Origin: Naegleria gruberi
Taxonomy: Eukaryota
Reading direction: 5' to 3' (one strand)
Assembly (NCBI GenBank): GCA_000004985.1
Contig: GG738866.1
DNA: 64,000 nucleotides
The translations under genes were made by a program, and so were the position numbers. Below the pieces are notes generated by a model. The model made no database searches and had not been told where the DNA came from. It worked only from the letters and a program-made list of their open reading frames with translations. This document shows positions 1-64,000 of the stretch, one piece after another; position 1 is the first letter of the stretch; each line of letters begins with the position of its first letter.

Positions 1-274
1 CGGGAACTTTGTATTTTTAGATAAGCAATGTAGTTTGACTGTTTTAGAGTTTAAGCTTGTTATTTTCAAGTACCAAGTTTTTAACTGATGTACTGGATTT
101 GTGGAATTGTTTAAGGAAAATTTGAAATCAATTCACTGAACTAATTGAAAAGCTTTTCTCATTATTTTTGATATGACAGTAAAGAAGAAATAACCTCAAA
201 GTTTGAAAGTATTAAAAAATCCATAGACGAATGTTATTGGATATTATCTCAATAACTTGGAATGAATTAATTTA

Positions 275-2080
275 TTACATGATAAGACACCATTTAGATA
301 AGAATGAAGGTTCCTCATCTTGAGTTGTTTGAATAACTGCAGTGGACTGTCTAGCACGTGGCTTTCTTGCTGCCGAGGATGATCCTGCTGTTTTGGTTGT
401 TGATCTTGATTTAGGTGTTGATTTAGTGTTTTGGGTTTGCTTAGGGGTAATTTGAGGTTTTGGTTCTTCTTCAATACTCTCAGAAATTGTTGGAGCATTT
501 TCATTCTCGTTTTGAACAGGTGGTTGTTGAGAGGTTGTTGATTCAATGTTGGCCTTTTCTTGTTGCTTGGCTTCTGAAATGTCAATAAATGGTAATTTCT
601 TGGAAACCTTAGTTGGTGTTTCTGCTTGCTTTTCCTCTGAGGCTGAAGTAGTAGTGAGAGCTTCATCATACTTTCTCTTCAAGACTGGAACTGGAGGAGG
701 TGGATTCTTTCTTTCTTCCTTCTTTTGATGTTTGAAGGCGCTTTCATCCTCATCATCTGAGAATGTCATGACTTCAGTCTTATCATCCGAGTTAAACATT
801 GCATCGTAAGCCTTAGTATGATTCAAGATCATGTGTTGAGTACTGGTTTCATCCAATCTAGCACTGTGAAAATTATGACAGTAAATGAGCCCAAAATCCT
901 TAATCCTAGCAATTTCACTTTGAGATAACTTTTCAGTTGTGTTTGAAGTGTTATTATTTTTCTTTTCATCTTTCTTAGTATCATGTTCTTCTTCATCGCT
1001 TTCCATTCCTTCCAAATCTTTGAGGCTTCTTAAAGCAAACTTTTCACCACCTTGAGTTTTTGGTTCTTGTTTCTTTGGGGTGAATAAGGTTGTTCCCTCT
1101 TCTTCACTGCTACTACTTTCGCTATCACTGTTAGAACTGTCATCATCACTATCGCTATTACTACCCTTTTGTTGGTTCTTTCGTTTGTCTCTTTCGAATT
1201 TTCTGATTTTAGCAATCAAGTTCTTCTTCTTGCCCCAAGGTGAAAGACCTCTTCTTTGGAGGTAAGGTTTCAATTCGACAACTTTCAATTCTCTTGGGTC
1301 AGGAATTGCGAAAAAGTCATCAATATCTTCAATATCAGTCTTTTTTGGTGTGGACAATTTTGAATCTGATTTTTGTTTGGTAGGTGTTGATGGTGGTTGA
1401 GCAGGTTCTTCTTTCTTAGAAGCTGGCTCACTGGAGGAAGTAATGATTTCTTGTGGAATGTTGAAAGCAGTTCTCATTGTCGAAATATCAGGATAAGTTA
1501 AAACATAGAATGGTTTTGTCACAGTTCCAAAGATATCTGTAATCTTTCCTATTGGTTTTCCTTCCTTTGTAAATAACAAGGCACCAACTTGAAGTTTAAG
1601 TTGTTTTCTAATCAAATCAGGATCCAATGAATTATTTTCCCTTAAATTTACATTGTTTTGTGAAACCAAGTCATTAACCTTGGAATTCTTATCAACAATA
1701 ACTTCAATAGTAACCTTCTTTTCAACTACATTAAATACTTTTCCGATTTGCATTAATTCATCAACATTCTCAACAGCAAATTCATTAATATTATCGGGAT
1801 AGCTGTGAGAACAAGCAGAAAGTTGTGGTTGAGGTGGAAGAATGCTCTCTTCATGTTGTTCATTCATCTGGTAATTAAAATCCATATTATCATTGGTATC
1901 AACATTCCCAAAAGCACTTATTGTTGAGGTTGTTGGTACATCAAAAGGATTCCTTATTATTGTCATTGTTGGTGAATTATTATTGGAAATAAATAGTGAA
2001 TCTCCCACTTCTTCCTCATCATCTACAAAACGAGTTGGGGATCGTGGGTAGTACATTTCTTCATTATTATTAGTCTCCAT
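275..2080 (-). CDS. NAF1-like H/ACA snoRNP assembly factor (Gar1-like domain) with SAP motif; acidic/Ser-rich tails
   Basis: ATG at 2080 and TAA at 275-277 verified. Gar1/NAF1-like core 'IGKVFNVVEKKVTIEV...GKPIGKITDIFGTVTKPFYVL'. SAP-like 'LKVVELKPYLQRRGLSPWGKKKNLIAKIRKFE'. Single 601-aa ORF; overlapping ORFs 244..669, 546..728, 1030..1265 are frame shadows. Confidence 0.5.
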   Translation of the reverse strand: METNNNEEMYYPRSPTRFVDDEEEVGDSLFISNNNSPTMTIIRNPFDVPTTSTISAFGNVDTNDNMDFNYQMNEQHEESILPPQPQLSACSHSYPDNINEFAVENVDELMQIGKVFNVVEKKVTIEVIVDKNSKVNDLVSQNNVNLRENNSLDPDLIRKQLKLQVGALLFTKEGKPIGKITDIFGTVTKPFYVLTYPDISTMRTAFNIPQEIITSSSEPASKKEEPAQPPSTPTKQKSDSKLSTPKKTDIEDIDDFFAIPDPRELKVVELKPYLQRRGLSPWGKKKNLIAKIRKFERDKRKNQQKGSNSDSDDDSSNSDSESSSSEEEGTTLFTPKKQEPKTQGGEKFALRSLKDLEGMESDEEEHDTKKDEKKNNNTSNTTEKLSQSEIARIKDFGLIYCHNFHSARLDETSTQHMILNHTKAYDAMFNSDDKTEVMTFSDDEDESAFKHQKKEERKNPPPPVPVLKRKYDEALTTTSASEEKQAETPTKVSKKLPFIDISEAKQQEKANIESTTSQQPPVQNENENAPTISESIEEEPKPQITPKQTQNTKSTPKSRSTTKTAGSSSAARKPRARQSTAVIQTTQDEEPSFLSKWCLIM

Positions 2081-2304
2081 CCTGAATATTAAATATCTTC
2101 GTGATGACTTGTTGTTGGTCCGAGCAGTTTTGGATATAAAAAAATCAACTCCTCTTTATTAATGTTGAAATATTTTTTAACGGTTTTTAATAAATTCAAA
2201 AAGAACATGGAGGCCTGAAAACTTGTTCTAAGAACTGGTAGAACCTTTCATTGAGGATGTTTTCTAATAAATAACATTAGTATTGATTGAATTGGTCTAG
2301 AGCT

Positions 2305-5300
2305 TTATTCATCTTCATGGATTGGAGAGGAGGCTGAAAGTGGACTGGAAGGTGTGTTTGGTAGAGAGCTTGTCAATAAAATGTTATTATCGGATGTATT
2401 GTGTGCAGGAGTGACAAGAGTTGTGTTGATAGATTTTGGAATGATTGTTGGCTGGAACATTTCATCAATGAGGGACAACACTTGCCAATAGTCAGTCTTA
2501 ATGGAAAGATGAGCATTTTCCTCTTTTTGAGTCAACTTGATAAGGAGGTGATATTTAGGAGGGAGAAAGATGAAAATATAATCATTCTGATTCACTGCAA
2601 ATAATTTGTAACTATCCATAACCTCACTCACCTGTGTATTTCTCAATACTTTGACACTTGATACAATTTTAGCATCCTTACAATTCCAAATGGCCTCAAA
2701 GAGTGTCTCTTTAGTGAGATTATCTGGGAGGTCCTTGTCAAAGATTGGTAGGAATAAGTCTTTAAATTCAATGGAAATGTCATTCAATACAGTTTGACAG
2801 TAGGCAGTAGATGGCTCAATAGTAGTCGATTGTGTTGATGATTTAATGCCAGTGAAGGTGGCAGTGACATTAATGAGGCCAGGAAGAGGTTTCAATGGGA
2901 AAAATTTGATGGTGAATAAGTGATCGGATGGGAGAAGGATATCCTCTTCTTGTGAGGTTTTAAGATCGAGTGATGGAAGTTTAATGTATGGAACATTAAT
3001 AAAATTATCAATTCCAACAAATCGATGAGCATCTTCACCTCCAAATGACAACTCAATGCCAACCAATTTGTCCATATCCAAACTGAGAGAGGAAACATTC
3101 ATTGGTGATAACTTGTACTGTAATTGAATTTGATACTTGAAACTCTTCAAATATTTTTCAAAATAAAAGTGGAGAATATGGGAAGAATCGTCCTTTCTCA
3201 AAGATCCCAGATGTGCAGCAGACCCAACCCTGAATGAGTTGGTTTGTTGCTCCAGTGAAAGCTCATGACAAATATTCTTCACAAATGAAACACTGAGAAT
3301 ATTTGGTACTGGAATTGGTTCAGTAATTTCAAAGACATTGCCTGATCCAAGAATTCCATCCTTCTTAATATCCAAATCTGTTTCAAAACCAAAAATACCC
3401 AAAAGTTTCCTCTTATTTGTTACCTGGTTGATTATGTTAAAGTAAAAGCTACTCCTTTGTTTGATTTCCAAACTATTATAATCCTGAATGAGTAGAGTTA
3501 AAATATTATTACTGATTTCCTGTTGTTCTTGCTCAAGGTGGACCTCATCATTTTTGAAACAGGATGGTTCATTACATGCACGATAGACAACCATTCTAAT
3601 GATGGAAAGAACAGAATCTCCATGATGCCAATCACCAAAATTGGCAATGAGCTTGCTCCTCACAAATTTATGAAGACAAGATAACATTTTCTAATAATTT
3701 GCTGAATTAATAATGAAGAAAGAGTATGAAACATACAGTTACTTGATCCTTTCTCAAGTTGTTAATCAGCGCCTCAAAGAGCGAGAAATAATAGCCAAGG
3801 TTTTCATTTGGTAGATTGACTATGTGATCGAATAGTCCATTCACTAATTCATTATTTGAGTCTGTAAAACTTAGTGAATTGATTAATGAAATTGTATAAT
3901 TCAAAATTGGAGAAATTAAAAGATTCAAACTACTTTCTCTTTCCAACATGTCAACCAAAAAGCTAAATATTATATGTTAAATATTTCTAGGCAATTAGAA
4001 CTTACTCCAGGGTTGGTTTGTATTGAGTGGAATTATTTTGATAGGAGAAATAGATGAAATTGAATATAATATCTAAACGAATGTATAATTGTCTTTCAAT
4101 TCTAGAAACATTTGGAGCACTTTCTTCTTGAATTTGTGGCTGCTTGAATGATTTGCTATAGTATTTGGAGAGGGCCTTCATGTAATATCTGTAATCGGCT
4201 ACACAGTCCAGTAAATGTAACATGTTCCTTTTTAGAGAATATGGGTCAATAAATTCATACTTGTTTCAAAACTTACTCCATATCGTTAGTTTTCCTGGTT
4301 GAAATAATTTTGCACTTTTCCTTCTTAATTGGTAGTTCATCAAAATATTTAATTCCAATCTTTTCTGGATTGTTTTGGAAATAAAGTAATTGCTCTCTCA
4401 CATACAAAGGCTGACTATAATCATCCACACTCAATACGTAGTCATCTCTAATATGTTGCTTATTTGAAATGGTATTATGGCAAAATATATGAACCAAATA
4501 CGAGTTGATACTATGTTTGAATTTCCTAAAAACTCGTTTCCAAACATGATCTGGATATTCAGTATCCTTGATAATTTGTGAAATTATTTCAAAAATTGCA
4601 GCTCTTCCCCAAATTGTAAAGATCTGAATATTTTCAATAAGAAAAGTCAAACTATTGACAACTTCTCTCTTTGTCTTGTTTGTTTCCAAATAAATTAAAT
4701 TTGCTAATAAGGTAGAAAATGATTGAAGGGCATGTGAATTCTCAGTCTGACAACACTTCAACACTGTTGGAATAAAATCTGTAATTCTAACATGATAAAA
4801 GTAGAGTATTTCTTGAAGAGAATCTGCTGCCATCTGTCTTTGAAGTCTAAACTGTGAATTATTTACTGTTTTTGAAATATATTGCATCAGAGAAGAAATG
4901 TGATTGGCAATCATTGTTGGATTCACTTGATGTAAATTGTGTGTAATGTACATGGTTGTTATTGTCACTAAAAGTTGAGCATAGGTAATATCATCCACCT
5001 TTCCACTGTTAATTATATTCTGTAAATCTGTTAAATATTCATAAAGCCTTCAGATAATTTAAATTATTTAAATAATAACAAAATAATAAATTTAAATAAT
5101 GAATTATTTAAAATCATATTCCATAAATCAATCCTGAAATTATAAACCTACTTGGGAATATTATTTCTAAACAAGACACTCGAATATTCTTGTAAAAACA
5201 CACAAACATAAATCTTTCGAGCAATTAATTGTTGAGCATCAGTGTACTTTTCCGAATCAATTTTTCCTTCCGAATTTCTACATTGATAATCAACACTTGG

Positions 5301-5513
5301 TATAGGCTGTGAGGAGTGATGACTACTAGATCGAGGGGAAATGGTATTCGCTGCCGATGGTGATGACAATGGTGATATATCCAATACTAAAATATCTAAA
5401 ATATATTCCAAAACTAATTTCGATACTTCCACCTCTAGATTACTCCTTGTTGGGCTCTGTTTGAAGGATGATCGTTTTAAATAGTCGACAAGCCTTTCCG
5501 ATGTGAAGGACAT
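2305..5513 (-). CDS. Large multi-exon hypothetical protein (about 5 exons: ~5513-5152, ~5005-4276, ~4227-4005, 3958-3707, 3687-2305); function unknown
   Basis: ATG at 5513 verified. Phase-2 donor CCCAA|GTAGGT at 5151 and acceptor ttaacag| before 5005 restore frame into ORF 4273..4998 (whose printed M is GTG). GTAAGT donor at 4276 overlaps the apparent TAA. Consecutive minus-strand ORFs 4002..4223, 3707..3958 and 2305..3687 follow, separated by short AT-rich gaps. Exact splice sites partly uncertain. Confidence 0.4.
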
Positions 5514-8301
5514 TTTTTAAGAATATGAATAAAGATTTTTGTAGGAAGGAGGCCACAGACGATACTTTTTTCAAAGCAGACATTCTCCTTGTTAGCTCTT
5601 TGGGTTTCTTGGTTTTTAATAAATCTGTGGCTGAGCTAGCAGTGTCTGAGTATTCCAATTGATCGTGTGAAACATTTAAAGAACTCATTTCTTGAAGGTG
5701 AAGGAATGACAAGACAAAATCTTGTTCTCTGCCACTGAGTATCTTAATTCCAAATGATTCTCCTCCTATTGTTAATGTAAAGATTGCATTTGATTGTGGG
5801 CTTGGTTCAAGTTTCGTTTCTGAAACTTCTGCTGATAGAATGGTTTTTGTTTTTTTGAAGAGTTTCCTTTGTCGTTTGATAATAATCTGAGAGGAACTAA
5901 ATTTAAGATAGAATGTATCATCCTTATCCTGGACAAAACTCACTGAGGATGGAATGAAAAGGAGTGAAATGAAAAACTTGGATCCTGTTTTGGAATCCAC
6001 ACTGGTCCTGCTTGTATATGAGCTCAAATCTCTCTGGCTCACCGAATCTGCATCCATTTCGTTCATCTTTGTACGTTCTGGAACTGCTTGTTCCTTCATA
6101 ATCCTGGCCTCTCTGTTTTGTTTCAAAGTTTTTAGAGCCTCCTGAATAGTGTCAACTTCTTCTTGCAATTCAAGGGATGATCTGGAAGGGGTTAGTTTCG
6201 GTTTTTGGATTGATTCGGTGGACAGGAAGTTCTGATGAACAGGAGGGGAGAGATTTAGAGAAGGACTGAGGATTGGTTCAATCTCAAAATTAGGGGTAAA
6301 AGCTCGAGGGGTGTGAGTATTGTGGGAAATGGAGAGAGTCAGCTCTTCATCGAACGAATCATTGGAGCTGGTGGTTAGAGTTTGATTCAATGATTTTCTT
6401 GGAGAGGATGTTGGCAAGTCAATTGAGGTTGAGATGAATGATTTACAAACTGGATATCCTAGTCGTTTTCTAACAGCATTTACATCAGAGATATACCTAT
6501 TCAGGTCTTGAACTCGTACGGGGTTGATTCTATTTCTTGTTATTGATAAATTACAAAGGGTTGGGTGATTTTTGATACAATCTATTATCCTAGAAACTGA
6601 ATTTTCAGTCAGTAAATTATTTGCCAAATTTAACAATGTGAGCCCACAGTTAACTAGAATTGCATTTGCTAGATGGAAACCTCCAGCGTCTCTTATTTCG
6701 TTTCCACTCAGATCTAAACATCTTAAATTCTTTGCAATTGATAAATATTTGGAAATTACAACAACTCCCTTATCTCCCAAAAAATTACATCCCAGATTGA
6801 GCGAAATAAGATTAGTTGATGAGGTTGCCAACCTAGCTAAACTTTCCACTTGAATACTATTTTTCCAGAAGTCCACATGTCTCAGTTTTCCACTGTCTTT
6901 TACCAAGTCTTTAATCACATTAATATTAGTAATGCAATTTCCAAAACATTTTAGACTTGACAAATTTGGTAAGTAATCTTTGGCAAAGAGAGCTAGGCAC
7001 AGCAATCCTTCATCCGACACTTGAGCTCCAGAAATATCAATTTCAGTGAGTTGAGAAATATAATCTATTTTTTCAGAAACCTCCTTATATGACTGAACAA
7101 TATTCCACACTCCTTCATCTGTTAAAGGATTATTTCTTAGATTGAGCACTTTTAGTGTATCTCTCGACATGAATAAGTACTCTCCTAGATACGAGCATGC
7201 TTCTGAACTCATTTTGTTTCCTTCAATATCCAATACTTGTAAATGTACATCATTCTCAATGAGAGATTCAAAGAATGTCAGGAAATGTTGATCATCATCG
7301 AGACTACATTTTTTAAGAACAATTTCCTTGAGAGAGCTGTTGTTTGCTCCTATTTGTGAACATAGACTGCTCCACTCATACGAGTCGTCATTGTTCTGAT
7401 CGAATAGAGTGTTGATTTTTTGTATTTTTGTCACGGATTTTGTCAATTCTCCAATGCTTAGTTCAACTAGATTTCGTTTTGGAGTTTTTGATCTTATTGG
7501 TGAATGAATTCCTGAGAGAATATGGGAAGTCCTAGGTGATATTATTGGAGAGGAAATGAATGGGTTTAGTGGAAAGGAGATTGGACTTGGTAATCCAAAA
7601 GACATTGGCGAATCTGGTGGAAGAGGAGGTGGAGATTCTGTCCTATGATCTATTTCAATTCTTTCCAATGGCTGAGAATAGATTGAGTCTGGGATGGAAA
7701 TGGGTGGAATGATTAATTGTTTAGGAGGTGATAGTGAAAGAGGAGGAGAAGGAGGAGAGCTATTGGATGATAGTTCTATATTTGAAAGAGCAGGATCTTC
7801 ATTATTTGGAGTTTTGATTTTCAATTCTTCCTTGTTTGTTTCTGGTGAGAGTTGACTAGATTTGGGTGAAGTTGTTATTGTCTTACTCTTCCCCAATAAT
7901 TTAGCGAGAGAAACCTTCTTTTCAGATGAAGAAGTTTTAGATTTAGGATTTTTGCTTGTTGGGGGAGTAATAGGGATATTTGTAGTGGGTGGTGAAGAAT
8001 TGTCATTAAGTTGTTTCATCAGATCCGATAAATCCTTTAAACCACTTTCCTTAAAATCAATATGGAGTGGTGCATCCTTCATTCCTTCCCGTTGTTCCAA
8101 ATTACTACTAGTCCTAATCATGTTTAAATTAATATTATTGTTATTTTCAATATTATCATTCCTTAATAAATTTTCAGTTCCTATCTTTGGCTCACTGTTT
8201 ATATGCAAGATCGGTCCTATGTGATTGATTTTCTTTGTGGGCGTTTTTGTTGAAGGTGATGTCTTCCTCACCGACAAAGGAAGTTGGTTTGTTTTCTTCA
8301 T
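5440..8301 (-). CDS. Leucine-rich repeat (ribonuclease-inhibitor-like) protein with Ser/Pro-rich N-terminal region and C-terminal PH-like domain
   Basis: ATG at 8301 and TAA at 5440-5442 verified. RNI-type LRRs 'LNLRNNPLTDEGVWNIV', 'LDLSGNEIRDAGGFHLANAI', 'LNLANNLLTENSVSRIIDCI'. C-terminal 'DDTFYLKFSSSQIIIKRQRKLF...FTLTIGGESFGIKILSGREQDFVLSFLHLQEM' resembles a PH domain. Confidence 0.6.
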   Translation of the reverse strand: MKKTNQLPLSVRKTSPSTKTPTKKINHIGPILHINSEPKIGTENLLRNDNIENNNNINLNMIRTSSNLEQREGMKDAPLHIDFKESGLKDLSDLMKQLNDNSSPPTTNIPITPPTSKNPKSKTSSSEKKVSLAKLLGKSKTITTSPKSSQLSPETNKEELKIKTPNNEDPALSNIELSSNSSPPSPPLSLSPPKQLIIPPISIPDSIYSQPLERIEIDHRTESPPPLPPDSPMSFGLPSPISFPLNPFISSPIISPRTSHILSGIHSPIRSKTPKRNLVELSIGELTKSVTKIQKINTLFDQNNDDSYEWSSLCSQIGANNSSLKEIVLKKCSLDDDQHFLTFFESLIENDVHLQVLDIEGNKMSSEACSYLGEYLFMSRDTLKVLNLRNNPLTDEGVWNIVQSYKEVSEKIDYISQLTEIDISGAQVSDEGLLCLALFAKDYLPNLSSLKCFGNCITNINVIKDLVKDSGKLRHVDFWKNSIQVESLARLATSSTNLISLNLGCNFLGDKGVVVISKYLSIAKNLRCLDLSGNEIRDAGGFHLANAILVNCGLTLLNLANNLLTENSVSRIIDCIKNHPTLCNLSITRNRINPVRVQDLNRYISDVNAVRKRLGYPVCKSFISTSIDLPTSSPRKSLNQTLTTSSNDSFDEELTLSISHNTHTPRAFTPNFEIEPILSPSLNLSPPVHQNFLSTESIQKPKLTPSRSSLELQEEVDTIQEALKTLKQNREARIMKEQAVPERTKMNEMDADSVSQRDLSSYTSRTSVDSKTGSKFFISLLFIPSSVSFVQDKDDTFYLKFSSSQIIIKRQRKLFKKTKTILSAEVSETKLEPSPQSNAIFTLTIGGESFGIKILSGREQDFVLSFLHLQEMSSLNVSHDQLEYSDTASSATDLLKTKKPKELTRRMSALKKVSSVASFLQKSLFIFLKNVLHIGKACRLFKTIILQTEPNKE

Positions 8302-8859
8302 ATTTTTTTTAAAGACAGAAAATATAGGGCCTTAATATAACGGCTATTTTACTTTTTTACTTTGATGATTCTTGTATGATTTCATTATTTATTAATGTAA
8401 TAATAACCAATTTAAAGAAGAAAATTGACCATCACTGATTTTTCTCTTAACACCTTTAAACATTCCGAATACATTCTGCCTATCAGTCTTTAATATTATT
8501 CTTTGAAAAAACATGGATAATATCAATCATGAAAATGCTGAACAATTTAAATGTTTGGTTAATTATCCAAACTCATTCCACTTAAATTGAGTGAATGTTC
8601 TCCAAGAACGATCCGATAGGAGTTGGAAGGAGAAATGAAAACTTAAAAAAAAATCTGCCAGCATCACTAACAGCCTCTCTGCCGATTTATTAACGCACAG
8701 GTGAGTAAAACATATTAAATAATCAGTAAATTCCATAACAATGTCTTTTTCTATGAAATTGATGCTCATCACCTTATATTTAAAAACTAACTTGGGTTCT
8801 TCATATCATTAAAACATCATCACAATATTAGAATACATTTATATAGTGGCGGAATTTTG

Positions 8860-11039
8860 ATGAATAACAACAATACAAAAAGAATGGGGAATTTTGATCG
8901 GTCGAGGATTATACTGACTACACTTGTTGTAGTGTTATTGTCATTTGTTGTGAGTGCGGATGGAGTGTTGTGGAGTCCTTGTTCTTTACATAGTGAATTT
9001 TACATGCCTGAAGGAGTTAAATTCTTCCCAAGAGCTAATTTAACAACAGGAAAATTAGAATATACCTTGTCAATGATTGATGCTATCAATGAAATTAGTA
9101 TGTGTCTAGTTTACAGTTTGATTTTACCTGAGACTTTTATTACAATGTGTGTGAAAATATATGCAAATAATCGGAAACAATAATAGACTTGAAAAACAAT
9201 GATACTTTTAGAACTCAAGCAGAATGTGCCATGATTCCAGTTCCTTTGGATCATGACAATGTCAATAGTAAACCATTGAAATTATTTGTAAAGAGATTGA
9301 GAGCTGATCCAACTAAACAAGCTCCACGTGCTTTGTGGCTTCTCTCTGGAGGTCCTGGTATGGCTAGTAACATTTGGGAGATGCAAATGGATTTGCTTGT
9401 AAAAATGTTTGGAGGTCAATTCGATATTTACACAACAGATCACAGAGGTACAGGAAGAAGTAACAGAGTTACTTGCTCAACAACCCAAGCTGAAACCCTA
9501 GGAAGTGACGAAGGTATAACTATTAGTATGAAGGAATGGACCAAGAATGGATGTGCTCAATCTTTCAATGATGAATGGAATGGTCATGCTCAAAACTTTT
9601 CTTCCAAAGCAGCTGCCATTGATGTTGTTAAATTGATTCAATCTATCAATGTTCCTCAAAATCAAAAGACCTTTGTTTTGGGAGCTTCATATGGTACTGT
9701 TTGGACTTCAAGAATTATTCGTTATTTGCAATTGAATGGAAATGCCAATATTATTTCTGGTTATATTATGGATGGTATTGTTAACGTTATTGGAAAACCA
9801 GCCCCAATGGGTCTCGACTATACTACCAAATCAGGTAGATTGGTTTTGAATTTGTGGGATGAAAATTTCAATGGTGTTGGTAATGCCTTGATGGAAATTT
9901 GTGGAGGTAACAAGTCAAGAATTGCTACTAATCAATTTGTTGATGTCAATAGTGACAATACTCTCGACAAGAAACTCTATGATGAAGAAACTGAATGTGC
10001 CAAAAAGCTCGAAAAGAAGGCAAACGGTAATCCAGTTGAGTACATGAAGAATGTTATTGAAAGTGTCTATGTCAATCATACTTGTAGACCTATTGCTGAT
10101 GGTATTCCATTGTTGCAATTGAAGACTCTCTTCCAAGTATTTATTGAAAGTTCTTACCTCAGATTCTTCGTTCCTGCCTTTATTTACAGAATGGACAGAT
10201 GTGATGAAGATATGGATATTCCATTCTTGCTCCACATTAGAGATGTATTAGTTAAGCAGACTAGTGTTCAACCAACCTCTGTGCCACTCCAATCTCCAGT
10301 TTTGCAATCACATATTGTCTACTCTGAATTATGGGACAGTACGACTACTATGCAACAATTGTTGGATGAATACAATAGTTCAGCAATTACTTTTGGAGGT
10401 ATTGGTATTGGAATGAAGTCATTACTCGATGCTACTCAATGGCCAGTCTATGACCTCGATCCAGAATATTTCGAACAAACCTTTGAAACCACTGTCCCAA
10501 TTTTAATGTTGAATGGTAACTTGGATCCAAATACTCCACTCTGGTCTGCACTTTCTCAAAAGGCTGGTATTAAGAGCAATTCACACAATTTGGTAATTGT
10601 TCCATTCTCAGCTCATGGTACAATTGTTGGACCAACATTTAATAATTCTTACATTCCAGCTGGTTTGCAAGTTGTTGTCAATTTTGTCAGTATGGAAAAT
10701 CCTAATGCCCTCACTGTTGATACCAGTTGTTTGGATTTGATTAATTTCAATACTTCTGGTGTTCCATACTATAATGAAAGAGTATTTGGAATTTATAATA
10801 TTTATGAAGATACCTATGTTGCTGAATCAACTGATCCTCAAGTTAGTGTCTATCTTTTGGTGGGTATCTTTATTGCCGTTCTCTTCATTGCTTGTGTCGT
10901 TAGCAACTTGCTCATCTATTACATTATCAAACTCAAAGATGAACATCAATACAAGCAACAATATGGTACTATTATTGAGACCAATCCAATTAATGAAAAT
11001 TCCACACAAGAAGTTTCTCCTTATCAATCAACTGATTAA
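8860..11039 (+). CDS. Secreted or membrane-anchored alpha/beta-hydrolase, peptidase S33 (prolyl/tripeptidyl aminopeptidase-like); 2 exons
   Basis: ATG at 8860 (ORF track starts at TTG 8857). Signal peptide 'RIILTTLVVVLLSFVVSADG'. Phase-1 intron 9098..9186 (GTATGT...AATAG) joins ORF 8857..9183 to ORF 9189..11039. Motifs 'CAMIPVPLDH', 'LWLLSGGPGMAS', 'TTDHRGTGRS', 'LGASYGT' (nucleophile elbow). C-terminal TM 'VYLLVGIFIAVLFIACVVSNLLIYYII'. Confidence 0.65.
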
Positions 11040-11142
11040 ATGGTTACAGTTTTGTAACATTATTATTTAATTCTCTTTTTTTTCGAATCAATCAAACAAC
11101 AAAACATCTAATGTCAATTTTGTGAATAATTTAAAATTCAAT

Positions 11143-12561
11143 TTAATTTTGTGATGTCATGTATTTGTTATAAACAACTCTGGCAGCATGCATATCCAAT
11201 CTTCTTCTGAATAGAACAGTATCAGTCGATTTACACAACTCATAATCTTGAAAGGTGTTGGATTGTGGTCTATATGTTATAATGGCATGTTTAAATAATG
11301 ATTGAAAAACATTAGCAGGAATCTTTTCAACAAAATCAAGATAGGAAACAATATTATTTGGTGCGTTTAGCAACATTTCCCATGCACTGATAACATGTTG
11401 AGTTTCCCATAAAACTGGGCTAGAAATATTATTTCTAACTAGCTCAGAATAGAGCTCTGGTTTCAATACTGAAGTAAATTTGGTTACCACTGTACCAAAT
11501 TCAGAGTAGGAATCAAGCTCCATATTTGAGGCAGCAAATGCCTCAACAAATTTACTGAGATCGTGAATTCTTCCACCAAATCTCTCATAAACCTTTTCAA
11601 ACTCAGGTGCATTTTCTCTCTGTTCATCTGATATTACAATTCTATTCAGTAATGAATAGTAGGCAGATTCTGCCTCATCCTTTGGTAAATCTCCCAATCC
11701 TACAATTTGAATGGCCTCACGCAATGGCACATCACTCAACCAATCATAGAAAAACATAGGAGAGCATGTCATTACCACACGAATATTTCTCTTATCCCTT
11801 GTTAAATTAATAAGCCAAAATAAGAAGTATTCCAATGCTCTCATTCCAGTCTTATCCCTCGTCAGTGTACTAAATGCTTCCATATGATTAATGAAAAACA
11901 AGTGTGACTTATCATCAGGTAGTGAAACATGTTTAAATCTTCTCAGAGCTGTCTTGAATCTATTCAATGATTCAGCAGCTGCAGCTTCCTCACTTTGATT
12001 CTTATGATCATTTGAAGCTTCCTCCAAAACATCCAACTCTCCTCTAAATGTCTTACTCAATCCAGTTATAAAACTTGATATCAAATCCGAAAAATCAAAT
12101 CCCCTATCAATAAATCTACTTTCCAAACCATTTACATCATCGAATGGTGAATTTCTAACATCCAAATGAGTTACATCAAAAGGATAAGATTCCAAAACAC
12201 ATTTACTGGCCAATTTAGATCTTCCCGATTGTGGTATTCCAATCAATACAATCACTCTAGCAGCTGGTAATTTAATATAATTGGATAGTACTTGATATTC
12301 GAGTGGACGATCAAACCACACTGCATAATTACAAGGTTTCTGACTCTCATAATGATGCGTATTATTACATTTTGATTCACTTGGATTCATCAAATCACTC
12401 CTAGAATCCATTTCCGAGAGTAAAATTGCCTCCTTTCTCTTTGAATAAATAATTACTACAAAAGCTGCTGATCCTATTGCAGCTAGAGACCACGGATCAA
12501 CTAGATGCTCTGTAAATGTCTCACGGAAGAAATCATATGATTTTTTAACGAATGAAAACAT
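11143..12561 (-). CDS. Membrane-anchored P-loop NTPase (AAA-like or archaeal-ATPase-like) hypothetical protein
   Basis: 472-aa ORF. N-terminal TM 'LAAIGSAAFVVIIYS'. Walker-A-like 'VIVLIGIPQSGRSKLASKCV'. Walker-B-like hydrophobic run 'SHLFFINHMEAF'. No closer family assignment possible by eye. Confidence 0.45.
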   Translation of the reverse strand: MFSFVKKSYDFFRETFTEHLVDPWSLAAIGSAAFVVIIYSKRKEAILLSEMDSRSDLMNPSESKCNNTHHYESQKPCNYAVWFDRPLEYQVLSNYIKLPAARVIVLIGIPQSGRSKLASKCVLESYPFDVTHLDVRNSPFDDVNGLESRFIDRGFDFSDLISSFITGLSKTFRGELDVLEEASNDHKNQSEEAAAAESLNRFKTALRRFKHVSLPDDKSHLFFINHMEAFSTLTRDKTGMRALEYFLFWLINLTRDKRNIRVVMTCSPMFFYDWLSDVPLREAIQIVGLGDLPKDEAESAYYSLLNRIVISDEQRENAPEFEKVYERFGGRIHDLSKFVEAFAASNMELDSYSEFGTVVTKFTSVLKPELYSELVRNNISSPVLWETQHVISAWEMLLNAPNNIVSYLDFVEKIPANVFQSLFKHAIITYRPQSNTFQDYELCKSTDTVLFRRRLDMHAARVVYNKYMTSQN

Positions 12562-13112
12562 TTTTTTTAATTGAATTTTTTGGATTAATTTAAAATTGTA
12601 ATTGTTTTGAATTGAATGAATCTTAATAAGAGGAGTTTTAAATTATCAGAGGAGAAATAAGAAAATGTCCTCAATGAATCAATGATGAAGAGAGATGGTA
12701 TTAATAATATCACTTGCTCAAACTTGAATTGAATTTTTTACTGTAGTCGAAATACACAAGCATGCAACAATCCATGTACAAATAAGGTTTTCTTAGCGTA
12801 AAGTCTTGTCCAATTCTCCAAACACCACAATCTTGTCGCATATTATTTTCCGACAAGCAACAATCAAAGCGAAATTAATTACATCGCAAACCTTGCATTA
12901 TTAATAGAAGGCAGGATTAGAAAAAATCAACACACAACATCAATTACTTTTAATTTATTATTTTTAATTCTCCCCATCATTGTTATTATTTATTGATTGT
13001 TTGATTGTATCACTCTTTATCAATCATCATCATTATCAAATATATTTATTATTAATATAACTCTTATTTATTGAATTTTTCATATATATAACAACAACTT
13101 GTAAGCTTACAT

Positions 13113-15820
13113 ATGGCAGAAACAAAAAAGCAACAAGGATGGTTGAGTTATTGTCTCTCCTTCCTTGAAATTCCATTTAAAATTGTATTGAGTATTATTA
13201 TCAATACTTTGGATTATATTATTTTCAAGATTTCAGTCCTCTTGAAAGGAAAGAAAGCTTTGGTTCACGATTTACGTAAAGAATATGAAGATGATATTCT
13301 AGCTGCTCCATATTTCCCAAGTGCTGATGCCACCGAAATTGTATGTATTTTCTGGTCAATTAAGCTTACTGTTATACAACATAATATTATGTGATTGATA
13401 ATCAATTTATTATTCGGAAATGATGTTGTTATTACATTCTAATATTTGGATCGATATAGACAAATCGTGCTGAATACTTTGAAACTGAAGGTGTTAGTCC
13501 AATTTATCGTCACCTCATGTCTCATACTCGTAGTGGTGCTCTCGTTAAGAAGGAAAGTGTTTTAGATGAACTGCTCCCACCAAAGATTAGAGATAGATTG
13601 TTTGATGCCCAGGAAGCACAACGTAAAAAGGTCAAAAAGTTGCTCACTGATCGTGCCAAGAAAGACAAGGTTGAAAACATTCAACAATCTCGTTTTGAAG
13701 ATTTGAGCTATCCACAAGATGAACAAATTGCTGAAGCATCCCAAAGACAAGTTCCAGAAACTTTCTACAATTACTTTGAAAGTATTTTCAGAAAGTATGC
13801 CAAGAAGCCATGTGTTGGATACAGAACTTTGAAGAAGAATCATATTAAGGAAGTCATTGTTGATGATAAGAAAAAGACTTGGATTACTCCTGAATTCAAT
13901 GAGGAACCAGTTATTTTCACTTATGAACAGTTGGAACAAAAAGTTAATTATTTATCAAAGGCAATGCAAAAGTGTTTCAATTTGGAAAGCAGTGCTGGAG
14001 ATCAAGATTTCTTCACTTTCAATGATGAAAATGAAACTGACAAGACAAGAAACAGTCGTTTTGCAATTTATGATGATACTAGCTATGATTGGTTTGTCAC
14101 AGCTTTGGCTCTCTTCAAGCAAAATGTCACACTTGTCACCATTTATGCTAGTTTAGGTACTGATGCTTTGATTCAAGCTTTGAATGAATCAAAGGTATCT
14201 GGTGTCATGCTTAATTTTAGTTCATTGAAGGAAATTGTTCCAAGAATTGCTAAAGAATGTCCAAGAGTCAAGTATATTCTCTATAACAATAGAATGTGTG
14301 TAAATAATTCCGAAGAAGTTGAACAACGTGAAAAGCTCTTGAATGAACTCAATCAAAAGTATGGTAATGGTGTTGTCTTGACAACTATTGATGAACTTAT
14401 TGAAATGGGATCCCAAGAAAAGGGAGAATTCAAGATTAAGGGAACGCCACACGTCAGTACTGATATTCAAATTTTAATGTATACATCAGGATCTACTTCT
14501 GCTCCAAAAGCTGTCATGATTACTCACCACAATGTCTTGTCTGCCGTTGCATCCTTCAATTGCTGTATCGGTGTTGAAAGAGAAGAGGAATATATTCACA
14601 TTGCCTATTTGCCACTTGGTCACATTTTGGAAATTGTTGTCCATAGTATTATTCTCTTGAGAGGTGGTCAAATTTGTTATGGTAATGCTAGATTCCTAAG
14701 TGAAGGTACTGCTCTTCCTTCTGGTGATATTAAATTCTGGAGACCATCAGTTTTGGTTGGTGTCCCAAAGGTGTTTGATACTATCAAGAAGGGTGCTCAA
14801 CTCACTCTCCATTCTGTTGCTGAAAAGAGAGGTCCTTTCCTCGGTTGGCTTGTCAACACTCTCTTCAAGATGGCTTACAGTGCCAAGAAGAGAGCCCTTG
14901 CTGCTGGCAGAGATACTCCATTGTGGAATAAGATTATTTTCAAGAGATTTACTGATGGTGTTGGTGGCAGATTACAGTTAATGTTGTCTGGCGGTTCTGC
15001 TTTAATTCCTGAAACCCATGAATTTTTGAGAATTTGCATGAATAGTGTTTTCATTCAAGGATATGGTTTAACAGAAACTTGTGCCGGAACTTCTGTTGCT
15101 AATGCTTTCCAAACATTTTCCACTGGCCACACTGGTCCATTTGTACCATGTGTTGAAATTAGATTGTGTGACGTTCCTGAAATGGGTATGTTCCACAAGA
15201 ATCCAGGTGGCAATCCAAGAGGTGAATTGTGGGTAAGAGGTGAAAATATTACTCTTGGTTATTACAAGCAAAAGGATCTCACATTGGAAGCTTATGGTAA
15301 ATTGCCAAATGAAAGCTCTAATACCTTCTTCAAGACTGGAGATATTGTTGAAATTTTGCCAAATGGTTCCATCAAGATTATTGATCGTGTTAAGAATTTG
15401 ACCAAATTACAACATGGTGAATATGTTGCATTGAACAAGTTGGAAAGTATTTATGGAGATTCACCTTTCGTCCAACCAAATGGTATTCTCGTTTATGCTG
15501 ACAGTTATAGAGATTATCCTGTTGCTCTTGCCATGCCTCAAAATAAGTATTTGGAATCATTGGCTAAGGAAAAGGGAATTTCCTTTAACAAGGTTGAAGA
15601 ATTGTACACCAATCCACAAATCCTCAAAGCCATCTTGCAAAGTTTGGACAAGATTGCTACCAACTCTAAATTGGCATCTTATGAAAGAATTAAGGCCATC
15701 TATCTCTGTGAAACTGAATGGACTATTGAAAATAACATGCTTACAGCCACTCAAAAATTGAGAAGACATGCCATTACAGAACACTACAGAGATGCCATTG
15801 AAAAGATGTACAAACCTTAA
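13113..15820 (+). CDS. Long-chain fatty-acid--CoA ligase (acyl-CoA synthetase, AMP-binding superfamily); 2 exons
   Basis: ATG at 13113. Exon 1 encodes N-terminal TM anchor 'WLSYCLSFLEIPFKIVLSIIINTL'. Phase-0 intron 13341..13459 (GTATGT...ATATAG) joins to ORF 13517..15820 frame. AMP-binding motif 'YTSGSTSAPKAVMITHHNV', 'GYGLTETCAG', 'FKTGDIVEILPNGSIKIIDRVKNLTKLQHGEYVALNKLE'. Confidence 0.8.
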
Positions 15821-16239
15821 AATCTAGTTTAATGTAAATAAAATGATACTTTATTCACAATATTCTTTCTTTCAAATTTGGTAATAAGATTTAGCCGATG
15901 TTCCAATCACTATTGGAATAAACGAATTAAAATAATATTGAATATTTACAAAGTTTTCCCAAGTGATGTGGACAATTTTCAAGAAGTAAATGGTATTTTT
16001 CCAATTAATCCTATAATGATGATATTATTCACAGTGCATTCTTTAAATGATGATGACATTGTTGTGATATTTCCGAGAGATGATCAAGATTTCGGGAAAA
16101 CAACATTTGTGAAATCAAACAATTATAAATCCCTGGTCTACTAGTCTTTTTCAAAACTATTAATATAACCATCAGGGCTAAAATTTCCCGCTAAAATTAA
16201 CAATTTAAATTTCAAATAAAAAATAAATAGCTTTTGATA

Positions 16240-16863
16240 ATGAAACGGTCATTTTCAGATAGTAATTCTTCTCACAATGATGATGATGAGGAAGAAGATG
16301 CTTACAATGATGATGAATCATCTAACAAAACTTCTGAGCCAGTCCTAGAAAGCAATCGTAAGAAGAAGAGGCAAGAAAGCTCCTTTGTTTCCTCGCCTAC
16401 CTCCTCTTCAAGTGAAAGCACTGATGGTAATGTTGAACAACCAAGCATAGAAGTGAATCAACTCTTCCCTTATCCTGAAGATTGTCTTCCTGTCTGTAGA
16501 AGTGATAATCACAACAATATTATTATTGACAATGATAATGATGAATCTGATGTAGCTAGTGTGAATAATGATGAAGAATTGGCAGCCATCGCAACAGAAT
16601 TAATAGACACTGATCATTGTGTCCATTATAATATTATTAGTATTAATAATATTAATAACAATGTGGCTGATGTATTACCAGTACATGGCGCTCACTTGTT
16701 GCCTTGCTTCTACTCTGAGAGTATTCAATTGGTTGATAGCTTGTTTGATGATGATAGTGAAGTGAATACTGCCAGGCTTGAAGAAGACGAAGAAAAGAGC
16801 TTCTTCTTCCACTTGCCCATCATGAGCAAGATTCAGATTCATCAAATGATGAGGATACTTTGA
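16240..16863 (+). CDS. Small acidic Asp/Glu/Asn-rich hypothetical protein
   Basis: ATG at 16240 (track starts at TTG 16234). 'SHNDDDEEEDAYNDDESSNKTSEPV...'. Low complexity, no recognisable domain. Confidence 0.3.
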   Translation: MKRSFSDSNSSHNDDDEEEDAYNDDESSNKTSEPVLESNRKKKRQESSFVSSPTSSSSESTDGNVEQPSIEVNQLFPYPEDCLPVCRSDNHNNIIIDNDNDESDVASVNNDEELAAIATELIDTDHCVHYNIISINNINNNVADVLPVHGAHLLPCFYSESIQLVDSLFDDDSEVNTARLEEDEEKSFFFHLPIMSKIQIHQMMRIL

Positions 16864-16899
16864 TGAGTCATTCTAACAATATGGTTGAATATAGTGCCC

Positions 16900-17443
16900 C
16901 TACCAACAATGTAGTAATAGTGGATATTGCTGCTTGTGTGAGAGAAATTCAACAATATTTGAATTCCTTGATGCCATTGGGTCGTGTTGTAAATAGCGAA
17001 GAAAAGTATATTGACTCTCTACCAAGAGGTTACTAGGTATTAATGTGTTGCCATGGTTGCCAATAAAGTTGTTGTTTTTGCATTGACAATACCACCAATT
17101 TGTGTCTCTATGGAGTGTTGCAGCTAGTGCTGATGAAGGTTGAATGTGGAGTTTTTTGTTGGTTGTGAAAGGACAGACAACTTTTATCTTGGAAAGAGTG
17201 CGGTAAAACTGTTGTAAAGTGGTGATTGGTTCGCAGCAAAAATGCACAATCTTTGTCATTGAGAATTTGTCAGCAGAGCTAGAAGATTGGACTTGCAAAC
17301 AATCATTGGATTTACTTCTGGGTTTCTGTTGAAACAAAGTTGAATTTATTTGATAAATATCTAATATTCTTCGCCTTATTCAAAAATTCCTTCCAAGGTC
17401 TACAAAATGCATCTTGATCCCAACTCAATAGGCTATTGTTCAT
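16900..17443 (-). pseudogene. Frame-disrupted small hypothetical gene (ATG at 17443 in a different frame from downstream ORF 16900..17337)
   Basis: ATG-initiated 43-codon frame 'MNNSLLSWDQDAFCRPWKEFLNKAKNIRYLSNKFNFVSTETQK' ends in stop. It runs into ORF 16900..17337, whose printed M is TTG, in another frame. Only a 24-nt GTAAAT..AAG gap is available, too short for an intron here. Confidence 0.2.
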
Positions 17444-17967
17444 TGTGACAGAAGAACTTTGTGTACGGAGCACATTCAAATAAGAGACATAATTTTTGAG
17501 AAGGAGCAGACATCACCCTTAGTTTCCCTTAGAATTTTTGATTCGCACTCTGTATTTGAGAACCATTTGTTAGTAATATTTATGGAGCTAACACTCTGTA
17601 TCAGTACTATAAAGAGTATAACGACCAATATTTCAAAGCTTCAAATCATAGACATTGCCTATCAGATTTTGACTTTTTGTGAGTTGAGTACAAGAACCTT
17701 AATGGCACAATTCAAAATTTATTTGGAAATGTGCACTAGACTCGATTCGAAAATGGATAAATTGGATGTTCTGATACTATTATTCTATCTCGCTAAATTT
17801 GTTATTGAATCCATTGTTATTGTTATTGAGTTGACCTTATTGTTGTACATTTGTGTTTTTAAAAGTTAAACTGGTGATTTTCTTATATACATTAACGTTA
17901 GAATTATTTTGTATGGTACATTAAAAATACAATGACCTAGTAGCTGTTATGGTGGTATTTACAATCT

Positions 17968-18777
17968 CTATTTTTTCTTTAGGTTTTGCTCAATCTTGGC
18001 ATAGTAATCAGTGGTTTGAATCCAATCCATAAATGTTTCATTGACATGCTTTTTGGAAAAGTGTTGCGATGTATGTTCTTGGAATGCAAATGATGTTTGT
18101 CCTGGAGGTCTCCTTCTACTCGTATTAACAGCCAATGGAGGCATTGTTGAAAGGGAAAGGTTTAGTTTGGCTGATTTCTCAGAACATGAACCAACAGGTT
18201 TAAAGTTTTCTTTTGGATTTTTCCTTATTGCTCCCTGAGTTTGGTTTTGATTTGATTGTCCTGGTTTCAGTACTGCAGGAATAACATTCGGTGTATAACC
18301 TTGAGTTGTTGTCATTAAACTGCCAGTTGATTTACTCTTGGCTCTACTTCTTGTTCTTGCATAGTTTCGGGCAGTGGATGAAGTATTAGTAATGGTGGAG
18401 GATTGAGTTTGGAGTGGGAGAGTTCTAGTACTTTTCGAGGATTGCAAAGTGAGTGGACCATTCTTTGACTTGGATTCGTTAACAAGTGGTGGGAGAGCTG
18501 TAGAATCAGAGTTTGGACTTGAAGACTTTCTTCGGAAGGAAATTCTCCAAGATCTAGACTTTTTAACAAAGGACTCATTGTCACCAGATGAGTTATTATT
18601 TGAAGCATTCTCTAATTTTGTTCTTGTAGAGGCACTCAATTCTAATTGACTATTCGAAGAGTTATTGGTCTGTGTTGTAGTTGCCTGTAACCGAATAGCA
18701 GGATGTTTCTTGACGGTTAATGTATTGGGAGATGGTGCTGTAAAGAAGCATGAAAATAAATTAGCGAGTACTACCAT
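17968..18777 (-). CDS. Ser/Thr/Asn-rich low-complexity hypothetical protein with hydrophobic N-terminus
   Basis: ATG at 18777 verified. 'MVVLANLFSCFFTAPSP' may be a signal sequence. Long S/T-rich body. 269 aa. Confidence 0.4.
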   Translation of the reverse strand: MVVLANLFSCFFTAPSPNTLTVKKHPAIRLQATTTQTNNSSNSQLELSASTRTKLENASNNNSSGDNESFVKKSRSWRISFRRKSSSPNSDSTALPPLVNESKSKNGPLTLQSSKSTRTLPLQTQSSTITNTSSTARNYARTRSRAKSKSTGSLMTTTQGYTPNVIPAVLKPGQSNQNQTQGAIRKNPKENFKPVGSCSEKSAKLNLSLSTMPPLAVNTSRRRPPGQTSFAFQEHTSQHFSKKHVNETFMDWIQTTDYYAKIEQNLKKK

Positions 18778-20159
18778 GTTGTTGTTGTTGTTGTCTTGAT
18801 AGGTTTCTTCTGTTGATGATTGAAATTATTATTTGAAAAATTGAAAACTATTGTAAAGTTTCTTGTTGTGTTGTTTTTTTGATTGTATTCACGTATAATT
18901 TAAAATATCAGGTCAAACAATCAGCGGATTATACAATGAAATTGATAATATGAGAAATTGATGTCTATTGATGATGAACCTGCTTTGATGAGATGTTTTT
19001 AAATTAATGTCTTCAGAAGTTGTTAACTTGATGAGAGAATTGAGTATCCTCGTTATTACTGTAAAGAACAAGCACACGCAGCAAAGTAAACCAAATCTGA
19101 GAGAGAGATCTTTTGAATGTGCCGATAATATTGCTCAAATCTTAATATAGCAACAATGAAATGCACGACAAAGTTGAATGGCCAAACAATTATTGTAGTG
19201 CTCTACAGAGGTGTTGTTGTTGTTGTCTCTCTGTTGATGTTTTTGTTCCTACTTCTTCTTTGTTCAACAGCTAATGTTGTATTGATGAGAGACGAGTTTG
19301 TTTGCCGCTCTTTTTGTTGTTTTTTTTTCTCTTGATGAAAACTCGAATCGTGCTATTAACTGATTAAATGAAGAGTTTCAAAAGTTGGAGTTGTTGTAGA
19401 AATGTCAACACTGCAATACAAACTTGAAAAATAGTGATGAAGTTTGACAATACGGTATATTTGGAGGGAACTTTTATATTAAACGTCAAGAATTTAATAT
19501 TGTTGTTTTACCTTATGAGAACACTTTGAATATCGCGGGCTGATTATGTACTATTGAAGAATATGAGAGATGAGTATTTAATGTTGATGTCAAAACTCTT
19601 TGAAAGATTACTTTAATTTTGTATTTAATATTATGATTATTGACAGTTATTGTCAAAATGATGATGAATTGCACAGCAATTAATGATAATGTTAAAAGAT
19701 TAACACAATGATAGATTTAAAGGATCTTTTTTTAAAATTATTAATATCAAGTTGACAGGATGATTAAGATTGTGAAAAAACGTGTTGATTTTTCTGTTTA
19801 AATAACGTGCTGACAAGTGTTTGCGAAAAAGAAAGAACCTGTCAATTCTTACTAGTTCGGCAAAACACCTTTTATGTAAAATGATGTTTTTTTAAAGTGT
19901 TGAAAAGTGAAGTAAAATGTTCGGCTTGCTATTTTGTTGTTGTGTGTACTTTCTTGTCAAAAGACATTTCACAAGATGAACCATCTTGGCCATTCATTAT
20001 CTATTCGAAACTTTGTAAAATACAATGAATCACTACAGTTCTAACAAGTTCTGTATTGCTTCATACTCTTTTAATACAATCTACAGTTTCAAACTTTCCG
20101 CTACTCTATCTGAAACTCCTAGTTCTCTCTTCCCCTTCAAATGAACTTACTGAAAAAAA

Positions 20160-21077
20160 ATGAACAAATTGACAGCCTTCTTCAAACAGCACCAATCGAA
20201 AAGTAACCTCGCCGATGCCACTGATGATTTAGCCTCTGTAGAAATCAGAACAACACCTTCTGCGCAATCACCAACAATAAAAAATACAAAAAATGCGGCA
20301 AACGATAATCGGCATGCAACGACGGAAATTAAGGAAACAAATGATGATAGTAAATTAAATAATGATGATGATGATCACAATGATAAGGATGAGAATGGTC
20401 AGAAGAATGAGATGGTGGAGGAGGATTATTATTGCGGGATTTATATGAAGAAATTAAATATTGATTTGCCGATTGAGTTGGTTATTTTGATTGCTCAATT
20501 TATGGATTTGAAACAATTGTATAATTTTGCAAGGTGTAATAGTAGAACGTTTAAGGTTTTCTTTAATGTTGATAAGAGAGATATTGGAAAGGAGAAGAAT
20601 GAGATGAGAGATGAGAAGGATTTGGATTTTAATAGAGTTCAAGTGCTTGTTTGGAAATTGTTGGCAGTTTCGTATTTTCCAAGAGTGGATCATAACCTCA
20701 ATGTTAAAAATTGGATGCAATTTTTGAGGAAACGAATGAAACATATCAAGGGTAACGGGTACGACTTTAAATTGGATATTCCATCATTTGTAAATTCAAA
20801 TATGGATGAGGAAATTATTGAAAATTGTGAATGGGTCTATAAGTGTCCATTAAGTTATTTCAATTTGAGTGGTGATGAAATAGATGTCAAGTTTTGTAAT
20901 GTTTGTGAAAAGCATGTCTATTTGGTTGACTCTTTGGAATCATTTCGTGAGAGGGTTGGTCGTGGAAATTGTGTTGCATTTACCTCGAAATTGTATCTTT
21001 ATGACGAACCATTAATGGGTGAATGTGTGGCAGATATTGATTATGATACAATACCTTTTGATATTCAAGAGAATTAG
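20160..21077 (+). CDS. F-box-like domain protein with Cys-rich C-terminus
   Basis: ATG at 20160 verified. F-box-like 'LPIELVILIAQFMDLKQLYNFARCNSRTFKVFF'. C-terminal 'CPLSYFNLSGDEIDVKFCNVCEKHVYLV...GNCVAF'. Confidence 0.5.
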   Translation: MNKLTAFFKQHQSKSNLADATDDLASVEIRTTPSAQSPTIKNTKNAANDNRHATTEIKETNDDSKLNNDDDDHNDKDENGQKNEMVEEDYYCGIYMKKLNIDLPIELVILIAQFMDLKQLYNFARCNSRTFKVFFNVDKRDIGKEKNEMRDEKDLDFNRVQVLVWKLLAVSYFPRVDHNLNVKNWMQFLRKRMKHIKGNGYDFKLDIPSFVNSNMDEEIIENCEWVYKCPLSYFNLSGDEIDVKFCNVCEKHVYLVDSLESFRERVGRGNCVAFTSKLYLYDEPLMGECVADIDYDTIPFDIQEN

Positions 21078-21107
21078 AAATATTTTAATATTTATTACAA
21101 TTTAAAA

Positions 21108-22976
21108 ATGGTAGAACAGAAAAAGAGAAAGAATGAAGACTCAGATTTATTTGTGAAAGAAAAGAAGCAGAAAAATAACGAGCCTTCCTCCGATCATGTT
21201 GGAAATCTTTTCAGTTCATCTTCCAGTTTACTTCGTCCATTTATTTATGAATCCGATCAGTTTCGTTTCTTTGTATTTAAATATCCATCTCCTTGTACCA
21301 AATTAGAATATTCACATGTTTCCAGCAAGTCATTCTTCATCAAAGTTACAATACAAGATGCTATTCCTATTGAAAATATATTAGAAACATTTCCATCAAT
21401 TATTACTAAAGGATTGAAGGAAAATACGAAACCAGAAGAAACTTTGTTGCATTCCGAAGCCATTCCCAACGATGTTTCTGTAGAGAGTATCAAATATGGA
21501 ATGTATAGAATGAAAGGCGATCATCTTGACGATAGGGTTTACATTATCATATTTGAAAAGAGCCAACGAGAAACTAATCTTCCAACACTTGACCATGATT
21601 ATTCCAAATTTATAACAGAATTGACATCCTCATATGGGAAAGAAATATTTTCTGATGATTTACTTTTTGAAATTCTTTCTTATTTAGATCAGAATTCAAT
21701 TATTCTAAATTGTTCCTTAATCTCCAAACAATGGTTGAAAATAATTCAAAAATCCTGTAAATTTAAATTCAAAGTTACAAGTTGGCGTTCTACCAACTTG
21801 ATGGGAGGTATTTTTTCTCCATGTTTTTCACAATTGCGAGTAGATGTTTGCAAGAACAATTTTTGTGACCAAGTGGTAAAGTTGAACAATTTAACAAATA
21901 TCAAATTTAGGACCACTAGTGGTGTTATGGATGTGTTGGATATAATCAAAGAAATGAAGCAAGTAACTTGGCTTGATATGAAGGGAGTGTCTATATTTAA
22001 AGATAGTTTTCTTAAGAAAATTGGTGAGCTGAGTCAATTGAAAACACTCGACATAGCCAATGCTGCTGGTGATAGGAGCAGATTTAGTAAGGGCATAAAA
22101 TATCTGGGAAACTTGATGAATTTATCTGAGCTTTATATCAACTCAAATGAAATTGGTGACAATGGCGCTGAAGATATTAGTGGAATGAAACAATTAACTA
22201 AACTTGACGTTTCTTCAAATGATATTACTACTAAAGGAGCCAAGCACATTAGTAAATTGAACAAACTAGTATCCCTAAAAATGGAGGAAAATATGATCGA
22301 TGCACAAGGAATTAAATATATTACCGATCAATTGAATCAATTAACAGAACTTGATATTGGTTCAAACGATCTTGGTGTATTGGGGGCAAAAGCAGTCAGT
22401 GAATTGTCCCAATTAACGTCACTGAGTATTGAAAACAATAATCTGCTCAACGAAGGAGCTGCTTATATCAGTAGATTACTGAATTTGACTGATCTTTGCA
22501 TTAATTCTAATCAAATTGATAGTGAAGGAGCCAAAGATATTATCAAATTGAAACAATTAACAACACTATTTATATCTGGCAACTCTCTTCTAGATGAAGG
22601 AGCCAAGTTAATTAGTGAGCTAAATAACTTAACCGTACTTGATATTTCAGACAATGAATTAACTGATGAAGGGGTAGAGCCAATCAGTAAATTGAAGCAA
22701 TTGAAGACACTTGAAATTGACGAAAATCAAATTAGTGATGAAGGAATAGAGTCAATTTGTGGACTCAATCAATTAACTGAGCTTAACATTGATTATAATC
22801 TCATATCTGCAGAAGGATTAAGTTCTATAAGCGGGAATGAGATTGGAGATGAAGGTGCAGAGATTATTGGTGACTTGACAAATTTGAAAGAGCTTACAGT
22901 AGACCAGAACTCAAGATCCAAGTACCATGAAATCTTGAAAACAAAATTACCATTATTAACGATCAAGAAAATTTAA
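21108..22976 (+). CDS. F-box/LRR protein (RNI-like leucine-rich repeats)
   Basis: ATG at 21108. F-box 'LLFEILSYLDQNSIILNCSLISKQWLKIIQ'. At least 12 tandem 24-aa LRRs of the form 'LxxLxLxxNxIxDEGAKxIS'. Confidence 0.65.
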   Translation: MVEQKKRKNEDSDLFVKEKKQKNNEPSSDHVGNLFSSSSSLLRPFIYESDQFRFFVFKYPSPCTKLEYSHVSSKSFFIKVTIQDAIPIENILETFPSIITKGLKENTKPEETLLHSEAIPNDVSVESIKYGMYRMKGDHLDDRVYIIIFEKSQRETNLPTLDHDYSKFITELTSSYGKEIFSDDLLFEILSYLDQNSIILNCSLISKQWLKIIQKSCKFKFKVTSWRSTNLMGGIFSPCFSQLRVDVCKNNFCDQVVKLNNLTNIKFRTTSGVMDVLDIIKEMKQVTWLDMKGVSIFKDSFLKKIGELSQLKTLDIANAAGDRSRFSKGIKYLGNLMNLSELYINSNEIGDNGAEDISGMKQLTKLDVSSNDITTKGAKHISKLNKLVSLKMEENMIDAQGIKYITDQLNQLTELDIGSNDLGVLGAKAVSELSQLTSLSIENNNLLNEGAAYISRLLNLTDLCINSNQIDSEGAKDIIKLKQLTTLFISGNSLLDEGAKLISELNNLTVLDISDNELTDEGVEPISKLKQLKTLEIDENQISDEGIESICGLNQLTELNIDYNLISAEGLSSISGNEIGDEGAEIIGDLTNLKELTVDQNSRSKYHEILKTKLPLLTIKKI

Positions 22977-24849
22977 TTATTTGGATTTAATATCTTCAGA
23001 TTCAGAACCAGGCGAACTAATTTCTTCTAAACTGACATCCTGTTTCACAACTGGATGATTGGTATAGTGTTTCTTGAGTGCTTCATGACGACTCTGTAAC
23101 CAGTATTGTGAAATAAAGTATCCCAACATGAATATAAAAGCAGAAGGAACTAAAATCATCCACACAAAGCCCATAGCAATATCAATAGAGAAACTGTCTT
23201 GAAGTAAGCCAAAAAGGAATGGTGAAGGGAAATCACCCAAAAGATGGTACAATAGAATTTGCCAACTCACAGCATAATTTCTCAAATTCTTATGTTCAAC
23301 ACTATTTACAACACTGCATTGGAATGGACTAGTTGAGCAAAAGAGGAAGCAACATGAAATTCCAAATAAAACTAACAATAAATAAATATTGACAGAGAAT
23401 ATGAAGCATGGAATGACCCACGGGAATCCTAAAATGAGAAAGATTGTGCAGAATAACAATCCACGAGCTGCTCCCTTCATACCGTTTGACCCTCCAAATC
23501 TATCCACAATAAAACCACCAGACATGGTTCCAATAATTGATGCAATGAGCATGGCAATTGAAAATCCAACTGTTGCAATGTTGGCAGAGTCAGAATTCAC
23601 TGTAATTGAACTGTCAGCTTGTTTCATTTTGTGAAGAACATATGATGGTGCATAGAATTGAATAGCACCAATGCAAAAACTATATCCACAACTGCCCAAA
23701 GTTGCAAAGAAATACACTGGATTGCAGAATAAATATTTCAAAGCGGACCAGAAGGAGAATATTTGATACTTTTTCTTTTCAGCTTGTTGCTTTCTTTGTT
23801 CATTGGTAAAGCTAAGTTCCTCCTCATCCATTGGTTCGTTAATCATTATTTCATCATCTTGATAGTCGTCCTTTTTCTCCAAAAGAGCATCTTGTGAATC
23901 CTCACCATCGTCATCATCATCTGATAAATGTTCATGCTTATCTTGATGTGTTTCTAATTTGGAAATATTTACAATGGAAATTTCATCAGAAGATGCAACA
24001 TTATCCTTGTGTTCAATTTCCACACTCGTATTTGCAGGATCTGTTACTTCATCAGTTTTCTTTGCTCTGTTTGTTTTCACTGAATTTAAAGGAACAAACA
24101 AAAATAAACATCCAAAGAATAATCCAAATATTGCTTCAATATAGAAACAGTAAGTCCAACTTCCCAATCCAACAAGAAGAGGAGATATCGTATAACCCAT
24201 TGCTACACCAAAGGGTACTCCAACCATGAAGAAACTCCTAAAATTACCTTGTTACAAACAGTAACTAATCAATATTAACTTACATATATGTTGTTTTGTA
24301 TTCTTTTGAAGCTAGATCATCAATTAAAGTCACCGAAAGTGGGACGAAACTAGCTTCACCAATTCCTATCAAAGCTCTCGAAATTACCAATAAATAATAA
24401 CCCCACTGTTGATCAACACCATGCGACAATGTTCCCCACAAACCAGATAATACAGCACTATCATATCAAAATAATAATATTAATAATTAGAATTATAAAA
24501 ATTGTTATCATTATCATACCTTGCTGTCCAAACAAATAATCCAAAAGACATGATCAAATTCACTCGCACAAAATTAGCCATATATGCAAATACAGCACTT
24601 CCTATTGAAAATGTAATAATAAAAGAACTTCCGATTATTCCCTCTTGTTTTCCACTTAAATCCCAGTGAGCCTTTACATATGGTAGAACAGCAGCAATAG
24701 CTCCTCTATCAAAAAACATGAGCATCTCAACGATCGTCAATAGCAATAACAATGCCTTCGGATGCCGTGTAATAAATTCAAATATTGGAGGTATCACATG
24801 TTTTTGTTGTTGTAGCTGTGTTTGGTGTTGTTTTTTTGTTGTGTCATTT
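22977..24849 (-). CDS. Spinster-like major facilitator superfamily (MFS) transporter; at least 3-4 exons
   Basis: Exons ~24797-24521 ('FDRGAIAAVLPYVKAHWDLSGKQEGIIGSSFIITFSIGSAVFAYMAN'), ~24470-24300 (MFS signature 'RALIGIGEASFVPLSVTLIDDLASKEY') and ~24250-22977 (ORF 22977..24227, 12-TM-like with acidic loop). N-terminal start uncertain: first in-frame codon printed M is GTG, and an upstream ATG at ~24849 lies in another frame. Confidence 0.55.
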
Positions 24850-25034
24850 TTTGGCTAACAAAAGATATTAGAATTTGGCTCAATATCGAAAATGGCGGGT
24901 AATGAAGTCGGACACAGGTTATCCAACAGAGAATTAGGAATTGATTACAATAAAATCAAATATGAGTAAATTGTCAAATGAAAGTATACTATTCAATAAT
25001 TTAATAATTTACAATGTGTTGTTGGTGATGATTT

Positions 25035-26255
25035 TTAATTATTCTTGGTTGCTAATGATTTACAAATGGTTAACAAATCAGATTTTTCCACAATGTGAAG
25101 ATCTGGTTGGAGGAAGACACTTTTGTAATTGCTGGCCATGTAATCCAGGGTTGAACGTAAGAAAGTGTGAGATTGATGTTCCTTAGCAGCACTGTAGAAT
25201 ACAAAAATGTTTTCTGATGAAACAACCTTTCTGAAGAGATTGACACAATATTCAGATAATCCTGGTAACATTAATTGATCTGCCAAAACAAATGTTTCAA
25301 TCAAATGACATGGTCTTACATTTGTAAAACTACTGTACATATAATCCAATGCTGCAACTAGGGCAGGGAATGGAGCAAATGTGTCAACTACAATGGTATT
25401 ATTTACAGAGCTATCGATAAGAGTCTTTAAAAATGGAGATCTAGCAGCAAGGATAGCTTTCAAACATTTGATTTCTCTTCCAGAACTCTTATGAACGACA
25501 GTTAAATCAGCATGCAAACCACTCTTCAAAAGACTTCTATAAAATTTGCTAATTTCTGGAACTTCTTCCTTTTGAACACCTCCTTTTCCACAAATTTTGA
25601 CTGCATCAATTTCTGTCCAACCTCCATTCATACTTAAATCAATTCTAATAGCATTAGTTTTAAATCCTTTTACAGTCAATTCTGGAGCAAAATCTCTTGC
25701 TACATGGATACCATTTGTTGCAGGACCAGACCACAAAGTAACCCATTCATTTGAATTTTCACGTCTTCCACTAATTTTAGTAACAGATCCAGGTGTTGAT
25801 GATTCATAAATATGAACACTATAAACAGACATGACATGATCGTAACCCAATTCAATAAATTCAGGTCCTGTAGTATTATTTGGACACCAAGCAGAGCCAC
25901 TTGATGAATAGGTTGGATAGACCCTACAAGGACCTACCACATTATTGGCATGATAAGATGTTGGATCACCTCTTTAGAAAATAACAATGTCAACATTCCA
26001 TACAAACTGAAAAACAACTTACCCCCAGTAAGAGCTATACGAAATCACAGAAGAAGCCCATTGTTCGGAAGGTCCTACATCTTCTTCCTCTTCTTCATCC
26101 TCTTCATCTCCAAATTTATAGTCATCATAATAATCAGGTGCAATATCCTGCACTCTATACTTGCTATTGACCGATGCTGATGATGAACCTTGTTCTTCTT
26201 CGTTAATCAATACAATAGTCGAATCGTTGTTCTCTCTTCTTGGAATTGGGAGCAT
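25035..26255 (-). CDS. Galactose-binding-like (discoidin / F5-8 type C-like) domain + BTB/POZ domain protein; 2 exons
   Basis: ATG at 26255. Exon 1 ends ...SYSSYWG with phase-2 donor GTAAGT at 26022; intron 25972..26022 (51 nt). Exon 2 continues 'GDPTSYHANNVVGPCRVYPTYSSSGSAWCPNN...NAIRIDLSMNGGWTEIDAVKICG' (F5/8C-like ending). BTB 'ADLTVVHKSSGREIKCLKAILAARSPFLKTLIDSSVNNTIVVDTFAPFPALVAALDYMY'. Confidence 0.55.
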
Positions 26256-26505
26256 TTTTTTTAAATGTTATTGTTTGAACTTGTGATGAGAGCATTAGCT
26301 GGAAAAATAGACAACTTTGATATCAGAGTTCATTCTGTCTGGGATGAACTTTGAAGTAGTAGTATTAAAGAATTATATTCATTTGTTTACAATTTTATTG
26401 ATTGAGTATTGAAAATTGTAATATCTATCTATTCACAATTAAATTGCTGTTCTTCTCATTAAATTCGATTTTAAAAAAACTCCGACAATTAATAGGAGAA
26501 GAAAA

Positions 26506-28323
26506 ATGAGAAAACTTGCCTCGTTTCTTGGTGGTGGTAAATCTTCATCATCAAATGGTTCTTCTTCATCACCTTCAGCATCGGGTACTAGTAATGAAAG
26601 AGTTTCATCCAACAAACAGCAAGGTTCCCTTTCTATAGTAACAACATCATCAATTGGTGTTGCCGTTGGTGATTCTTCATCATCTCCATCATCAAATAAT
26701 AATAACAATGGAAGTAAAACTCCAAGAAGTAATTTCTCTAGATCGACTAGTAATACTAAAATTAATTCTTCATCATCCTCTTCATTGGAAAGGAATAATA
26801 TTGAACAGGAAATTCAAAATATAATTTTTAATACTTCACAAATTAATACACTCTCCAAAGTACCTAATGTTCAACCGGAATATTATTTGAAAATTGTTGT
26901 TTTGGGAGGACCATCTGTTGGAAAATCGGCAATAATTAATAGATATTTGAAAAATAAGGATCATCCTGCTTTATCAGTAACAAAGAGTGGATTGTACATA
27001 CCAACAATAGGAGTCGACATGTATAGTAAGCCTGTTAAGAAATATAGAGATGCTTCGATAACAAAATGTAAATCAATTCAATTTCCAGTGAGATTGACGA
27101 TACTAGATGTTCCACATAGTGAATTTATGAAACAATCAGTGTCAAAATATTTTGAAAATGCACATGGAATAGTGTTAGCTTTTGATGTGACTAATATCAA
27201 GTCAATTAGTGCTATTGATCAGTGGCGATCCAAAATTCCATCACATCTCCTTACAAGTACAGTTTTACTTGCCCATAAAGCCGAGTTAAAGCCACACATT
27301 ATCACTCCAAACTCTCTAGATAATTATGTTAGAGATTCTGGATTATTGGCATGGTTTTCAACATCGATTAGAAATTTCCAATCCATCAATGGAGCATTCC
27401 AATACCTTGTCGATAGAAGTCTGTCAAAATTAATCAAAAAATATCAAGGACTGCCTACATTGAATCATCAAATGAATGCTGTCTCAATGGCTAGAAAATC
27501 TTCATCGATTCCATTGGCAGAATCCAAGTCTGATAACTTGGCCGAGTCTCTTCAATATTCCAATTCTGTAGAATCCAATTCTGATACAGGATCTATTTCT
27601 AAGGATGATTCCAAACAAATAGTGGAAGGATTTTCTACTCTCTACGACATGTTGGAGGACAAGAATCCAAATTTAACAATGGAATTTATAGAAAAATTCA
27701 GAAGTGAAATTACATCTTTTTATTTCCAATTATCAAGCAGATTTAAAGAGTTCAAAGTGGTATGTCAGAGTTGTGACACGAGCTCAAACGATCAAAAGTT
27801 GATGGATCTACTGATAAATGAATGTGATGCTGAAAGAATCATTCTCCTTAACAAATTAGCTCTCGTTGAAAAGGAACTTGTAAAGTGTAATAGTATCTAT
27901 ACGGAAAATAATACTCCCATGAAAAATCTCACCAAACTGTACATTGAACTCAAGAGAGAATTTTATATTGTAAAGATTGAAAAATGGATAAGTTTTTGGT
28001 ATTCCTTAAAATCAAGATTTTGCCTGAGTCAAATTTTCTACAAGGACACCAAACAAGATTGTCAACAATTACCAGAGATTTCGGAATCACTCTACAGCCA
28101 ACCTATCAATCAAAATATTGTAGCCAAACTGGAAAGCAGAAGGGCAAAAATTGAAAAACTCAAACAACATTCCAAAATACAATCTAAAGAAATATCTCAG
28201 AAAGAGGATGAAAATCTTGTAGAGAGTGATAGTACATTCTCTGTTATCAATCAAATTTTCAAAGCAGAAATGTATGTGGACATATTCCCTCAATTAACAG
28301 AACTCAATAAATTAAATAAATAG
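26506..28323 (+). CDS. Atypical Ras/Rab-like (likely pseudo-)GTPase domain protein with Ser-rich N-terminus and coiled-coil C-terminus
   Basis: ATG at 26506. P-loop 'KIVVLGGPSVGKSAIINRY'. Switch-I-like 'PTIGVD'. G3 replaced by 'DVPHSE' (no Gly/Gln). NKxD replaced by 'LLAHKAEL'. 605 aa. Confidence 0.5.
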   Translation: MRKLASFLGGGKSSSSNGSSSSPSASGTSNERVSSNKQQGSLSIVTTSSIGVAVGDSSSSPSSNNNNNGSKTPRSNFSRSTSNTKINSSSSSSLERNNIEQEIQNIIFNTSQINTLSKVPNVQPEYYLKIVVLGGPSVGKSAIINRYLKNKDHPALSVTKSGLYIPTIGVDMYSKPVKKYRDASITKCKSIQFPVRLTILDVPHSEFMKQSVSKYFENAHGIVLAFDVTNIKSISAIDQWRSKIPSHLLTSTVLLAHKAELKPHIITPNSLDNYVRDSGLLAWFSTSIRNFQSINGAFQYLVDRSLSKLIKKYQGLPTLNHQMNAVSMARKSSSIPLAESKSDNLAESLQYSNSVESNSDTGSISKDDSKQIVEGFSTLYDMLEDKNPNLTMEFIEKFRSEITSFYFQLSSRFKEFKVVCQSCDTSSNDQKLMDLLINECDAERIILLNKLALVEKELVKCNSIYTENNTPMKNLTKLYIELKREFYIVKIEKWISFWYSLKSRFCLSQIFYKDTKQDCQQLPEISESLYSQPINQNIVAKLESRRAKIEKLKQHSKIQSKEISQKEDENLVESDSTFSVINQIFKAEMYVDIFPQLTELNKLNK

Positions 28324-28532
28324 TGCGTCATCTATAATTTCTGTAAAATATGTCAACCTGGACAATTAAATTAAAACCCAAAAAGTAATGTTAACTGAAA
28401 AGTCCCTTAGCTCAATTAAAAGCAACTAGCTCTCTAAACAAGTTGGAATATCGGTTGCTTAATATTATAAATAAATAAATATGAACTCGGGATCCGTTAT
28501 TAGCTATTTTGTATTTTGAGGGAAAATACAAA

Positions 28533-28766
28533 ATGCAAAAAAATAGTAAAATTGATGCTGAAGAAAGTATGGAGGTTATTCACAGCCACCTCAAACTAAA
28601 GAAAAAATGGAAGAAGGAAAATTCATTCTGTTGTGGTTGTAGACTAGGTTTTTTATTGGATATTTCTTTTATCACGTTATTGCTCTTTCTTCTGTACATT
28701 GCCTTAGATCCTGAATTTGGTTACATCAGAGTTAAATTATACGAAAATTTTGGTATCAAAACTTAA
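28533..28766 (+). CDS. Small single-pass membrane hypothetical protein
   Basis: ATG at 28533. 'CCGCRLGFLLDISFITLLLFLLYIALDPEFGY'. Short, weak support. Confidence 0.2.
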   Translation: MQKNSKIDAEESMEVIHSHLKLKKKWKKENSFCCGCRLGFLLDISFITLLLFLLYIALDPEFGYIRVKLYENFGIKT

Positions 28767-30973
28767 TCATAGAATCGGAAACACTCTGAAATAGCATCAT
28801 TGGAAGGTGTCACTTTTCCTGCAGGTCTAATGTAATTTAAATAATGAATAGGAAGTGCTTTGTAATTCTTTGGATTAAAATCGGAATAGTCCTTAGGAAT
28901 AAACTTGGCAAATTGTAATCCTTTTAGATCACTGCAAAGTGGACCCTCATAATTTGCTCGTTTTGCTTCACAATTTATCATTGAGGATTGACCAACCATC
29001 GTTGAAGTATTGTTTGCTTGAACTTGATCAGCATACACATACTGTTGTTGTTGTGGGATAGTATTAGGGCCAACAGGATAATTTCCTCCTTGATACATTT
29101 GTTGTGGAGGATAATTATTGCTTGGATATTGAGATTGCATTTGTTGATTACCGTACATCATTTGGTATTCTTCAGGGGAGTAATAGTCAGAGTTTCTGGC
29201 CTTCATTTCAGAATTCATTTGTGGTTGCTCATTGTATTGTCTGATATTTTCCTTTTCTTCATCTGATTCCTCAATTGGTTCAACGAAGGCAGTCTTCTTC
29301 TCCTCTTTCCTAGGTCTGGATGATGATCTCTTTTTGGTTGTTGTCACTGGGGCAGAATCAATTTTATCGTCCAAGTCATTGTTTCCACCTCCATAAGAGT
29401 TTCTTTCTCTCCTTGATTCATTATTATACTTTTCAAATCTGTCGAAAGATTTCCAGTAGTATGATTTTGGTTTCCAAGGTTTGAAATCTTGCTCATCCAA
29501 AAGTTTCTTCCAACCATCATATTCTGCTGTTTTTTCCCTTCTTGCAACCACATCTTTAACAATTTGATTTGGATCTCTTGGAGCGACGTTGAATGTATTC
29601 ATATAGGTCTTATCACTCACAGGAGTTACATTGCTATGTCCATAAGGGAAGAATGGAGGTTTTTCACCTCTGTTCATATAGGTTTGTAATTCTCTTTGGT
29701 TCCTCTCAATAGTTTGCTTTTCCTCAGCAGCCAAACGTCCGTAGTACTGATCTTGTCTGTCAATAAGTTTCTTCTTTTGATTGGTTTCTTTTTGTTGAAT
29801 TTTTGAAAGAGTTCTATTGTAAACTTCAGCATACATTTCCTGTTTAGTTTTTTTCTTATCCTTAGTTGAACCATTATCTTCCGAGTAGGCCCCTCTTGAT
29901 CTTCTATCGATAGTCTCGCTCATTGGAGGTGGTTCAACTTTAGTGACCTCCTTCTTAGGTGGTTCCTTTTTGGTTGCTGGTGTTCCTGCCCCAGTTCTCT
30001 TCTTTAGAGAGGGTGACTTTGGTCGAGACACAGCTGCTGGAGTGGCACTTGGTTCTTCCATTGGTTCGAAAACATCTTGATAATCTTCATTTCCTCCAGT
30101 TGCTGGAGTAGGAACTGGAGTGATTGGCAAGCCTTGTTGATAATAGTCTGGATTGTAGATTTGAGTTAAACCAGTTGGGGTGGGATTCATTTGAGGTTGA
30201 CCGATTGTTGGAGAAATGAACAATTGTTGTTGACTATTGGTTGCACTTATTGAATCACTTGAAGAGTATGCTTCATTTCCGACAGGAGCAGAACATGAGA
30301 AGAATCCAAAGTTTTCTCGATGTTCAGTTACCCATTTGTTATTCATTTTAGGTCTTTGTTCCTTAACAGCTTCCAAATTGATCTTTTTCCTATTGTACTT
30401 CTTGTTAGGGAAATGAGCGAGAAATTCTTGACCTTCAACCTCTTGTAAATATTTTGGATTATTGGTTGATCCACTCTCAGGATAGCAACAAGGTTTCTTA
30501 GATGGATAATTGAATGTTCCTGGTTGAATTGGGATTTGATTATTGCTTGTATTCATTGAAGGTATTTGCTGTTGATTAGTGGAGATTACTTGAGCTCCAC
30601 CTCCACAACCACATCCTATATTAGTTGTTTGGGCAGACTCTTGTTGGGCTACTAGAGTTGTTCTTCCATAGACAGGAGTTGATGATCGAATATTTGTAGC
30701 AACACTTGTTGCAAACCTAGAGGAGGATGGTTGATCGGCACACTGATACTGAGGAAGAACTAAATTGTTATATTGAGGTTGGCATTGTCTTTGAGGGACA
30801 TATACTACAGTTGGATATTCGGGTGGAGTATAATTCCTTAACATGATGGATTGACTTGGTGGAACTGCATAATCAAGGCCGGGAACTTTAGAAAGACATT
30901 CCTGACAAGCCATGTCTCTCGATGATGTTGTTGGATTCATCACTGGAGTGCTTTGAGCAGCACTGTTGTACAT
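28763..30973 (-). CDS. Gln/Asn/Pro/Tyr-rich low-complexity hypothetical protein (736 aa)
   Basis: ATG at 30973 verified. Long uninterrupted ORF in an AT-rich genome. Q/P/Y-rich N-terminal half, charged K/E-rich middle, C-terminal Cys-containing region. Confidence 0.45.
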   Translation of the reverse strand: MYNSAAQSTPVMNPTTSSRDMACQECLSKVPGLDYAVPPSQSIMLRNYTPPEYPTVVYVPQRQCQPQYNNLVLPQYQCADQPSSSRFATSVATNIRSSTPVYGRTTLVAQQESAQTTNIGCGCGGGAQVISTNQQQIPSMNTSNNQIPIQPGTFNYPSKKPCCYPESGSTNNPKYLQEVEGQEFLAHFPNKKYNRKKINLEAVKEQRPKMNNKWVTEHRENFGFFSCSAPVGNEAYSSSDSISATNSQQQLFISPTIGQPQMNPTPTGLTQIYNPDYYQQGLPITPVPTPATGGNEDYQDVFEPMEEPSATPAAVSRPKSPSLKKRTGAGTPATKKEPPKKEVTKVEPPPMSETIDRRSRGAYSEDNGSTKDKKKTKQEMYAEVYNRTLSKIQQKETNQKKKLIDRQDQYYGRLAAEEKQTIERNQRELQTYMNRGEKPPFFPYGHSNVTPVSDKTYMNTFNVAPRDPNQIVKDVVARREKTAEYDGWKKLLDEQDFKPWKPKSYYWKSFDRFEKYNNESRRERNSYGGGNNDLDDKIDSAPVTTTKKRSSSRPRKEEKKTAFVEPIEESDEEKENIRQYNEQPQMNSEMKARNSDYYSPEEYQMMYGNQQMQSQYPSNNYPPQQMYQGGNYPVGPNTIPQQQQYVYADQVQANNTSTMVGQSSMINCEAKRANYEGPLCSDLKGLQFAKFIPKDYSDFNPKNYKALPIHYLNYIRPAGKVTPSNDAISECFRFYD

Positions 30974-31501
30974 TTTTTTTTAATTCTGTAAACGGTTTTT
31001 TAATTGGCGGCAGTTTTGAATGGCGCCAAATCTAATGTCTGTTGAAATTATTTGAAAAAATTGATATTGGGCAACTGAATTGAGGTACGATCAGAGTTTC
31101 TCAAGTTTTAAAATTATCAAACAAAACACAAAGATATTCATTTAATTACCTCTAAATATTGGTTAAAAGAAATAATAAATAATTGGTGGAATCAGTAGAA
31201 ATCCTGATTACTGATTGGTCGTGAAGGCTGCCCTTAAATTATCACAGTTAACTGTGTGAAACTTGTGATTGAAGAATGGTTGTTTACCTTGTAACAAACT
31301 TATTCCGAATCAATTAAAGGTTCAATTCATATTAAATTAATTATTAAGAATAACTTTACAAAAAATAAAAGAAACTTCTAAGGGTGCCCTTTTGAATAGC
31401 TCAAGCTTACAGTCAATAAAACGCACCTTAAAAGTCGTTTTTGAATTCAACGACAAGACCATTAAAACTAGCTGGCTGGAGCTTCTTCTGATACAAAACA
31501 A

Positions 31502-32973
31502 ATGCAAAATCAAAACTCGATTGCAACACTTTTAATTTTGAGTCTTCTAGTACTGGTAATAGAGGTTACACAAACGAAAAGAATACCTTCATTATCATCA
31601 CTCCCAAGAAGTAGTAATACGACTATTCTCATCAAGAAGACAATGGAAAATAACGCTGCAATTATTGGTCAAGGTGGAGAAGAACAATCATCATCATTGA
31701 TTCCTTTCGGATCAAAATTAATGAAAAATCAATTCTATTTGGATGCGAATTATACAAATTTAAATCACGGATCATTTGGAAGTACTCCTAAAGATGTGAT
31801 GGCTGCAAACTTTAAATATCAAAGTATGTTTTTATATTACAAAATTTAAATTTTAATAATATATTAATATTATTATCAATTATATTACCAGTTGATATGG
31901 AAGAAAAACCAGACCCTTGGTTTAGAATGACAGTCCTTCCTAAATATGATCAATCCAGAAAGATGCTCTCCAAGATTATTGGTTCTCAAAATGATGATGA
32001 TGTTGTCATTGTGGAGAATGCAAGTGTGGCCATCAATGCAATTTTCAGATCCATTCCATTCACAAAGAAGGACAAGATTATCTACTTTAATACTGCATAT
32101 GGTATGGTTCAAAAGACTATTGCCTACATTCATGATTTCTATGGTACTGAGCTTGTTGAAGTAACGTTTACTTTGGAAGATTTACAATCGGTGGAATCAA
32201 TTTTATCCAAGGTTAAAGAGGTTGCTCTTGCCAATAAGGAAAACACCACCATTGCTGTCTTTAGTCATATTGTTTCTACACCAGCAATTGTTTTACCAGT
32301 CAAAGAACTCGTTCAATTTTTCAATACATTGAACGTTCCAAGTGTTATTGATGGTGCTCATGCCATTGGTAGTATTCCATTCAATGTTACTGAAATTGGA
32401 TCTGATTATTATCTCAGTAATGCCCACAAGTGGTTGTTCACTCCAAAATCATCATGCGTTTTGTGGAAGAATCCAAATGCAAGATTCCAAATCCATCCAA
32501 CAGTTATTAGTTATGGTTATACCACTACTCCAGTTCAAAGTTATCAAAAGGAATTTTCCTATGTTGGAACCAGAGATTACTCTGCCTATTTGTCTATCAA
32601 GGATGCAATAGAATGGAGACAAAGAGTTTGTGGAGGTGAGGAAAATATTATGAAATATAATACTGAACTTGCAATTAAGATTGGTGAATTATATTCCCAA
32701 ATATTTGGAACTCATTTATTGACAGAAGATAAACGACTCTGGTCAGGTTCTATGGCTAATATTAGACTCCCTTTCACTGATAATATGGACTTTTGGTACA
32801 AGGTGAATCAAATAATTTATGAAAAGTTCAACTCTTTCCCAATCTTTTTTGAATTTGACAAGAAGGCATACATTAGAGTTTCAGCTCAAATTTACAACTC
32901 TATTGAAGATTATCAAAAAATTGGTTTGGCTATTTATGAAACTGCCAAACAATTATTCAATGAACAAAAGTAA
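31502..32973 (+). CDS. PLP-dependent aminotransferase class-V family enzyme (isopenicillin-N-epimerase / cysteine-desulfurase-like) with N-terminal signal/anchor; 2 exons
   Basis: ATG at 31502. Hydrophobic 'IATLLILSLLVLVIEV'. Exon 1 ends ...FKYQ + phase-1 donor GTATGT at 31831. Acceptor ...ATTACCAG at 31885 (intron 31831..31885, 55 nt) joins in frame to ORF 31897..32973. 'YLDANYTNLNHGSFGSTPKDV', 'VVIVENASVAINAIFRSI', PLP-Lys motif 'SNAHKWLFTPKSS'. Confidence 0.65.
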
Positions 32974-33049
32974 AACCTCTACCTATATTCCCATTTGATT
33001 GCAAAACAAGCTCAATACAAAATTCATTCCTCAACCAAAATTTCAAACC

Positions 33050-33540
33050 GTGTCGTTGAATTATTGAAATTGTGGCAAGATAGAGAATTTGTAAAACACC
33101 TTGTAGGTATTTATCTGGTTAAAAAATAGAGAAATTATTTTACACTTTATTAGAAAGTCCTATTATGCTGTCTTGTACTCTGGATTGCCTTCTTTTATGT
33201 ATGACTTTAGAAATGATAGAGAAGTCATGTTGGCATTTGTTCAAAAGTGGGGAGTTGGATTAGGTGGTGCTAGTTCAGAATTGAAGTTGTAATGGAAGCA
33301 GTTAAGCAAAATGGATGTGCTCGACGATATGCCTCTAAAGAATTGCAATCTGATAGACAAGTTGTAATGGCTGCTGTTTGTTCTAATGGTCATGTTTTGC
33401 AATATCTTTTACCTGAATTTAGAGATGACAAAGAAATTGTATTGAAAAATTATGATCTTGAGAATGCATCTGATAGACTGAAATCAGATAGAGAATTTGT
33501 AATGACAATGATTAAGCAAAAGGGAACCATCAAGTGAGGT
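33050..33540 (+). pseudogene. Fragmented DUF4116-repeat gene remnant (repeat units in two different frames)
   Basis: '...QDREFVKHLV', 'FRNDREVMLAFVQKWGVGLGGASSELKL*' and ORF 33292..33537 'MEAVKQNGCARRYASKELQSDRQVVMAAVCSNGHVLQYLLPEFRDDKEIVLKN...KSDREFVMTMIKQKG' lie in different frames. Could alternatively be unresolved small exons. Confidence 0.3.
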
Positions 33541-33627
33541 AATGAGTGGTAATTTCTCAATATTGACTAATAGAAAATGTTCATTTCTTCTTCATTAAAC
33601 TATTTTACATGAAAATATCCAATTATT

Positions 33628-34757
33628 TCAATAAATAAAGTTGTAATACTTGTTTGTTGCAAGTTCTGGTATTTCCTTCAATAGGTCATTCATGTACTTT
33701 CTATTATTCAAATATTTAGGAGCTATAAATTTTTCCAATGACAGATTTTCCTTACACACTTGGTATGCCTTAACGAGTGACATTTTGAAAATTTCCTCAT
33801 CTTCTCTAAACCAAAAAGGAATCTCATAGATATATTTTGTTTTTTGAATGCATCTCTTAACAATTTCTTCATCCTTTCTAAACTCATAAGGAACAAGGAA
33901 TAGTGGCAAATTCATTCCAACTAATTGATATACCAATTCTCTATTTTCTCTCATTACTTTTGGAAGTTCAGAATAGGCAAAGTAGTTTCTCCTAACAACT
34001 TCCTTAACAAATGAGAAATCATGTTGCAATCTCTCACTAATATATCCAACATTATTTGGAGAGGAAATACATGCTGATAGAGCAATCTGTCTATCATCGA
34101 GCATTTCCTTAGGAAGTTTGTAATATAATATTTTCAATTCTCGAATTTTCACATACAATTCCACAACTTGCTTATCATTTAAATATATTTCTGGAAGTTT
34201 GAATTCAAAATTATGGAAATATGAACTAACACTCTTCAGTACTCTCATTACAATATCTCGATCATTCTTCATTTCATCTGAAAACAATTTATAACATCTC
34301 GGACAAGATGTCACAGCTTTAAGACACACCCTCTTATCCTTCTTCAATTCATCACTCAAATGTACATAAAAGTAACCAAATTGTGAAACTGCTCTAATAG
34401 CAATTCGAATACTATTTCTCAATCGTTCAGAAATTTGCAAAAAAGTGTTTTCACACCTAATAAACCTCAACATGTGCCAAGCCACCAACTCATTATCCAC
34501 ATATTCTTTCGGAATCGTATAGTATCGAGGTAATTTCTTATAAGTATGCTTTCGGAATGATTTTAAAAATTCATACGATTTCTCATAATCATGCAAAAAT
34601 CGTTCCGATGCTTGTTTCCAAATGTTTTTCAATAGATTGGAAAGATTATCTGAATCAGAATGTGTATACTCATCATGATCATTTTTATTTGATCGGGTTG
34701 TGGTGGTGGTGGTGGTGGGCGGTGATGGGAGAAAATCATAGAGAATGAGTTGGACCA
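33628..34757 (-). CDS. DUF4116-repeat protein
   Basis: First true ATG at 34757 (track start at 34803 is ATT). Repeats 'ELKKDKRVCLKAVTSCPRCYKLFSDEMKNDRDIVMRVLKS', 'LDDRQIALSACISSPNNVGYISERLQHDFSFVKEVVRRNYFAYSELPKVMRENRELVYQLV'. Poly-Thr tract near N-terminus. Confidence 0.55.
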
Positions 34758-35118
34758 TTTTTTTTTGTAATGCAACTCGAATTTGCACTTTATATTGTGT
34801 CAATATTTATTTGAAACAATTTAAAGTCAAATGTGTTTTTGGTGTGAAAATCAATTTTTTGATTACCATTGATTCTGATAATGTTTAGTATTTTGAAATG
34901 GAAAAGGTTTATGGAGTGATACATGGAATGGTATTAGAATCTTGTGATTGGAATTTCATGAATTGTTACTCACAATTTCTTTCTTGCAAGTTCACACTTC
35001 TCACAGATTTATACTAGAAAGTTGAACCAACAGGTATTAATACATAATTTACATCTATCCCTCTTTAAAAATCATCCCTCAAAAACAACCAACCCAATCA
35101 AATACTTTACAAAAAAAA

Positions 35119-36043
35119 ATGAAACAAGATCAATGCACTGTTGCTCCTTCACCATCATCCTTGTGTGAAAGTGGTGGATTGTTTCCTGCAGAAATTTGGG
35201 TCCACATTCTTTCCTATCTACCTTCACCGTATATTCCGAATAGTGAGAATAATTCCGATCAAGAATTCAGAAAACAAGTTTTGGAATGGAATCAACTGAG
35301 AGAGAAATCATCCTCTATTTATTATGCTTGTAAATTTGCTATAATGGAGATGGATTTATCTTCATGGTTTCGTATGGATTTGAAAGAAATTGAGACGGCT
35401 TCCAAGTCAATTATACTACCTGGAGTAAAGAGAATAACTTATGAGGAAAATTTTCAAAAGAGATTTTCCAAAGAGAAAGGAGTTAATCCAATTTAATGCA
35501 ACTCAAATGGGTAAGATAATGATGAGACAGGAAAGTGCGTTTCAAATTATCTTGAATGGATTGGCTAATGGTTTTGCAAATGTGAAAAAGTTAAATCTCG
35601 ATGGATGGTACTTTTTGAAAGAGGAAGAATTGCAGAAAATTTGTGAAAATTTGAAATGTTTGGAGAGTTTATCCATTGTCAAATGTCAGAGAATTAGGGA
35701 TTTGGAATTGAGTAAGATTTCTAATCTGAATAATTTGAGAATTCACATCAATCAAATCAAATTAAGAATTAATATTGAAAGGAAAACAAGACAACAAAAT
35801 TTCAACATTGATATAGTTGATGGATTTTCCTTATTTTTCAAAACTTTGGATGGTTTTGGATTTTCAGAGCAATATCATTATTTATACTTTATTAAGGATA
35901 TGAAACCCTTATTGGAAAAGAGAATGGGAGTTTCATGGGAGAAGATTCGGTTCATCTTTGCTGGAAAGGAAATTGAGAATGAAAGAAGATTTGCTGATTA
36001 CTGTGTCTGCAAGGATAGTACCGTGCACGTTATTAAAAGGTAG
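35119..36043 (+). CDS. F-box / LRR / C-terminal ubiquitin-like domain protein; 2 exons
   Basis: ATG at 35119. F-box 'LFPAEIWVHILSYLPSP'. ORFs 35119..35496 and 35441..36043 overlap in different frames; a 49-nt phase-0 intron 35425..35473 (GTAAAG...CCAAAG) joins them: ...SIILPG|RKELIQFNATQMGKIMMRQESAF.... C-terminus 'MKPLLEKRMGVSWEKIRFIFAGKEIENERRFADYCVCKDSTVHVIKR' matches the ubiquitin fold pattern. Confidence 0.5.
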
Positions 36044-36148
36044 ATGAATTGTACATATCAAGCCCTATTTAATTTTGAATAAACCTGACTAATCTTTCAT
36101 AAGCGAAATTCGTTTCGAACAATCACAAAGTTAAAGTTTACAAAAAAA

Positions 36149-38099
36149 ATGAACTCCCATATCACCACTCTCATTCTCGTCGATTTCAAAATTGACACGA
36201 TCAACAACCAACTGCACAACTTGTTGAGGAATAAATTTTCCAATCAACAAAAAGGAAGACTTGTCTATTTAGAAAACAGAGAAAAATCATACAATTTTAT
36301 TCCGATAGAATTTACCAGAGATTTGGCATTTGTTTTGAAAATATTGGAAAGATTGAACGAGTATAATTCGTGTTGTACATTTGAAGAGTTGCTCAATCAT
36401 ATTCCGAATGGAATTTTACAAAATCCCAAAAGTTATTGCAAAATTATGTCAAATTTACATTGAAAAGTTTGGTTGTTTGGGAAATCAGTGGAATAATTTC
36501 ACACAATTATTTGCAAATAATAGAGAAATGGTCCTTGAAATTCTCAAATTGAATCCAAGTGCACTTCGATTTGTGTCGGCTGAATTTCAGAATGATTATG
36601 AGATTGTAATGACTGCTGTGAAAGTGAATGGATTTTCATTGAAATATGCTTCAGATATATTGAAGGGAAATAGACAAGTTGTAACTCAAGCTGTGATGAC
36701 TGATGGATTTGCACTTGATTTTGCATCTAGTGAATTGATGAATGATATAGATTTACAGAAAATGGCTATTCGAAACAATCCTAATATGTTTTCATGTCTT
36801 GTGAACAAGCTAACCATTTTTGAAATTGAAAATGAAGTTCTTGAACTTGCTCTTCATTTACATGGAAAATCCCTAGCTCTAATTCCAAACACTTTTCACA
36901 ATTACAGAGATCTTGTTTTACTAGCTGTCAAGAATGATGGTAAAGCTCTTTCACATGCCACAGAAACTTTGAAAGCAGATAGAGAAATTGTATGGGAAGC
37001 TGTATCTCAGAATGGCTTTGCATTATTCTATGCCTCTCCTGAACTCAAGAAGGATAGAGAAATTATTCTAAAAGCTCTAGAAACTTCGAGCACTTGCTAC
37101 CTCTCCTTGCCGATTGATTTTCAAGAAGATTTGGAAATTATTCAGCAAACTCTTCGGTATTTCCCCAATGCTCTTCAATTTATTCGTTCCACAAATTTGG
37201 ATATCCAATTCCTCACTTCTGTGGTAGAGAAAAATCCTCTCCTACTTAAGTATGCGTCTAGAGTGCGTAAGGATAAGAATTTAGTATTGAAATCAGTTGA
37301 ATTGGATGGCAATAATCTTCAGTATGCTGATTCGGAATTGAGACAAGATCCTGAATTGATCTTGAAAGCAGCTCAGCAAAATATTAAATCACTCGTATTT
37401 GCCAAAAATATGGGAAAGGAGCTCTTAATAGAGTTATCTGAAATGAATGGATTTTTACTTGATTATGTATGGAATCAACTTGGAGAATTAAAGACAGACA
37501 GAGATTTTATAATAGCCTGTCTCAAAAGAAATGGAAGGAACTTTATAGTTCTCGATCAATCAATGAGGGATGATAGAGAAATACTCAATATTGCATTAGA
37601 AACTTTTGGAACAGCCCTATACTATTCTGATAAGAGGTTTAGATATGAGTATGAGATGGTAAAGAAGGCGGTTCGAGATAGTCCCGATATTCATACCTCC
37701 ATTCCACGAGTTGTTATTGACAGAGAAATTGTCAAAACGATTCTTTCTGTAAAGGGGATTTTGTTTCATGAATTTTACAGGTTTAATAATGATATTGAGC
37801 TTGTCATGACAGCCGTCAAACAAAATGGGAAGAGTTTTAAATATGCCAGTGAAAATATAGTAAGGGATCCAGAGGTGCAGACGCTAGTTGTAAAAGAAAG
37901 TGGGTTTTGCTTTCAACCAAATGCAGAACTATTTCAATCACGAATGGAACATTGTTACTTTGGTGCTTATCAATATGAACATTTACCATTCTATCCATTC
38001 AATAATTATCCAATGGAATATTTCTACAGTTACAACACATACAATTCAGAAGTTAGATTACCAGATTACAGTGAACTTTTAAAACCTTTACAAAAATAA
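36149..38099 (+). CDS. DUF4116-repeat protein (more than 10 repeats); probably 2 exons
   Basis: ORFs 36149..36463 and 36381..38099 overlap in different frames. A phase-1 58-nt intron 36375..36432 (GTACAT...CCAAAAG) or a 97-nt intron 36371..36467 would join them. Repeats 'AEFQNDYEIVMTAVKVNGFSLKYASDILKGNRQVVTQAVMTDGFALDFASSELMNDIDL', 'LKADREIVWEAVSQNGFALFYASPELKKDREIILKA', among others. Confidence 0.5.
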
Positions 38100-38130
38100 G
38101 TTTCTGATAAATGTATAGTTCAATATCTTT

Positions 38131-39129
38131 TCACTTTGATTGGTTTGTGATTTGATTCAAGTAATTATTGATAAAATTAATTTTACGCTTAATGGGACTT
38201 GTTTCCTTATATGAAGCACATTGTTTCATGACAGTTTGTGTTAACTGTTGTAAATTAGAGTTTTTCAAATAGAGTTGAAAGTTTTTCAGTCCAAGAACCT
38301 TTCTAATATTATTCATTCGCGATTCGAATTGTTCCACCTCTACATGTTGATAAACTAGACGAAAGCATTGAATTGTATCGTCATATTTGATAACCTTACT
38401 CCATATCTTGTCAAAAATACTTCCATTCTTACACATTTCCGTGAATGAGTCTTTATAATTCTTTCTTTGGAGTATAGATTCGAATGTATTGAAATGTATA
38501 GCCGTTTGAACAATTGAATCTTGAAAAAGCTCATTTTCCATCTCCAACCCGATTGCCTTAGTATTCATTGTCAACAAATGATCATAGATCTTGATAAATG
38601 ATTTGATGTCTTTCGAAAGAGAGTTCAATAATTTTACAATGGATAAAACTTCAATTATTGTAAAACTTCTCTCTGAAAAATTACTGTAAATTGAAATGAT
38701 TTCCAACATTTCCTTCAAACAATTTGGATCATTTTCAAAATAGTTATAAAAATAGTAAAATGCAGATATCATTTCTTTCACAGCCAAAAGAATTAGCTCT
38801 GCATCTTCATTTTCCAATAATAATTCCGAAAGCTCTCTAAGTTTTTTAAAATCCTTCTTTGCAAACAATGCTTGCACAACACAAAATTTGAAATCGCCAT
38901 CTCTTCCATATGGATTCTCAAATAAAAACTTTAAGATTGAAGAGGAAACATTTCTTCTTTCTTTCAAATTTGGTACAACACATGACGAAACTAAGCAATC
39001 AAATAAATCGTCGTCCATGTCTGTAACAAGTTCAATATAAGCTGCTAAATATTTCAAATTTAGCCAACCATCTGTTGATGAGATATCGATTCGTTTTCTA
39101 TTGAAAATTATTCGAATCAAATCCAACAT
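38131..39129 (-). CDS. Hypothetical helical protein immediately downstream of an F-box ORF (possibly the same gene)
   Basis: ATG at 39129 verified. 332 aa, alpha-helical-looking, no recognisable motif. Starts 2 nt after the stop of ORF 39134..39751, in a different frame. Confidence 0.35.
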   Translation of the reverse strand: MLDLIRIIFNRKRIDISSTDGWLNLKYLAAYIELVTDMDDDLFDCLVSSCVVPNLKERRNVSSSILKFLFENPYGRDGDFKFCVVQALFAKKDFKKLRELSELLLENEDAELILLAVKEMISAFYYFYNYFENDPNCLKEMLEIISIYSNFSERSFTIIEVLSIVKLLNSLSKDIKSFIKIYDHLLTMNTKAIGLEMENELFQDSIVQTAIHFNTFESILQRKNYKDSFTEMCKNGSIFDKIWSKVIKYDDTIQCFRLVYQHVEVEQFESRMNNIRKVLGLKNFQLYLKNSNLQQLTQTVMKQCASYKETSPIKRKINFINNYLNQITNQSK

Positions 39130-39133
39130 GTTT

Positions 39134-39751
39134 TCATCCTTGAATGGATTTAACTTTTTTGTTTTGTGAATTGGAAATTTCAGTTGAATAATCAGTTTTC
39201 AATCTTTGAAGCCATTTTAGAATGTGGCTGAAATGACTAAAGTCTTGTGTTACTCCATGGATTCTATCCAGTCTCATTCGAAATGTTTCTAATTTCCGAT
39301 GGTTTGTGTAATTTGGATCTACTAAGAGATTTAAATAATTGCATGACATTGAACTATCCGAAAATTCACAAGTGCTAATGAACAGAGAGGCACTATTCAT
39401 CATGGAAATAAAATTCGAAACCTTTAGTTTACCCATCCTTCCATCATTTGCCAACTCTTTTCCTTTCTTTTCTCTATATATCAAATAACATGCTCCTGCA
39501 ATTCTACTCCATAATTCAAGGATTGGAACATATAATTCACTATCACCCACTAAAATATCATAAAACATTCGTTTTGAAATTAGAATATAATTTTGTAATT
39601 CTTCAAATGCTGAAAGAAATACAAGTTTTGATGATTTGTTGGTGAGTAGCTCTATGGGAATGATAAATTTCAAGATTTGTAATCTCATTTCAGATGGCAA
39701 GTCCAGTAAAGTTTGTTGATCTGAAAAATCTTCCATTTCAATTATCGACAT
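39134..39751 (-). CDS. F-box-like protein
   Basis: ATG at 39751 verified. 'LLDLPSEMRLQILKFIIPIELLTN'. 205 aa. Confidence 0.45.
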   Translation of the reverse strand: MSIIEMEDFSDQQTLLDLPSEMRLQILKFIIPIELLTNKSSKLVFLSAFEELQNYILISKRMFYDILVGDSELYVPILELWSRIAGACYLIYREKKGKELANDGRMGKLKVSNFISMMNSASLFISTCEFSDSSMSCNYLNLLVDPNYTNHRKLETFRMRLDRIHGVTQDFSHFSHILKWLQRLKTDYSTEISNSQNKKVKSIQG

Positions 39752-40228
39752 TTTTTTGAAATATGAAAATCAACTTCAAAATTGAGAAATCAAAAATTCT
39801 TCTCAAGATGCATCATGATTTTTGATCAGGAAATTCCTTCAAAACTTAATAGCAAACACCTCATTCTTTCAATACCATTTCCAACCCATCACTCTCTTAA
39901 TGCTATTCTGAAAATATTACACCTCCTCTCCATTCAGAACACTTTACAATAAATATTTTCCAAGTGTTCATCATGTTCTTTTTTTCATTTGTGAGATGGA
40001 ACTTCACAAGTGAAGCTTCTGCTAATGGTGATGAACAAGTTTTCTCTCTCGCGATCAAAGTTAAAAATACACTCGCCGTGCTGAACATGCTTGCAAAAAT
40101 AATCAAGAAAAAATTGGTCGACGAGAACAAGCTATTTCCTCACAGTTTGAAGAAGCATACTTTAAAATCGTCATCATCATTAATTGTTGTACATTGTATT
40201 ATTATTTATTTGTTATATTACTTTGAAG

Positions 40229-41857
40229 ATGTCCTATATTCTCTCACCAATTTCACCATCACCTGTCGAATTTCCTGATGAATCAAAGTGGAAGGAAAGA
40301 CAAGATCGTCAATTGCGTTTGTGGGGAGTTCACGGTCAAGCTAGAATTGATTCTGCTCAAGTTTGTCTTTTGAATGCCACTGCTGTTGGTTGCGAAGTTT
40401 TGAAGAATATTGTTCTTCCAGGTTTTGGAAGCTTTTCTGTTGTTGATGCTCAAAAGGTCACTCCAAGAGATTTGGGAAGAAACTTTTACTTGAGAAAATC
40501 GGATTTGGAAAGAAATAGAGCTGAAGCTGTCTCTGAAATTATTGCAGAATTGAATCCAGAAGTTAAAGGTCAATTCCTTGCTGAAGATCCACTTGTTGTC
40601 ATTGAAAAATCACCAGAATTCTTTGATCAATTCAATTATATCATTGCTTCACAAATGCCTATGCATCACGTTGAAAAATTGGCCAAATATTGTCATGAAA
40701 AGAACAAGATCCTTGTTGCTGTTCGTTCATATGGTATGATCGGCTATTTACGTATCTTTACAAAGAGCCACACTATTGTTGAAGCTAAATTAGATACTCA
40801 AATTGATGATTTACGTATCACAAAACCATGGTTGGACTTTTTAAAGTTCTGTGATCTCCAAGAATTGGATGCTATGGATAATAATGCCCTCGCTCACACT
40901 GCCTACCCAATCTTGTTGGTCAAGGCTTTACAACAATGGAAATCATCTCACAATAACCAATTACCACAATCAAGAGCTGACAAGGAAGAATTCCAAAATA
41001 CTATCAAGGGTCTTTCCAAGTCATGGACCATGTTGACAAACTTTGAAGAAGCTTTAGATAAGGCTCACTTTTGTTATTCTGAACCACAAATTCCAGACTC
41101 TGTTAGTGCTGTTTTCAATGATGAACTTTGCACAAATTTGACAAAGGAATCTGATGATTTCTGGGTTATGGCTGCCTCTGTTAAAAAGTTTGTTGAAAAT
41201 GAAGGACAAGGTTTATTACCACTTCAAGGACGTGTTCCAGATATGCAATCTGATACTGAACGTTATGTTAAAATGCAATCACTTTTCAGAAAGAAGGCTC
41301 GTGCTGATATGGAAATTGTTAAAAAGTACATGAAGGAATTTTTGACACAAGTTGGTAGACCAGAAGATTCCATTCCAGAAATGGATCTTAAGGAATTCTG
41401 TAAAAATGCTTACTACTTGCGTGCAATTCATTTCAGATCTTTGGAACAAGAACTAAAGTCACCAAACAAGGAAGAAATTCAATCACACATGCAATGGAAT
41501 GAAGATTCAACCATGCCATTCTATGTCTGTTTCCGTGCCATTGATAGATTCTTGGAAAAGAAGGGATACTACCCAGGTCAAGAAGATGAAAATGTTGAAG
41601 CTGACACTGTTGAATTGAGAAAGATTGTTGATGAATTGCTTGTTGAATTTGGTGTTTCCGAATCTTGTCATGATATGGATAAGTATGTTGGTGAAATGGT
41701 CAGATATGGTGGTTGTGAACTCCATAATATTTCATCATTGATGGGAGGTGTTGCTGGTCAAGAATTGATCAAGTTGTGTACCAGACAACGTATTCCTGTT
41801 AATAATACTTGGGTCTTCTCTGGTATCAAGTCAATTTCGATTGCTTTTGAAGCATAA
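40229..41857 (+). CDS. NAE1: NEDD8-activating enzyme E1 regulatory subunit (APP-BP1/ULA1 homologue)
   Basis: ATG at 40229 verified. Length and sequence co-linear with human NAE1 recalled from memory: 'RQLRLWGVHGQARIDSAQVCLLNATAVGCEVLKNIVLPGFGSFSVVD' vs '[47 protein letters not shown]'. 'YGMIGYLRIFTKSHTIVE'. C-terminus 'NNTWVFSGIKSISIAFEA'. Confidence 0.85.
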   Translation: MSYILSPISPSPVEFPDESKWKERQDRQLRLWGVHGQARIDSAQVCLLNATAVGCEVLKNIVLPGFGSFSVVDAQKVTPRDLGRNFYLRKSDLERNRAEAVSEIIAELNPEVKGQFLAEDPLVVIEKSPEFFDQFNYIIASQMPMHHVEKLAKYCHEKNKILVAVRSYGMIGYLRIFTKSHTIVEAKLDTQIDDLRITKPWLDFLKFCDLQELDAMDNNALAHTAYPILLVKALQQWKSSHNNQLPQSRADKEEFQNTIKGLSKSWTMLTNFEEALDKAHFCYSEPQIPDSVSAVFNDELCTNLTKESDDFWVMAASVKKFVENEGQGLLPLQGRVPDMQSDTERYVKMQSLFRKKARADMEIVKKYMKEFLTQVGRPEDSIPEMDLKEFCKNAYYLRAIHFRSLEQELKSPNKEEIQSHMQWNEDSTMPFYVCFRAIDRFLEKKGYYPGQEDENVEADTVELRKIVDELLVEFGVSESCHDMDKYVGEMVRYGGCELHNISSLMGGVAGQELIKLCTRQRIPVNNTWVFSGIKSISIAFEA

Positions 41858-42295
41858 ATGTAGTATTAAAAAACCATGTAATAAAAACTAGATTATTTAT
41901 TTAAATTATTATTTAATAGTATCATGATATTGTTGTTTTGCTATTACTATTTTCTATTCCGAAAAGCAATGTGCAAATACATGTCTGTATGATGATTTGA
42001 ATAATTATATGTCAAGGTATTGAAAAACACTTTTCCGCAAAAGAATGCTACTACTAATGTTGTCCTTTTTGATTGTTAAGTTGATGAATTTCTTCATTAC
42101 TCTCTCAAGGTTACGACGTGAGTCCTCTTCATGTTTCCTTGTGGATTGTCATTGTGGTAGAGACAAGAAGCGCGTGGTGTAATTTCTTTGTGTTCTGCTG
42201 TGGAAAAAATATTTTGTAAACATTGATGTATGGTCGTCAACTAGAAATTTTATAAAATTTGTTCGAAAAAAAAACTACAAAGTCAGTTTCTGAAA

Positions 42296-42763
42296 ATGTT
42301 CATTCCAAGCGAAAGCCGTGTTGCTGTTATGCAATACTTGTTCAAGGAAGGTGTTGTCGTCGCCAAGAATGATTTGAGATTAAAGTCTCACCCACACATT
42401 GAAGGTGTTAAGAATTTGCACGTCGTCAAATTCATGCAAGGTTTCGCTGCTAGAGGTTTGGTTAAGCAACAATATGCTTGGAGACATTACTATTGGTTCT
42501 TGACTAACAATGGTGTCAACTTCTTGAGAGAATACTTGAACTTGCCAACCACTGTCGTCCCAGCTACCCACAAGATGACTGGTAAGAAGATCCAAATCAT
42601 CAGCACTGATAGACCAAAGAAGCAATTCAAGGCTGGCGAAAGACCACAATACAGAAATGACAGAAAGACTGCTCCAAAGGAAGGTGAAACCGCTGTCCCA
42701 CAAGGAACTGCTACTGAAAAGCCAAAGACTGGTGGTAGAGGTAAAGGATTCCAACAACAATAA
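42296..42763 (+). CDS. RPS10: 40S ribosomal protein S10 (eS10)
   Basis: ATG at 42296. 'FKEGVVVAKNDLRLKSHPHIEGVKNLHVVKFMQGFAARGLVKQQYAWRHYYWFLTNNGVNFLREYLNLPTTVVPATHK'. Strongly biased high-expression codons (GGT, TTG, AGA, CCA, AAG, TTC, GTC). Confidence 0.9.
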   Translation: MFIPSESRVAVMQYLFKEGVVVAKNDLRLKSHPHIEGVKNLHVVKFMQGFAARGLVKQQYAWRHYYWFLTNNGVNFLREYLNLPTTVVPATHKMTGKKIQIISTDRPKKQFKAGERPQYRNDRKTAPKEGETAVPQGTATEKPKTGGRGKGFQQQ

Positions 42764-42930
42764 ATTTGCACCATAGAAAAAACATAAATTATAAAAAAAA
42801 CAATTAACAATATTTTTCTTGTAAGATTCTTAAGCAAAACAAAACTAGTAATTACTAATATTTAATTGATATTGTGATTTGATGATCTGAATAATACAAA
42901 GCGGATATGTAATCCATAATTTATTAAAAA

Positions 42931-44058
42931 ATGTTTCATTCCATCTTCTCATATTTGTGGTGGATTTTCCCAACCCGATCCGAAAATCTTTATGCATCTT
43001 TATTGAAGAATAGCATTGATGAGAATGACTTCAAAGCAGGAATATTGGAAAGTCTCTCATTGGATATTGTGATCGAGATTATATCCTTTCTCGATCGGTT
43101 TGAATTTATCAGATTGTTTTCAGGAGTGAATAAATCCTTCTATTCATTAACAGAGGATAAAAGATTCTGGTTAATATTAGACCGTCATGATGAGAAAATT
43201 CCTACTGTTACACAACCAAATTCAAACTTCCAACCAATACTATGTTTTTCAAGAATTGAAGAATATCTCAAATCTTCTGAAAAGACAAGTTTCAAAACCA
43301 TTTACAAGAACCTTCTCCTCTCCCCTACCCCACACGAATTGAATCCAGTCTTTAAAAATCGTTCTGCAATTTATAATGTTGACACAGATCTCATTCCTGA
43401 AACAAAGAAATATATTGCCCTCTTTGGACAATCAAATTCTGGAAAATATTCTCTGGGAATTTGCTCTACGAGAGGTTATTCAAGGCCTAGTGATCAGAAG
43501 AGTGTTATCAAGATGGATTTCTTCTTCAAAAGAGTACTGATCAAGATGGAAAATCTATCCTCTCATCATAATGGAAATATTAGTGGAATATGCCATACGA
43601 ATTTTGTAATTGAATGTTTTGGACATCCTGATTTTCATTTGAAATTTAGAAATAATGGAATGGTTAGCATGAATAGTTTATCACTGGGTAGTAGTCTTTC
43701 AATCATGTTTACAATTGATTTATCAGTGAAAAATAATTATTTTCTCTCTGATTTATCCAAAATTTTGAATCCTTTATTTCAAGTTGATATTTCCAAAGAT
43801 TCTCCTCAGAAAATTAGAAAGAAAATGGGTAATAATAGACTCTGTATAATTGGAACCAAGAGTGATATTAGACAATTGAGTGAACAATCTCTGGCAAGTC
43901 AACTGATGAAAGTTATTGACACAAGTTGTGAATTTTGGGATCAATCCATCATTTACATTGAAACAAGTTCCAAAAATCGTGAAAATATGGATCATCCCTA
44001 TCTATTCTTTTCTCAATCCAACATTCATTCCCAAATCCAACCAAACTCATCCCTGTAA
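42931..44058 (+). CDS. F-box protein with degenerate P-loop GTPase-like domain
   Basis: ATG at 42931. F-box 'LDIVIEIISFLDRFEFIRLFSGVNKSFYSL'. P-loop-like 'ALFGQSNSGKYSLG'. 'CIIGTKSD' in the NKxD position. 'ETSSKN' in the SAK position. No DxxG. Confidence 0.5.
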   Translation: MFHSIFSYLWWIFPTRSENLYASLLKNSIDENDFKAGILESLSLDIVIEIISFLDRFEFIRLFSGVNKSFYSLTEDKRFWLILDRHDEKIPTVTQPNSNFQPILCFSRIEEYLKSSEKTSFKTIYKNLLLSPTPHELNPVFKNRSAIYNVDTDLIPETKKYIALFGQSNSGKYSLGICSTRGYSRPSDQKSVIKMDFFFKRVLIKMENLSSHHNGNISGICHTNFVIECFGHPDFHLKFRNNGMVSMNSLSLGSSLSIMFTIDLSVKNNYFLSDLSKILNPLFQVDISKDSPQKIRKKMGNNRLCIIGTKSDIRQLSEQSLASQLMKVIDTSCEFWDQSIIYIETSSKNRENMDHPYLFFSQSNIHSQIQPNSSL

Positions 44059-44329
44059 ATATAATCATCACTCCACAATCTCTTGGAATTCAATTTAACC
44101 TTAAGATTTTATCAGAAACTAACTCCCAACCAATCCAGTTATCAACTCCAACCCCTCAAAAACTCCAAAAATCCAATACTACTACCACCATCACCACTTT
44201 TTACAATATTCTTTTGTGTTCACACAAAACGCGAAAATTTCTCGCTCTCTTGAAGTTTCACGATTTTCAAAAGGTTGAAAAATTGTAGGCGCCTTCCGCT
44301 ATTGGCAAAAAGAATCAAAGAATAAAAAA

Positions 44330-46213
44330 ATGGCTTCATATCATGACGAAGAGGAGGATGATAATGTTGCTACCAAGTTACTTGTACCGACATCAGGTGG
44401 AAGTGGTACTACTAACACTGAAAGTTTGAATAAACAATCTGAAAATTCAGTAATGATGGGAAGTGGTGGTAATCAATCATCGTATGGTACTACTGGATAT
44501 GGTACTGGTAAAGGTGTTGAAAATGATGGTGGTGCTGGTGATGGTGAGACCAGGCTCTGCTACTTATTATGATGATGAGGCTATAAAACAAGTTTCACGA
44601 AAGAAGATTACTTGGAGACAAGTTTTTGATTTTTCTAAAAAGTGGTTGGCTCTTATTGTGGGTTGTTTGATGATGTTAGTTTCGGGAACACAATATACAT
44701 ATTCATCAATTAGTCCAACAATCAAGAGGTAGGTTAATTTTCAACATTTGTGTGTGAATAATTCCATTTTTCTAATTATGATATGATGAAATATTTGGGT
44801 TTAACAATTATTGGTGTGAAAACTAACATGCTACAGAACTTTGGACTATTCACAGACTGAGGTCACAACTATTGCAGCTTTTGCAAATCTTGGAACTTAT
44901 TTCAGTTTGCCAATTTCTCTGGTGAATGACTTTTTCGGAGCAAGAGTTTGTTCCATCGTTTCGGCATTCCTCTTCTTTGCAGGATACTTTTTATTTTTAC
45001 TCTTATATACTGGAATCATGCCAAATCACTACCTTGTGGCTGGTCTCTTCTTTATGATTATGGGTAGTGGTTCAGCTGGAGGTTATTTGGCTTCAATTTC
45101 AACAAATTTGAAGAACTTTTCAGAGAAGAATAGAGGATTGGTTGTTGGTGTGTTGGCTTCATGCTTTGGATTGTCAAGTTTCGTCTTTTCATCAATTTAT
45201 ACCTATGTCTTTTCAGGAGAATTGGAAGGATACTTGTATTTCACAGCAATTTTTGGAACTGTTGTCATTTTCTCTGGATGTATTTTCATGAATTCTATTG
45301 CAAAGAAGGAGGAACCTAAAAAGGAGGCAGAAAAAACTCTCTTGCCACCACCACAGGAAGAAATTCAAGATCAACAACAAGAGGAAGGTGCAGTTGTGAC
45401 CTATGAGGAAGCAGCTGAACCACAAGTAGAAAAGAAGGTATATGCTGATATTAGTGCAAACAAGTCATTGGAACCTCCAGTTAATAATCCTTTTGGAATG
45501 CTCATGACTCTGGACTTTTATATAATGTTTATTGTGTACATGATTGGATCAGGATGTGGTTTGGTTATTATCAACAATTTGGGAGCTATTGTCATTGCTT
45601 ATGGAGGTTACAATGGTCAACAAAATTTGATGGTTCAATTATTGTCAATCTTGTAAGTTTGAATAATTGATTGGATTTAACTGAATTATGATAATTTAGC
45701 AATTGTCTTGGAAGAATTGCGTTTGGATTTTTGAGTGATAAATTCCTTCTTCCAAAGTATCACCTTACCAGAGTTACCTTTTTCAATATTGCTGTATTGA
45801 TGATGGGTGTTATGCACTTTATTTTTGCTTGGGCTCCAGTCAATTCATTGTACTTTTTCATTTGTGTAATGGGTTTCTTCAATGGTGGTATTTTCTCACT
45901 TGCACCAAGTTTCTGTTCTGAAAGATTTGGAGCTAAATATTTTGGTATGAACTTTTCAATTATGAATTTGGCAGCTGCTTGTGGAAGTTATGGATTGGCA
46001 ACATTTGTCACTGGTCAATTATATCAAATTAATATTGATGCACCAAGAACTACCACATGTCATGGCCATGACTGCTTCCAATTGACATTCTTTATCACAT
46101 CATCATTGTGTGGTTTTGCTTTCATTCTAGGATTATTTTTACAATATAGAACGAGATGGGTGTATTGGATTTTCTTCAGAAGAAGAATTACCCAATCCAA
46201 GAAACAAGTTTAA
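44330..46213 (+). CDS. Nodulin-like / MFS-type membrane transporter; about 4 exons
   Basis: Exons 44330-44507 (or read through to 44572 if a frameshift), 44554-44728, 44837-45652, 45700-46213. Introns 44729..44836 (GTAGGT..CTACAG) and 45653..45699 (GTAAGT..ATTTAG) verified for phase (...PTIKR|TLDYSQTEV..., ...LLSIF|NCLGRIAFGFLSDK...). Candidate 46-nt intron 44508..44553 reconciles the first frame change. Nodulin-like N-terminal pattern 'WLALIVGCLMMLVSGTQYTYSSISPTIK'. Confidence 0.6.
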
Positions 46214-46242
46214 TCTCATTAAATTTAACTTATTTTTCCAAT

Positions 46243-46969
46243 TTATTTTCCAAATATCAGTTTTTCAATTAGAAAATTCCACAAAATTCCAAACAGAGTT
46301 ATTGAATTATCATTTCGAATATCCACACTTGTCGGCGATGATATCGATCCTGATCCAGTTGATGAAAAATCTTGCATCATCATGGTCGAATTGACAATTG
46401 TTCCATTCAAATTTCCAGAATCCATTCCCTCTGATTTTGAATCAGAAATATAAACTCCCAAGAAGAGAGCCATTGCCACCAAAATTGCACACGTATGCAA
46501 TGTAATAAATGTAAAGAAACCAATGACAAGTCTTTTCCTTGACATTCTCTGTCTTGTAGTAGGTGGTTTGATTCATCATGGAGGATGGATTTTCCTTTCC
46601 CTCCTCCATCATCATGACTAGATGATTACTATCTGAAAAGGAAACACCTGAAACTGATGATTTGGATGGTTCATTCGAATAATAATTTGCAATATCAATG
46701 TGATGATCGTGGGAATTTTGATCCAATTGTTGTTGATGGTGAATTTGAAGTGGAGGAATTGATGGCAGTTGTATACTTATTGGATTCGGAGAAGTTTCCA
46801 AGTCTTGTCCATGTTTCGAATATGATTGTGTATCAGAAAATGGTTGTTGTAAGAAAATTGAATCATTAGTTGGAGGTGAAAATGGAGAACATGCAACAAT
46901 ATTATTAAACCTTTCGTGAGGTTCACCACTTGGTGATGCTGTCAACGCAATTGTTGTTGGTTTTGACAT
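46243..46969 (-). CDS. Ser/His/Gln-rich hypothetical protein with C-terminal transmembrane segment (frame ambiguity near 46545)
   Basis: ORFs 46442..46969 and 46243..46545 overlap about 100 nt in different frames. Downstream frame has its own ATG 'MSRKRLVIGFFTFITLHTCAILVAMALFLGVYIS'. One gene with a frameshift or two small genes. Confidence 0.3.
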
Positions 46970-47764
46970 TCGAATAGTTTCGGGTTAGAAATGTGTTGAG
47001 TTTTTTTCTGCACTTTGTTTTTTAGCTAACAAGTGCAAAGTGACAGATGGGTTTTTTTCTGGTAGTGTTCCACTAAATGGTTCTTTGATGAGTGGAACTA
47101 AGCTTGATGATGATCACGTGATGTGCTGCAAAGTTGTGTGTAATTTTTTTTAAAGTTTCTTTCTTCTACTTTCTGCTAGTTTCCAATAGTTACAATCATG
47201 ACAATCCAGAATGGAAATTCAATGGTTTTCAAATTAGCCGAACAGTCTTTTGCTTGCCATATTTTTTAAATAATTCAATATTTTGGTTTTGTTTGTTCAA
47301 ATTTGGTGGCTTCTTATCTTGTTGATATCATCAAGACTTTACAAAATATTGATAATTGTTCAATGCACAGTTTCAGTTTTAGAAAGTTTGCTTTCGTTCT
47401 CTTTGAACTGGAAGTGTACTTATTGGAAATCAAGTTTAGAATTGAAAATATTTATTGGAAACCACAATCCTGTACGAAACCAAAGATTATTTATGAATTA
47501 AAACATTTTTCTTAATGGAGAGTTGATCTGAAAATAAGGAACTTAACTGCAAATTATTCCATAGCTGGGGGAAACTCTGGTCAAGGTGTTGAATGGTTTC
47601 TGATATTTTTGAAGTTTAGTTTTAATTATTTTAATGTTTCTTTTTAATTGGTTATTGTGGATTCTTTTGGAAATTGGTCGAATTGGGTTTATTATAATAG
47701 CATTTTGAAGTTAAGTTTGTGAAATAGTATTGGAACTAATGAACTTGTCAATTAGTGAAAAAAA

Positions 47765-48795
47765 ATGTCAAAACTTGAAAAACTTTCCTTTCAATTTTTT
47801 GATAAATTACCAGAAGAAATTTTGAGTGAAATTGGGAATTTTCTATTGCTTGGTGAATTTCACAAGTGGATGTTGGTGAATCGAATAGTATATCAGAAAC
47901 TTTGTTCCGATGCTTGTTATTCGAAATTTTATTGGAGGGAAATTAAGTATCATTGCAATGCAGATGAGAAGAAATATGTAATTTACAATCCAGTAACTTT
48001 AGAATATCACTCTAATGTGCATTCACTTTATTCTATTTATGGAAAAGTTTCGTCTAATTTTCGATATCATCTCTTGCAGTTTAAAAAGGAAATTTCGAAT
48101 AACAAACCCAACTTTTCATTCACTCCCATTGAGAACATGATGGAAATCAATCCAAAACTCCAAAAATCATTAGAAAAAGATGAATTTCCAGGATATGGAA
48201 AGATTTGCCTTATTGGAAACTCAACATGTGGCAAAACTTCACTTTATTGGAGAGTTCATACTCGAGAATTTCAAGAAACTTTTTGGTATACTTCAGATAA
48301 TCCCAATTTAGTGTATGAAAATTTTCTGATGTCATTGTGGGACCTTCCCTGTAGAGATGGGTAAGTTTCGTTTTATTTAGAATATTTTGAGATTAATCTC
48401 AATCAAGATATGATCAATTGAGAACTTTGTCGTATCCAGAAGCACACTTGGCTCTCGCTTGCTTTTCACTTGTGGACAGAGATTCATTCGATTCTATTCG
48501 AAACAAGTGGATTCATGAATTGAGATTCCACTTGAAAGATACTCCAATTATTCTGGTTGGTTGTAAACATGATTTAAGAGAAGAAATCATCAAATCATCA
48601 ACACATCAAGATAACCAATCAATTGTAACAAGTGAGGAAGCAGAGGAATTCGCCAAAAGTTTCGGATTTATATCCTATTGGGAGAATTCCTCTAAAAGTG
48701 GATTTGGGATGAAGAATTTTATGGAAATTTTAGTAAATGGGTGCACCTATCAACCGAATATTGTAAAACCAAAGAAAAAGTGTTTAATTCAATAA
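47765..48795 (+). CDS. F-box + Rho-family small GTPase fusion protein; 2 exons
   Basis: ATG at 47765. F-box 'LPEEILSEIGNFLLLGEFHKWMLVNRIVYQKL'. G1 'KICLIGNSTCGKTSL'. Exon 1 ends WDLPCRDG + phase-2 GTAAGT at 48362; 46-nt intron 48362..48407 joins in frame to 'YDQLRTLSYPEAHLALACFSLVDRDSFDSIRNKWIHELRFHLKDTPIILVGCKHDLRE...ENSSKSG'. Co-linear with Rho '[28 protein letters not shown]...PIILVGTKLDLRD...ECSA'. Confidence 0.65.
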
Positions 48796-48880
48796 TAATT
48801 ATTAGAATTTAAATTTATTGTAAACTTGAAATTATTAGAAAGTGTTATTGTTGAACTAGAATCTGGAAAATTCAGAAAAA

Positions 48881-49732
48881 ATGTCACCACACAATGATTA
48901 CACTACCATTCCAATAGAAGAATCAGAGATTAATTTACATTACTCACAAACTAATTCTTCCGAAACATTAAATTCATCATTATTAAATCTCCCGCCAGAA
49001 TTATTAACATTAATTATTGAATATTTATCAAATGATAATGTTGCACTGCTGTCATTCGAATTACTCGGAATAACTGCACGAGAAGTAATGAATAATCAAG
49101 TGTGGGAAAAATTATTTAGAAATCAACAAATTTCGTCCAAGTTTTTGGGTTTCGACTGGTTTATTTTACCGAATCAGTATCTTGTTGAACTGGTCAAGAG
49201 AAAATCAGAAAATCCACACAAAATTGCATTTTATTATCATTTCTACATGAATGGAATTATTACACAATTTCTAGATTATGAAATTTCGGATATAATTTAC
49301 AATTTCAGATATTCGAATAGAAGTAACGTATTTCAAATTGAAAAATCATTAATCCCATTAAGGAAATATTTTGAAGAAATGAATAGGTTTCATTTCTATT
49401 CAAATAGAAGACCAATTAATATTTTACTTTACAAAACTCAATTAGAAATTGAAATGAAACGTTGGATTAATTTCAAGAAGAAACCAGGCGAAATACTTCA
49501 CCAATACCGTCGCCACACCTATACCTCTTGCTTTATCCTCCTAGTAGTAAGCCCAATTATTGGAATTGGCTCTTTAGGAATGATTTTGGTTGGTGGAATT
49601 AGTTTCAAATATCCAACGTTTAATTCAGAACTTGGCGCCATCTCACTCATCATTATTGGATGTTTCATTTTGTTGATATCAGTTGTGGGATTACTTGTTT
49701 CAACCAAGTACATTTGTTCTTACAGAGATTAA
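48881..49732 (+). CDS. F-box protein with C-terminal double transmembrane tail
   Basis: ATG at 48881. F-box 'LPPELLTLIIEYLSNDNVALLSFELLGITAREVMNNQVWEKLF'. C-terminal 'FILLVVSPIIGIGSLGMILVGGISF...AISLIIIGCFILLISVVGLLV'. Confidence 0.5.
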   Translation: MSPHNDYTTIPIEESEINLHYSQTNSSETLNSSLLNLPPELLTLIIEYLSNDNVALLSFELLGITAREVMNNQVWEKLFRNQQISSKFLGFDWFILPNQYLVELVKRKSENPHKIAFYYHFYMNGIITQFLDYEISDIIYNFRYSNRSNVFQIEKSLIPLRKYFEEMNRFHFYSNRRPINILLYKTQLEIEMKRWINFKKKPGEILHQYRRHTYTSCFILLVVSPIIGIGSLGMILVGGISFKYPTFNSELGAISLIIIGCFILLISVVGLLVSTKYICSYRD

Positions 49733-49747
49733 CTTCCATGAATTGGA

Positions 49748-51093
49748 CTAGACCTGATTACTTGATTGTTCTTGGTTTTTTGGTTCTTCATTAGTTTCTG
49801 GTAGATTAGGTAAATTGTCGCCAACAAGTTCCTCATCGTTCTTGTCTTTTGATTGATCTTGATTTGTAACCTCACTAGTTTCTGGTAGGGATGGTAAATT
49901 TTCTTCAATATTCGATTTGCATTTCGATAAACCCTCACTTGGTTCAATTGACTGAACTTTCATTTCACTCTTCTCTGATCGTTCTGATTTCTTAGCAGTA
50001 CTTCTTGCTGACTTGTGATCATGAGATGTGGTATCTAAATTCATCTCCTTAATAGCATGTTCTGCCCTCACAAAAAGTGGATAAAACATCAACAAGCTCA
50101 ACACTGCAAATATCAAAACTGCAAGACAACTGAAAAAGTGCCAAACAACTTTCAGAATTGACTTGTCAGAACCAACGGCAGATGCAACACCAGCTGCAAT
50201 TAATTGACATAGAATGCATAGGATTAATCCAACCAATAATCCAAAAGTTACAATGAATGGATTTGAATAATTTTCCTGTTTTTTAAGGTTTGGATTTCTT
50301 TGTAATTGAATCGTATTGTTTCGTCCAATTGTACGAATCACCACAACACCAGAATAGATGGCAAAGCAAGTATCGAAAATAAGCATTCCACCAGCAAAAA
50401 CAAAACAGATATAATAGGCAATATTAGAATTAGCTTTCGAAACGAAACCCATGTTATAGAGGAAGAATAAAAGAGCTGCAACTAACACTACAAGAAACAT
50501 TAACACAACAAAGAAGCCAAAGATGATATTGGAGAGAATGCTCACATGCTTGAATTGCTTTTTCGACATGGCTCTAATCATGACAGCTGTCTTCCAACTA
50601 CAAGTTTCGAATAATTTAGCATTAAAAGAGAAACTTACAAGATCATTTTGACGTAATATACAATAATGTACAAGACTACATAATTTGAAAACATTAAGAA
50701 TGTAGTCACTGATGCAAAAAAGTTCCAAACAATAAAGTATCCTCTATCGAATATTGTTTCTCCCTTCTCCAGTCGAAACCTCACATTAATATACATGATA
50801 TCAACCATTGTTCTTGAAAGTAGATTCAAGCATCCAATACCAACGAAAACACCGACCATCAGAAAGAGAATTTTTGCATTCCTTTTCAATTCAAGCTTAT
50901 TTCGAATAGTAATATAGTACAGCATTGTAAAGAAACTCATATAAAATATCGAATAGGCAAACAAGTACAATGTACTATTCCCTATCGAAACAGAATTGAC
51001 CCACACTGGTAAAACATAATCCACCGAGGTAATATGACATTCAGACCATCTGAAGTATATTCGAAAGGGAGTAAAGATAATGACGCCATTTTT
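49748..51093 (-). CDS. Multi-pass (about 7 TM) membrane protein with acidic/Ser-rich C-terminal tail; at least 2 exons
   Basis: 41-nt intron 50598..50638 (GTAAGT...CTTGTAG), phase 2, joins ORF 50635..51024 to ORF 49748..50728 (...YYVKMIF|WKTAVMIRAMSKKQ...). ATG at 51093 is in another frame, so a further tiny intron or a different start is likely; 5' end uncertain. Confidence 0.5.
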
Positions 51094-51170
51094 TTGAATT
51101 TGCTTGTCGAAGGGTCTTATTTTGAGTAATTGATGTCGTATGAATAAGAGAGATAAGTTGTTTTTCAGTC

Positions 51171-51475
51171 ATGATGTGTTTCAGTATTGCGTGATGCTAA
51201 CTTGTTTTGGAAGTGTTGAGATTGGAAATTTTGGCATTTTTAATTTGCATCTCAAGCAATGGGCATTTTGTGCTGTTATTGGCAGTGGATGAGGGTTTTC
51301 TTTTTGGGAGTTTGGTAATTATTACCATTCCTTTATTCATTAAAACAGTCTGCTGCATTAATCAGTACGCAGACGGTGTAAAAACCACCATGATCGAGGT
51401 CAATCTTGACTCTGAAGGCTCTCTTTACTGAAAATGAGATATTTCATTAAGTTAAAATTTTCTTAATGAATATAA
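51171..51475 (+). repeat. Upstream-flank repeat associated with tRNA-Glu (copy A, about 300 bp)
   Basis: Begins 'atgatgtgtttcagtattgcgtgatgctaac...ttttgtgctgttattgg...gagggtt...' and ends 'aatgaatataat' abutting the tRNA. Related to 57203..57385 with indels. Confidence 0.5.
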
Positions 51476-51547
51476 TCCCGTGTAGTCCAATGGCTAGGAT
51501 ACCTGGCTTTCACCCAGGAGGTCCGGGTTCAATTCCCGGCATGGGAG
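51476..51547 (+). tRNA. tRNA-Glu (anticodon UUC)
   Basis: 72-nt cloverleaf. Acceptor TCCCGTG/CATGGGA. Anticodon loop CTTTCAC. T-arm GGGTTCAATTCCC (B box). A-box-like TAGTCCAATGG. Downstream T4 run (Pol III terminator) at 51553-51556. Confidence 0.85.
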
Positions 51548-51641
51548 GATATTTTGCATTGAATTTTTAATTGTTGTTAAAGTTCAATACTTTATTTAAT
51601 TCTCATGTTATTTTACAGGTAATTAGAGAAAAATTTGTCAA

Positions 51642-52610
51642 CTATTTTACAAGTGGTTTGACGATTGGTTTTGTTGGCTTCTTACATGTCTTTCTCTTGA
51701 TACAAATCTTCTTCTTGATTGACTTGCAGCACTTCTTCTTTCCACCAACTAATTTGAATTTCTTACAAATCTTCTTTCCCTTTGAACGTTTCAAACACTT
51801 CTTATAATACTTCTTCTTGATACATCTTGGAGGAATGACAATTGACTTGGCACAATACTTCTTCTTGTTATATTTGACACATTTGGAGAGAGTCTTCTTG
51901 TGTTTACAGAATTTGATGGTCTTATGCTTGGCGCAGAAGAATTTCTTCTTAATGAGACAACACTTCTTGAAAGATTTTCTTTCCTTGCAGTATTTAACCT
52001 TCTTATACTTGGCACATTTCTTTGCCCAGGAGACAATCTTGCACTTTTTAACATATCTACATTTGGCAACCTTCTTATTGTAAGAATCAACAGTGTACTT
52101 GTCGCAGACCTTCTTCTTTTCACACTTCTTGATTGGAACCTTCTTGAATTTCTTACAGACCTTCTTGAAACCCTTCTTGAAGCACTTATTGATAATCTTG
52201 TGCTTGGCACAGAACTTCTTGAAACCCTTCTTGATGCAAATCTTCTTAGTTCCATAAGAATCACAAACTTTCCAATACTTCTTCTTGGCACATCCAACAA
52301 TCTTGTATGCATGCAAGACACACTTCTTTGTTGGCTTACTGTACTTGTCACATTTGGAATATTTCTTATGTTTAAGACATTTACCAGCACCGACAATTGC
52401 ATATTGATCACAGACCTTCTTTTGACCAACGAGTTTGTGTTTCAAACACTTCTTAATCCACTTGTGCTTTAAACATTTTCTCTTACAAATTCTTGGCTTG
52501 TGATACTTGTCAACTACTGGAGGATTGGTTTGATAGCTGTCACTTGCTTGAACTGAAAGGATTGCAAGCAAGAGTAGAATTGCAATTGAAAAGATTAGAT
52601 TTGCTTTCAT
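51642..52610 (-). CDS. Secreted, extremely Lys/Cys-rich repeat protein (about one-third Lys, about one-eighth Cys)
   Basis: ATG at 52610 ('MKANLIFSIAILLLLAILSVQASDS', signal peptide), TAA at 51642. Body is a degenerate tandem of about 9-10-aa units with KC(L/A)KHK, CxKK and KKxC spacing. Other-frame ORFs 51791..52429, 51817..52083, 51900..52472 are shadows of this repetitive DNA. Confidence 0.55.
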   Translation of the reverse strand: MKANLIFSIAILLLLAILSVQASDSYQTNPPVVDKYHKPRICKRKCLKHKWIKKCLKHKLVGQKKVCDQYAIVGAGKCLKHKKYSKCDKYSKPTKKCVLHAYKIVGCAKKKYWKVCDSYGTKKICIKKGFKKFCAKHKIINKCFKKGFKKVCKKFKKVPIKKCEKKKVCDKYTVDSYNKKVAKCRYVKKCKIVSWAKKCAKYKKVKYCKERKSFKKCCLIKKKFFCAKHKTIKFCKHKKTLSKCVKYNKKKYCAKSIVIPPRCIKKKYYKKCLKRSKGKKICKKFKLVGGKKKCCKSIKKKICIKRKTCKKPTKPIVKPLVK

Positions 52611-53011
52611 TTTTTGTTTTTGTTGGATTGGATAGTTCAACCAGATGGTGCTAATTTAAACCATTTCGAATTGTTTTTCATTTGGGACAAGCTGAAAATA
52701 GTTGGATGTAAGGTTCCAAATTTGGATAGAAAACTGATTCAATTTACTATTCAAATATCAACTCAGCTTTCCAAAGTATTCTACTTAATTCATGTATTCG
52801 AATTTCATGAGAGAATACTGTTAAATGTTTAACAGAGAACATTTGATATTGTTTTGTGACCAATCGACAGTCTGGTTTTTTCAGTCATTTGTAAAAAAAT
52901 AGTCATTAAGAACAAGAAAATTCTAGGCATGGAGGATAATTTTTTATTTTTATGAAAATTGTTGGATAAATGATAATGAATTAATTGAGGAATGAAGAGT
53001 TTATGAGATTG

Positions 53012-54018
53012 TTAAAACATAGAATCTTGTTTTTGTGTGCGTCTGACTAAAATATTTGGATTGTGCTGAAAGAGTGAGGTTTCAAAATTTGTTTTTCTAT
53101 TTTGGTGGTTTTCAATATTTTCTGATTGGTCTTTCCTGTTTTGGTTCTCAATATCAAACTCACAACACAAGAAACACATGAAACAAATCGCAATAATGTT
53201 GATTGATATTACAATACCATTGATAATACTACAAGCTATAATAGCTCCATTTGGCTTTTTGTTTTTATCAACTGTTCCAAACACAGCTAACAATCCAAAA
53301 TCTACAAAAACTGCCAAGAATGAAAGAAGCACAATCCAATAATTATAAAAAAAACCCATTCTTTGTTTGTCCTTAGTTAAAAACTTGATAAAATCAGAAA
53401 CCCAATGAAGGATGAAAGTACCAACAATTGTCCATCCAAATATTGAACTAATTGATTCATTATACTGTATAAAATTATATGATAACTTGATGAGCCATCT
53501 ATTTGTAAACTCCATAAGAACCTAGTCAACCATATTCCAATTACAACAATATGAAGGTGAGGATTATTTTCTTTAAAGCCATCAAATTTCTTCTTATATT
53601 CCTCAAAGTGGTTTGAAATAACGTTTCGACAAACTTTTCGTCCTTTCTTTTGCAAAAGTGGAAAAAGAGCATGAAACACACTAATAGAACCAAAACATCA
53701 AAAATGACTGTTTCAAAATTGTAAATTGAAGAACCAAACCAAATAGCAGAATTGATAATTAGCATTACCAAGCAGCCATATCCAATCTTATGTGGGTGAT
53801 CATAATCAATACCTAGAAAGATAGTGAAAATAAAGAAAACAGTGAACAATAAACTAAAGATGGCACCCATACTGTCAGTAGAATCAATATTTTGCTGATC
53901 ACCACTTGCAATAATATTAAACAGATCCAAAATGGTTCTATTCTTCGGCTTGATATTTACAAGAACAACTGTAACACAATTAAGTGCTAGCATAATACTA
54001 GAGAAGGACGCTTTGCCC
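53012..54018 (-). CDS. Multi-pass membrane protein, paralogue of 49748..51093; multi-exon with uncertain joins
   Basis: ATG at 54018 ('MGKASFSSIMLALNCVTVVLV...'). Three consecutive minus-strand ORFs in different frames (53541..54101, 53377..53679, 53012..53515). Hydrophobic-segment pattern and C-terminal acidic tail parallel the 49748 gene. Confidence 0.4.
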
Positions 54019-54605
54019 ATTTTTTTGTTATGGTTTACACGTGTTGTGTAGATGTAACGAAAATTTTCAGTGTTGATGCATGTGAATGATCCTCCACACA
54101 TGTTGTTGATGATTGTTATGGTGTAACAACGCCGCGGCTGCTATAAGAAATTACATTGCGTTAATGAAGAGTCGTTTTTTTACCATTTTTTTTCTTCATG
54201 AATTTTACAATTATTTTCACAATCGTATGAAAGAAGAGCGACAATTTTTATATGAATTGAAATTAAGGAATTACACCTGTTTTTAAGGGTACATACATTT
54301 GGAGAATCAACTTTAAGGTTTAATTTCGGAGGATCAAATACGATTGATTATTGATTCATTTGTTGAAGGAATGGCAGAACCAAAGAAGTGGTTCAGCAGC
54401 CATGAAAATTAAGGTTGTGGTTCCACCAGAGGGAAATCACTCTACATGAATTGGTACCTCGATCCTTGTGAGTCTTTCCACTTTTCAGTATATGTGGATA
54501 ACGAATGATACGTAAAGGCTGGTCCTTGCATTGCGTACAGAAAAGGTTTCTAACACCAACTTGGTTAATATCAACGAATTACAAAGTTTCTGACATGGTT
54601 TGAAA

Positions 54606-55817
54606 TCACTGGAATAGTTTTTTAAATACATCTATTAATTTTGAAAGCATATGAAGTGAATAATCGAGTAGATCATCGTGCACCTGCTCAATCTTTCTGT
54701 AATTGAAATTTTTTAGATGGGAGAATGAATGTTGAGAAATTGAGCAATGAAATCTACGAATATCATCTGCAGAGCTCAATTCAAATTGTAATTCTCTCAA
54801 ATTCTTGAAAACTTGCTTGCCTATCAGAATTTTAACATGATTCAATCTTAGTAGAACATTTCCAAACCTTAATACTTTTAACTGCTCTAAATTGTCCAAT
54901 TGATTGAGGAAAAGTTCAATAGATGTATAATTATTAGATACATTATATAAATTTTCAAGAGTAATTTCCTTCAATTTGGAAAATTTTGAATTACAAATAG
55001 TTTCCAATATTTGTAAATTAATATGATATGATAACTTCAATATTTCAATATTAGAACACAATTCAGACATTAGAGTATTTACAATTGATAAATCGCTATA
55101 AATATTGGCCAGTGATAATTTTTTAAGGTTTCCAAAATTGGAAAATGTATCTGAATTATTCCATTCATGAATAATACATGAATTCAAAGATAAACTTTCA
55201 ATATTTTTGAAACATTCTTTCTCTGATAATGATGATGAACTAAGCATAAAACTTCCAAGTTCCAGACGTTTTAAACTTGCTAAATAAGGACTATCAAACA
55301 TTTCAATATCGAAATAATGCTCTCCATAAACTTCATCTGAAATTATCAAAGTTTCAAGATTTTTCATTCGACTTCCAACAATCAATTCAATTCCGCACAT
55401 TGGATTTCTCCAATATTGATCATATGGATCGTGTGTTCTTAATTCCAAATAGTTCAATTCGAAAGTTTCAACAATCATTTTCAACAGTTTCGTATGAGTT
55501 GAATATCCAATGATTGTAACTCCTCTCACATTTCTACAATTCTCTCCTTTCAATTTTTCAATCCACTTATCGACAATTCTTTCGTCAACATCTTGTACTT
55601 CGCTATCGAACCAAACATACGAATCTTCCACATTAATCGTTAAAAACAGTGGAATTTTCAAAGAATGTGAGTACCAATTCTTATTCACACGATTACAATT
55701 TTTCAAAATTTGCTCTCCGCTCATGTAATTTAATATTAAATTTAATATTAAATCATCAAAAATTGCATCACCGGATTCAGGTGAACATTTCATGATGTAT
55801 GTTTTCATTTTTTCCAT
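54606..55817 (-). CDS. F-box / LRR (FBXL-like) protein
   Basis: ATG at 55817 verified. F-box 'AIFDDLILNLILNYMSGEQILKNCNRVNKNWYSHS'. Following L-rich repeats 'LKKLSLANIYSDLSIVNTLMSELCSNIEILKLSYHINLQILETICNSKFSKLKEITLENL'. Confidence 0.55.
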   Translation of the reverse strand: MEKMKTYIMKCSPESGDAIFDDLILNLILNYMSGEQILKNCNRVNKNWYSHSLKIPLFLTINVEDSYVWFDSEVQDVDERIVDKWIEKLKGENCRNVRGVTIIGYSTHTKLLKMIVETFELNYLELRTHDPYDQYWRNPMCGIELIVGSRMKNLETLIISDEVYGEHYFDIEMFDSPYLASLKRLELGSFMLSSSSLSEKECFKNIESLSLNSCIIHEWNNSDTFSNFGNLKKLSLANIYSDLSIVNTLMSELCSNIEILKLSYHINLQILETICNSKFSKLKEITLENLYNVSNNYTSIELFLNQLDNLEQLKVLRFGNVLLRLNHVKILIGKQVFKNLRELQFELSSADDIRRFHCSISQHSFSHLKNFNYRKIEQVHDDLLDYSLHMLSKLIDVFKKLFQ

Positions 55818-55881
55818 TTAAAAATTCGAAATGAAACTAAATAAATTAATATTAAATTTTATTATAAGAAACCATATTTTC

Positions 55882-57039
55882 TTAATCACTGAAACATACA
55901 CTAGCGTGATATTCATAGAATTGATAAAGAACTACTTCGAAGGGATTTTCCATATTGTTGGGATTGACAATTAAGGAAATAATATAGCTATCAATGGCAT
56001 CACCTAAAAGTTGTGAATTGAAGGATCGTTCAACTTTCATAAATGTTGTGTAACTTGTAATGTTTGGATCTTCATTCCATTTCGCCTTTGTATTTTCATT
56101 AAATTCGTCCAAAATTTCCAAAGTGTTCAAGTTATAAGGACAACATTCAGCAATGTTATCGTAAAATGTAATTCGATGAAGATCATGCACATAGTAATTG
56201 ATTCGAAATAGAAAGTTCAACATCATTTGAAGAAGGTATTGATTGTGTAAAATTCCACATTCATGACATGTCAAAACTAGTTCTCTAATCCAATGAATGA
56301 AATTTTTAGCACCTTTCATTTGGTTTCCATTGGAAGGGGCAACTTCAAATTGATTATACGAAAGGCAAATTACATTTCTCACTAAATTGTGTTCGTATGA
56401 AGTGTCATCATTGGGGATGCCAACGAGCTCTGTACAATTCTCATTATGGTAGAAACCCTCTTCCAACTTTTGAATGAGAATATATTCAGAACGATTCTTT
56501 TTGTTTCTTCCTGTAAACAGTTGGTCAGCTGAGGAAAATTTTAATCCCAAATGATTACTATATCCTTCGTCATCACATTCCTGATGCCAAACCATTGAAT
56601 AATCTGCAAAATAATTTAAATTACCTATCTCTACATCCTTAGAATTATTCCTCTTGGTCACATTAATGCAATCACAAAGTATCCACTTGCTCATTTGAAA
56701 AATCTTATCATTTTCTATATTGAATGAAGGTTTACATTTGTAAAACTTGAATTCATAACGAGGAATCATCATTCCTTCATTAATAGCTGCAACACATTTA
56801 GAAAGAAACACAATAAATGGCATTGCACGTTGGTAATCAATCAAATGATGATCAATCTTCAAGTTTTCTGAGTGAGAATTATTCAAACTCTTGTTTAAAT
56901 GTTGAAAGTACAAATAAAAGTGTTTTGTAATTAAATCTCTCCATTCTGTGCACACGAATTTGCAATTTAAAATTTGTTTCCATGATAAATAGCCATCAAA
57001 TAGAATGGTCAGCAGAATGTCCTGATTGTTGGCTATCAT
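55882..57039 (-). CDS. F-box-like protein with Cys/His-rich body
   Basis: ATG at 57039 verified. 'DILLTILFDGYLSWKQILNCKFVCTEWRDLITKHFY'. 385 aa. Confidence 0.5.
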   Translation of the reverse strand: MIANNQDILLTILFDGYLSWKQILNCKFVCTEWRDLITKHFYLYFQHLNKSLNNSHSENLKIDHHLIDYQRAMPFIVFLSKCVAAINEGMMIPRYEFKFYKCKPSFNIENDKIFQMSKWILCDCINVTKRNNSKDVEIGNLNYFADYSMVWHQECDDEGYSNHLGLKFSSADQLFTGRNKKNRSEYILIQKLEEGFYHNENCTELVGIPNDDTSYEHNLVRNVICLSYNQFEVAPSNGNQMKGAKNFIHWIRELVLTCHECGILHNQYLLQMMLNFLFRINYYVHDLHRITFYDNIAECCPYNLNTLEILDEFNENTKAKWNEDPNITSYTTFMKVERSFNSQLLGDAIDSYIISLIVNPNNMENPFEVVLYQFYEYHASVCFSD

Positions 57040-57202
57040 AGTGAAGTTGCAACAATTAACAGTCTATACTGTGAAGATATTTTTTTCAGGAGTGTGTAAC
57101 CTCTAAAGATTGAGTCAATAGATATTTAATTAGCATCTTCAATACTGTTTTAAAAAAGGGGATACTACATACTTTTTAATTTCATTAAGGAAATGTGAAT
57201 GT

Positions 57203-57385
57203 AATGATGTGTTTCAGTATTATGTGATGCTAACACTTGTTTGGAAATTTTGGCAATTTTGATTTGTGTCTTGTTTTGTGCTGTTATTGGTTATTGGTGA
57301 GGGTTGACTTTTTGGAATTTTGGATTTTACAATCTCGTTCTGAATCATAAATTTCATGAGGGTCAAAGTTTCATAATGAATGTAA
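57203..57385 (+). repeat. Upstream-flank repeat associated with tRNA-Glu (copy B, about 180 bp)
   Basis: 'aatgatgtgtttcagtattatgtgatgctaacac...ttttgtgctgttattgg...gagggtt...aatgaatgtaat' then the tRNA. Diverged copy of 51171..51475. Confidence 0.5.
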
Positions 57386-57457
57386 TCCCGTGTAGTCCAA
57401 TGGCTAGGATACCTGGCTTTCACCCAGGAGGTCCGGGTTCAATTCCCGGCATGGGAG
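57386..57457 (+). tRNA. tRNA-Glu (anticodon UUC), second copy identical to 51476..51547
   Basis: Identical 72-nt sequence. T5 terminator at 57463-57467. Confidence 0.85.
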
Positions 57458-57899
57458 GATAATTTTTGTTGCAAAGTTATTTGTGATTGTTTATTGGGGT
57501 ATTATTGGGTACTTTTTTATGATTTCCTCTTCACTACAATTCTCAAATATGTTTGCTTGCAAGAAAATGTATTGCCTTAATTCCAATAATTTTCGAATTT
57601 TTGAAGAGAATTTACAATTTCTTCTTCATGAATGATATACGATTCGGTATTGGATAGCCTATCACGTTTTGGCACAATATTGTGCTGTTTCTGCTTCTAT
57701 AAAATTATTACGCACCAAAAGTTTTGAAATTTAGATTGTAAAGTCTAATTCTACATTTACTAAAAAAACTCCATATTAGCATCATACTACTATTAGTTAA
57801 TACCATCTCCAAAATAGGACCTCATCAAAAAATACTAATTCAAAACAATAACAATCATTCTTAAAATAAACTTTAAAAAATACATCAACTTCTCACATA

Positions 57900-59537
57900 A
57901 TGAAACCACCAAGTATTGGTATTTCAATCACCAATCTCTCCTTGAATTTTGATAAAAAGATCATATTTGAGGATTTGGATTTTTCACTCTCTGTTGGAGA
58001 TAAGGTTACAATTGTAGGTGATAATGGTAGTGGAAAGACAACTTTTTTACGATTGTTGAGTGGCACTGTCGATTATTCATATTCGGGCACTGTTGAAATT
58101 GAGGGAAGAATTGGATATTTGCCTCAACATTTTGAGGACATAATGAGTGATGAGCCGACCATTGTTACCATTCTACGATATTTGAATGATGCTAATATTA
58201 ATCAATTTCTTGAACAATCCAATTGTGAAAAGCTATCTTCGGAATGGTATCAAGAATTGAATTCTTTGGGAGGATACGAGATATTTAAACATGCACATTT
58301 GATTGGATTGACAAATAATTTATTGGAGGAACCTTTTAATCAGTTGAGTGGTGGAGAAAAGACGAAAACAATGTTGTGTGCATTGAGTATTATTGAGACT
58401 GATATTTTACTGTTGGATGAGCCGACTAATCATTTAGATAGAAAGGGAATTGAGTGGCTGGAAGACTTTTTGAAGGAATATGATGGATCTGTAATCATGG
58501 TTACTCACGATAGAAGTCTAATTAATGCAGTTTCTAATAGAATTTCCGAACTATCTCCACATACTAAAAAGTTTGCGCACTTTAGAGGAGGATATGATAA
58601 TTATCTGATGCAGGAAGAAAAGAAACGTTTAAGATCTATTCAAGAACGTGAGCATCAAGATAAGGAATTGAAAGCTCTTAAACAAAAGGCAACTCAACTC
58701 AAATCTAATATGAAAGAAAAGAAAATTAGAGAAAGTTGGGATAGAGACAAGATTAGTCACAACAATCAAGAACAAAGAGTTCAAAAGGGAACATCTAAAG
58801 CATTTAATCGTTTCACTAGGAAACAAGAAAGCATCACAGAAAACATGGTTGAAATTATTCCAGAAAGAGCCAAAATTTCATTTGAATTTGATGACAGCAA
58901 TATTACAACCAATCTTCATATTCTAGTTTCGAATCTTTCGAAATCGTTTGGAGATAAATTGCTGTTTCGTGACTTGTCCTTCACTTTGGTGAGTGGTGAT
59001 AGAATGATTGTTCAAGGACCGAATGGTTCTGGTAAGACTACTCTATTTCGAATTATTATGGACTTGATAAAACCTGATGAAGGCACAAAGCAGGTCAGTA
59101 ATTCTGCTAGGATTGGATATTTGGATCAAGAGCAAGAAAGTTTACCATTGGACAAAACTGCAGTGGAACTGCTTATGGAAGATCCATTAATCAATGCCTC
59201 AAAGAAACAGGCTATTAATAATTTGTGTAATTATGGTGTCTATACATGGCAAGATTTGAATAATACCTTACGTGACTTGAGTATTGGATGTCGTAGAAAG
59301 GTACAATTGTGTCAAATTGTCATGAGAAAATGCTCAATTCTTTTATTGGACGAACCAACAAACCACATTGATTTTCCAAGTTTGGAAGTAATAGAGGAAG
59401 CATTGATGAATTTCCCTGGTGTTATCATTGCAGCCACCCATGACAGATACTTTATTGAAAAGGTTGGAACAGAAATAATTAACTTGACAGATTATAATGG
59501 GTCTAAAAAAGAGGAAGAAGACAATGATATTGAATAA
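57900..59537 (+). CDS. ABC-F family ATPase (two tandem ABC nucleotide-binding domains, no transmembrane domain)
   Basis: ATG at 57900. NBD1: Walker A 'GDNGSGKTT', signature 'LSGGEKTK', Walker B 'ILLLDEPTNHLD'. Charged linker. NBD2: 'GPNGSGKTT', 'LSIGCRRKVQL', 'ILLLDEPTNHID'. 545 aa. Confidence 0.8.
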   Translation: MKPPSIGISITNLSLNFDKKIIFEDLDFSLSVGDKVTIVGDNGSGKTTFLRLLSGTVDYSYSGTVEIEGRIGYLPQHFEDIMSDEPTIVTILRYLNDANINQFLEQSNCEKLSSEWYQELNSLGGYEIFKHAHLIGLTNNLLEEPFNQLSGGEKTKTMLCALSIIETDILLLDEPTNHLDRKGIEWLEDFLKEYDGSVIMVTHDRSLINAVSNRISELSPHTKKFAHFRGGYDNYLMQEEKKRLRSIQEREHQDKELKALKQKATQLKSNMKEKKIRESWDRDKISHNNQEQRVQKGTSKAFNRFTRKQESITENMVEIIPERAKISFEFDDSNITTNLHILVSNLSKSFGDKLLFRDLSFTLVSGDRMIVQGPNGSGKTTLFRIIMDLIKPDEGTKQVSNSARIGYLDQEQESLPLDKTAVELLMEDPLINASKKQAINNLCNYGVYTWQDLNNTLRDLSIGCRRKVQLCQIVMRKCSILLLDEPTNHIDFPSLEVIEEALMNFPGVIIAATHDRYFIEKVGTEIINLTDYNGSKKEEEDNDIE

Positions 59538-60403
59538 ATATCACAAAAACCTTAATGCTACATATTGAAGATTTTGGTCTCATAATGCTATTAAGATACC
59601 ATCTATATCACATATTCGATCAGAATTACAGGAATTGCTTGATTTATTGAGTTTTAACGGATTTAAACTTGTGGAAACATTGGTTTATAATACTAGTAAT
59701 ATTGACAAACGTTTGTTGTAAACCTCAAATTGATAATTTCCTAATTACTCAATCTCTTAATAAAAATGTTGTTGGCGCCAAAAAAATCAAACACTTCCAA
59801 GTACTCTTTCTCAATAAAGATGATAAGAGCAAACAGAATTTAAACAAGTAAATTATTCCACAAATATTCATCATCGTGGCATTGTTAAATTCCCCGAAGA
59901 TCATCATCTACTACACATGTGAAGAATAAACAAGAATCCTTTGAAAATTCCAACTTTTCCAAAACTTGTCATTTTGCTGCTATTTTCCAATAATCATCAC
60001 AAGCTTCACAACAAAAAATTGGCTCAACATTCACCACGCCATTTTCAGAGAGAATTTTTGAAAGCCTTTTTGCTTTGAGTAGTAGTAGCAGCTCGGACAC
60101 GTGTACTATTCATAACAATTATAATATATTCTAGATTTTTGGACAATAAGCTGGAAATCAAGTAATATACAAGAGTTTCGGAAAGCCTTTTTTTCTTTGG
60201 ACACAAGAGAATCCATCAACATTGTGTTTTTTATTAGAAAAACAAACAATAATCACTATTTGGAGAACACAACACTGTAATTCAACCAACCGTTAGAAAA
60301 GGTCTATTTTTAATATTCTCTTCAATCAATCTCCATATGCAATCATTTTAGTGCAACCTCATCAACAACATCAACATAAAAGAATTAGAACAACATCATC
60401 AGA

Positions 60404-62603
60404 ATGAAAGTATGCCAAGCAGAAGATGGAACTCTGCTGTTGGATACAAAACAATTCTTACCAACTACACCAACAACAACAATAACTGATAATGTCGGAG
60501 ACAATGTACCAAACATTTATACAATCTTTCAACTCAAACAAGTTTTGGAAAAATCAACGAACATTTCTATTGAGAATCAAATATTATTGGATTCAAAAGG
60601 AGCAAAAGTAGACAATGAACAAACTATTGCAGACTTTGATGATGATGAGAATTTGTATCTTTTTGATAGAATGTCCTTTTCATCAAAATCAAAGGCTCAA
60701 GTGTTATTAAAAATTATTTCCGATGAATTTGGACAGTTAGAGTTACGAGAAATCAATCCTACAAATATTATTCTACCAGAGGAAATTCAGAAAAAGATTA
60801 AGAACAATGAACTATTCAAATATGTTCAACAATTTTACATTCAATTATTACAGGCTGAGGTAGGTTGTGATTGATGATTTTAATTATTTATTCTTGTTCT
60901 ATAGAACATTGCCAAGACTACTCAGAATAGGATGAATTATTGTGTTGTGAAATTGGACCAAATGAAAATTCAGAACGAGTCGATAAGTGTTGCCCTCCTC
61001 AATCTTGAAGGACATACGAAAGGTAGTTCAGCCTCATTAAAAAGATTTAAGGAAAGGTAAGAGTTTCATTATTACTTTATGCTTATTATTTAATATTAGA
61101 TTCGATAAGATTGATACCAAATATATGGATATTATACTAACTCTCGATTCAGATATGGAAAAGGTAAGTTTAAAGTGAATTATCAGTTAATAACGATCAA
61201 TCAAACAGTTAAGTTCAATCGAACTGCATCCAACCATTCAAACATCATCAAGGCGTACACTTCAAGATTGCATTCCAATACAGCAAATCAAATTGTGGGC
61301 CACCAGATGTTCACAAGATTTGTCTACCTTTAAAGAAAAGGTAATTCAGACCATTGCTTTATCCCAACAAATTGATAGGGATGTTGACACTCAACTGTTA
61401 CTCATTGTCCCACCAGTCAAGTAAGTATAATTTGTCAATCAATTTCAATTTACAATTTTAAATAGTTTTTCAATGTTATCCAAACTTTGTACTGAATCGG
61501 AAAACATTGTAAATAATCAAAAAGAACTTGTAAATAATATTAACCGTAACTTCCAATCCCTTCTACAAATGGCATCCAAATCCGAGAGTCATAAGGATGT
61601 AACAGTTATTGTCCAACTCATTGAAACACATCAACATGATCTTATTCAATTGAGAGATTTTGAAAATGGCATGAAAGTGACGTGTGAGAAGATTGCCCAG
61701 TCCAAAGTCATGCTAACTAAATACTTACTCGAAAAGTTAAAGGTTATTTCTACCATTCAGTATAGTATTCTCAAATTGAATAAGAAAGTACAAACCTTTG
61801 TAAGCGTATTGAAGAATATCATGTCCAAATTCCACCACGTCTCAATTCCAAAATACCTTCCTGGAGCCTATTTTATGGCACTTTTGGAAATTATTAGACG
61901 AAGGGCCTACATTAGAAAATTCGATGCTGAAGTTATCAGAGCATCAGAAATCATTCAAGAACTCAGGGATGAAGAGACAAGAAATAGAAAGAACTTTTTC
62001 AAAGCATTTGGAAAATTCTTGCCACCTCAACTCATTGACAAGATTAATGAATTGCCTGGAAGTGGAGATGAAATTTTGAACCTCATTGGCTCTTATTCAC
62101 AAACTGAAATGAACAAACTTCCAAACATTTCCAGTCTCGATGGAATGGAAAATATTGTAAAAATGGAAGAAATTGAAAAGACTTTTAACGATGCAGTCTA
62201 CTTTGGAGATTCTGGATCGAGCAAGTTGGAATTTAAATTATACTCCAAGTTGTTGGATGAAAATAATCTATTCCACCAAATGAACGAGAAGAATATGATT
62301 TCCTCCTCAATCAATTTTGATTTCGATAGAGTTAGTATTGCAGATAGTGATACAGAGATTCATGGATCCTCTGCTAGTAGTTCACCAAGATCCTACACAA
62401 AAGCAAAAACAGCCAATATTGAGGAATACGAAAGGAGAATGGAGGATTTAGATATCATGGAGAATCAATTGAAATCCATATCAGTCAGAGCAACCCCTAG
62501 TACACCTTCTGATATTGACCAATTGAGAGAAGAAAATTTTATGCTCAAACAACAAGTATTGCAATTGCAGAGAGAACTCGAACAATTAAAGCAAAATAAA
62601 TAA
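60404..62603 (+). CDS. ATG11/FIP200 (RB1CC1)-family autophagy scaffold-like protein; about 6 exons
   Basis: ATG at 60404; N-terminal ubiquitin-like fold. Five phased introns, mostly 43-45 nt (one about 81 nt), with GTAGGT/GTAAGA/GTAAGT/GTAATT donors and TAG or CAG acceptors: approximately 60860..60904, 61058..61100, 61165..61209, 61335..61415 and 61417..61461. Final exon 61462..62603. Conserved block 'AYIRKFDAEVIRASEIIQELRDEETRNRKNFFKAFGKFLPPQLIDKINELP' parallels the FIP200 region recalled from memory. C-terminal coiled coil. Confidence 0.5.
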
Positions 62604-62888
62604 TATTGTTGTTTGAAATCATCACCAAAATTGATTGAATTTTCCGTAAAAATCCAAATACCTCATCTCCTTCCTCAATAATTATTATTGCTGTATAAAA
62701 TTAAAGGTTGTTATTGTTTGTGTAGGTTTTATGATGAACTATTACTATCACAGAGAATATATCTACTATTAATTCCATCAATTGACTATCCAGTACTCCA
62801 ATTTTCCATCATCCACTTTAAATAATTTTGTTTTATTAAATCCGCGAACGTGAGTAGTAGAAAAACTTAGATGATGTGTTGATGATGA

Positions 62889-63137
62889 TTATTGGTTACG
62901 AGCTGAGAATTTACCAAATTCATTACCGAAGGCAGTGTATGAGTGTTTCTTAAAGTAATCATTACTACGATTGACGCAAACCATGAATTTAGTATACAAT
63001 CCGAGACATTTTTCTGGTGTTCTAGCATGTAAACAAGCAAACAGAGCTTCATATTCGTTATCGCATTGGTCAGCGTCCAAACGCTCTACAATACTCTTGA
63101 TGATTTTGTCGTTGACGACCTTGTTGCCTATTCTCAT
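62889..63137 (-). CDS. Small twin-Cx9C (CHCH-fold) protein, likely mitochondrial intermembrane-space
   Basis: ATG at 63137 verified. 'CDNEYEALFAC' and 'CLGLYTKFMVC' form two Cx9C pairs. 82 aa. Confidence 0.5.
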   Translation of the reverse strand: MRIGNKVVNDKIIKSIVERLDADQCDNEYEALFACLHARTPEKCLGLYTKFMVCVNRSNDYFKKHSYTAFGNEFGKFSARNQ

Positions 63138-63400
63138 TTTTTCAACAGAAAAAAGTTTATTTAATTTTTATTTTTTTAAAAAATTTATTGTTATTTTGCT
63201 TGGACCTTCTTTTGGTGAGTTTCGAATGTTATGTAAAAGATAATTGCTGCCAATGTGAATGTAGTATTCAGAATGTTTAGAATCATGATTGAATAATTTT
63301 AAATTTTTTATTAAATGTATTTTAAAAATTTATAAATAATAGATAATTAAATCAATTAAGGACAAATGCTTTACAGATATAAAGCGATAGGTATAATGTC

Positions 63401-64000
63401 TTAATGATAAACATCTTCTTCGTCATCAAAGGCGTTCTTGTTCTTCTTTCTATTGAAAGATGGCAAGAATGACCAACAATAATTGTACGCTTTAAGAAGT
63501 GGGTCGTTACTTTCAGCAACCTTTTCAGTTGTAAGAGAATAAATAATAATACCCAAAATCAAAATAACAAGGGCAATAATATCAAATGGACTCAAAGCAG
63601 CAAGGTAAGCTTCACCAGCAAGGAACTTAATCAAGAAACCAAAGTTGGAGAGAGCCAAACGAGCAACTGAGGCAACTACAGCAAGTGTTGAACTACCTCT
63701 CTTGAAAACAATCAACAATAAAATATTGTAGGTCATGTTGAAACAAATGAAAATCATAAAGACAGCCCAGAAGTATTCACATTGATCAGACAAGACAGAA
63801 TTGAAACCAAAGAAACACTTGATACCACTCCAGATATATTCATACAAATTGGCTGGATTAACATAGGATGTACCACCTGAACCATCTGGAAGAGGAATGA
63901 AAACTGTAAAGGCAGACATGAGACCAAAAATGAATTGATAAAGAGCTACCCAAGAGTTCAAATAAAAGACATCCAAATTAGCTTCCTTCAAATACTTTTC
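63401..64000 (-). CDS. CRT-like (chloroquine-resistance-transporter-like, DMT superfamily) membrane transporter, C-terminal part; gene continues beyond window end
   Basis: Stop at 63401. Frame is open to the window edge (printed M at 63991 is an alternative codon). Multiple TM helices 'WVALYQFIFGLMSAFTVFIPLP', 'FWAVFMIFICFNMTYNILLLIVF', 'IIALVILILGIIIYSL'. Acidic C-terminal tail. Confidence 0.5.
   Translation of the reverse strand, partial: EKYLKEANLDVFYLNSWVALYQFIFGLMSAFTVFIPLPDGSGGTSYVNPANLYEYIWSGIKCFFGFNSVLSDQCEYFWAVFMIFICFNMTYNILLLIVFKRGSSTLAVVASVARLALSNFGFLIKFLAGEAYLAALSPFDIIALVILILGIIIYSLTTEKVAESNDPLLKAYNYCWSFLPSFNRKKNKNAFDDEEDVYH

What the first reader, a model, noticed from the sequence alone, without database searches (positions are those of the whole stretch)
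20160..57039. Dense cluster of at least nine F-box genes with different C-terminal modules inside 37 kb
F-box-like motifs (LPxEIL..IL.[YF]L pattern) head genes at 20160, 21108, 35119, 39751(-), 42931, 47765, 48881, 55817(-) and 57039(-). Their C-terminal parts differ: RNI-type LRRs, LRR plus ubiquitin-like domain, Rho GTPase, decayed P-loop, double TM tail, Cys/His-rich body. This looks like an accessory, fast-evolving region in which substrate-recognition modules are being shuffled onto a common SCF-docking domain, interleaved with housekeeping genes (NAE1, RPS10). NAE1 encodes the NEDD8 E1 regulatory subunit, and neddylation activates cullin-RING (SCF) ligases; its position amid F-box genes is a notable coincidence.
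Basis: partly seen in the sequence, partly recalled or inferred. Interest (0 to 1): 0.6.

Follow-up and report, generated by a model that had tools for sequence, protein, structure and literature searches.

The report
Naegleria F-box gene neighbourhood, mixed families
A 37-kb stretch of the Naegleria gruberi genome carries an unusually dense set of about eight unrelated, fast-evolving F-box (ubiquitin-ligase adaptor) genes; their kind is already known in this amoeba, and several of them are cut short or missing in the public annotation.

Summary
The window is Naegleria gruberi NEG-M nuclear DNA from a 469-kb scaffold. NAE1, RPS10, g42931 and the RabTitan gene match XP_002677506/507/508/502 exactly.

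All nine ORFs exist with the motif where stated.
- Solid F-boxes: g21108, g42931, g57039, g55817, g47765.
- Probable: g20160, g35119, g48881.
- Doubtful: g39751.

Only two pass Pfam's own cut-off. Even so, the nine take 9 of the top 10-11 ranks among 569 six-frame ORFs with three different F-box profiles. Twenty-nine other window genes and 85 kb of related Naegleria/Willaertia loci yield no further F-box gene.

The "module-shuffling hotspot" reading is not supported. The nine are not each other's paralogues, and their closest relatives lie on other scaffolds. The cluster is absent around NAE1-RPS10 in N. lovaniensis and Willaertia, so the NAE1 adjacency is coincidental.

F-box-GTPase fusions in Naegleria were already described by Herman et al. 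2021, and g47765 is their curated XP_002677510.1*.

What is new is the local density, two truncated public models, two genes with no match in the protein library, and a few minor architectures.

The parts
20160..21077 (+). g20160: 305-aa protein with an F-box-like region (aa 102-140, nt about 20463-20579) and a conserved C-terminal Cys-rich, zinc-ribbon-like module. The public model XP_002677500.1 covers only aa 115-305 and so cuts the F-box.
21108..22976 (+). g21108: 622-aa F-box (aa 182-219) plus RNI-type LRR protein, of FBXL type.
   Evidence: Pfam F-box 26.1 bits (above cut-off) and LRR_6 E 2.8e-30. hhalign probability 94.5.
25035..25940 (-). BTB/POZ protein, a different class of cullin-RING adaptor (CUL3 type).
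   Evidence: Pfam BTB E 3.2e-11.
35119..36043 (+). g35119: predicted 291-aa protein made of exons 35119-35424 and 35474-36043 (49-nt GTAAAG..AAG intron). It has F-box-like helix 1, a short LRR and a C-terminal ubiquitin-like domain.
   Evidence: Intron inferred from overlapping ORFs. Pfam ubiquitin E 1.5e-7. F-box-like 12.7 bits, helix 1 only. hhalign probability 34 against a control maximum of 7.9.
38131..39751 (-). g39751: a 205-aa ORF (39134-39751) with the weakest F-box-like N-terminus. A 332-aa ORF (38131-39129) follows 4 nt later in another frame. This is either one gene with a frameshift near an A6 run or two ORFs.
   Evidence: Sequence reading. No Pfam hit. HMM scores 4.6-10.1 bits. 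hhalign 4.6-10.2. The 205-aa ORF, the only part searched, has no homologue in 1.84e9 representatives. AF2 uninformative.
40229..41857 (+). NAE1 (NEDD8 E1 regulatory subunit), XP_002677506.1. A housekeeping anchor, not part of the F-box set.
   Evidence: 85% identical to N. lovaniensis and 71% to Willaertia. Exact match to XP_002677506.1.
42296..42763 (+). RPS10, XP_002677507.1. Its adjacency to NAE1 is conserved in relatives, but its orientation is inverted here.
42931..44058 (+). g42931: XP_002677508.1 (UniProt D2VEA6), an F-box (aa 39-81) plus a decayed Rab-like GTPase domain. Motifs: P-loop GQSNSGKY, G4 TKSD, G5 ETSSK.
   Evidence: Pfam F-box 23.5 bits (above cut-off) and Ras E 0.014. Rab43 E 0.09 over the G4-G5 region. 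Exact look-up. Absent from Table S8 of Herman et al..
47765..48795 (+). g47765: exons 47765-48360 and 48408-48795 (47-nt intron). It is an F-box-Rac GTPase with a degenerate G3 motif (DLPC) and a CaaX end, and equals the curated XP_002677510.1*.
   Evidence: The spliced protein is identical to the sequence in Table S8 of PMC8296547. 42% identical to XP_002676320.1*, which is flagged F-box there. The family N-terminal profile hits FBXO42 at E 2e-4, and 4 of 8 members hit Pfam F-box.
48881..49732 (+). g48881: 283-aa protein with an F-box-like N-terminus (aa about 34-82) and two C-terminal transmembrane helices (aa 214-241 and 247-280). Neither an exact copy nor any similar protein is in the public collections searched.
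   Evidence: Pfam F-box 13.4 and F-box-like_2 15.3 bits. 52% identity over 27 aa to the N-terminal leader and first F-box helix of XP_002676320. hhalign 21-45. Hydropathy. No library hit.
54606..55817 (-). g55817: 403-aa F-box (aa about 19-56) plus a degenerate LRR body.
   Evidence: BLASTP to the g21108 F-box: 33% over 42 aa, E 0.002. hhalign probability 67.6. Pfam LRR_At5g56370 E 0.005.
55882..57039 (-). g57039: 385-aa F-box (aa 7-46) plus a Cys/His-rich body (14 Cys, 15 His). The public model XP_002677594.1 starts at aa 73 and so lacks the F-box.
   Evidence: Pfam F-box-like 21.5 bits, E 2e-4. hhalign 86.8. Accessions. The N. lovaniensis homologue P0187 is named 'F-box domain-containing protein'.

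Best explanation
This is a gene-dense, poorly syntenic stretch of a Naegleria gruberi chromosome. Eight, possibly nine, members of different subfamilies of the species' large, rapidly evolving F-box repertoire happen to lie within 37 kb, alongside one BTB gene.

Inferred mechanism: each protein acts as a substrate receptor of an SCF (Skp1-Cul1-Rbx1) ubiquitin ligase. The N-terminal three-helix F-box would dock on Skp1. The C-terminal module would select the substrate or the site of action:
- LRR solenoids (g21108, g55817).
- LRR plus a ubiquitin-like domain (g35119).
- A prenylatable Rac-like GTPase with a degenerate switch II (g47765).
- A decayed Rab-like domain (g42931).
- A two-helix membrane anchor (g48881).
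- Zinc-ribbon-like or Cys/His-rich bodies (g20160, g57039).

The genes are not recent tandem copies of one another. The concentration most likely arose by lineage-specific gene gain, relocation and rearrangement in a region that has lost synteny with N. lovaniensis and Willaertia. It does not reflect a functional unit, and the neighbouring NAE1 is a bystander.

Shown: domain identities, lack of paralogy, lack of synteny, and local excess over controls. Inferred: Skp1 binding, ligase function and the origin of the cluster.
For: Identity of the locus: exact matches to N. gruberi XP_002677502, 506, 507 and 508 on a 469,335-bp scaffold. g47765 is identical to the curated XP_002677510.1*.

F-box evidence.

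Modules.

No paralogy among the nine. Closest relatives are on other scaffolds.

No F-box among 29 other window genes. None apart from the two bait genes in 85 kb of N. lovaniensis and Willaertia loci.

NAE1-RPS10 is conserved without F-box neighbours.

If the density of 9 per 36.9 kb held genome-wide, it would imply about 10,000 F-box genes in a 41-Mb genome with about 15,700 genes. With up to 400 F-box genes genome-wide, six or more in one such window has a genome-corrected expectation of 0.0025 or less (genome size and gene number are from my own knowledge of Fritz-Laylin et al. 2010).

F-box-GTPase fusions and their birth-and-death evolution in Naegleria are published (PMC8296547 supplement).
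Against: - Only two of nine pass Pfam's curated cut-off.
- For g35119 and g48881 the matches cover mainly helix 1.
- g39751 does not beat the controls in hhalign.
- A profile of the five weakest N-termini alone finds no F-box chain in the PDB.
- No genome-wide F-box count for N. gruberi could be obtained, so the enrichment rests on bounds and on small controls from other species.
- The window was picked because of the motif, so there is selection bias.
- No expression data or Skp1-binding data exist.
- Two gene models rest on predicted introns, and one gene may be a pseudogene.
Confidence: 0.62

Rival explanations
1. Local birth-and-shuffle hotspot. The cluster arose by tandem duplication of an F-box exon or gene at this locus. 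New C-terminal modules were then acquired and the copies diverged so fast that paralogy is no longer detectable.
For: - Three same-strand adjacent pairs lie only 30-86 nt apart: g20160/g21108, g47765/g48881 and g57039/g55817.
- g21108, g55817 and g57039 share an 'ILNC...W' flavour of F-box.
- The g48881 N-terminus resembles that of the g47765 paralogue family, with 52% identity over 27 aa.
- Herman et al. describe birth-and-death dynamics for F-box-GTPases.
Against: - Pairwise identity among the nine is at most 34% and is confined to 28-61 aa.
- g47765 and g42931, both F-box-GTPases 5 kb apart, are not detectably related outside the motif.
- Clearly closer paralogues of g47765 (42%), g20160 (50%) and g57039 lie on other scaffolds.
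Confidence: 0.18
2. Chance co-location. N. gruberi has a very large F-box family, so one of roughly a thousand 37-kb windows with five to nine members is expected by chance, and the first reader simply found it.
For: - Table S8 alone lists dozens of F-box-GTPases in N. gruberi, and 'F-box' occurs 72 times over two species.
- If there were about 800-1600 F-box genes, windows with six or more would be expected by chance.
- The members are unrelated to each other, as random sampling predicts.
Against: With 400 or fewer F-box genes, six or more in 37 kb has a genome-wide expectation of 0.0025 or less, and nine or more about 2e-7. There are zero additional F-box genes in 27 kb of window flanks and in 85 kb of related loci.
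Confidence: 0.15
3. Over-called motif. Only the four or five best cases are F-boxes. The others are chance matches of a hydrophobic L-P-x-E-I-L helix in an AT-rich, Leu/Ile/Asn-rich proteome.
For: - Pfam fails on g39751, g47765 and g55817 and gives E of 0.02 or worse for g35119 and g48881.
- The weak-five profile finds nothing.
- Shuffled ORFs reach 9-11 bits about 0.3 times per window-equivalent.
Against: - The weak cases still outrank essentially all 560 other ORFs with three independent profiles.
- Five of the seven non-Pfam-passing cases exceed all 194 control tiles in hhalign.
- g47765 and g20160 are rescued by family and structural evidence.
- The motif sits near the N-terminus in seven of the nine genes (at aa 102-140 in g20160 and 182-219 in g21108), always upstream of the module.
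Confidence: 0.05

Closest known systems
F-box-GTPase fusion proteins of Naegleria (Herman et al. 2021, BMC Biol 19:142, Additional files 4 and 10)
   Same: g47765 is literally one of their curated N. gruberi 'Rac' entries (XP_002677510.1*), and its paralogue XP_002676320.1* is flagged F-box. [quoted passage not shown]
   Different: XP_002677510.1* itself is not flagged F-box in the table. g42931 (XP_002677508.1) is not listed at all, presumably because its GTPase domain is decayed. The paper does not discuss genomic clustering or the seven non-GTPase F-box genes found here.
Clustered, fast-evolving F-box arrays of nematodes and plants (FBXA/FBXB in C. elegans; FBA/FBK/FBL tandem arrays in Arabidopsis and rice). 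This comparison rests on my own knowledge of Thomas 2006 and Xu et al. 2009.
   Same: Many F-box genes in a small interval, poor conservation between related species, and weak scores against generic F-box models.
   Different: Those arrays are tandem duplicates that share one C-terminal domain type and are each other's closest paralogues. Here the neighbours are unrelated and carry six or seven different C-terminal modules.
RhoBTB (atypical Rho GTPase fused to a CUL3 adaptor domain) and TbFRP (FYVE-F-box-GTPase of Euglenozoa, PMC3593210)
   Same: A small-GTPase domain is joined in one polypeptide to a cullin-RING adaptor domain, and the GTPase is often catalytically atypical. g47765 has DLPC in place of DTAG.
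   Different: The domain order and partner differ: F-box at the N-terminus, no BTB or FYVE. TbFRP orthologues are reported to be absent from N. gruberi.
FBXL-type SCF receptors (SKP2, FBXL2)
   Same: g21108, and probably g55817 and g35119, combine an F-box with LRRs. The nine-sequence profile aligns best to the SKP2 F-box.
   Different: g21108 has a 180-aa N-terminal extension and RNI-type (LRR_6) repeats. g35119 ends in a ubiquitin-like domain, which I know only at the N-terminus of an F-box protein (FBXO7; own knowledge).

Membership tests
F-box protein family (Pfam PF00646 / PF12937) | Sequence match to the curated F-box models at or above the gathering score. | tested here: inconclusive
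   Met for g21108 (26.1 bits) and g42931 (23.5 bits). Just below the cut-off for g57039 (21.5) and g20160 (18.3). Weak for g48881 and g35119. No hit for g39751, g47765 and g55817.
F-box protein family | Remote homology to bona fide F-boxes beyond what control sequences reach. | tested here: met
   Met for seven of nine by hhalign. g20160 fails that test but passes by family and structure. Not met for g39751. The nine-sequence profile hits SKP2 at E 5e-8. The nine take 9 of the top 10-11 ranks of 569 ORFs.
F-box protein family | Three-helix F-box fold. | tested here: inconclusive
F-box protein family | Binding to Skp1 and assembly into an SCF ligase. | not testable with these tools
   No multimer prediction or experimental data were available.
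Naegleria F-box-GTPase fusions (Herman et al. 2021) | An N-terminal F-box followed by a Ras-superfamily GTPase domain in one protein. | tested here: met
   g47765 is identical to the curated Rac XP_002677510.1* and 42% identical to the F-box-flagged XP_002676320.1*. For g42931 the F-box is met, but the GTPase domain is sub-threshold (Pfam Ras E 0.014, Rab43 E 0.09).
Tandemly duplicated F-box arrays (nematode or plant type) | Neighbouring genes are each other's closest paralogues and share one C-terminal domain type. | tested here: not met
   All-vs-all BLASTP finds only similarity of 34% or less confined to the F-box. Closer paralogues are on other scaffolds.
Functionally linked neddylation/SCF gene cluster | Conserved linkage of NAE1 with F-box genes across species. 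| tested here: not met
   NAE1-RPS10 in N. lovaniensis and Willaertia has no F-box gene within 10 kb on either side.

The most novel reading that the evidence does not exclude
The stretch is a Naegleria gruberi-specific 'adaptor island': a rearrangement-prone region where new SCF and CUL3 substrate receptors are born, relocated and lost at a high rate. This would be analogous to the pathogen-driven F-box arrays of nematodes and plants, but it would assemble heterogeneous architectures, such as F-box-LRR-UBL, membrane-anchored F-box and F-box-pseudoGTPase. Such an island could serve an amoeba that is constantly challenged by intracellular bacteria and giant viruses.
Probability: 0.12. Interest if true: 0.5.

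Novelty: new member of a known kind. Interest (0 to 1): 0.28.

Why it matters
The biology is ordinary in kind. F-box receptors, and their fusion to GTPases in Naegleria, are already described.

The practical value is for annotation and comparative work:
- In this one locus, two public gene models lose their F-box through wrong start sites.
- One model needed the splice correction that Herman et al. had already made.
- Two F-box-like genes, g48881 and the doubtful g39751a, have no counterpart in public protein collections.
- One F-box-pseudoGTPase is missing from the published GTPase census.

Domain counts for F-box proteins in N. gruberi are therefore probably underestimates. A tuned genome-wide scan would show whether such dense neighbourhoods are a general feature of heterolobosean genomes.

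Tried and rejected
1. A profile of the five weakest N-termini alone (A2) against the PDB gave no significant F-box hit. The alignment was poor because of insertions.

2. A concatenated 2,503-aa query in the search for homologous proteins returned nothing. I reject this negative as unreliable, because the search of protein representatives later found 100%-identical N. gruberi proteins for two of the same segments.

3. The homologous-protein search with g47765 returned only generic Rho/Rac proteins. It did not return the known N. gruberi paralogues, so it cannot show that orthologues are absent.

4. A single-sequence AlphaFold run on g39751a gave pLDDT 37 and was unusable.

5. The g20160 family profile (A4) against PDB sequences gave no F-box hit. 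Structure prediction was needed instead.

6. The look-up of encoding contigs for the N. gruberi proteins P0146 and P0147 found nothing on record, so I could not walk along the scaffold or measure the density in its flanks.

7. Four literature searches for a genome-wide F-box count or a description of F-box clustering in Naegleria found none. The N. gruberi genome paper is not held.

8. I considered that g20160 and g21108, which are 30 nt apart, form one gene. I rejected this because the public model ends at the same stop codon.

9. I considered a giant-virus or Dictyostelium origin from the base composition. The 85% NAE1 identity to N. lovaniensis and the exact N. gruberi matches ruled this out.


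Full report
**Origin of the window.** The window is 33% G+C, gene-dense, and has very short introns. The NAE1-like ORF (40229-41854) is 85% identical to the Naegleria lovaniensis NEDD8-E1 regulatory subunit and 71% to that of Willaertia magna. Exact-sequence look-ups give the following identities, all on a 469,335-bp scaffold of Naegleria gruberi NEG-M:
- NAE1 is XP_002677506.1.
- RPS10 is XP_002677507.1.
- The 375-aa ORF at 42931 is XP_002677508.1 (UniProt D2VEA6, 'F-box domain-containing protein').
- The 605-aa Ras-like ORF at 26506 is XP_002677502.1, listed as 'RabTitan' in Table S8 of Herman et al. 2021.

**Gene models.**
- g47765 needs a 47-nt intron (48361-48407). The spliced 327-aa product is letter-for-letter the manually corrected 'Rac' XP_002677510.1* in Table S8 of Herman et al. 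2021, PMC8296547.
- g35119 consists of two overlapping ORFs. A 49-nt GTAAAG..AAG intron (35425-35473) joins them into a 291-aa protein. This model is inferred.
- g39751(-) ends at 39134, and a 332-aa ORF starts 4 nt later in another frame, with an A6 run just upstream. It may be a frameshifted gene or a pseudogene.

**Are the nine N-termini F-boxes?** Pfam results:
- Two pass the curated cut-off: g21108 (26.1 bits) and g42931 (23.5 bits).
- Two are near the threshold: g57039 (21.5 bits, E 2e-4) and g20160 (18.3 bits, E 2e-3).
- Two are weak: g48881 and g35119.
- Three give nothing: g39751, g47765 and g55817.

More sensitive and controlled tests change the picture:
- A profile of all nine N-termini hits almost only F-box chains in the PDB. 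SKP2 scores E 5e-8, followed by FBXO3, FBXW8, Cdc4, FBXO42, KDM2A, FBXL2 and beta-TrCP.
- A profile of only the five weakest finds nothing significant.
I searched all 569 six-frame ORFs of at least 40 aa. The nine candidates take 9 of the top 10-11 ranks each time. Ten-fold shuffled ORFs reach the 9-11-bit range about 0.3 times per window-equivalent.
- hhalign against the canonical alignment gives probabilities of 94.5 (g21108), 92.2 (g42931), 86.8 (g57039), 67.6 (g55817), 39 (g47765; 85 with the Naegleria-augmented template), 34 (g35119), 21 (g48881; 45 augmented), 4.6 (g39751) and 2.6 (g20160). The best of 194 control tiles from the other window genes reaches 7.9.

**Rescue of g47765 and g20160.**
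- g47765 is 42% identical over its full length to XP_002676320.1*, which Herman et al. flag as F-box. The aligned N-termini of eight such 'Rac' paralogues hit FBXO42 (E 2e-4) and other F-box chains, and four of the eight hit Pfam F-box.
- g20160 accounts for nearly all of the 146 hits found among 1.84 billion representatives. Four of 16 sampled homologues hit Pfam F-box (best E 7.6e-5), and F-box is the only recurrent family.
- An AlphaFold model built from 45 family members reaches mean pLDDT 77. It shows three short helices at pLDDT 87-95 exactly where the motif lies.

**My grading.** Five are solid: g21108, g42931, g57039, g55817 and g47765. Three are probable: g20160, g35119 and g48881. 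One is doubtful: g39751.

**C-terminal modules.**
- g21108 has RNI-type LRRs (LRR_6 E 2.8e-30).
- g55817 has degenerate LRRs.
- g35119 has an LRR plus a ubiquitin-like domain (PF00240 E 1.5e-7).
- g47765 has a Rho/Rac GTPase, 30-37% identical to Rho/Rac proteins, with a GNSTCGKT P-loop, DLPC in place of DTAG, and a CaaX end.
- g42931 has a decayed Rab-like domain with GQSNSGKY, TKSD and ETSSK motifs (Pfam Ras E 0.014; Rab43 E 0.09).
- g48881 has two C-terminal transmembrane helices.
- g57039 has a Cys/His-rich body with 14 Cys and 15 His.
- g20160 carries a conserved Cys-rich module, ENCEWIYKCPL...FCxxCxKxVYxV...GxCVAF. This module also occurs as stand-alone 70-110-aa proteins.

**Local excess.**
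- None of 29 other window genes has a Pfam F-box hit at E of 0.01 or better. One of them, at 25035-25940(-), is a BTB protein, another class of cullin-RING adaptor.
- Four loci from N. lovaniensis and Willaertia total 85 kb. They contain no F-box gene other than the two I used as bait.
- If 9 per 36.9 kb held genome-wide, there would be about 10,000 F-box genes. With 400 or fewer F-box genes in 41 Mb, six or more in one such window has a genome-corrected expectation of 0.0025 or less. Only with about 800-1600 or more would it be unremarkable.
- I could not obtain a genome-wide count. Four literature searches found none, and the scaffold could not be fetched. The excess is therefore very likely but not rigorously proven.

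**Origin of the cluster.**
- All-vs-all BLASTP shows no paralogy among the nine beyond 28-61-aa stretches of the F-box at 34% identity or less.
- Closer relatives lie elsewhere: XP_002676320 for g47765, XP_002682472 (50%) for g20160 and XP_002673080 for g57039. These sit on scaffolds of different length or carry distant accession numbers.
- Around NAE1, N. lovaniensis and Willaertia keep RabTitan, the neighbouring 614/666-aa gene, NAE1 and RPS10. Between and beyond these anchors they carry other genes: TspO in both species, MAPEG and a Fanzor-like OrfB/TNB protein in N. lovaniensis, then a nucleoside transporter (N. lovaniensis) or Sec24 (Willaertia). No window F-box gene has a tblastn match there. 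RPS10 is inverted in N. gruberi.
- The best N. lovaniensis homologues of g20160 and g57039 lie on two further contigs, among housekeeping genes.
- Conservation contrasts sharply. NAE1 is 85% and RPS10 76% identical, against 40-43% for g20160 and 28-29% (C-terminal third only) for g57039. g39751a and g48881 have no hit at all, not even a self hit, which suggests they are missing from the public annotation.

The locus is therefore lineage-specific and fast-evolving. It is not a visible tandem-duplication or module-swapping array, and NAE1 is a conserved bystander.

**What is already known.** The supplement to Herman et al. [quoted passage not shown] Table S8 lists dozens of such genes. g47765 is one of them, though it is not itself flagged F-box. 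g42931 is not listed.

**By-products for annotation.** XP_002677500.1 (191 aa) begins inside the F-box of g20160. XP_002677594.1 (313 aa) begins 72 residues into g57039 and lacks the F-box.

**Verdict.** This is a real, locally dense but heterogeneous neighbourhood of known-type genes. It is useful for annotation and as a lead for a genome-wide clustering test, but it is not a new kind of system.

Noticed in passing
L002 4124-8041 (-) (N. lovaniensis PYSW02000001.1) and L005 7822-8901 (-): A 1262-aa and a 359-aa product with OrfB_IS605 / Cas12f1-like TNB Pfam hits (Fanzor/TnpB-like). The first sits between MAPEG and TspO just upstream of NAE1. The second lies next to the g57039 homologue. No such gene was seen in the window: none of the 38 ORFs scanned with Pfam hits these families, though no targeted search was made.
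   Followed up: no
window 25035-25940 (-): A BTB/POZ protein (PF00651 E 3e-11) with an unassigned beta-rich N-terminal region of about 130 aa ending in ...GGWTEIDAVKICG. It is a second class of cullin-RING adaptor inside the F-box stretch.
   Followed up: partly
window 20160-21077 (+) and 55882-57039 (-): The public N. gruberi models XP_002677500.1 (191 aa) and XP_002677594.1 (313 aa) start inside or downstream of the F-box. The longer ORFs in the window restore it.
   Followed up: yes
window 20800-21000 (+), C-terminus of g20160: A conserved Cys-rich module of about 60 aa (ENCEWIYKCPL..FCxxCxKxVYxV..GxCVAF) has no Pfam family. It also occurs as stand-alone 70-110-aa proteins in metagenomes. 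In the AF2 model, Foldseek pairs it with a small (83-91-residue) chain of the large ribosomal subunit, which I take to be a zinc-ribbon protein (own knowledge).
   Followed up: partly
window 39127-39165 (-): Two ORFs in different frames lie 4 nt apart, with an A6 run just upstream. This is a possible frameshift, assembly error or pseudogene in g39751.
   Followed up: partly
window 51642-52640 (-): A 332-aa ORF with a signal-peptide-like start and an extremely Lys/Cys-rich repetitive body (KKCLKHK...). It has no Pfam hit.
   Followed up: no
window 49748-54101 (-): A run of small ORFs, several of them hydrophobic or multi-transmembrane, with no significant Pfam hit. The Lys/Cys-rich ORF at 51642-52640 lies within this run.
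   Followed up: no
window 33628-34803 (-) and 36149-38099 (+): Two DUF4116-repeat genes (E 1e-32 and 5e-110) flank g35119. They belong to another family that recurs in N. gruberi proteins: a DUF4116-type repeat tail is also visible on a curated Rab5 in Table S8.
   Followed up: no
window 2305-5513 (-) compared with L002 21563 onward (+): AP5B1 lies about 35 kb upstream of NAE1 in N. gruberi but about 10 kb downstream in N. lovaniensis, and RPS10 is inverted. Several rearrangement breakpoints therefore fall within this window.
   Followed up: partly
tool behaviour: the search for homologous proteins did not return N. gruberi paralogues or self matches that demonstrably exist in the collection. 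Negatives from those two calls should not be used.
   Followed up: yes

Follow-up and report, generated by a model that had tools for sequence, protein, structure and literature searches.

The gene at 42931..44058 of the 64,000-nucleotide stretch of Naegleria gruberi DNA analysed here (the window) is predicted to encode an F-box followed by a Rab-derived pseudoGTPase domain, and we consider it probable (roughly 60%) that its product is a two-module SCF substrate receptor, in which a Skp1-docking F-box is joined to a dead G domain that serves as binding module. In the proposed mechanism, i) the N-terminal F-box would attach the protein to an SCF (Cul1) ubiquitin ligase by docking on its Skp1; ii) the C-terminal descendant of a Rab-type domain, whose GTPase switch would no longer work, would offer a protein-binding surface instead; iii) this dead G domain might bind former Rab partners; and iv) the bound proteins would be presented to the SCF core and ubiquitinated. 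In this scheme we infer that the protein binds Skp1 and acts as a substrate receptor, and we likewise infer its nucleotide state.

The gene (+ strand, as are all features below) is a single-exon ORF of 375 aa plus stop in a genome of 33% GC, and its product matches the annotated N. gruberi protein NAEGRDRAFT_67209 with 100% identity. A likely pseudoGTPase domain is recognised here behind the F-box of a protein that database records label as F-box or hypothetical protein only (zero Pfam domains on record), and for which a literature search with the locus tag found no paper. The protein starts with an aromatic segment (MFHSIFSYLWWIF, 42931..42969) which, as read from the sequence, resembles the start of its relative P0002 (MWAWLASFF). 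The F-box, which the preliminary description had placed ahead of a G-domain-like region, was significant in Pfam (PF00646, E=5e-5; 23.5 bits versus a gathering score of 20.5) and occupied aa 39-81 (43045..43173), with LDIVIEIISFLDRFEFIRLF located inside it at aa 44-63. In the PDB, the N-terminal profile of the family matched the F-boxes of FBXW7 (1.4e-5), Skp2 (2e-4) and FBXO4 (1.6e-3), and a profile of the target and P0002 also matched that of Skp2 (5.5e-4). The three F-boxes matched by the family profile are Skp1-bound F-boxes. The linker that follows (aa 82-159, 43174..43407) carried in the alignments a family-conserved S[FW][KR]T/RxY motif (SFKTIY in the target, aa 120-125).

An exhaustive HMMER search showed a small, heterolobosean-type family with a common predicted F-box plus G-domain architecture: P0002 (E=7e-19), P0003 (2e-5) and P0004/P0006 (1.4e-4). 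Among 1.84 billion representatives the family thus numbers four or five sequences, and apart from the target these are all metagenomic. P0002 is the one close relative, with 34% overall identity and the same motif pattern; together with the intact ORF, it argues for purifying selection on the gene. On the other hand, the exhaustive search found no ortholog in other sequenced Naegleria species, so the gene may be fast-evolving and dispensable. A word-indexed homolog search returned the target itself only and, with the family profile, the target and P0004 only. Two metagenome scans and two prokaryote-genome scans with family patterns returned no further relatives, a weak negative since these scans were pattern-limited. 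P0006 bridges the target family to ordinary Rabs: it combined an F-box (1e-9) and a linker as in the target with a Pfam Ras domain (4e-19), its best PDB match was Rab1A (5e-17), and Rabs made up 60 of its 60 best PDB matches. Moreover P0006 displayed the Rab signature IGLEF...WDTAGDQRFRSITQSYYRG (stretches IGLEF, KIEVWDTAGDQ, RFRSIT and YYRGL), with intact Rab G1-G3 and decayed G4/G5. When the profile of the target and P0002 was aligned with P0006 in hhalign, the probability was 98.3% over 275 columns, which ran through F-box, linker and G domain.

The putative Rab-derived pseudoGTPase domain of the target spans aa 160-362 (43408..44016), and the motifs GQSNSGKY, TKSD and ETSSKN pointed out in the preliminary description lie in it in Ras order: i) the G1 (P-loop) remnant GQSNSGKY (aa 166-173, 43426..43449) keeps its Gly and Lys, with the Mg2+-binding Ser/Thr replaced by Tyr in the target and by Phe in P0002; ii) the switch I (G2) position is taken by KSVIKMDF (43498..43521) versus ATIGVDF in Rabs, as aligned by both hhalign and MAFFT, and the invariant switch-I Thr is Val in the target and Pro in P0002; iii) in the G3 region (43612..43662) the position of Rab WDTAGQ is held by ECFG (aa 228-231) in the MAFFT alignment or by FRNNGM (aa 239-244) in that of hhalign, a method-dependent placement, and both placements imply loss of the Asp and of the catalytic Gln and retention of one Gly (next residue ECFG-H or RNNG-M); iv) G4 is an intact [NT]KxD guanine-specificity motif (TKSD, aa 309-312, 43855..43866), which P0002 shares as TKSD and for which P0006 and P0003 have a decayed LKKE; v) G5 is an intact SAK motif (ETSSKN, aa 344-349, 43960..43977), its equivalents being ETSAKD in P0002 and EQSVHS in P0006. 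The absence of DxxG claimed earlier extends to the entire 375-aa protein, which contains no D..G pattern. Decay of the nucleotide site in the family was reciprocal, as the target and P0002 keep G4/G5 and lose the G1-G3 chemistry, while P0006 and P0003 show the reverse.

The long insertions of the preliminary description are likewise real, and there are three of them. The longest is a target-specific insertion of 25 aa in the beta2/beta3 hairpin (aa 201-225, 43531..43605), which is not in P0002, P0006 or Rabs and has low pLDDT in the AF2 model. An unspliced intron does not account for it: the sole in-frame GT..AG candidate nearby (43504-43545, donor GTTATC) leaves the insertion in place. The second one, of ~19 aa in the alpha3-beta5 loop (aa 284-302, 43780..43836), is family-wide and has an invariant Gln293; the third one, of ~10 aa in the alpha4 region, is common to the target and its relatives in the alignments.

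PseudoGTPases share the G-domain fold but are without residues on which nucleotide binding or hydrolysis depends, and the target fits this description, with G-domain homology on the one side and loss of Mg2+-binding and catalytic residues on the other. Since the P-loop Ser/Thr, the switch-I Thr, the G3 Asp and the catalytic Gln have all given way to other residues, the domain is expected neither to coordinate Mg2+ nor to hydrolyse nucleotide; the fold would be retained. Thus the replacement of all three Mg2+ ligands and of the catalytic Gln, together with the survival of the guanine-base motifs, points to a pseudoGTPase.

That this domain derives from Rabs was supported mainly by profile comparisons. 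Aligned in hhalign with 12 Rabs, the profile of the target and P0002 reached a probability of 96.5-97% (E=7e-10 to 1e-10) over aa 163-362 (150 columns); this is the profile-profile check which the preliminary description had proposed, and it upholds the degenerate Ras-superfamily domain suggested there, as do the motif losses. The target alone stayed below the Pfam Ras threshold (PF00071, E=0.004-0.014, 15.4-17.2 bits versus 21.6), and its match covered profile positions 95-153 only; therefore the GTPase call rests on profile evidence and not on the single sequence. The direct signal is weak when profile-profile methods are not used, since the profile of the target and P0002 matched Rabs in the PDB at no better than E of about 0.5. 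Among known proteins, Rab1/Ypt1, Rab30, Rab8 and Rab43 gave the best profile and sequence matches to the target family. However, compared with Rabs the target is without the G1 Ser/Thr, the G2 Thr, the G3 Asp, the catalytic Gln, the signature stretches (IGVDF, KLQIWDTAGQE, RFRSIT and YYRGA in the consensus of the 12 Rabs, missing from the target and P0002) and the prenylation Cys, and it adds an N-terminal F-box and the three insertions. No prenylation Cys motif was found at the C-terminus of the target (...IQPNSSL), P0002 (...KEQIL) or P0006 (...LMQHR). The second half of NAEGRDRAFT_67209 thus appears to hold a degenerate Rab-type G domain, and the protein, though of apparent Rab ancestry, is by these features not a Rab family member.

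Two alternatives concern the origin of the domain. The P-loop-like strings might have arisen by chance in a C-terminal region of unrelated fold, as the sub-threshold Pfam score of the target alone could suggest. In support of this, Foldseek returned no match in the PDB at E<=1e-3, and AF2 on the full-length target with the 4-sequence family alignment gave an unusable, low-confidence model (pLDDT 37); another AF2 model did give GTPase matches, but its input alignment contained Rabs and it is thus partly circular. We nevertheless regard chance as extremely improbable: the ordered triple G....GK / [NT]K.D / S[AS]K with Ras-like spacing occurred in only 1 of 20,000 composition-preserving shuffles of the target; the hhalign score was 72 for the real alignment versus a maximum of 22.8 (mean 13.3, sd 2.4) for shuffles; P0006, with its Pfam-significant Ras domain, provides a transitive link; and the sole PDB sequence matches of the target alone were to Rab43, over the G4-G5 segment, with TKSD and ETSSK in correct register with Rab43 and the Rab consensus. 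The other alternative was the proposal of the preliminary description that the target and the gene at 47765 form one local family, descended from a common F-box-GTPase ancestor (e.g., by nearby duplication), in which the target copy has degenerated. In favour of this, the two genes share a strand with 3.7 kb between them; each begins with an LPxEIL-type N-terminus and continues into a G domain whose G3 is damaged (DLPC in the neighbour), and BLAST gave weak collinear matches (E=0.1-0.2) between them around the P-loop and G4-G5. However the neighbour is a canonical Rho (Rho1 at 1e-27 in the PDB, a CAAX box CLIQ at its end, and Rho, Rac or Cdc42 as 60 of its 60 best PDB matches), while the target family is apparently Rab-derived: the target profile gave 54-92% with 2-sequence Rab profiles, but 5.2% with a 2-sequence Rho profile, 1.6% with the neighbour and 0.7% with Rho1, and even P0006 matched the neighbour at only E=0.019 with 24% identity. 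Moreover, no F-box was detected at the N-terminus of the neighbour by Pfam or PDB searches (hhalign probability 11%), and tblastn of each of the two proteins against the window found only that protein itself. Common origin with the neighbour is thus very improbable, and this part of the preliminary description finds no support. A third GTPase-like gene of the window, at 26506, is Rab-like and unrelated to the target family.

Two further alternatives accept the Rab ancestry and differ from the receptor reading in what the domain does now. One of them, which we hold to be rather unlikely, is that the G domain still binds nucleotide, as a pseudoGTPase that is locked with GTP or GDP, independently of Mg2+, and whose partners need its nucleotide state or the bound nucleotide; the F-box would then either couple nucleotide state to SCF or merely shorten the life of the protein. 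Retention of the P-loop Gly and Lys is consistent with such binding, as is the invariance of Lys310, Glu344 and Ser346 in 4/4 family members. Moreover TKSD and ETS[SA]K are the same or nearly so in the target and P0002 despite 34% identity; the domain may thus be more than a passive binding module, and Mg-independent guanine-nucleotide binding may remain although the Mg2+ ligands are gone. A short life has likewise been speculated for TbFRP of trypanosomes, whose authors tie its F-box to rapid GTPase turnover (PMC3593210). On the other hand, neither the target nor P0002 retains any of the three Mg2+ ligands; the segment after the P-loop, where alpha1 is expected, contains Gly (YSLGICS in the target, FCYGGIT in P0002) and was built as a strand, at low confidence, in both AF2 runs; and the sister clade of P0006 and P0003 has lost both G4 and G5, which indicates that the family overall is not constrained to bind guanine. 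The remaining alternative, an improbable one, is a fast-evolving, lineage-restricted relic of no specific function, i.e., an F-box-Rab fusion drifting to loss with leftover motifs. The small family size and the missing orthologs in other sequenced Naegleria would fit such a relic, and so would the decay of separate halves of the nucleotide site in separate clades and the target-only insertion of 25 aa with its low model confidence. However, an open frame of 375 codons at 33% GC is unexpected for a dead gene, Pfam still recognises the F-box above its threshold, and the architecture and many core residues are kept with P0002 (34%) and, across F-box, linker and G domain, with P0006.

As a substrate receptor, the target would resemble in layout human FBXO4 (Fbx4; PDB 3l82, 3l2o and 9jkb), which consists of an F-box, a linker and an atypical small-GTPase-like substrate-binding domain. 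However FBXO4 was matched (by the family N-terminal profile, E=1.6e-3) over F-box positions 40-86 only, and it was missing from the whole-protein matches of the target and P0002 profile in the PDB (E<=1). Other ligase components follow a comparable design: RhoBTB is a Rho domain with BTB and works with Cul3, and Rab40 is a Rab domain with a SOCS box and works with Cul5. Like the target they fuse a Ras-superfamily domain to a cullin-RING ligase module, though their adaptor is a BTB or SOCS box instead of an F-box, and cullin and domain order are different too. [quoted passage not shown] FRP carries its FYVE domain at the N-terminus, while the target has no FYVE match in Pfam (E<=10). No function has been established for the FRP F-box, and the FRP authors report that they found no ortholog in N. 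gruberi (PMC3593210); no FRP-like protein was found in the exhaustive search with the target or in a word-limited search with P0006. Legionella effectors can also combine Rab and F-box domains but, unlike the target, they are bacterial proteins, and the two pattern-limited prokaryote-genome scans with family patterns returned no relative.

A bolder interpretation, which we offer as speculative, is that the FBXO4 design arose a second time, independently and from a Rab, in this family, where the former effector-, GAP- or GEF-binding face of the dead Rab would let an SCF receptor target Rab-pathway proteins for degradation; its members would then record pseudoGTPase evolution in progress, with clades that decayed reciprocally. 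In a wider version, the family could be the missing Naegleria counterpart of euglenozoan FRP, in which case F-box-Rab fusions would date back to the ancestor of Discoba and might have given rise to the Legionella Rab-F-box effectors. The principle is not new, and the case made here is drawn from four or five sequences. Still, the target would be a second, apparently independent design of the FBXO4 type in a distant eukaryotic lineage, and together with RhoBTB, Rab40 and TbFRP it would support repeated wiring of GTPase folds into cullin-RING ligases. Moreover the reciprocal decay among its relatives provides a small natural series on the constraints that act on a G domain after the switch is lost.

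The ORF at 42931-44058 (+ strand) encodes 375 aa in one exon and is 100% identical to the annotated N. gruberi protein NAEGRDRAFT_67209, whose database name is 'F-box domain-containing protein' and for which zero Pfam domains are on record. It lies in AT-rich eukaryotic DNA (GC ~33% in the window), flanked by an RPS10-like ORF (end at 42763) and an unrelated ORF (start near 44330); none of the GT..AG pairs checked excises its internal insertion as an in-frame intron. The strings from which an F-box followed by a decayed GTPase-like domain had been proposed were all located where the preliminary description had put them: LDIVIEIISFLDRFEFIRLF (aa 44-63), GQSNSGKY (aa 166-173), TKSD (aa 309-312) and ETSSKN (aa 344-349). 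DxxG was missing, as claimed (0 found in a pattern scan of the complete protein). The F-box exceeded the gathering score of Pfam PF00646 unaided (E=5e-5), while the Pfam Ras family matched the target alone at E=0.004-0.014, below the gathering score and over profile positions 95-153 only. Against PDB sequences, the sole matches at E<=10 were to Rab43, over the G4-G5 segment in the correct register (E ~0.25).

A word-indexed homolog search returned no protein besides the target, and when 1.84 billion cluster representatives were searched exhaustively with HMMER, four further proteins emerged, all metagenomic: P0002 (331 aa, E=7e-19 to the target, same architecture), P0003 (136 aa, E=2e-5, a fragment), P0004 (295 aa, E=1.4e-4, matching target aa 256-362) and P0005 (744 aa, E=2.5e-4, F-box match only). 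This search returned no protein from other sequenced Naegleria species. P0002, on a 1.5-kb JGI contig, carries an F-box (1.7e-7 to 4e-7) and the motifs GIEKSGKF, TKSD and ETSAK in a pattern like that of the target. P0004 is an N-terminally truncated call, starting at an internal Met within the F-box; the full ORF of 341 aa (L001:4863-5888), on a eukaryote-like contig where an IscS-type gene adjoins it, differs at two residues only from the cluster member P0006. In P0006 a conserved linker joins the F-box (1e-9) to a G domain with a good Rab first half (Pfam Ras 4e-19), with GPSKCGKS at G1, TIGLEF in the switch I region and WDTAGDQRFRSITQSYYRG from G3 onward; its G4 and G5 are decayed and read LKKE and QSVH. 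Among PDB entries, P0006 matched Rab1A and Ypt1 best (5e-17), its best 60 matches were all Rabs, and its nearest database relatives were ordinary Rabs (e.g., Rab30-like, Rab8/Rab1 and YptV1). P0006 is an informative bridge between the target and the Rabs. A short, strongly aromatic N-terminal segment stands ahead of the F-box in the target (MFHSIFSYLWWIF, 42931-42969) and in P0002 (MWAWLASFF, aa 1-9) and is absent from P0006.

The Rab affinity of the target was examined with a two-sequence profile (target and P0002), aligned by hhalign to 12 ordinary Rabs. This profile-profile comparison matched the Rabs at 96.5-97% (E=7e-10 to 1e-10) and aligned 150 columns across target aa 163-362, from G1 to G5. 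The same profile matched P0006 at 98.3% over 275 columns through F-box, linker and G domain. By HMMER against PDB, it reached Rabs at E ~0.5 only, and hence the G-domain signal requires profile-profile sensitivity or the P0006 bridge. Together, the Pfam F-box and the profile-profile match to Rabs uphold the proposed order of F-box and decayed G domain.

AlphaFold2 (AF2) on the full-length target with the four family sequences only was unusable overall (pLDDT 37); aa 270-345 in that run (pLDDT 57-75) showed an alpha-beta-alpha-beta pattern in agreement with the C-terminal half of a G domain. A model of aa 135-375 (pLDDT 63, pTM 0.63) was built from an alignment of family and Rab sequences, and since Rabs were part of its input it lends support to the G-domain assignment but does not test it independently; Foldseek of this model against PDB gave nothing at E<=1e-3, and its weak top matches were mostly GTPases. 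Gly occurs in the stretch expected to form helix alpha1 (YSLGICS in the target, FCYGGIT in P0002), which was modeled as a strand in both runs, at low confidence.

The state of the nucleotide site was read in the register of hhalign plus MAFFT alignments. In G1 (GQSNSGKY in the target, GIEKSGKF in P0002), Gly and Lys are kept and the Mg2+-binding Ser/Thr is replaced by an aromatic residue; the switch-I Thr is lost (Val in the target, Pro in P0002). The alignments disagree on the register of G3 (ECFG-H by MAFFT or RNNG-M by hhalign in the target; ECNG or TSKG in P0002), and in either register the target has lost Asp and the catalytic Gln and kept one Gly. G4 (TKSD in both) and G5 (ETSSK in the target, ETSAK in P0002) are intact, and the target C-terminus has no prenylation cysteine. 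Lys310, Glu344 and Ser346 are invariant across all four family members. The target G domain is therefore a predicted pseudoGTPase, which very probably neither hydrolyzes GTP nor binds nucleotide in a Mg2+-dependent manner. It may be nucleotide-free, as the preliminary description had proposed, or may bind guanine nucleotide without Mg2+. P0006/P0004 and P0003 form the sister clade of the target with the decay reversed, Rab G1-G3 being intact and G4/G5 lost; the loss of the opposite half there suggests that the family as a whole has been freed from the constraint to run a GTPase cycle.

The preliminary description had also suggested a local family of the target and the gene 3.7 kb away, described as an F-box-Rho. 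This neighbor (+ strand) consists of two exons, 47765-48360 and 48408-48795, and removal of a 47-nt GT..AG intron (48361-48407) restores ...WDLPCRDGYDQLRTLSYPE... in a product of 327 aa. With Pfam Ras at 2.9e-25, Rho1 as best PDB match (1.2e-27), its best 60 matches all Rho, Rac or Cdc42, and a C-terminal CAAX box (CLIQ), it is by all these matches a genuine Rho; since its damaged G3 (WDLPCRDG; DLPC) is without Gly and the catalytic Gln, it is probably GTPase-deficient too. Its N-terminus (LPEEILSEIGNFL...) resembles an F-box by eye, but none was found by Pfam at E<=10 or by PDB search, and hhalign against the family F-box gave 11% only (E=0.0026). The target profile scored 1.6% (E=0.03) against the neighbor, 0.7% against fungal Rho1 and 5.2% against a two-sequence Rho profile, versus 54-92% against four two-sequence Rab profiles and mostly 33-89% against single Rabs. 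Similarly, P0006 matched a single Rab at E=2e-17, Rho1 at E=2e-6 and the neighbor at E=0.019 (BLASTP). The target family thus shows no specific affinity to the neighbor in these comparisons, and the local-family model is very improbable: given the weak scores and the undetected F-box, the two genes share a design at most, not a recent common origin. [quoted passage not shown]

We regard the target as an uncharacterised, Rab-derived, FBXO4-like F-box pseudoGTPase, of a family known so far only from N. gruberi plus a handful of environmental relatives. Most likely, by analogy, its F-box would dock on Skp1 of an SCF ligase, and the dead G domain would serve as a module binding a substrate or partner. 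RhoBTB and Rab40 are related designs. As precedent, human FBXO4 comes closest: through its 'atypical small GTPase domain' (PDB 3l82) it binds TRF1, which is then degraded in an SCF-dependent manner (PMC7086354). Only in the F-box does the family profile match FBXO4, and the two are thus alike in design and fold, without homology that could be demonstrated. A related combination (FYVE, F-box and Rab-like GTPase) occurs in TbFRP of Euglenozoa, for which its authors detected no ortholog in N. gruberi (PMC3593210); another occurs in Legionella effectors with both Rab and F-box domains (bioRxiv 10.1101/350777). As a rival to the main reading, a module locked on its nucleotide yet still nucleotide-dependent is a lesser possibility, with the retained G1 Lys, G4 and G5 on one side and the lost Mg2+ ligands on the other. 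A drifting lineage-specific relic is unlikely. Chance motifs, which the sub-threshold Ras match of the target alone might suggest, are scarcely credible: the ordered triple G....GK / [NT]K.D / S[AS]K, spaced as in Ras, arose in 1 of 20,000 composition-preserving target shuffles, and 40 shuffles of query columns in the Rab comparison scored 13.3 on average (sd 2.4, maximum 22.8), versus 72 for the real alignment.

A third GTPase-like gene (26506-28323, +) encodes 605 aa, with a Ser/Asn-rich N-terminus, a Rab-like G domain spanning aa 129-304 (Pfam Ras 5e-16; 98.9% by hhalign versus Rabs) and a tail of ~300 aa after it; G1 is intact (GGPSVGKS) and G3 (DVPH), G4 (HKAE) and G5 (SIR) are decayed. 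No specific similarity of this gene to the target family was found. Ubiquitin-system genes are frequent within the 64-kb window (a count for the window alone), the six listed being an F-box-LRR protein (21108-22976, +; F-box 7.7e-6), a BTB protein (25035-25940, -), an LRR plus ubiquitin-domain ORF (35441-36043, +), an E1-like ThiF-family protein ~1 kb upstream of the target (40184-41857, +), a protein with a weak F-box and a hydrophobic C-terminus (48881-49732, +) and an F-box-like protein (55882-57039, -; 2e-4). Two DUF4116-repeat proteins (33628-34803, -, and 36381-38099, +; E=1e-32 and 5e-110) lie on either side of the LRR-ubiquitin ORF, and the ORF at 2305-3687 (-) is a candidate AP-5 beta subunit, having the middle and C-terminal domains of AP5B1 (1e-10).

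What the first reader, a model, noticed from the sequence alone, without database searches (positions are those of the whole stretch)
47765..48795. F-box domain fused to a Rho-family GTPase whose G3 motif is WDLPCRDG instead of WDTAGQE
The N-terminal F-box ('LPEEILSEIGNFLL...') predicts assembly into an SCF ubiquitin ligase. The C-terminal half is clearly a Rho GTPase (P-loop GNSTCGKTS, 'YDQLRTLSYPEAH', 'PIILVGCKHDL', SAK-like 'ENSSKSG'), joined across a 46-nt phase-2 intron I verified. The DTAGQ box is replaced by DLPCR, so both the glycine and the catalytic glutamine are lost. This predicts either a GTP-locked or a nucleotide-independent module. An F-box-GTPase fusion would let a small G-domain act as the substrate-recruiting arm of an E3 ligase, or be regulated by its own ligase. 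I do not recognise this architecture as a described Rho subfamily (RhoBTB carries BTB, not F-box).
Basis: partly seen in the sequence, partly recalled or inferred. Interest (0 to 1): 0.7.

Follow-up and report, generated by a model that had tools for sequence, protein, structure and literature searches.

The report
Catalogued Naegleria F-box–Rac, GTPase-dead motifs
This is a real Naegleria gruberi gene for a lipid-anchored Rho/Rac-type GTPase that carries a divergent N-terminal F-box and has lost the residues needed to hydrolyse GTP, but F-box–GTPase fusions in Naegleria, and this exact gene model, were already catalogued in 2021, so it is an uncharacterised member of a known family.

Summary
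The window is Naegleria gruberi NEG-M. The gene is exon 1 47765-48360, a 47-nt GT..AG intron at 48361-48407, and exon 2 48408-48795, giving 327 aa.

The C-terminal half is a Rho/Rac G-domain (Pfam Ras 2.9e-25; best PDB matches are Rho1 and Rac1). It has a Rho-insert-length region and a polybasic CAAX tail (CLIQ). G1, G4 and G5 are intact. G3 is DLPCR instead of DTAGQ, and the Gly12 position is Ser.

The N-terminus gives no direct F-box HMM hit. It is nevertheless an F-box by homology. It aligns without gaps to the Pfam-positive F-box of its sister paralogue XP_002676320.1 (43% identity end to end). The family profile hits only F-box proteins in the PDB.

A second strain, found in a metagenome, keeps the intron, DLPCR and CAAX, with dN/dS of about 0.12.

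The novelty claim fails. Herman et al. 2021 (BMC Biol 19:142, supplement) describe F-box fusions to Rab, Rho, Ran and Gα in Naegleria, and list this exact 327-aa sequence as a corrected "Rac" model. About half of the sequenced relatives also have a degenerate G3.

The most likely function is a GTPase-deficient, prenylated SCF-linked Rac. This is untested. Interest is low to moderate.

The parts
47756..47758 (+). In-frame TGA immediately upstream of the first ATG. It bounds the long ORF.
   Evidence: Read from the sequence. ATG 47765 is the first start after this stop.
47765..48360 (+). Exon 1: aa 1-198 plus 2 nt of Gly199. It holds the F-box-like domain, the linker and G1-G3 in one ORF.
   Evidence: Identical to Herman 2021 Table S8 sequence XP_002677510.1*.
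47798..47920 (+). Divergent F-box (aa 12-52, FDKLPEEILSEIGNFLLLGEFHKWMLVNRIVYQKLCSDACY).
   Evidence: No direct Pfam or PDB hit. It aligns without gaps to Pfam F-box aa 34-74 of paralogue XP_002676320.1 (23.7 bits against a cut-off of 20.5). The family profile hits FBXO3 at 7e-9 and Skp2 at 1.5e-6. hhalign of the subclade against bona fide F-boxes gives 89% probability and E 2e-6.
48056..48094 (+). Conserved linker motif N-[FY]-R-x-x-L-x-x-F-K-K-E-I (aa 98-110), shared by the N-terminally extended Naegleria Racs.
   Evidence: Family alignment (N98 and L103 nearly invariant). Function unknown.
48140..48142 (+). Internal ATG (Met126) used as the start by the public 202-aa model EFC44766.1 / XP_002677510.1.
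48215..48241 (+). G1 / P-loop GNSTCGKTS (aa 151-159). GxxxxGK[ST] is intact, and the Gly12 position (Ras numbering) is Ser153.
   Evidence: Alignments.
48269..48301 (+). Divergent switch I (FQETFWYTSDN, aa 169-179). Thr176 aligns with Rho1 Thr37. The beta2-beta3 region is 5 residues shorter than in Rho1. The paralogue aligns to this region without gaps.
48341..48355 (+). Degenerate G3: DLPCR (aa 193-197) in place of DTAGQ. Asp57 is kept. Gly60 is replaced by Cys and Gln61 by Arg.
   Evidence: Identical in the second strain.
48361..48407 (+). 47-nt phase-2 intron, GTAAGT...AG. An in-frame TAA lies at its 5' end.
   Evidence: Conserved with 1 substitution in L001. The public model uses the same junction.
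48408..48795 (+). Exon 2: aa 199-327 plus the TAA stop at 48793-48795.
48562..48573 (+). G4 CKHD (aa 251-254). This is the [NT]KxD motif with Cys in first position, as in the solved RHO1 chains shown (VGCKVDL).
   Evidence: alignments.
48577..48618 (+). Rho-insert region (REEIIKSSTHQDNQ, aa 256-269), retained in length.
   Evidence: Only a 1-residue gap against Rho1 in this stretch.
48688..48696 (+). G5 SSK (aa 293-295; SAK-type).
48766..48792 (+). Polybasic stretch plus CAAX box (KPKKKCLIQ, aa 319-327). This is a predicted prenylation and membrane anchor.
   Evidence: Cys324 nearly invariant in the family. Kept in the second strain.

Best explanation
The locus is gene NAEGRDRAFT EFC44766 / XP_002677510.1 of Naegleria gruberi. 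It belongs to a lineage-specific clade of N-terminally extended Rac-like GTPases.

The 327-aa product has four parts: (i) a divergent F-box at aa 12-52; (ii) a conserved linker of about 90 aa; (iii) a Rho-family G-domain; and (iv) a polybasic CAAX tail, CLIQ, where X = Q predicts farnesylation.

The gene arose by duplication of an F-box-Rac with canonical motifs; the sister is XP_002676320.1. Afterwards it lost Gly12, Gly60 and Gln61 while keeping the P-loop, NKxD-type and SAK-type motifs.

Inferred mechanism. The protein still binds guanine nucleotide but cannot hydrolyse GTP or be switched off by a GAP, so it sits permanently 'on' at a membrane, as Rnd and RhoH do. Its F-box couples it to Skp1-Cul1. 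Through that link, either effectors or partners bound by the G-domain are ubiquitinated, or the protein's own level is set by SCF-dependent turnover.

What is shown: the gene structure, the domain homologies, the motif states, purifying selection, and prior cataloguing. What is inferred: nucleotide binding without hydrolysis, Skp1 binding, prenylation, and any ubiquitination role.
For: Organism and locus: four window ORFs are exact matches to N. gruberi proteins. The public model of this gene is named 'rho family small GTPase'.

G-domain: Pfam Ras 2.9e-25 over aa 146-308. The best solved relatives are Rho1 and Rac1, 1e-27 to 1e-25, with the Rho-insert length kept.

Architecture: one ORF spans the F-box-like region through G3. 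It is 43% identical over 322 aa (E 1e-80) to XP_002676320.1, which has a Pfam F-box above threshold and canonical GDGGAGKT / DTAGQ. The two are sisters in 199 of 200 NJ bootstraps, and this gene sits on the longer branch. G-domain identity to human Rac1 is 33.7% here against 44.6% for the sister.

F-box: the family profile hits only F-box proteins in the PDB, and hhalign gives 89% probability.

Selection: comparison with a second strain shows 10 synonymous and 5 non-synonymous changes, dN/dS 0.12 in both halves, binomial P 4e-4. Flanking non-coding DNA is about 5% diverged against 1.5% in the CDS.

Motif logic: G1, G4, G5 and the CAAX are conserved, which would not be expected if nucleotide binding and membrane anchoring were dispensable.

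Literature: Rnd and RhoH lack Gly12 and/or have an altered G3, are GTPase-deficient and constitutively active, and are controlled by expression and degradation (PMC13236570). Herman et al. 2021 list the gene and propose 'GTPase-dependent ubiquitination' for the F-box and BTB fusions.
Against: There is no direct F-box HMM hit. The conserved Trp of canonical F-boxes is missing, so Skp1 binding may be weak or lost.

Gly60 to Cys together with Ala59 to Pro could perturb gamma-phosphate sensing so strongly that the domain no longer distinguishes GTP from GDP.

Switch I is highly divergent and the beta2-beta3 region is shortened, so classical Rho effectors and regulators are unlikely partners.

No transcript or protein evidence was available. 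The public annotation uses the short 202-aa form.

dN/dS rests on only 15 substitutions.

No orthologue outside N. gruberi-like strains was found, so long-term conservation of DLPCR is unknown.
Confidence: 0.6

Rival explanations
1. Nucleotide-free pseudoGTPase. The G-domain no longer binds GTP or GDP and serves only as a static, prenylated protein-interaction module attached to an F-box.
For: G3 is destroyed (no DxxG), switch I is non-canonical and the beta2-beta3 region is shortened. The branch is faster than the sister's. Many relatives in the clade have even more degenerate motifs, for example GEGN-GVTS and DLS-DIG in ACER01000199.1, and GLPGSGRTS in XP_002671259.1.
Against: GxxxxGKT, CKHD (Lys and Asp kept) and SSK are all intact and unchanged between strains. 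That pattern is typical of proteins that still bind guanine nucleotide.
Confidence: 0.2
2. The F-box serves self-destruction, not substrate recruitment. The protein is a constitutively active Rac whose abundance is set by SCF-dependent auto-ubiquitination or rapid turnover. This was proposed for TbFRP and is the pattern seen for RhoBTB with Cul3.
For: GTPase-deficient Rho proteins are generally short-lived and regulated by degradation (PMC13236570). The TbFRP authors link its F-box to rapid proteolysis (PMC3593210).
Against: Nothing in the sequence separates this from the substrate-receptor model, and the two are not exclusive.
Confidence: 0.25
3. Only the short 202-aa protein (start at Met126, the public model) is made. 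The upstream 125 codons are 5'UTR or a relic, so there is no F-box-GTPase fusion protein.
For: The GenBank/JGI model XP_002677510.1 is 202 aa. The N-terminus alone matches no HMM.
Against: The frame is open from the first ATG after an in-frame TGA, and the chance of no stop over the upstream 123 codons is about 7e-5. N-terminal dN/dS is 0.11. The N-terminus is 37% identical to the sister's N-terminus and is also conserved in soil-metagenome protein P0033. Herman et al. manually extended the model.
Confidence: 0.07
4. A decaying pseudogene of the expanded Rac family.
For: Catalytic residues are lost. Herman et al. describe birth-and-death evolution with pseudogenes for the divergent Rab-like clades, and flag several Rac entries as putative pseudogenes. 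The pseudogene fragment ACER01000494.1 has a similar WNLACRTG motif.
Against: The ORF, splice sites and CAAX are intact in two strains. dN/dS is 0.12. The gene is not flagged as a pseudogene in Table S8.
Confidence: 0.05

Closest known systems
Naegleria F-box-Rac/Rho proteins (Herman et al. 2021, BMC Biol 19:142, Additional files 4 and 10), e.g. XP_002676320.1
   Same: Same organism and same architecture: F-box, conserved linker, Rho-type G-domain and CAAX. It is 43% identical end to end to XP_002676320.1. This exact sequence is listed in their Table S8 as Rac XP_002677510.1*.
   Different: The table does not flag an F-box for this member. G1 and G3 carry S153 and DLPCR instead of GDGxxGKT and DTAGQ. 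Degenerate G3 also occurs in about half of the other sequenced clade members.
Rnd1-3 / RhoH (GTPase-deficient atypical Rho proteins of animals)
   Same: Substitutions at the Gly12 and Gln61 positions, with the other nucleotide-binding motifs and the CAAX retained. This predicts constitutive GTP loading and regulation by abundance (alignments).
   Different: Not orthologous: the gene nests inside a Naegleria-specific clade. It also loses Gly60, has a shortened and divergent switch I, and carries an F-box, which Rnd and RhoH lack.
RhoBTB (Rho domain plus tandem BTB, a Cul3 adaptor)
   Same: An atypical Rho-type G-domain built into a cullin-RING ligase adaptor protein. Naegleria also has RhoBTB.
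   Different: The adaptor module is an N-terminal F-box (Cul1/Skp1 type), not C-terminal BTB domains. No BTB hit was found. This protein is prenylated, unlike RhoBTB (own knowledge).
TbFRP (FYVE-F-box-GTPase of Euglenozoa; PMC3593210)
   Same: An F-box placed N-terminal to a Ras-superfamily G-domain in a protist. [quoted passage not shown]
   Different: TbFRP has a FYVE domain and a Rab18-like G-domain. Its authors found no orthologue in N. gruberi. The present protein is Rho-like with a CAAX tail.

Membership tests
Rho family of Ras-superfamily small GTPases | Ras-type G-domain detected by HMM, with Rho/Rac/Cdc42 as the closest relatives | tested here: met
   Pfam PF00071 89.2 bits, E 2.9e-25. 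The top PDB hits are Rho1, Rac1, Cdc42 and RhoA.
Rho family of Ras-superfamily small GTPases | Rho insert between G4 and G5 | tested here: met
   aa 256-269 align to the insert of Rho1 with a single 1-residue gap. The helical conformation was not modelled.
Rho family of Ras-superfamily small GTPases | Canonical G3 DxxGQ (WDTAGQE) and Gly12 | tested here: not met
   DLPCR, and Ser153 at the Gly12 position. By descent it is a Rho-family member but a non-canonical, probably non-cycling one.
Rho family of Ras-superfamily small GTPases | G1 GxxxxGK[ST], G4 [NTC]KxD, G5 S[AS]K, C-terminal CAAX | tested here: met
   GNSTCGKT, CKHD, SSK and CLIQ.
F-box domain (PF00646 / PF12937) | Significant match of the protein itself to an F-box HMM | tested here: not met
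   No hit at E<=10 with the full protein or with aa 1-141. No phmmer hit in the PDB.
F-box domain (PF00646 / PF12937) | Homology to bona fide F-boxes through family or profile comparison | tested here: met
   Gap-free alignment to the Pfam-positive F-box of the sister paralogue. Profile A1 hits 31 F-box chains, with FBXO3 at 7e-9 and Skp2 at 1.5e-6. hhalign of A3 against A4 gives 89% probability and E 2e-6.
F-box domain (PF00646 / PF12937) | Three-helix fold that binds Skp1 | tested here: inconclusive
   The single-sequence AF2 model of aa 1-145 has pLDDT 41.6 and is unusable. Skp1 binding cannot be tested with these tools.
Naegleria N-terminally extended F-box-Rac clade (Herman et al. 2021) | Listed in the authors' curated catalogue, and full-length homology to flagged members | tested here: met
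   The exact sequence is in Table S8. E 1e-80 to XP_002676320.1. The clade is recovered in an NJ tree.
GTPase-deficient atypical Rho proteins (Rnd/RhoH type) | Binds GTP but does not hydrolyse it | not testable with these tools
   Only the sequence signature (positions 12, 60, 61 changed; G1, G4, G5 kept) is shown. It is not an orthologue of Rnd or RhoH.
RhoBTB | Tandem BTB domains C-terminal to the Rho domain | tested here: not met
   No BTB hit. The protein ends in a CAAX right after the G-domain.
TbFRP (FYVE-F-box-GTPase) | N-terminal FYVE domain and Rab-like G-domain | tested here: not met
   No FYVE hit, and the G-domain is Rho-like. The TbFRP authors found no N. gruberi orthologue.

The most novel reading that the evidence does not exclude
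This paralogue may be a permanently GTP-loaded, farnesylated substrate receptor of an SCF ligase. In that reading a Rho-type G-domain, no longer a switch, replaces the usual WD40 or LRR module and targets membrane-proximal Rho effectors or regulators for ubiquitination. That would make Naegleria's F-box-GTPase expansion a distinct 'GTPase-gated ubiquitination' system, with some members locked on.
Probability: 0.25. Interest if true: 0.6.

Novelty: already known. Interest (0 to 1): 0.25.

Why it matters
F-box-GTPase fusions would directly link small-GTPase signalling to cullin-RING ubiquitination, and Naegleria has dozens of them across Rab, Rho, Ran and Gα. None has been studied biochemically.

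This member and its canonical sister XP_002676320.1 form a natural pair: the same architecture with DTAGQ in one and DLPCR in the other. The pair could be used to ask whether the nucleotide state gates SCF function.

As a discovery, however, the architecture and the gene model are already published. The new content here is limited to three points: the F-box assignment for this member, its GTPase-dead signature, and evidence of purifying selection.

Tried and rejected
1. Direct detection of the F-box failed. Pfam at E<=10 on the full protein and on aa 1-141 gave nothing. phmmer of aa 6-61 against the PDB also gave nothing.

2. The AF2 model of aa 1-145 without an alignment had pLDDT 41.6, so it was not used for fold search.

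3. An exhaustive HMMER search of exon 1 against 1.84 billion representatives returned four hits. One was the strain variant. One was a soil-metagenome relative, P0033, with a canonical P-loop but truncated before G3. Two were spurious or weak. No orthologue from another named species was found. P0033 has no contig on record.

4. The JGI metagenome scan found no relatives.

5. The word-indexed protein searches did not return Naegleria paralogues or N. fowleri orthologues, so conservation of DLPCR across species could not be assessed. The public model surfaced only through a cluster look-up.

6. I tested whether the neighbouring genes form a tandem F-box-GTPase family with this one. They are not close relatives (BLASTP E >= 0.27).

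7. The pseudogene hypothesis and the 'two separate genes' hypothesis were both rejected. The grounds are the single ORF, the homology of the N-terminus, and dN/dS.

8. A literature search for Naegleria Skp1 and cullin gave nothing useful.

Full report
**Origin of the window.** The window has 33% G+C and is densely packed with long ORFs. Four of these ORFs are exact matches to GenBank proteins of Naegleria gruberi NEG-M on a 469-kb scaffold: EFC44758, EFC44764, EFC44767 and, within one cluster, EFC44768. The finding is therefore a gene of a heterolobosean amoeba.

**Gene structure.** A single ORF runs from the ATG at 47765 to 48364 (199 codons). This ATG is the first after an in-frame TGA at 47756-58. 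The ORF already contains the F-box-like N-terminus, a linker, the P-loop and WDLPCRDG, so the fusion does not depend on splicing.

The canonical junction is 48360 | GTAAGT..AG (48361-48407, 47 nt, phase 2) | 48408. It yields a 327-aa protein ending KPKKKCLIQ, with the stop at 48793-95.

Across the junction the protein aligns without gaps to Rho1/Rac1 and to its paralogue. The public 202-aa model uses the same junction.

**The G-domain.**
- Pfam Ras scores 89.2 bits, E 2.9e-25, over aa 146-308.
- The best solved relatives are fungal Rho1, Rac1, Cdc42 and RhoA, at 1e-27 to 1e-22.
- G1 (GNSTCGKT), G4 (CKHD, like the VGCKVDL of the solved RHO1 chains) and G5 (SSK) are intact.
- The Rho-insert region is kept in length.
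- A polybasic CAAX tail is present.
- G3 is DLPCR. Asp57 is kept, Gly60 is Cys and Gln61 is Arg. The Gly12 position is Ser153.
- Switch I is divergent, and the beta2-beta3 region is 5 residues shorter than in Rho1. The sister paralogue aligns to this region without gaps.

**Is the N-terminus an F-box?** On its own it is undetectable. There is no Pfam hit at E<=10 and no phmmer hit in the PDB. Three lines of family-level evidence are positive.
1. The protein is 43% identical over 322 aa (E 1e-80) to XP_002676320.1 (sequence from Herman et al., Table S8). The Pfam F-box of that paralogue (aa 34-74, 23.7 bits against a cut-off of 20.5) aligns gap-free with aa 12-52 here.
2. A profile of 15 N-termini of this clade hits F-box proteins almost exclusively in the PDB. 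FBXO3 scores 7e-9, FBXW21 1e-7 and Skp2 1.5e-6. Beta-TrCP, FBXO31, KDM2A/B, GID2, FBXL5, TIR1 and cyclin F also appear.
3. A subclade alignment was made without any Pfam-positive member: this protein, its strain variant and soil-metagenome protein P0033. Compared with FBXO3, Skp2, FBXW21 and one window F-box, it gives hhalign probability 89% and E 2e-6 over 42 columns.

I accept a divergent F-box. The LP, EIL, I and FL core positions are present; the usual Trp is not. A single-sequence AF2 model was uninformative (pLDDT 41.6).

**Is the gene real and under selection?** An ENA metagenome contig (ERZ929261, L001; the same contig also appears in Logan as L002) is 97.7% identical over 1.8 kb. It keeps the intron, DLPCR, all G motifs and CLIQ.
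- Divergence is about 5% upstream and in the intergenic spacer, but 1.5% in the CDS.
- There are 10 synonymous and 5 non-synonymous changes.
- dN/dS is 0.12 overall, 0.11 in the N-terminal 145 codons and 0.12 in the G-domain.
- The binomial P for so few non-synonymous changes is 4e-4.
- The chance of an open frame over the 123 codons upstream of the internal Met is about 7e-5.

This argues against a pseudogene and against the short-form-only model. It rests on only 15 substitutions.

**Prior knowledge.** Herman et al. 2021 (BMC Biol 19:142, PMC8296547) analysed Ras-superfamily GTPases of N. fowleri and N. gruberi. [quoted passage not shown] They say this points to 'GTPase-dependent ubiquitination'.

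Their Table S8 lists the exact 327-aa sequence as 'Rac', XP_002677510.1*. The asterisk marks a manually corrected model. It has no pseudogene flag and no additional domain listed. At least 14 other N. gruberi Rac entries are flagged F-box.

The GenBank model EFC44766.1 / XP_002677510.1 / D2VEA9, 'rho family small GTPase', is the 202-aa short form starting at Met126.

So the architecture and the gene model are already published. What is not stated there, as far as I could find, is the F-box on this member and its GTPase-dead motif set.

**Family context.** I aligned the corrected sequences of N-terminally extended Racs from Table S8. They share four elements: an F-box, a conserved N-[FY]-R-x-x-L-x-x-F-K linker motif, the G-domain and a CAAX.

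G3 is degenerate in about half of them. Examples:
- DLGCH in XP_002671259.1
- NLACR in pseudogene fragment ACER01000494.1
- DLS-DIG in ACER01000199.1
- DTAIH in XP_002678060.1
- Others shown in the alignment.

An NJ tree of the G-domains places the extended Racs apart from canonical Racs. This gene is sister to XP_002676320.1 in 199 of 200 bootstraps, on the longer branch. G-domain identity to human Rac1 is 33.7% here against 44.6% for the sister. The simplest history is duplication of a canonical-motif F-box-Rac followed by loss of the catalytic residues in this copy.

**Mechanism (inferred).** G1, G4 and G5 are retained while positions 12, 60 and 61 are lost. This is the signature of Rho proteins that bind GTP but do not hydrolyse it. 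Rnd and RhoH are examples; they are constitutively active and are controlled by abundance and degradation (PMC13236570).

With a CAAX ending in Q (farnesylation; own knowledge) and a polybasic stretch, the protein should sit on a membrane. The F-box would dock it to Skp1-Cul1. That docking would either present G-domain partners for ubiquitination or set the protein's own turnover. The latter was suggested for TbFRP (PMC3593210) and is known for RhoBTB with Cul3 (own knowledge).

The main rival is a nucleotide-free pseudoGTPase scaffold. None of this is testable with the tools here.

**Searches that did not help.** The exhaustive HMMER search of exon 1 found, beyond the strain variant, only one real relative: P0033 from a soil metagenome, which has a canonical GDGAVGKT P-loop and is truncated before G3. 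The JGI metagenome scan found nothing. The word-indexed searches did not return other Naegleria species. I therefore cannot say whether DLPCR is conserved beyond N. gruberi-like strains.

**Verdict.** The mechanistic reading is plausible but untested. The novelty claim is wrong. This is an uncharacterised, probably GTPase-deficient member of an already described Naegleria F-box-Rho family.

Noticed in passing
window 42931-44058 (+): EFC44764 / XP_002677508.1 (UniProt D2VEA6, 'F-box domain-containing protein'). It has a Pfam F-box above threshold (23.5 bits, aa 39-81) and a strongly degenerate GTPase-like C-terminus: Ras E 0.014 over aa 294-357, with GQSNSGKYS, IIGTKSDI and ETSSKN by eye. It is not listed in Herman et al. 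Table S8, so it may be an overlooked F-box-pseudoGTPase.
   Followed up: partly
window 48881-49732 (+): The immediately downstream gene (283 aa) has a weak F-box (E 0.02-0.5) and, by eye, hydrophobic C-terminal segments that look like transmembrane helices. Its aa 24-50 are 52% identical (E 6e-4) to aa 24-50 of XP_002676320.1, the sister paralogue of the target gene. This hints at a shared or shuffled N-terminal F-box module. The exact protein is not in the 15-billion-sequence collection.
   Followed up: partly
window 26506-28323 (+): EFC44758 / XP_002677502.1, a 605-aa 'small GTPase'. It is the entry called 'RabTitan' in Herman et al. Table S8, with orthologues outside Heterolobosea.
   Followed up: no
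window 20160-21077 (+), 21108-22976 (+), 39134-39751 (-), 54606-55817 (-), 55882-57039 (-): There is a high density of F-box or F-box-like N-termini within 64 kb. 21108 is F-box plus LRR (F-box 26.1 bits). 20160 and 55882 are sub-threshold F-box. 39134 and 54606 look F-box-like only by eye. A BTB protein (25035-25940, -) and an LRR-ubiquitin fusion (35441-36043, +; ubiquitin 7e-8) are also present.
   Followed up: partly
window 51642-52640 (-): A 332-aa ORF with an N-terminal hydrophobic segment followed by an extremely Lys/Cys-rich repetitive sequence (KKCLKHK..., CAKHK...). Long ORFs are also open in other frames on both strands, which suggests a low-complexity repeat. Its nature is unknown.
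   Followed up: no
window 33628-34803 (-) and 36381-38099 (+): Two ORFs are built of ~30-aa repeats of the type '...D[RK]E[IV][VIL]L.A[VL]..NG.AL.[YF]AS..L..D...'. They resemble the DUF4116-like repeats seen fused to Rab5 in Herman et al. Table S8 ('DUF41'). Not scanned against Pfam here.
   Followed up: no
L001 / L002 (ENA ERZ929261, run ERR1078381, PRJEB11402): A public metagenome contains a Naegleria gruberi-like strain at about 97.7% DNA identity. Its variants of at least two F-box-Rac genes (this one, and ACER01000199.1 as P0039) keep their degenerate motifs.
   Followed up: partly
window 47765-48795 (database behaviour): The public model XP_002677510.1 (202 aa) did not appear in any of the three homology searches. 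It is clustered under the 125-aa metagenomic exon-2 ORF P0036, and it surfaced only through a cluster look-up. Absence from the hit lists of that tool is therefore weak evidence that a gene is unannotated.
   Followed up: yes

What the first reader, a model, noticed from the sequence alone, without database searches (positions are those of the whole stretch)
51642..52610. Secreted, hyper-basic Lys/Cys-rich tandem-repeat protein
After a clear signal peptide, the roughly 300-aa mature protein is about one-third lysine and about one-eighth cysteine. It is built from about 9-10-residue units (KC[LA]KHK, CxKK, KKxC...) with almost no acidic residues. This composition is not that of histones or protamines (it is secreted and Cys-rich) and not that of typical Cys-rich spore-coat or EGF-like proteins (which are not poly-Lys). 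Candidate roles are a polycationic extracellular matrix or cell-wall glue binding acidic polysaccharides, a disulfide-knotted antimicrobial polyprotein, or a metal-binding protein. The gene lies between two paralogous multi-pass membrane protein genes and 95 bp from a tRNA-Glu gene.
Basis: seen in the sequence. Interest (0 to 1): 0.65.

Follow-up and report, generated by a model that had tools for sequence, protein, structure and literature searches.

The report
Giant disulfide-laddered polycationic hairpin protein
This is a real, probably secreted gene of the amoeba Naegleria whose protein is one-third lysine and is predicted to fold into a single very long two-stranded ribbon stapled by about 15 disulfide bridges, a design with no described counterpart and no known function.

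Summary
ORF 51642..52610 (-) encodes 322 aa. The mature 300 aa are 35% Lys and 10.7% Cys, with net charge about +104 and a Cys every ~9 residues. The window is Naegleria (gruberi-like) nuclear DNA. The frame is settled by comparison with an ortholog: 79% aa identity, dN/dS 0.14, mismatches mostly at third codon positions, flanks not alignable. The "shadow ORFs" are by-products of AAG-rich coding.

The protein belongs to a small orphan family found only in Naegleria, Willaertia and environmental relatives. All members are annotated "hypothetical", with no Pfam or PDB match.

The periodicity is not a simple tandem repeat. Cys spacings are mirror-symmetric (i+j constant for 14-15 pairs) in the window protein and in divergent paralogs. 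Gly/Pro breakers and indels sit at mirrored positions. AlphaFold2 (pLDDT 82) gives one giant β-hairpin of about 125 residues per arm, a "cystine ladder" rod.

Codon usage matches the ribosomal protein gene in the window, which suggests high expression.

Function is untested. My best inference is a polycationic, cross-linkable extracellular rod of the cyst wall or matrix, analogous in function to extensins. An antimicrobial role is the main rival. A metal-binding or polyprotein role is unlikely. The claim that the flanking membrane genes are paralogs is not supported.

The parts
51642..52610 (-). Complete single-exon CDS (322 codons plus TAG stop) of the Lys/Cys-rich protein
   Evidence: ORF list and sequence. 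It aligns end to end with paralog NAEGRDRAFT_67458. dN/dS is 0.14 against ortholog L002, with a third-position mismatch excess. There are 0 stops in this frame and 8-28 in the others.
52545..52610 (-). Putative cleavable signal peptide, aa 1-22 (MKANLIFSIAILLLLAILSVQA | SD)
   Evidence: Read directly from the sequence. A helix at residues 3-17 appears in the AF2 models. Equivalent hydrophobic N-termini followed by D(S/T)Y occur in all full-length homologs. SignalP was not available.
52488..52544 (-). Unstructured N-terminal tail, aa 23-41, carrying DSY (24) and DKY (34) motifs
   Evidence: pLDDT is below 50 for residues 19-41. DxY motif map.
52104..52487 (-). Left (N-terminal) arm of the predicted β-hairpin, aa 42-169, with 15 Cys
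   Evidence: AF2 strands 45-61, 64-73, 78-90 and 94-169. Cys rungs.
52062..52103 (-). Hairpin tip loop, aa 170-183 (DKYTVDSYNKKVAK), with two DxY motifs and no Cys
   Evidence: AF2 loop at 170-183, seen in both runs. This is the indel-prone region in homologs. Motifs.
51684..52061 (-). Right (C-terminal) arm of the predicted β-hairpin, aa 184-309, with 17 Cys (15 predicted rungs plus C218 and C295)
   Evidence: AF2 strands 184-259, 263-275, 279-288 and 291-307, with breaks mirrored to those of the left arm. i+j is 349-353 for 15 Cys pairs. Mirrored Gly/Pro breakers. Mirrored indels against P0003.
51645..51683 (-). Basic Pro-rich C-terminal tail, aa 310-322 (KKPTKPIVKPLVK), with no hydrophobic GPI-type or transmembrane end
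   Evidence: Read from the sequence. pLDDT is below 50 for residues 313-322.
51791..52472 (.). Shadow ORFs (51791..52429 minus strand, other frame; 51900..52472 plus strand). These are by-products of the AAG/TGT-rich coding sequence, not genes.
   Evidence: ORF list. Analogous shadow ORFs recur in the ortholog contig L002. Selection acts on the K/C frame.

Best explanation
**Shown**
- The region is a genuine, single-exon Naegleria nuclear gene under purifying selection.
- It encodes a 322-aa protein with a signal-peptide-like N-terminus and a 300-aa mature part that is 35% Lys and 10.7% Cys, with net charge about +104.
- It belongs to a small orphan family (4-5 paralogs per Naegleria genome, also in Willaertia). 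All members are strongly basic, and none matches Pfam or any solved structure.

**Strongly suggested (model plus three sequence tests)**
- The mature protein is one giant two-stranded antiparallel β-hairpin: arms at aa 42-169 and 184-309, tip at 170-183.
- About 15 cross-strand disulfide rungs, spaced about 9 residues apart, staple it.
- Each rung is flanked by hydrophobic residues, and almost everything else is Lys.
- Three matched Gly/Pro kinks segment the rod, which would be roughly 35-40 nm long if extended.
- Short D-x-Y motifs sit at both rod ends (the N-terminal tail and the tip). In paralogs they also form repeated C-terminal tails.

**Inferred mechanism**
- The protein is made in large amounts, oxidised in the ER and exported.
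- Outside the cell it acts as a rigid polycationic rod that binds polyanionic partners electrostatically, such as acidic wall or matrix polysaccharide.
- It may become covalently fixed through its spare Cys or terminal Tyr motifs.
- On this reading it is a structural or cementing component of the cyst wall or surface coat. It would work like plant and algal extensins, but it is built from a cystine-ladder β-ribbon instead of a polyproline rod.

**Confidence by layer**
- Real gene in this frame: about 0.98.
- Secretory route: about 0.85.
- Giant cystine-ladder hairpin: about 0.65.
- Wall or matrix scaffold function: about 0.35-0.4.
- The overall figure given refers to the whole statement.
For: **Organism**
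- GC is 33%, and the window carries eukaryotic genes (Gar1/Naf1, AP5B1, E1, Ras, DUF4116, F-box/LRR).
- The nearest proteins are from N. gruberi.

**Gene reality and frame**
- Paralogs align with conserved Cys positions.
- Ortholog L002 is 79% identical at the aa level, with dS about 1.0, dN 0.14 and dN/dS 0.14.
- Mismatches by codon position are 14/15/45 and 3/3/17.
- The flanks are not alignable.

**Family range**
- There are 18 representatives at E<=1e-3 among 1.84 billion proteins.
- Named members come from N. gruberi, N. fowleri, N. lovaniensis and Willaertia magna, all annotated as hypothetical.
- Net charge ranges from +20 to +105 across the members and fragments examined.

**No known family**
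- Foldseek gave only non-significant shape matches to the long stem hairpins of pore-forming toxins.

**Hairpin**
- AF2 improved from pLDDT 44 with 4 sequences to 81.7 with 21 sequences, with 161 residues at or above 90. Strands run nearly continuously over 94-169 and 184-259, and strand breaks fall at mirrored positions.
- Cys pairs have i+j = 349-353 for 15 rungs in the window protein. The same pattern gives 14 rungs in P0003, P0024, P0025 and P0005, and 12 in P0011.
- Mirror order beats permuted order at p = 1e-4 to 5e-4 (p = 0.03 for P0003). It also beats direct order.
- LVGQ lies opposite GGVL, and KP lies opposite PP.
- All three left-arm indels against P0003 have same-sign partners at mirrored right-arm positions: 54/299, 60/287 and 74/278.

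**Unit pattern**
- The 9-residue unit runs C, hydrophobic, basic, aromatic/basic, K/G, x, x, basic, hydrophobic.

**Expression proxy**
- GC3 is 0.49, AAG is 76% of Lys codons and TTC is 91% of Phe codons. Neighbouring genes have GC3 of 0.24-0.35.
- Only the RPS10 gene in the window is comparable.
- Short paralogs are biased in the same way.

**Structural rather than arms-race role**
- dN/dS is low, and Cys spacing is conserved between N. gruberi and N. fowleri orthologs.
Against: - There are no expression, localisation or biochemical data for any family member. No paper in the searchable library mentions them.
- The model coordinates could not be inspected, so S-S geometry is unverified.
- With an odd 9-residue spacing, successive rungs would alternate between hydrogen-bonded and non-hydrogen-bonded cross-strand sites. 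Disulfides at hydrogen-bonded sites are normally disfavoured (own knowledge).
- The homologs used for the mirror test are related to one another, and the rung sets were chosen by an optimiser. The p-values are therefore indicative only.
- An antiparallel intermolecular dimer would give the same i+j symmetry.
- The "spare" Cys are not conserved: C295 is Phe in the ortholog, and P0003 has a single Cys at 217/218.
- The AAG bias could partly reflect avoidance of poly(A) tracts in a Lys-rich mRNA rather than high expression.
- Whether the Naegleria cyst wall contains a polyanionic partner is not established here.
- P0008 and P0021 did not give a single full-length nest of rungs.
Confidence: 0.45

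Rival explanations
1. **Antimicrobial or bacteriolytic polycation.** The rod is delivered to food vacuoles or the medium. It kills or permeabilises the bacteria Naegleria eats, acting as a giant version of cationic disulfide-stapled β-hairpin peptides such as tachyplesin, protegrin, arenicin and θ-defensin.
For: - It has a signal peptide, extreme positive charge and predicted cross-strand disulfides with hydrophobic residues beside each rung.
- Codon bias suggests abundance.
- Naegleria is a bacterivore, and amoebae use secreted or lysosomal membrane-active proteins (own knowledge).
Against: - Strong purifying selection (dN/dS 0.14) and deep conservation of Cys spacing across species are atypical of fast-evolving host-defence peptides.
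- At 300 aa with only about 30% hydrophobic residues and no continuous hydrophobic face, it looks poorly suited to membrane insertion.
- Terminal DxY repeat tails in paralogs have no obvious role in killing.
- There is no homology to any antimicrobial peptide family.
Confidence: 0.2
2. **Surface adhesive or cement.** A Lys-rich, Tyr-motif-bearing secreted protein glues trophozoites or cysts to negatively charged substrates. This would be analogous to Lys-rich temporary adhesives of flatworms or to mussel and sandcastle-worm cements.
For: - Lys is 35% of the mature protein. K/Y/P-rich tails such as KVDTYKPPK x4 in paralog P0025 resemble adhesive decapeptide repeats.
- Lys-rich and Cys-rich proteins are components of flatworm temporary adhesives (PMC9229212, seen; title and abstract only).
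Against: - The window protein itself lacks the Tyr-rich C-terminal tail.
- No DOPA or tyrosinase link was tested.
- There is no homology to known adhesives.
- This rival overlaps with the wall/matrix reading rather than excluding it.
Confidence: 0.12
3. **The periodic Cys build another architecture.** The same sequence could fold as a β-solenoid with 18-residue coils. Alternatively, it could be an intermolecular cross-β or antiparallel-dimer polymer in which Cys bridge different chains, rather than a monomeric hairpin.
For: - The 9- and 18-residue periodicity is compatible with solenoid coils.
- An antiparallel dimer gives the same i+j symmetry (inference).
- pTM is only 0.35.
Against: - AF2 gives uninterrupted 76-residue strands and a single turn at 170-183 in two independent runs.
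- Foldseek's nearest shapes are long stem hairpins.
- The spacing order is mirrored, not direct.
- The indel-prone, Cys-free tip sits exactly at the symmetry centre.
Confidence: 0.15
4. **Metal-binding (metallothionein-like) protein, or an intracellular polyanion-packing protein** (protamine/histone-like, or a polyphosphate counter-ion in acidocalcisomes).
For: - High Cys plus Lys content is also a metallothionein trait (own knowledge).
- The extreme charge would neutralise DNA or polyphosphate (inference).
Against: - It has a signal peptide.
- Cys residues are isolated at 9-residue intervals, with no CxC or CxxC clusters and only two CC pairs.
- It contains 31 aromatic residues.
- The mirrored Cys pattern indicates structural disulfides.
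- There is no Pfam hit.
Confidence: 0.04

Closest known systems
Cystine-ladder / disulfide-stapled cationic β-hairpin peptides (θ-defensins, tachyplesin, protegrin, arenicin)
   Same: Two antiparallel strands are joined by parallel cross-strand disulfide rungs. The molecule is strongly cationic, with hydrophobic residues next to the Cys, and it takes the secretory route.
   Different: - Those peptides are 17-25 residues long with 1-3 rungs spaced 2-4 residues apart. They are cut from precursors and act on membranes.
- This protein has about 125 residues per arm, about 15 rungs 9 residues apart, and Lys rather than Arg.
- There is no sequence homology, and it is under strong purifying selection.
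Extensins and related hydroxyproline-rich wall glycoproteins of plants and green algae
   Same: This is a functional analogy only. Both are secreted, rod-like, Lys-rich and strongly basic. Both carry short Tyr motifs that can be cross-linked, and extensins are thought to scaffold walls by binding acidic polysaccharide (own knowledge).
   Different: - The extensin rod is a glycosylated polyproline-II helix built from Ser-Hyp4 repeats with almost no Cys.
- This protein has no SP4 motifs and 10.7% Cys, with a predicted β-ribbon.
- There is no homology.
- Tyr cross-linking and a polyanionic partner are untested here.
Apicomplexan oocyst-wall proteins (COWP/OWP) and other periodic-Cys protist wall proteins
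   Same: They have a signal peptide and Cys at regular intervals of about 10-12 residues. They form a lineage-restricted multigene family of disulfide-bonded wall components in a resistant stage (own knowledge).
   Different: - Those proteins are not polycationic and have defined Type I/II repeat domains.
- There is no sequence match.
- Wall localisation is not shown here.
Lys-rich bioadhesives (mussel foot proteins, sandcastle-worm cement, flatworm temporary adhesive proteins; PMC9229212)
   Same: They have high Lys content, some with Cys and Tyr. K/Y/P repeat tails in paralogs resemble adhesive decapeptides. They bind electrostatically to negatively charged surfaces.
   Different: These are metazoan proteins with no homology. 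DOPA chemistry was not tested, and the window protein lacks the Tyr-rich tail.
Stem hairpins of β-pore-forming toxins (lysenin, aerolysin, anthrax PA, iota/CDTb)
   Same: They are the only solved structures Foldseek placed near the model, because both contain very long two-stranded β-hairpins.
   Different: - The matches are not significant (E >= 0.04, TM 0.05-0.12).
- Those hairpins assemble into barrels with alternating hydrophobic and polar residues and have no disulfide ladder.
Antistasin-like Cys-rich secreted proteins recently reported in Naegleria and Willaertia (PMC12482156)
   Same: Secreted Cys-rich repeat proteins restricted, among Heterolobosea, to the same genera.
   Different: This is a different family. 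There is no PF02822 hit. None of the family accessions or signature peptides occurs in that paper's tables.

Membership tests
β-hairpin antimicrobial peptides / cystine ladder (θ-defensin, tachyplesin, protegrin) | Short mature peptide (about 17-25 aa) released from a precursor | tested here: not met
   The mature chain is 300 aa. The predicted Cys pairs link the two halves, so processing into units would break the fold.
β-hairpin antimicrobial peptides / cystine ladder (θ-defensin, tachyplesin, protegrin) | Antiparallel hairpin with cross-strand disulfides and net positive charge | tested here: met
   AF2 hairpin, i+j-constant Cys pairs and net charge about +104. This is a prediction only; disulfides were not mapped.
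β-hairpin antimicrobial peptides / cystine ladder (θ-defensin, tachyplesin, protegrin) | Sequence homology to a known member | tested here: not met
   No PDB chain at E<=1 and no Pfam family.
β-hairpin antimicrobial peptides / cystine ladder (θ-defensin, tachyplesin, protegrin) | Microbicidal or membrane-permeabilising activity | not testable with these tools
   Requires recombinant protein and MIC or leakage assays.
Metallothioneins | Clustered CxC / CxxC / CC motifs, about 25-33% Cys, few or no aromatic residues, cytosolic location (no signal peptide) | tested here: not met
   10.7% Cys, isolated at 9-residue spacing with only two CC pairs. There are 31 aromatic residues and an N-terminal signal-peptide-like sequence.
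Protamines / linker-histone-like DNA-packing proteins | Nuclear proteins without a signal peptide, Arg-rich (protamine) or with a winged-helix globular domain (H1) | tested here: not met
   A signal-peptide-like N-terminus is present, Arg is 2% against Lys 35%, and there is no Pfam domain.
Extensins / HRGPs | Ser-(Hyp)4 repeats forming a polyproline-II rod | tested here: not met
   No SPPPP motif, Pro 3.3%, predicted all-β.
Extensins / HRGPs | Basic, secreted, carries Tyr cross-link motifs and scaffolds acidic wall polymers | tested here: inconclusive
   The basic and secreted features are met. DxY motifs sit at the rod ends. Cross-linking and polyanion binding are untestable here.
Apicomplexan oocyst wall proteins (COWP/OWP) | Type I/II Cys-rich repeat domains recognisable by sequence | tested here: not met
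   No Pfam hit for the window protein or six homologs. The profile search of 1.84 billion proteins returned only the orphan family: Naegleria, Willaertia and unassigned environmental sequences.
β-pore-forming toxins (aerolysin/lysenin/PA type) | Globular receptor-binding or cap domains plus an amphipathic stem hairpin, with significant structural similarity | tested here: not met
Antistasin-like domain proteins of Naegleria/Willaertia (PF02822 / IPR004094) | Antistasin domain hit; listed in Table S3 of PMC12482156 | tested here: not met
   No PF02822 hit. Accessions and signature peptides are absent from that paper's supplements.
Naegleria/Willaertia orphan family (NAEGRDRAFT_67458, _64980, _66117, _76199, _57793; FDP41_004030; C9374_009239; ABK040_005866) | Significant full-length sequence similarity with conserved Cys positions, a signal peptide and a basic composition | tested here: met
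   E-values run from 1e-130 to 1e-10. Alignments are, compositions.

The most novel reading that the evidence does not exclude
The family represents a previously undescribed protein architecture. It would be a monomeric, roughly 35-40 nm, two-stranded β-ribbon rod held by about 15 evenly spaced disulfide rungs and carrying more than 100 positive charges. Naegleria would use it as a self-assembling polycationic scaffold for building its cyst wall or surface coat, which is extensin-like logic reinvented on a cystine-ladder chassis.

A more speculative extension is my own arithmetic only and is untested. The 9-residue rung period is about 3.0-3.1 nm. That would match three cellobiose/chitobiose repeats of 1.03 nm each, so the rod could lie in register along a polysaccharide microfibril.
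Probability: 0.25. Interest if true: 0.8.

Novelty: categorically new. Interest (0 to 1): 0.62.

Why it matters
If the model is right, this is an extreme and simple protein design. It would be a single β-hairpin more than 100 residues per arm with no hydrophobic core, made rigid by a regular ladder of disulfides and coated with lysine. That would interest protein-fold and biomaterials researchers as a natural nanoscale polycationic rod.

It also matters for Naegleria biology. [quoted passage not shown]

A protein this Lys-rich is cut by trypsin into di- and tripeptides. It would therefore be invisible to standard proteomics, which may explain why an apparently highly expressed family has never been noticed.

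The full-length protein is absent from the 15-billion-sequence collection. Its closest reference entry (NAEGRDRAFT_76199) is a chimeric gene model that holds only the right arm.

Tried and rejected
- **Known families.** Pfam scans of the protein, its neighbours and six homologs gave no family.
- **Solved structures by sequence.** Searches with the profile, the mature protein and the N-terminal module of the long paralogs gave nothing meaningful.
- **DNA tandem repeats and internal duplication.** TRF found only 12 bp x 2.8. The self-hit vanished with composition correction. I therefore rejected a recent tandem repeat array.
- **Other copies in the window.** None were found.
- **Paralogy of flanking membrane genes.** Rejected.
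- **Genomic context of paralogs.** Contigs L001, L003 and L004 were uninformative. Exact-sequence look-ups of the window protein and of P0001-P0003 found no record.
- **Long-paralog N-terminal domain.** A homolog search returned nothing.
- **Metagenome scans.** The first alignment was not conserved enough to search with. The second found no confirmed relative.
- **Literature.** Ten searches on Naegleria cyst wall, encystment transcriptomes, proteomics, locus tags and Lys/Cys-rich proteins found no paper mentioning this family. The N. fowleri cyst/trophozoite RNA-seq paper has no usable gene list.
- **Antistasin-like family in Naegleria.** Checked and excluded.
- **"Free Cys for polymerisation".** I weakened this idea because C295 and the 217/218 doublet are not conserved.
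Full report
**1. What is in the sequence**

The minus-strand ORF 51642..52610 runs from an ATG in an A-rich context to a TAG stop. It encodes 322 aa.
- The whole protein has 107 Lys, 32 Cys and only 9 acidic residues.
- After a signal-peptide-like N-terminus (MK, an 18-residue hydrophobic core, then SVQA|SD), the mature 300 aa are 35.3% Lys and 10.7% Cys.
- K+R is 113 against D+E of 9, and the pI is 10.2.
- Cys recur every ~9 residues. The lag-9 autocorrelation is 16, against 3.25 +/- 1.64 in shuffles.

Four details need correcting.
- Cys is about one-ninth to one-tenth of residues, not one-eighth.
- There is no DNA-level tandem array, and no composition-corrected internal duplication.
- The flanking genes are multi-pass membrane proteins but not detectable paralogs.
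- The convergent tRNA-Glu(UUC) gene lies 94 nt from the stop codon.

**2. Organism and gene reality**

The window is eukaryotic nuclear DNA with 33% GC. It holds long intron-poor ORFs for Gar1/Naf1, AP5B1, E1, Ras/Roc, DUF4116, F-box/LRR proteins and RPS10. The closest proteins are from Naegleria gruberi.

The exact protein is not in the 15-billion-sequence collection.
- The closest entry is NAEGRDRAFT_76199. Its last 137 aa are 96% identical to the C-terminal part of the window protein.
- In that model, the 137 aa are fused to an unrelated SAM/PB1 N-terminus that is absent from the window.
- The model is therefore most likely chimeric.

A Logan contig (L002, SRR32051688) carries an ortholog.
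- It is 79% identical at the aa level, with dS about 1.0, dN 0.14 and dN/dS 0.14.
- Mismatches by codon position are 14/15/45 and 3/3/17 in two ungapped blocks.
- The flanks are not alignable.

Only the coding frame is free of stops. The other five frames carry 8-28 stops. The "shadow ORFs" recur in the ortholog for the same compositional reason.

**3. The family**

A profile search of 1.84 billion representative proteins returned 18 hits at E<=1e-3. Word-indexed searches added a few more.

Named members are all annotated as hypothetical:
- N. gruberi NAEGRDRAFT_67458, _64980, _66117, _76199 and the long form _57793
- N. fowleri FDP41_004030
- N. lovaniensis C9374_009239
- Willaertia magna ABK040_005866

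The remaining members are soil or freshwater metagenome sequences.

All the members and fragments examined are basic, with net charge from +20 to +105. The window protein is the extreme case. Long forms of about 700 aa add an N-terminal CP-x-C-rich module that also has no match.

**4. Architecture**

AlphaFold2 with four sequences was poor (pLDDT 44), but it already drew a hairpin at 145-169/184-209. With 21 family sequences the model improved.
- pLDDT rose to 81.7, with 161 residues at or above 90.
- It shows strands 45-61, 64-73, 78-90 and 94-169, a loop at 170-183, then strands 184-259, 263-275, 279-288 and 291-307.
- The strand breaks mirror each other about i+j of roughly 350.

Foldseek's nearest (non-significant) shapes are the long stem hairpins of pore-forming toxins.

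Three sequence-only tests agree with one giant antiparallel hairpin.
- **(a) Cys pairing.** Cys pairs satisfy i+j = 349-353 for 15 rungs: 169-184, 163-190, 152-199, 143-208, 134-217, 125-226, 116-235, 107-244, 97-253, 87-263, 78-272, 67-282, 55-294, 46-303 and 42-309. The same symmetry holds for 14 rungs in P0003, P0024, P0025 and P0005, and for 12 in the much less basic P0011. Irregular spacings (6, 10, 12, 13, 17-21) fall at mirrored positions. The permutation p-value is 1e-4 to 5e-4 (0.03 for P0003), and direct order fits worse.
- **(b) Matched breakers.** Written antiparallel, LVGQ faces GGVL, IVGAG faces KGKS and KP faces PP. These are matched Gly/Pro kinks.
- **(c) Mirrored indels.** Against P0003, the three left-arm indels at 54 (+1), 60 (-3) and 74 (-2) have same-sign partners at 299 (+1), 287 (-4) and 278 (-1).

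Other features of the architecture:
- The 9-residue unit reads C, hydrophobic, basic, aromatic/basic, K/G, x, x, basic, hydrophobic. Each rung is therefore flanked by small hydrophobic clusters in a sea of Lys.
- DxY motifs sit in the N-terminal tail (24, 34) and at the tip (170, 175). In paralogs they form repeated C-terminal tails such as KVDTYKPPK x4. They therefore lie at the two ends of the rod.

Caveats:
- The odd rung period implies alternation between hydrogen-bonded and non-hydrogen-bonded cross-strand sites.
- The homologs are not independent of one another.
- An antiparallel dimer would give the same symmetry.
- P0008 and P0021 did not yield one full-length nest of rungs.

**5. Expression proxy**

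The gene's codon usage stands apart from its neighbours.

| Measure | This gene | Neighbouring genes |
|---|---|---|
| GC3 | 0.49 | 0.24-0.35 |
| AAG among Lys codons | 76% | 44% |
| TTC among Phe codons | 91% | 40% |

ATC, GTC, GAC and CAC are also enriched, and ATA, GTG, CTG and AGG are not used at all.

The only comparable gene in the window is ribosomal protein S10. Short paralogs on other contigs share the bias relative to their neighbours. I read this as translational selection, meaning high expression. Avoidance of poly(A) tracts could contribute to the AAG preference.

**6. Mechanism**

Shown: a real, conserved gene with secretory-type features and a polycationic, Cys-periodic product.

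Strongly suggested: a cystine-ladder β-hairpin rod.

Inferred: it is exported in quantity and acts extracellularly as a rigid polycation.

I favour a structural or cementing role in the cyst wall or surface coat, at a probability of about 0.35-0.4, for four reasons.
- Low dN/dS and exact conservation of Cys spacing between N. gruberi and N. fowleri orthologs fit a structural role.
- A rod geometry with putative cross-link or attachment motifs at both ends suits network formation.
- The whole family is basic while the sequence varies.
- Resistant-stage walls of other protists use periodic-Cys proteins.

The best functional analogy is extensin: a basic, Tyr-cross-linked rod that scaffolds acidic polymers. 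The build is entirely different.

Rivals, in order of weight:
- An antimicrobial giant β-hairpin (0.2).
- An adhesive (0.12), which overlaps with the favoured reading.
- An alternative fold or intermolecular polymer (0.15 for the structural claim).
- Metal binding or intracellular polyanion packing (0.04).

A polyprotein is unlikely because the predicted Cys partners lie in opposite halves of the chain.

**7. Novelty and verdict**

No member of the family has been studied, and ten literature searches found nothing. The family fails every membership test I could apply.

The predicted architecture resembles the cystine ladder of θ-defensins only in principle, at more than ten times the scale. 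I rate it categorically new at the level of family and fold, with function unknown.

Interest is 0.62. The composition and predicted design are striking and readily testable, but everything beyond gene reality rests on in-silico inference.

Noticed in passing
window 51476-51547 and 57386-57457 (+): There are two identical tRNA-Glu(UUC) genes 5.9 kb apart. About 50 nt upstream of each is also largely conserved (ATTTCAT..G..AAA.TTTC.TAATGAAT.TAA), while the downstream flanks diverge after the T-run. This could be an upstream Pol III promoter element or a small duplicated unit.
   Followed up: partly
reference protein NAEGRDRAFT_76199 (P0002) compared with window 51654-52109: The public N. gruberi model fuses a SAM/PB1-domain N-terminus to only the C-terminal 137 aa (the right arm) of this protein. 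The SAM/PB1 part is absent from the 64-kb window. The reference model is probably chimeric, or it represents a rearranged allele or paralog.
   Followed up: partly
window 42296-42763 (+): This is a ribosomal protein S10e gene (PF03501, E 5e-38). It is the only other ORF in the window with strongly biased, C/G-ending codon usage. I used it as the internal high-expression reference.
   Followed up: yes
window 49748-51024 (-) and 53012-54101 (-): Each flanking multi-pass membrane gene appears as two overlapping or adjacent ORFs in different frames, so each probably has one short intron. Neither has a Pfam family, apart from a sub-threshold TMEM170 hit for 53012-53515. They are not similar to each other.
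   Followed up: partly
window 48881-49732 (+), 54606-55817 (-), 55882-57039 (-), 21108-22976 (+), 42931-44058 (+): The window holds several F-box / F-box-LRR-like genes, including three within 8 kb of the finding. This looks like a lineage-expanded family.
   Followed up: no
window 33628-34803 (-) and 36381-38099 (+): There are two DUF4116-repeat proteins. The second has 11 repeats (E 5e-110). They lie divergently, 1.6 kb apart.
   Followed up: no
L002 290-1264 (Logan SRR32051688): The ortholog of the window gene is split into two ORFs of 114 and 198 aa. The break falls near the position of window residues 105-118. This is either an assembly frameshift or a pseudogene in that strain.
   Followed up: partly
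P0027 / P0026 / P0015 (long paralogs, about 700-740 aa), residues ~100-370: Long family members carry an N-terminal module of about 40-aa repeats (CP-x6-8-C ... G ... C-x3-C). It has no Pfam, PDB or homolog match, so it is a second uncharacterised Cys-rich domain.
   Followed up: partly
paralog tails: P0025 365-396, P0005 344-379, P0018 46-79, P0017 78-99: The C-terminal tails are made of tandem (V/I)D(S/T)YKP(P)K units. They resemble Lys/Tyr/Pro adhesive or cross-linking decapeptides. The window protein lacks this tail.
   Followed up: partly
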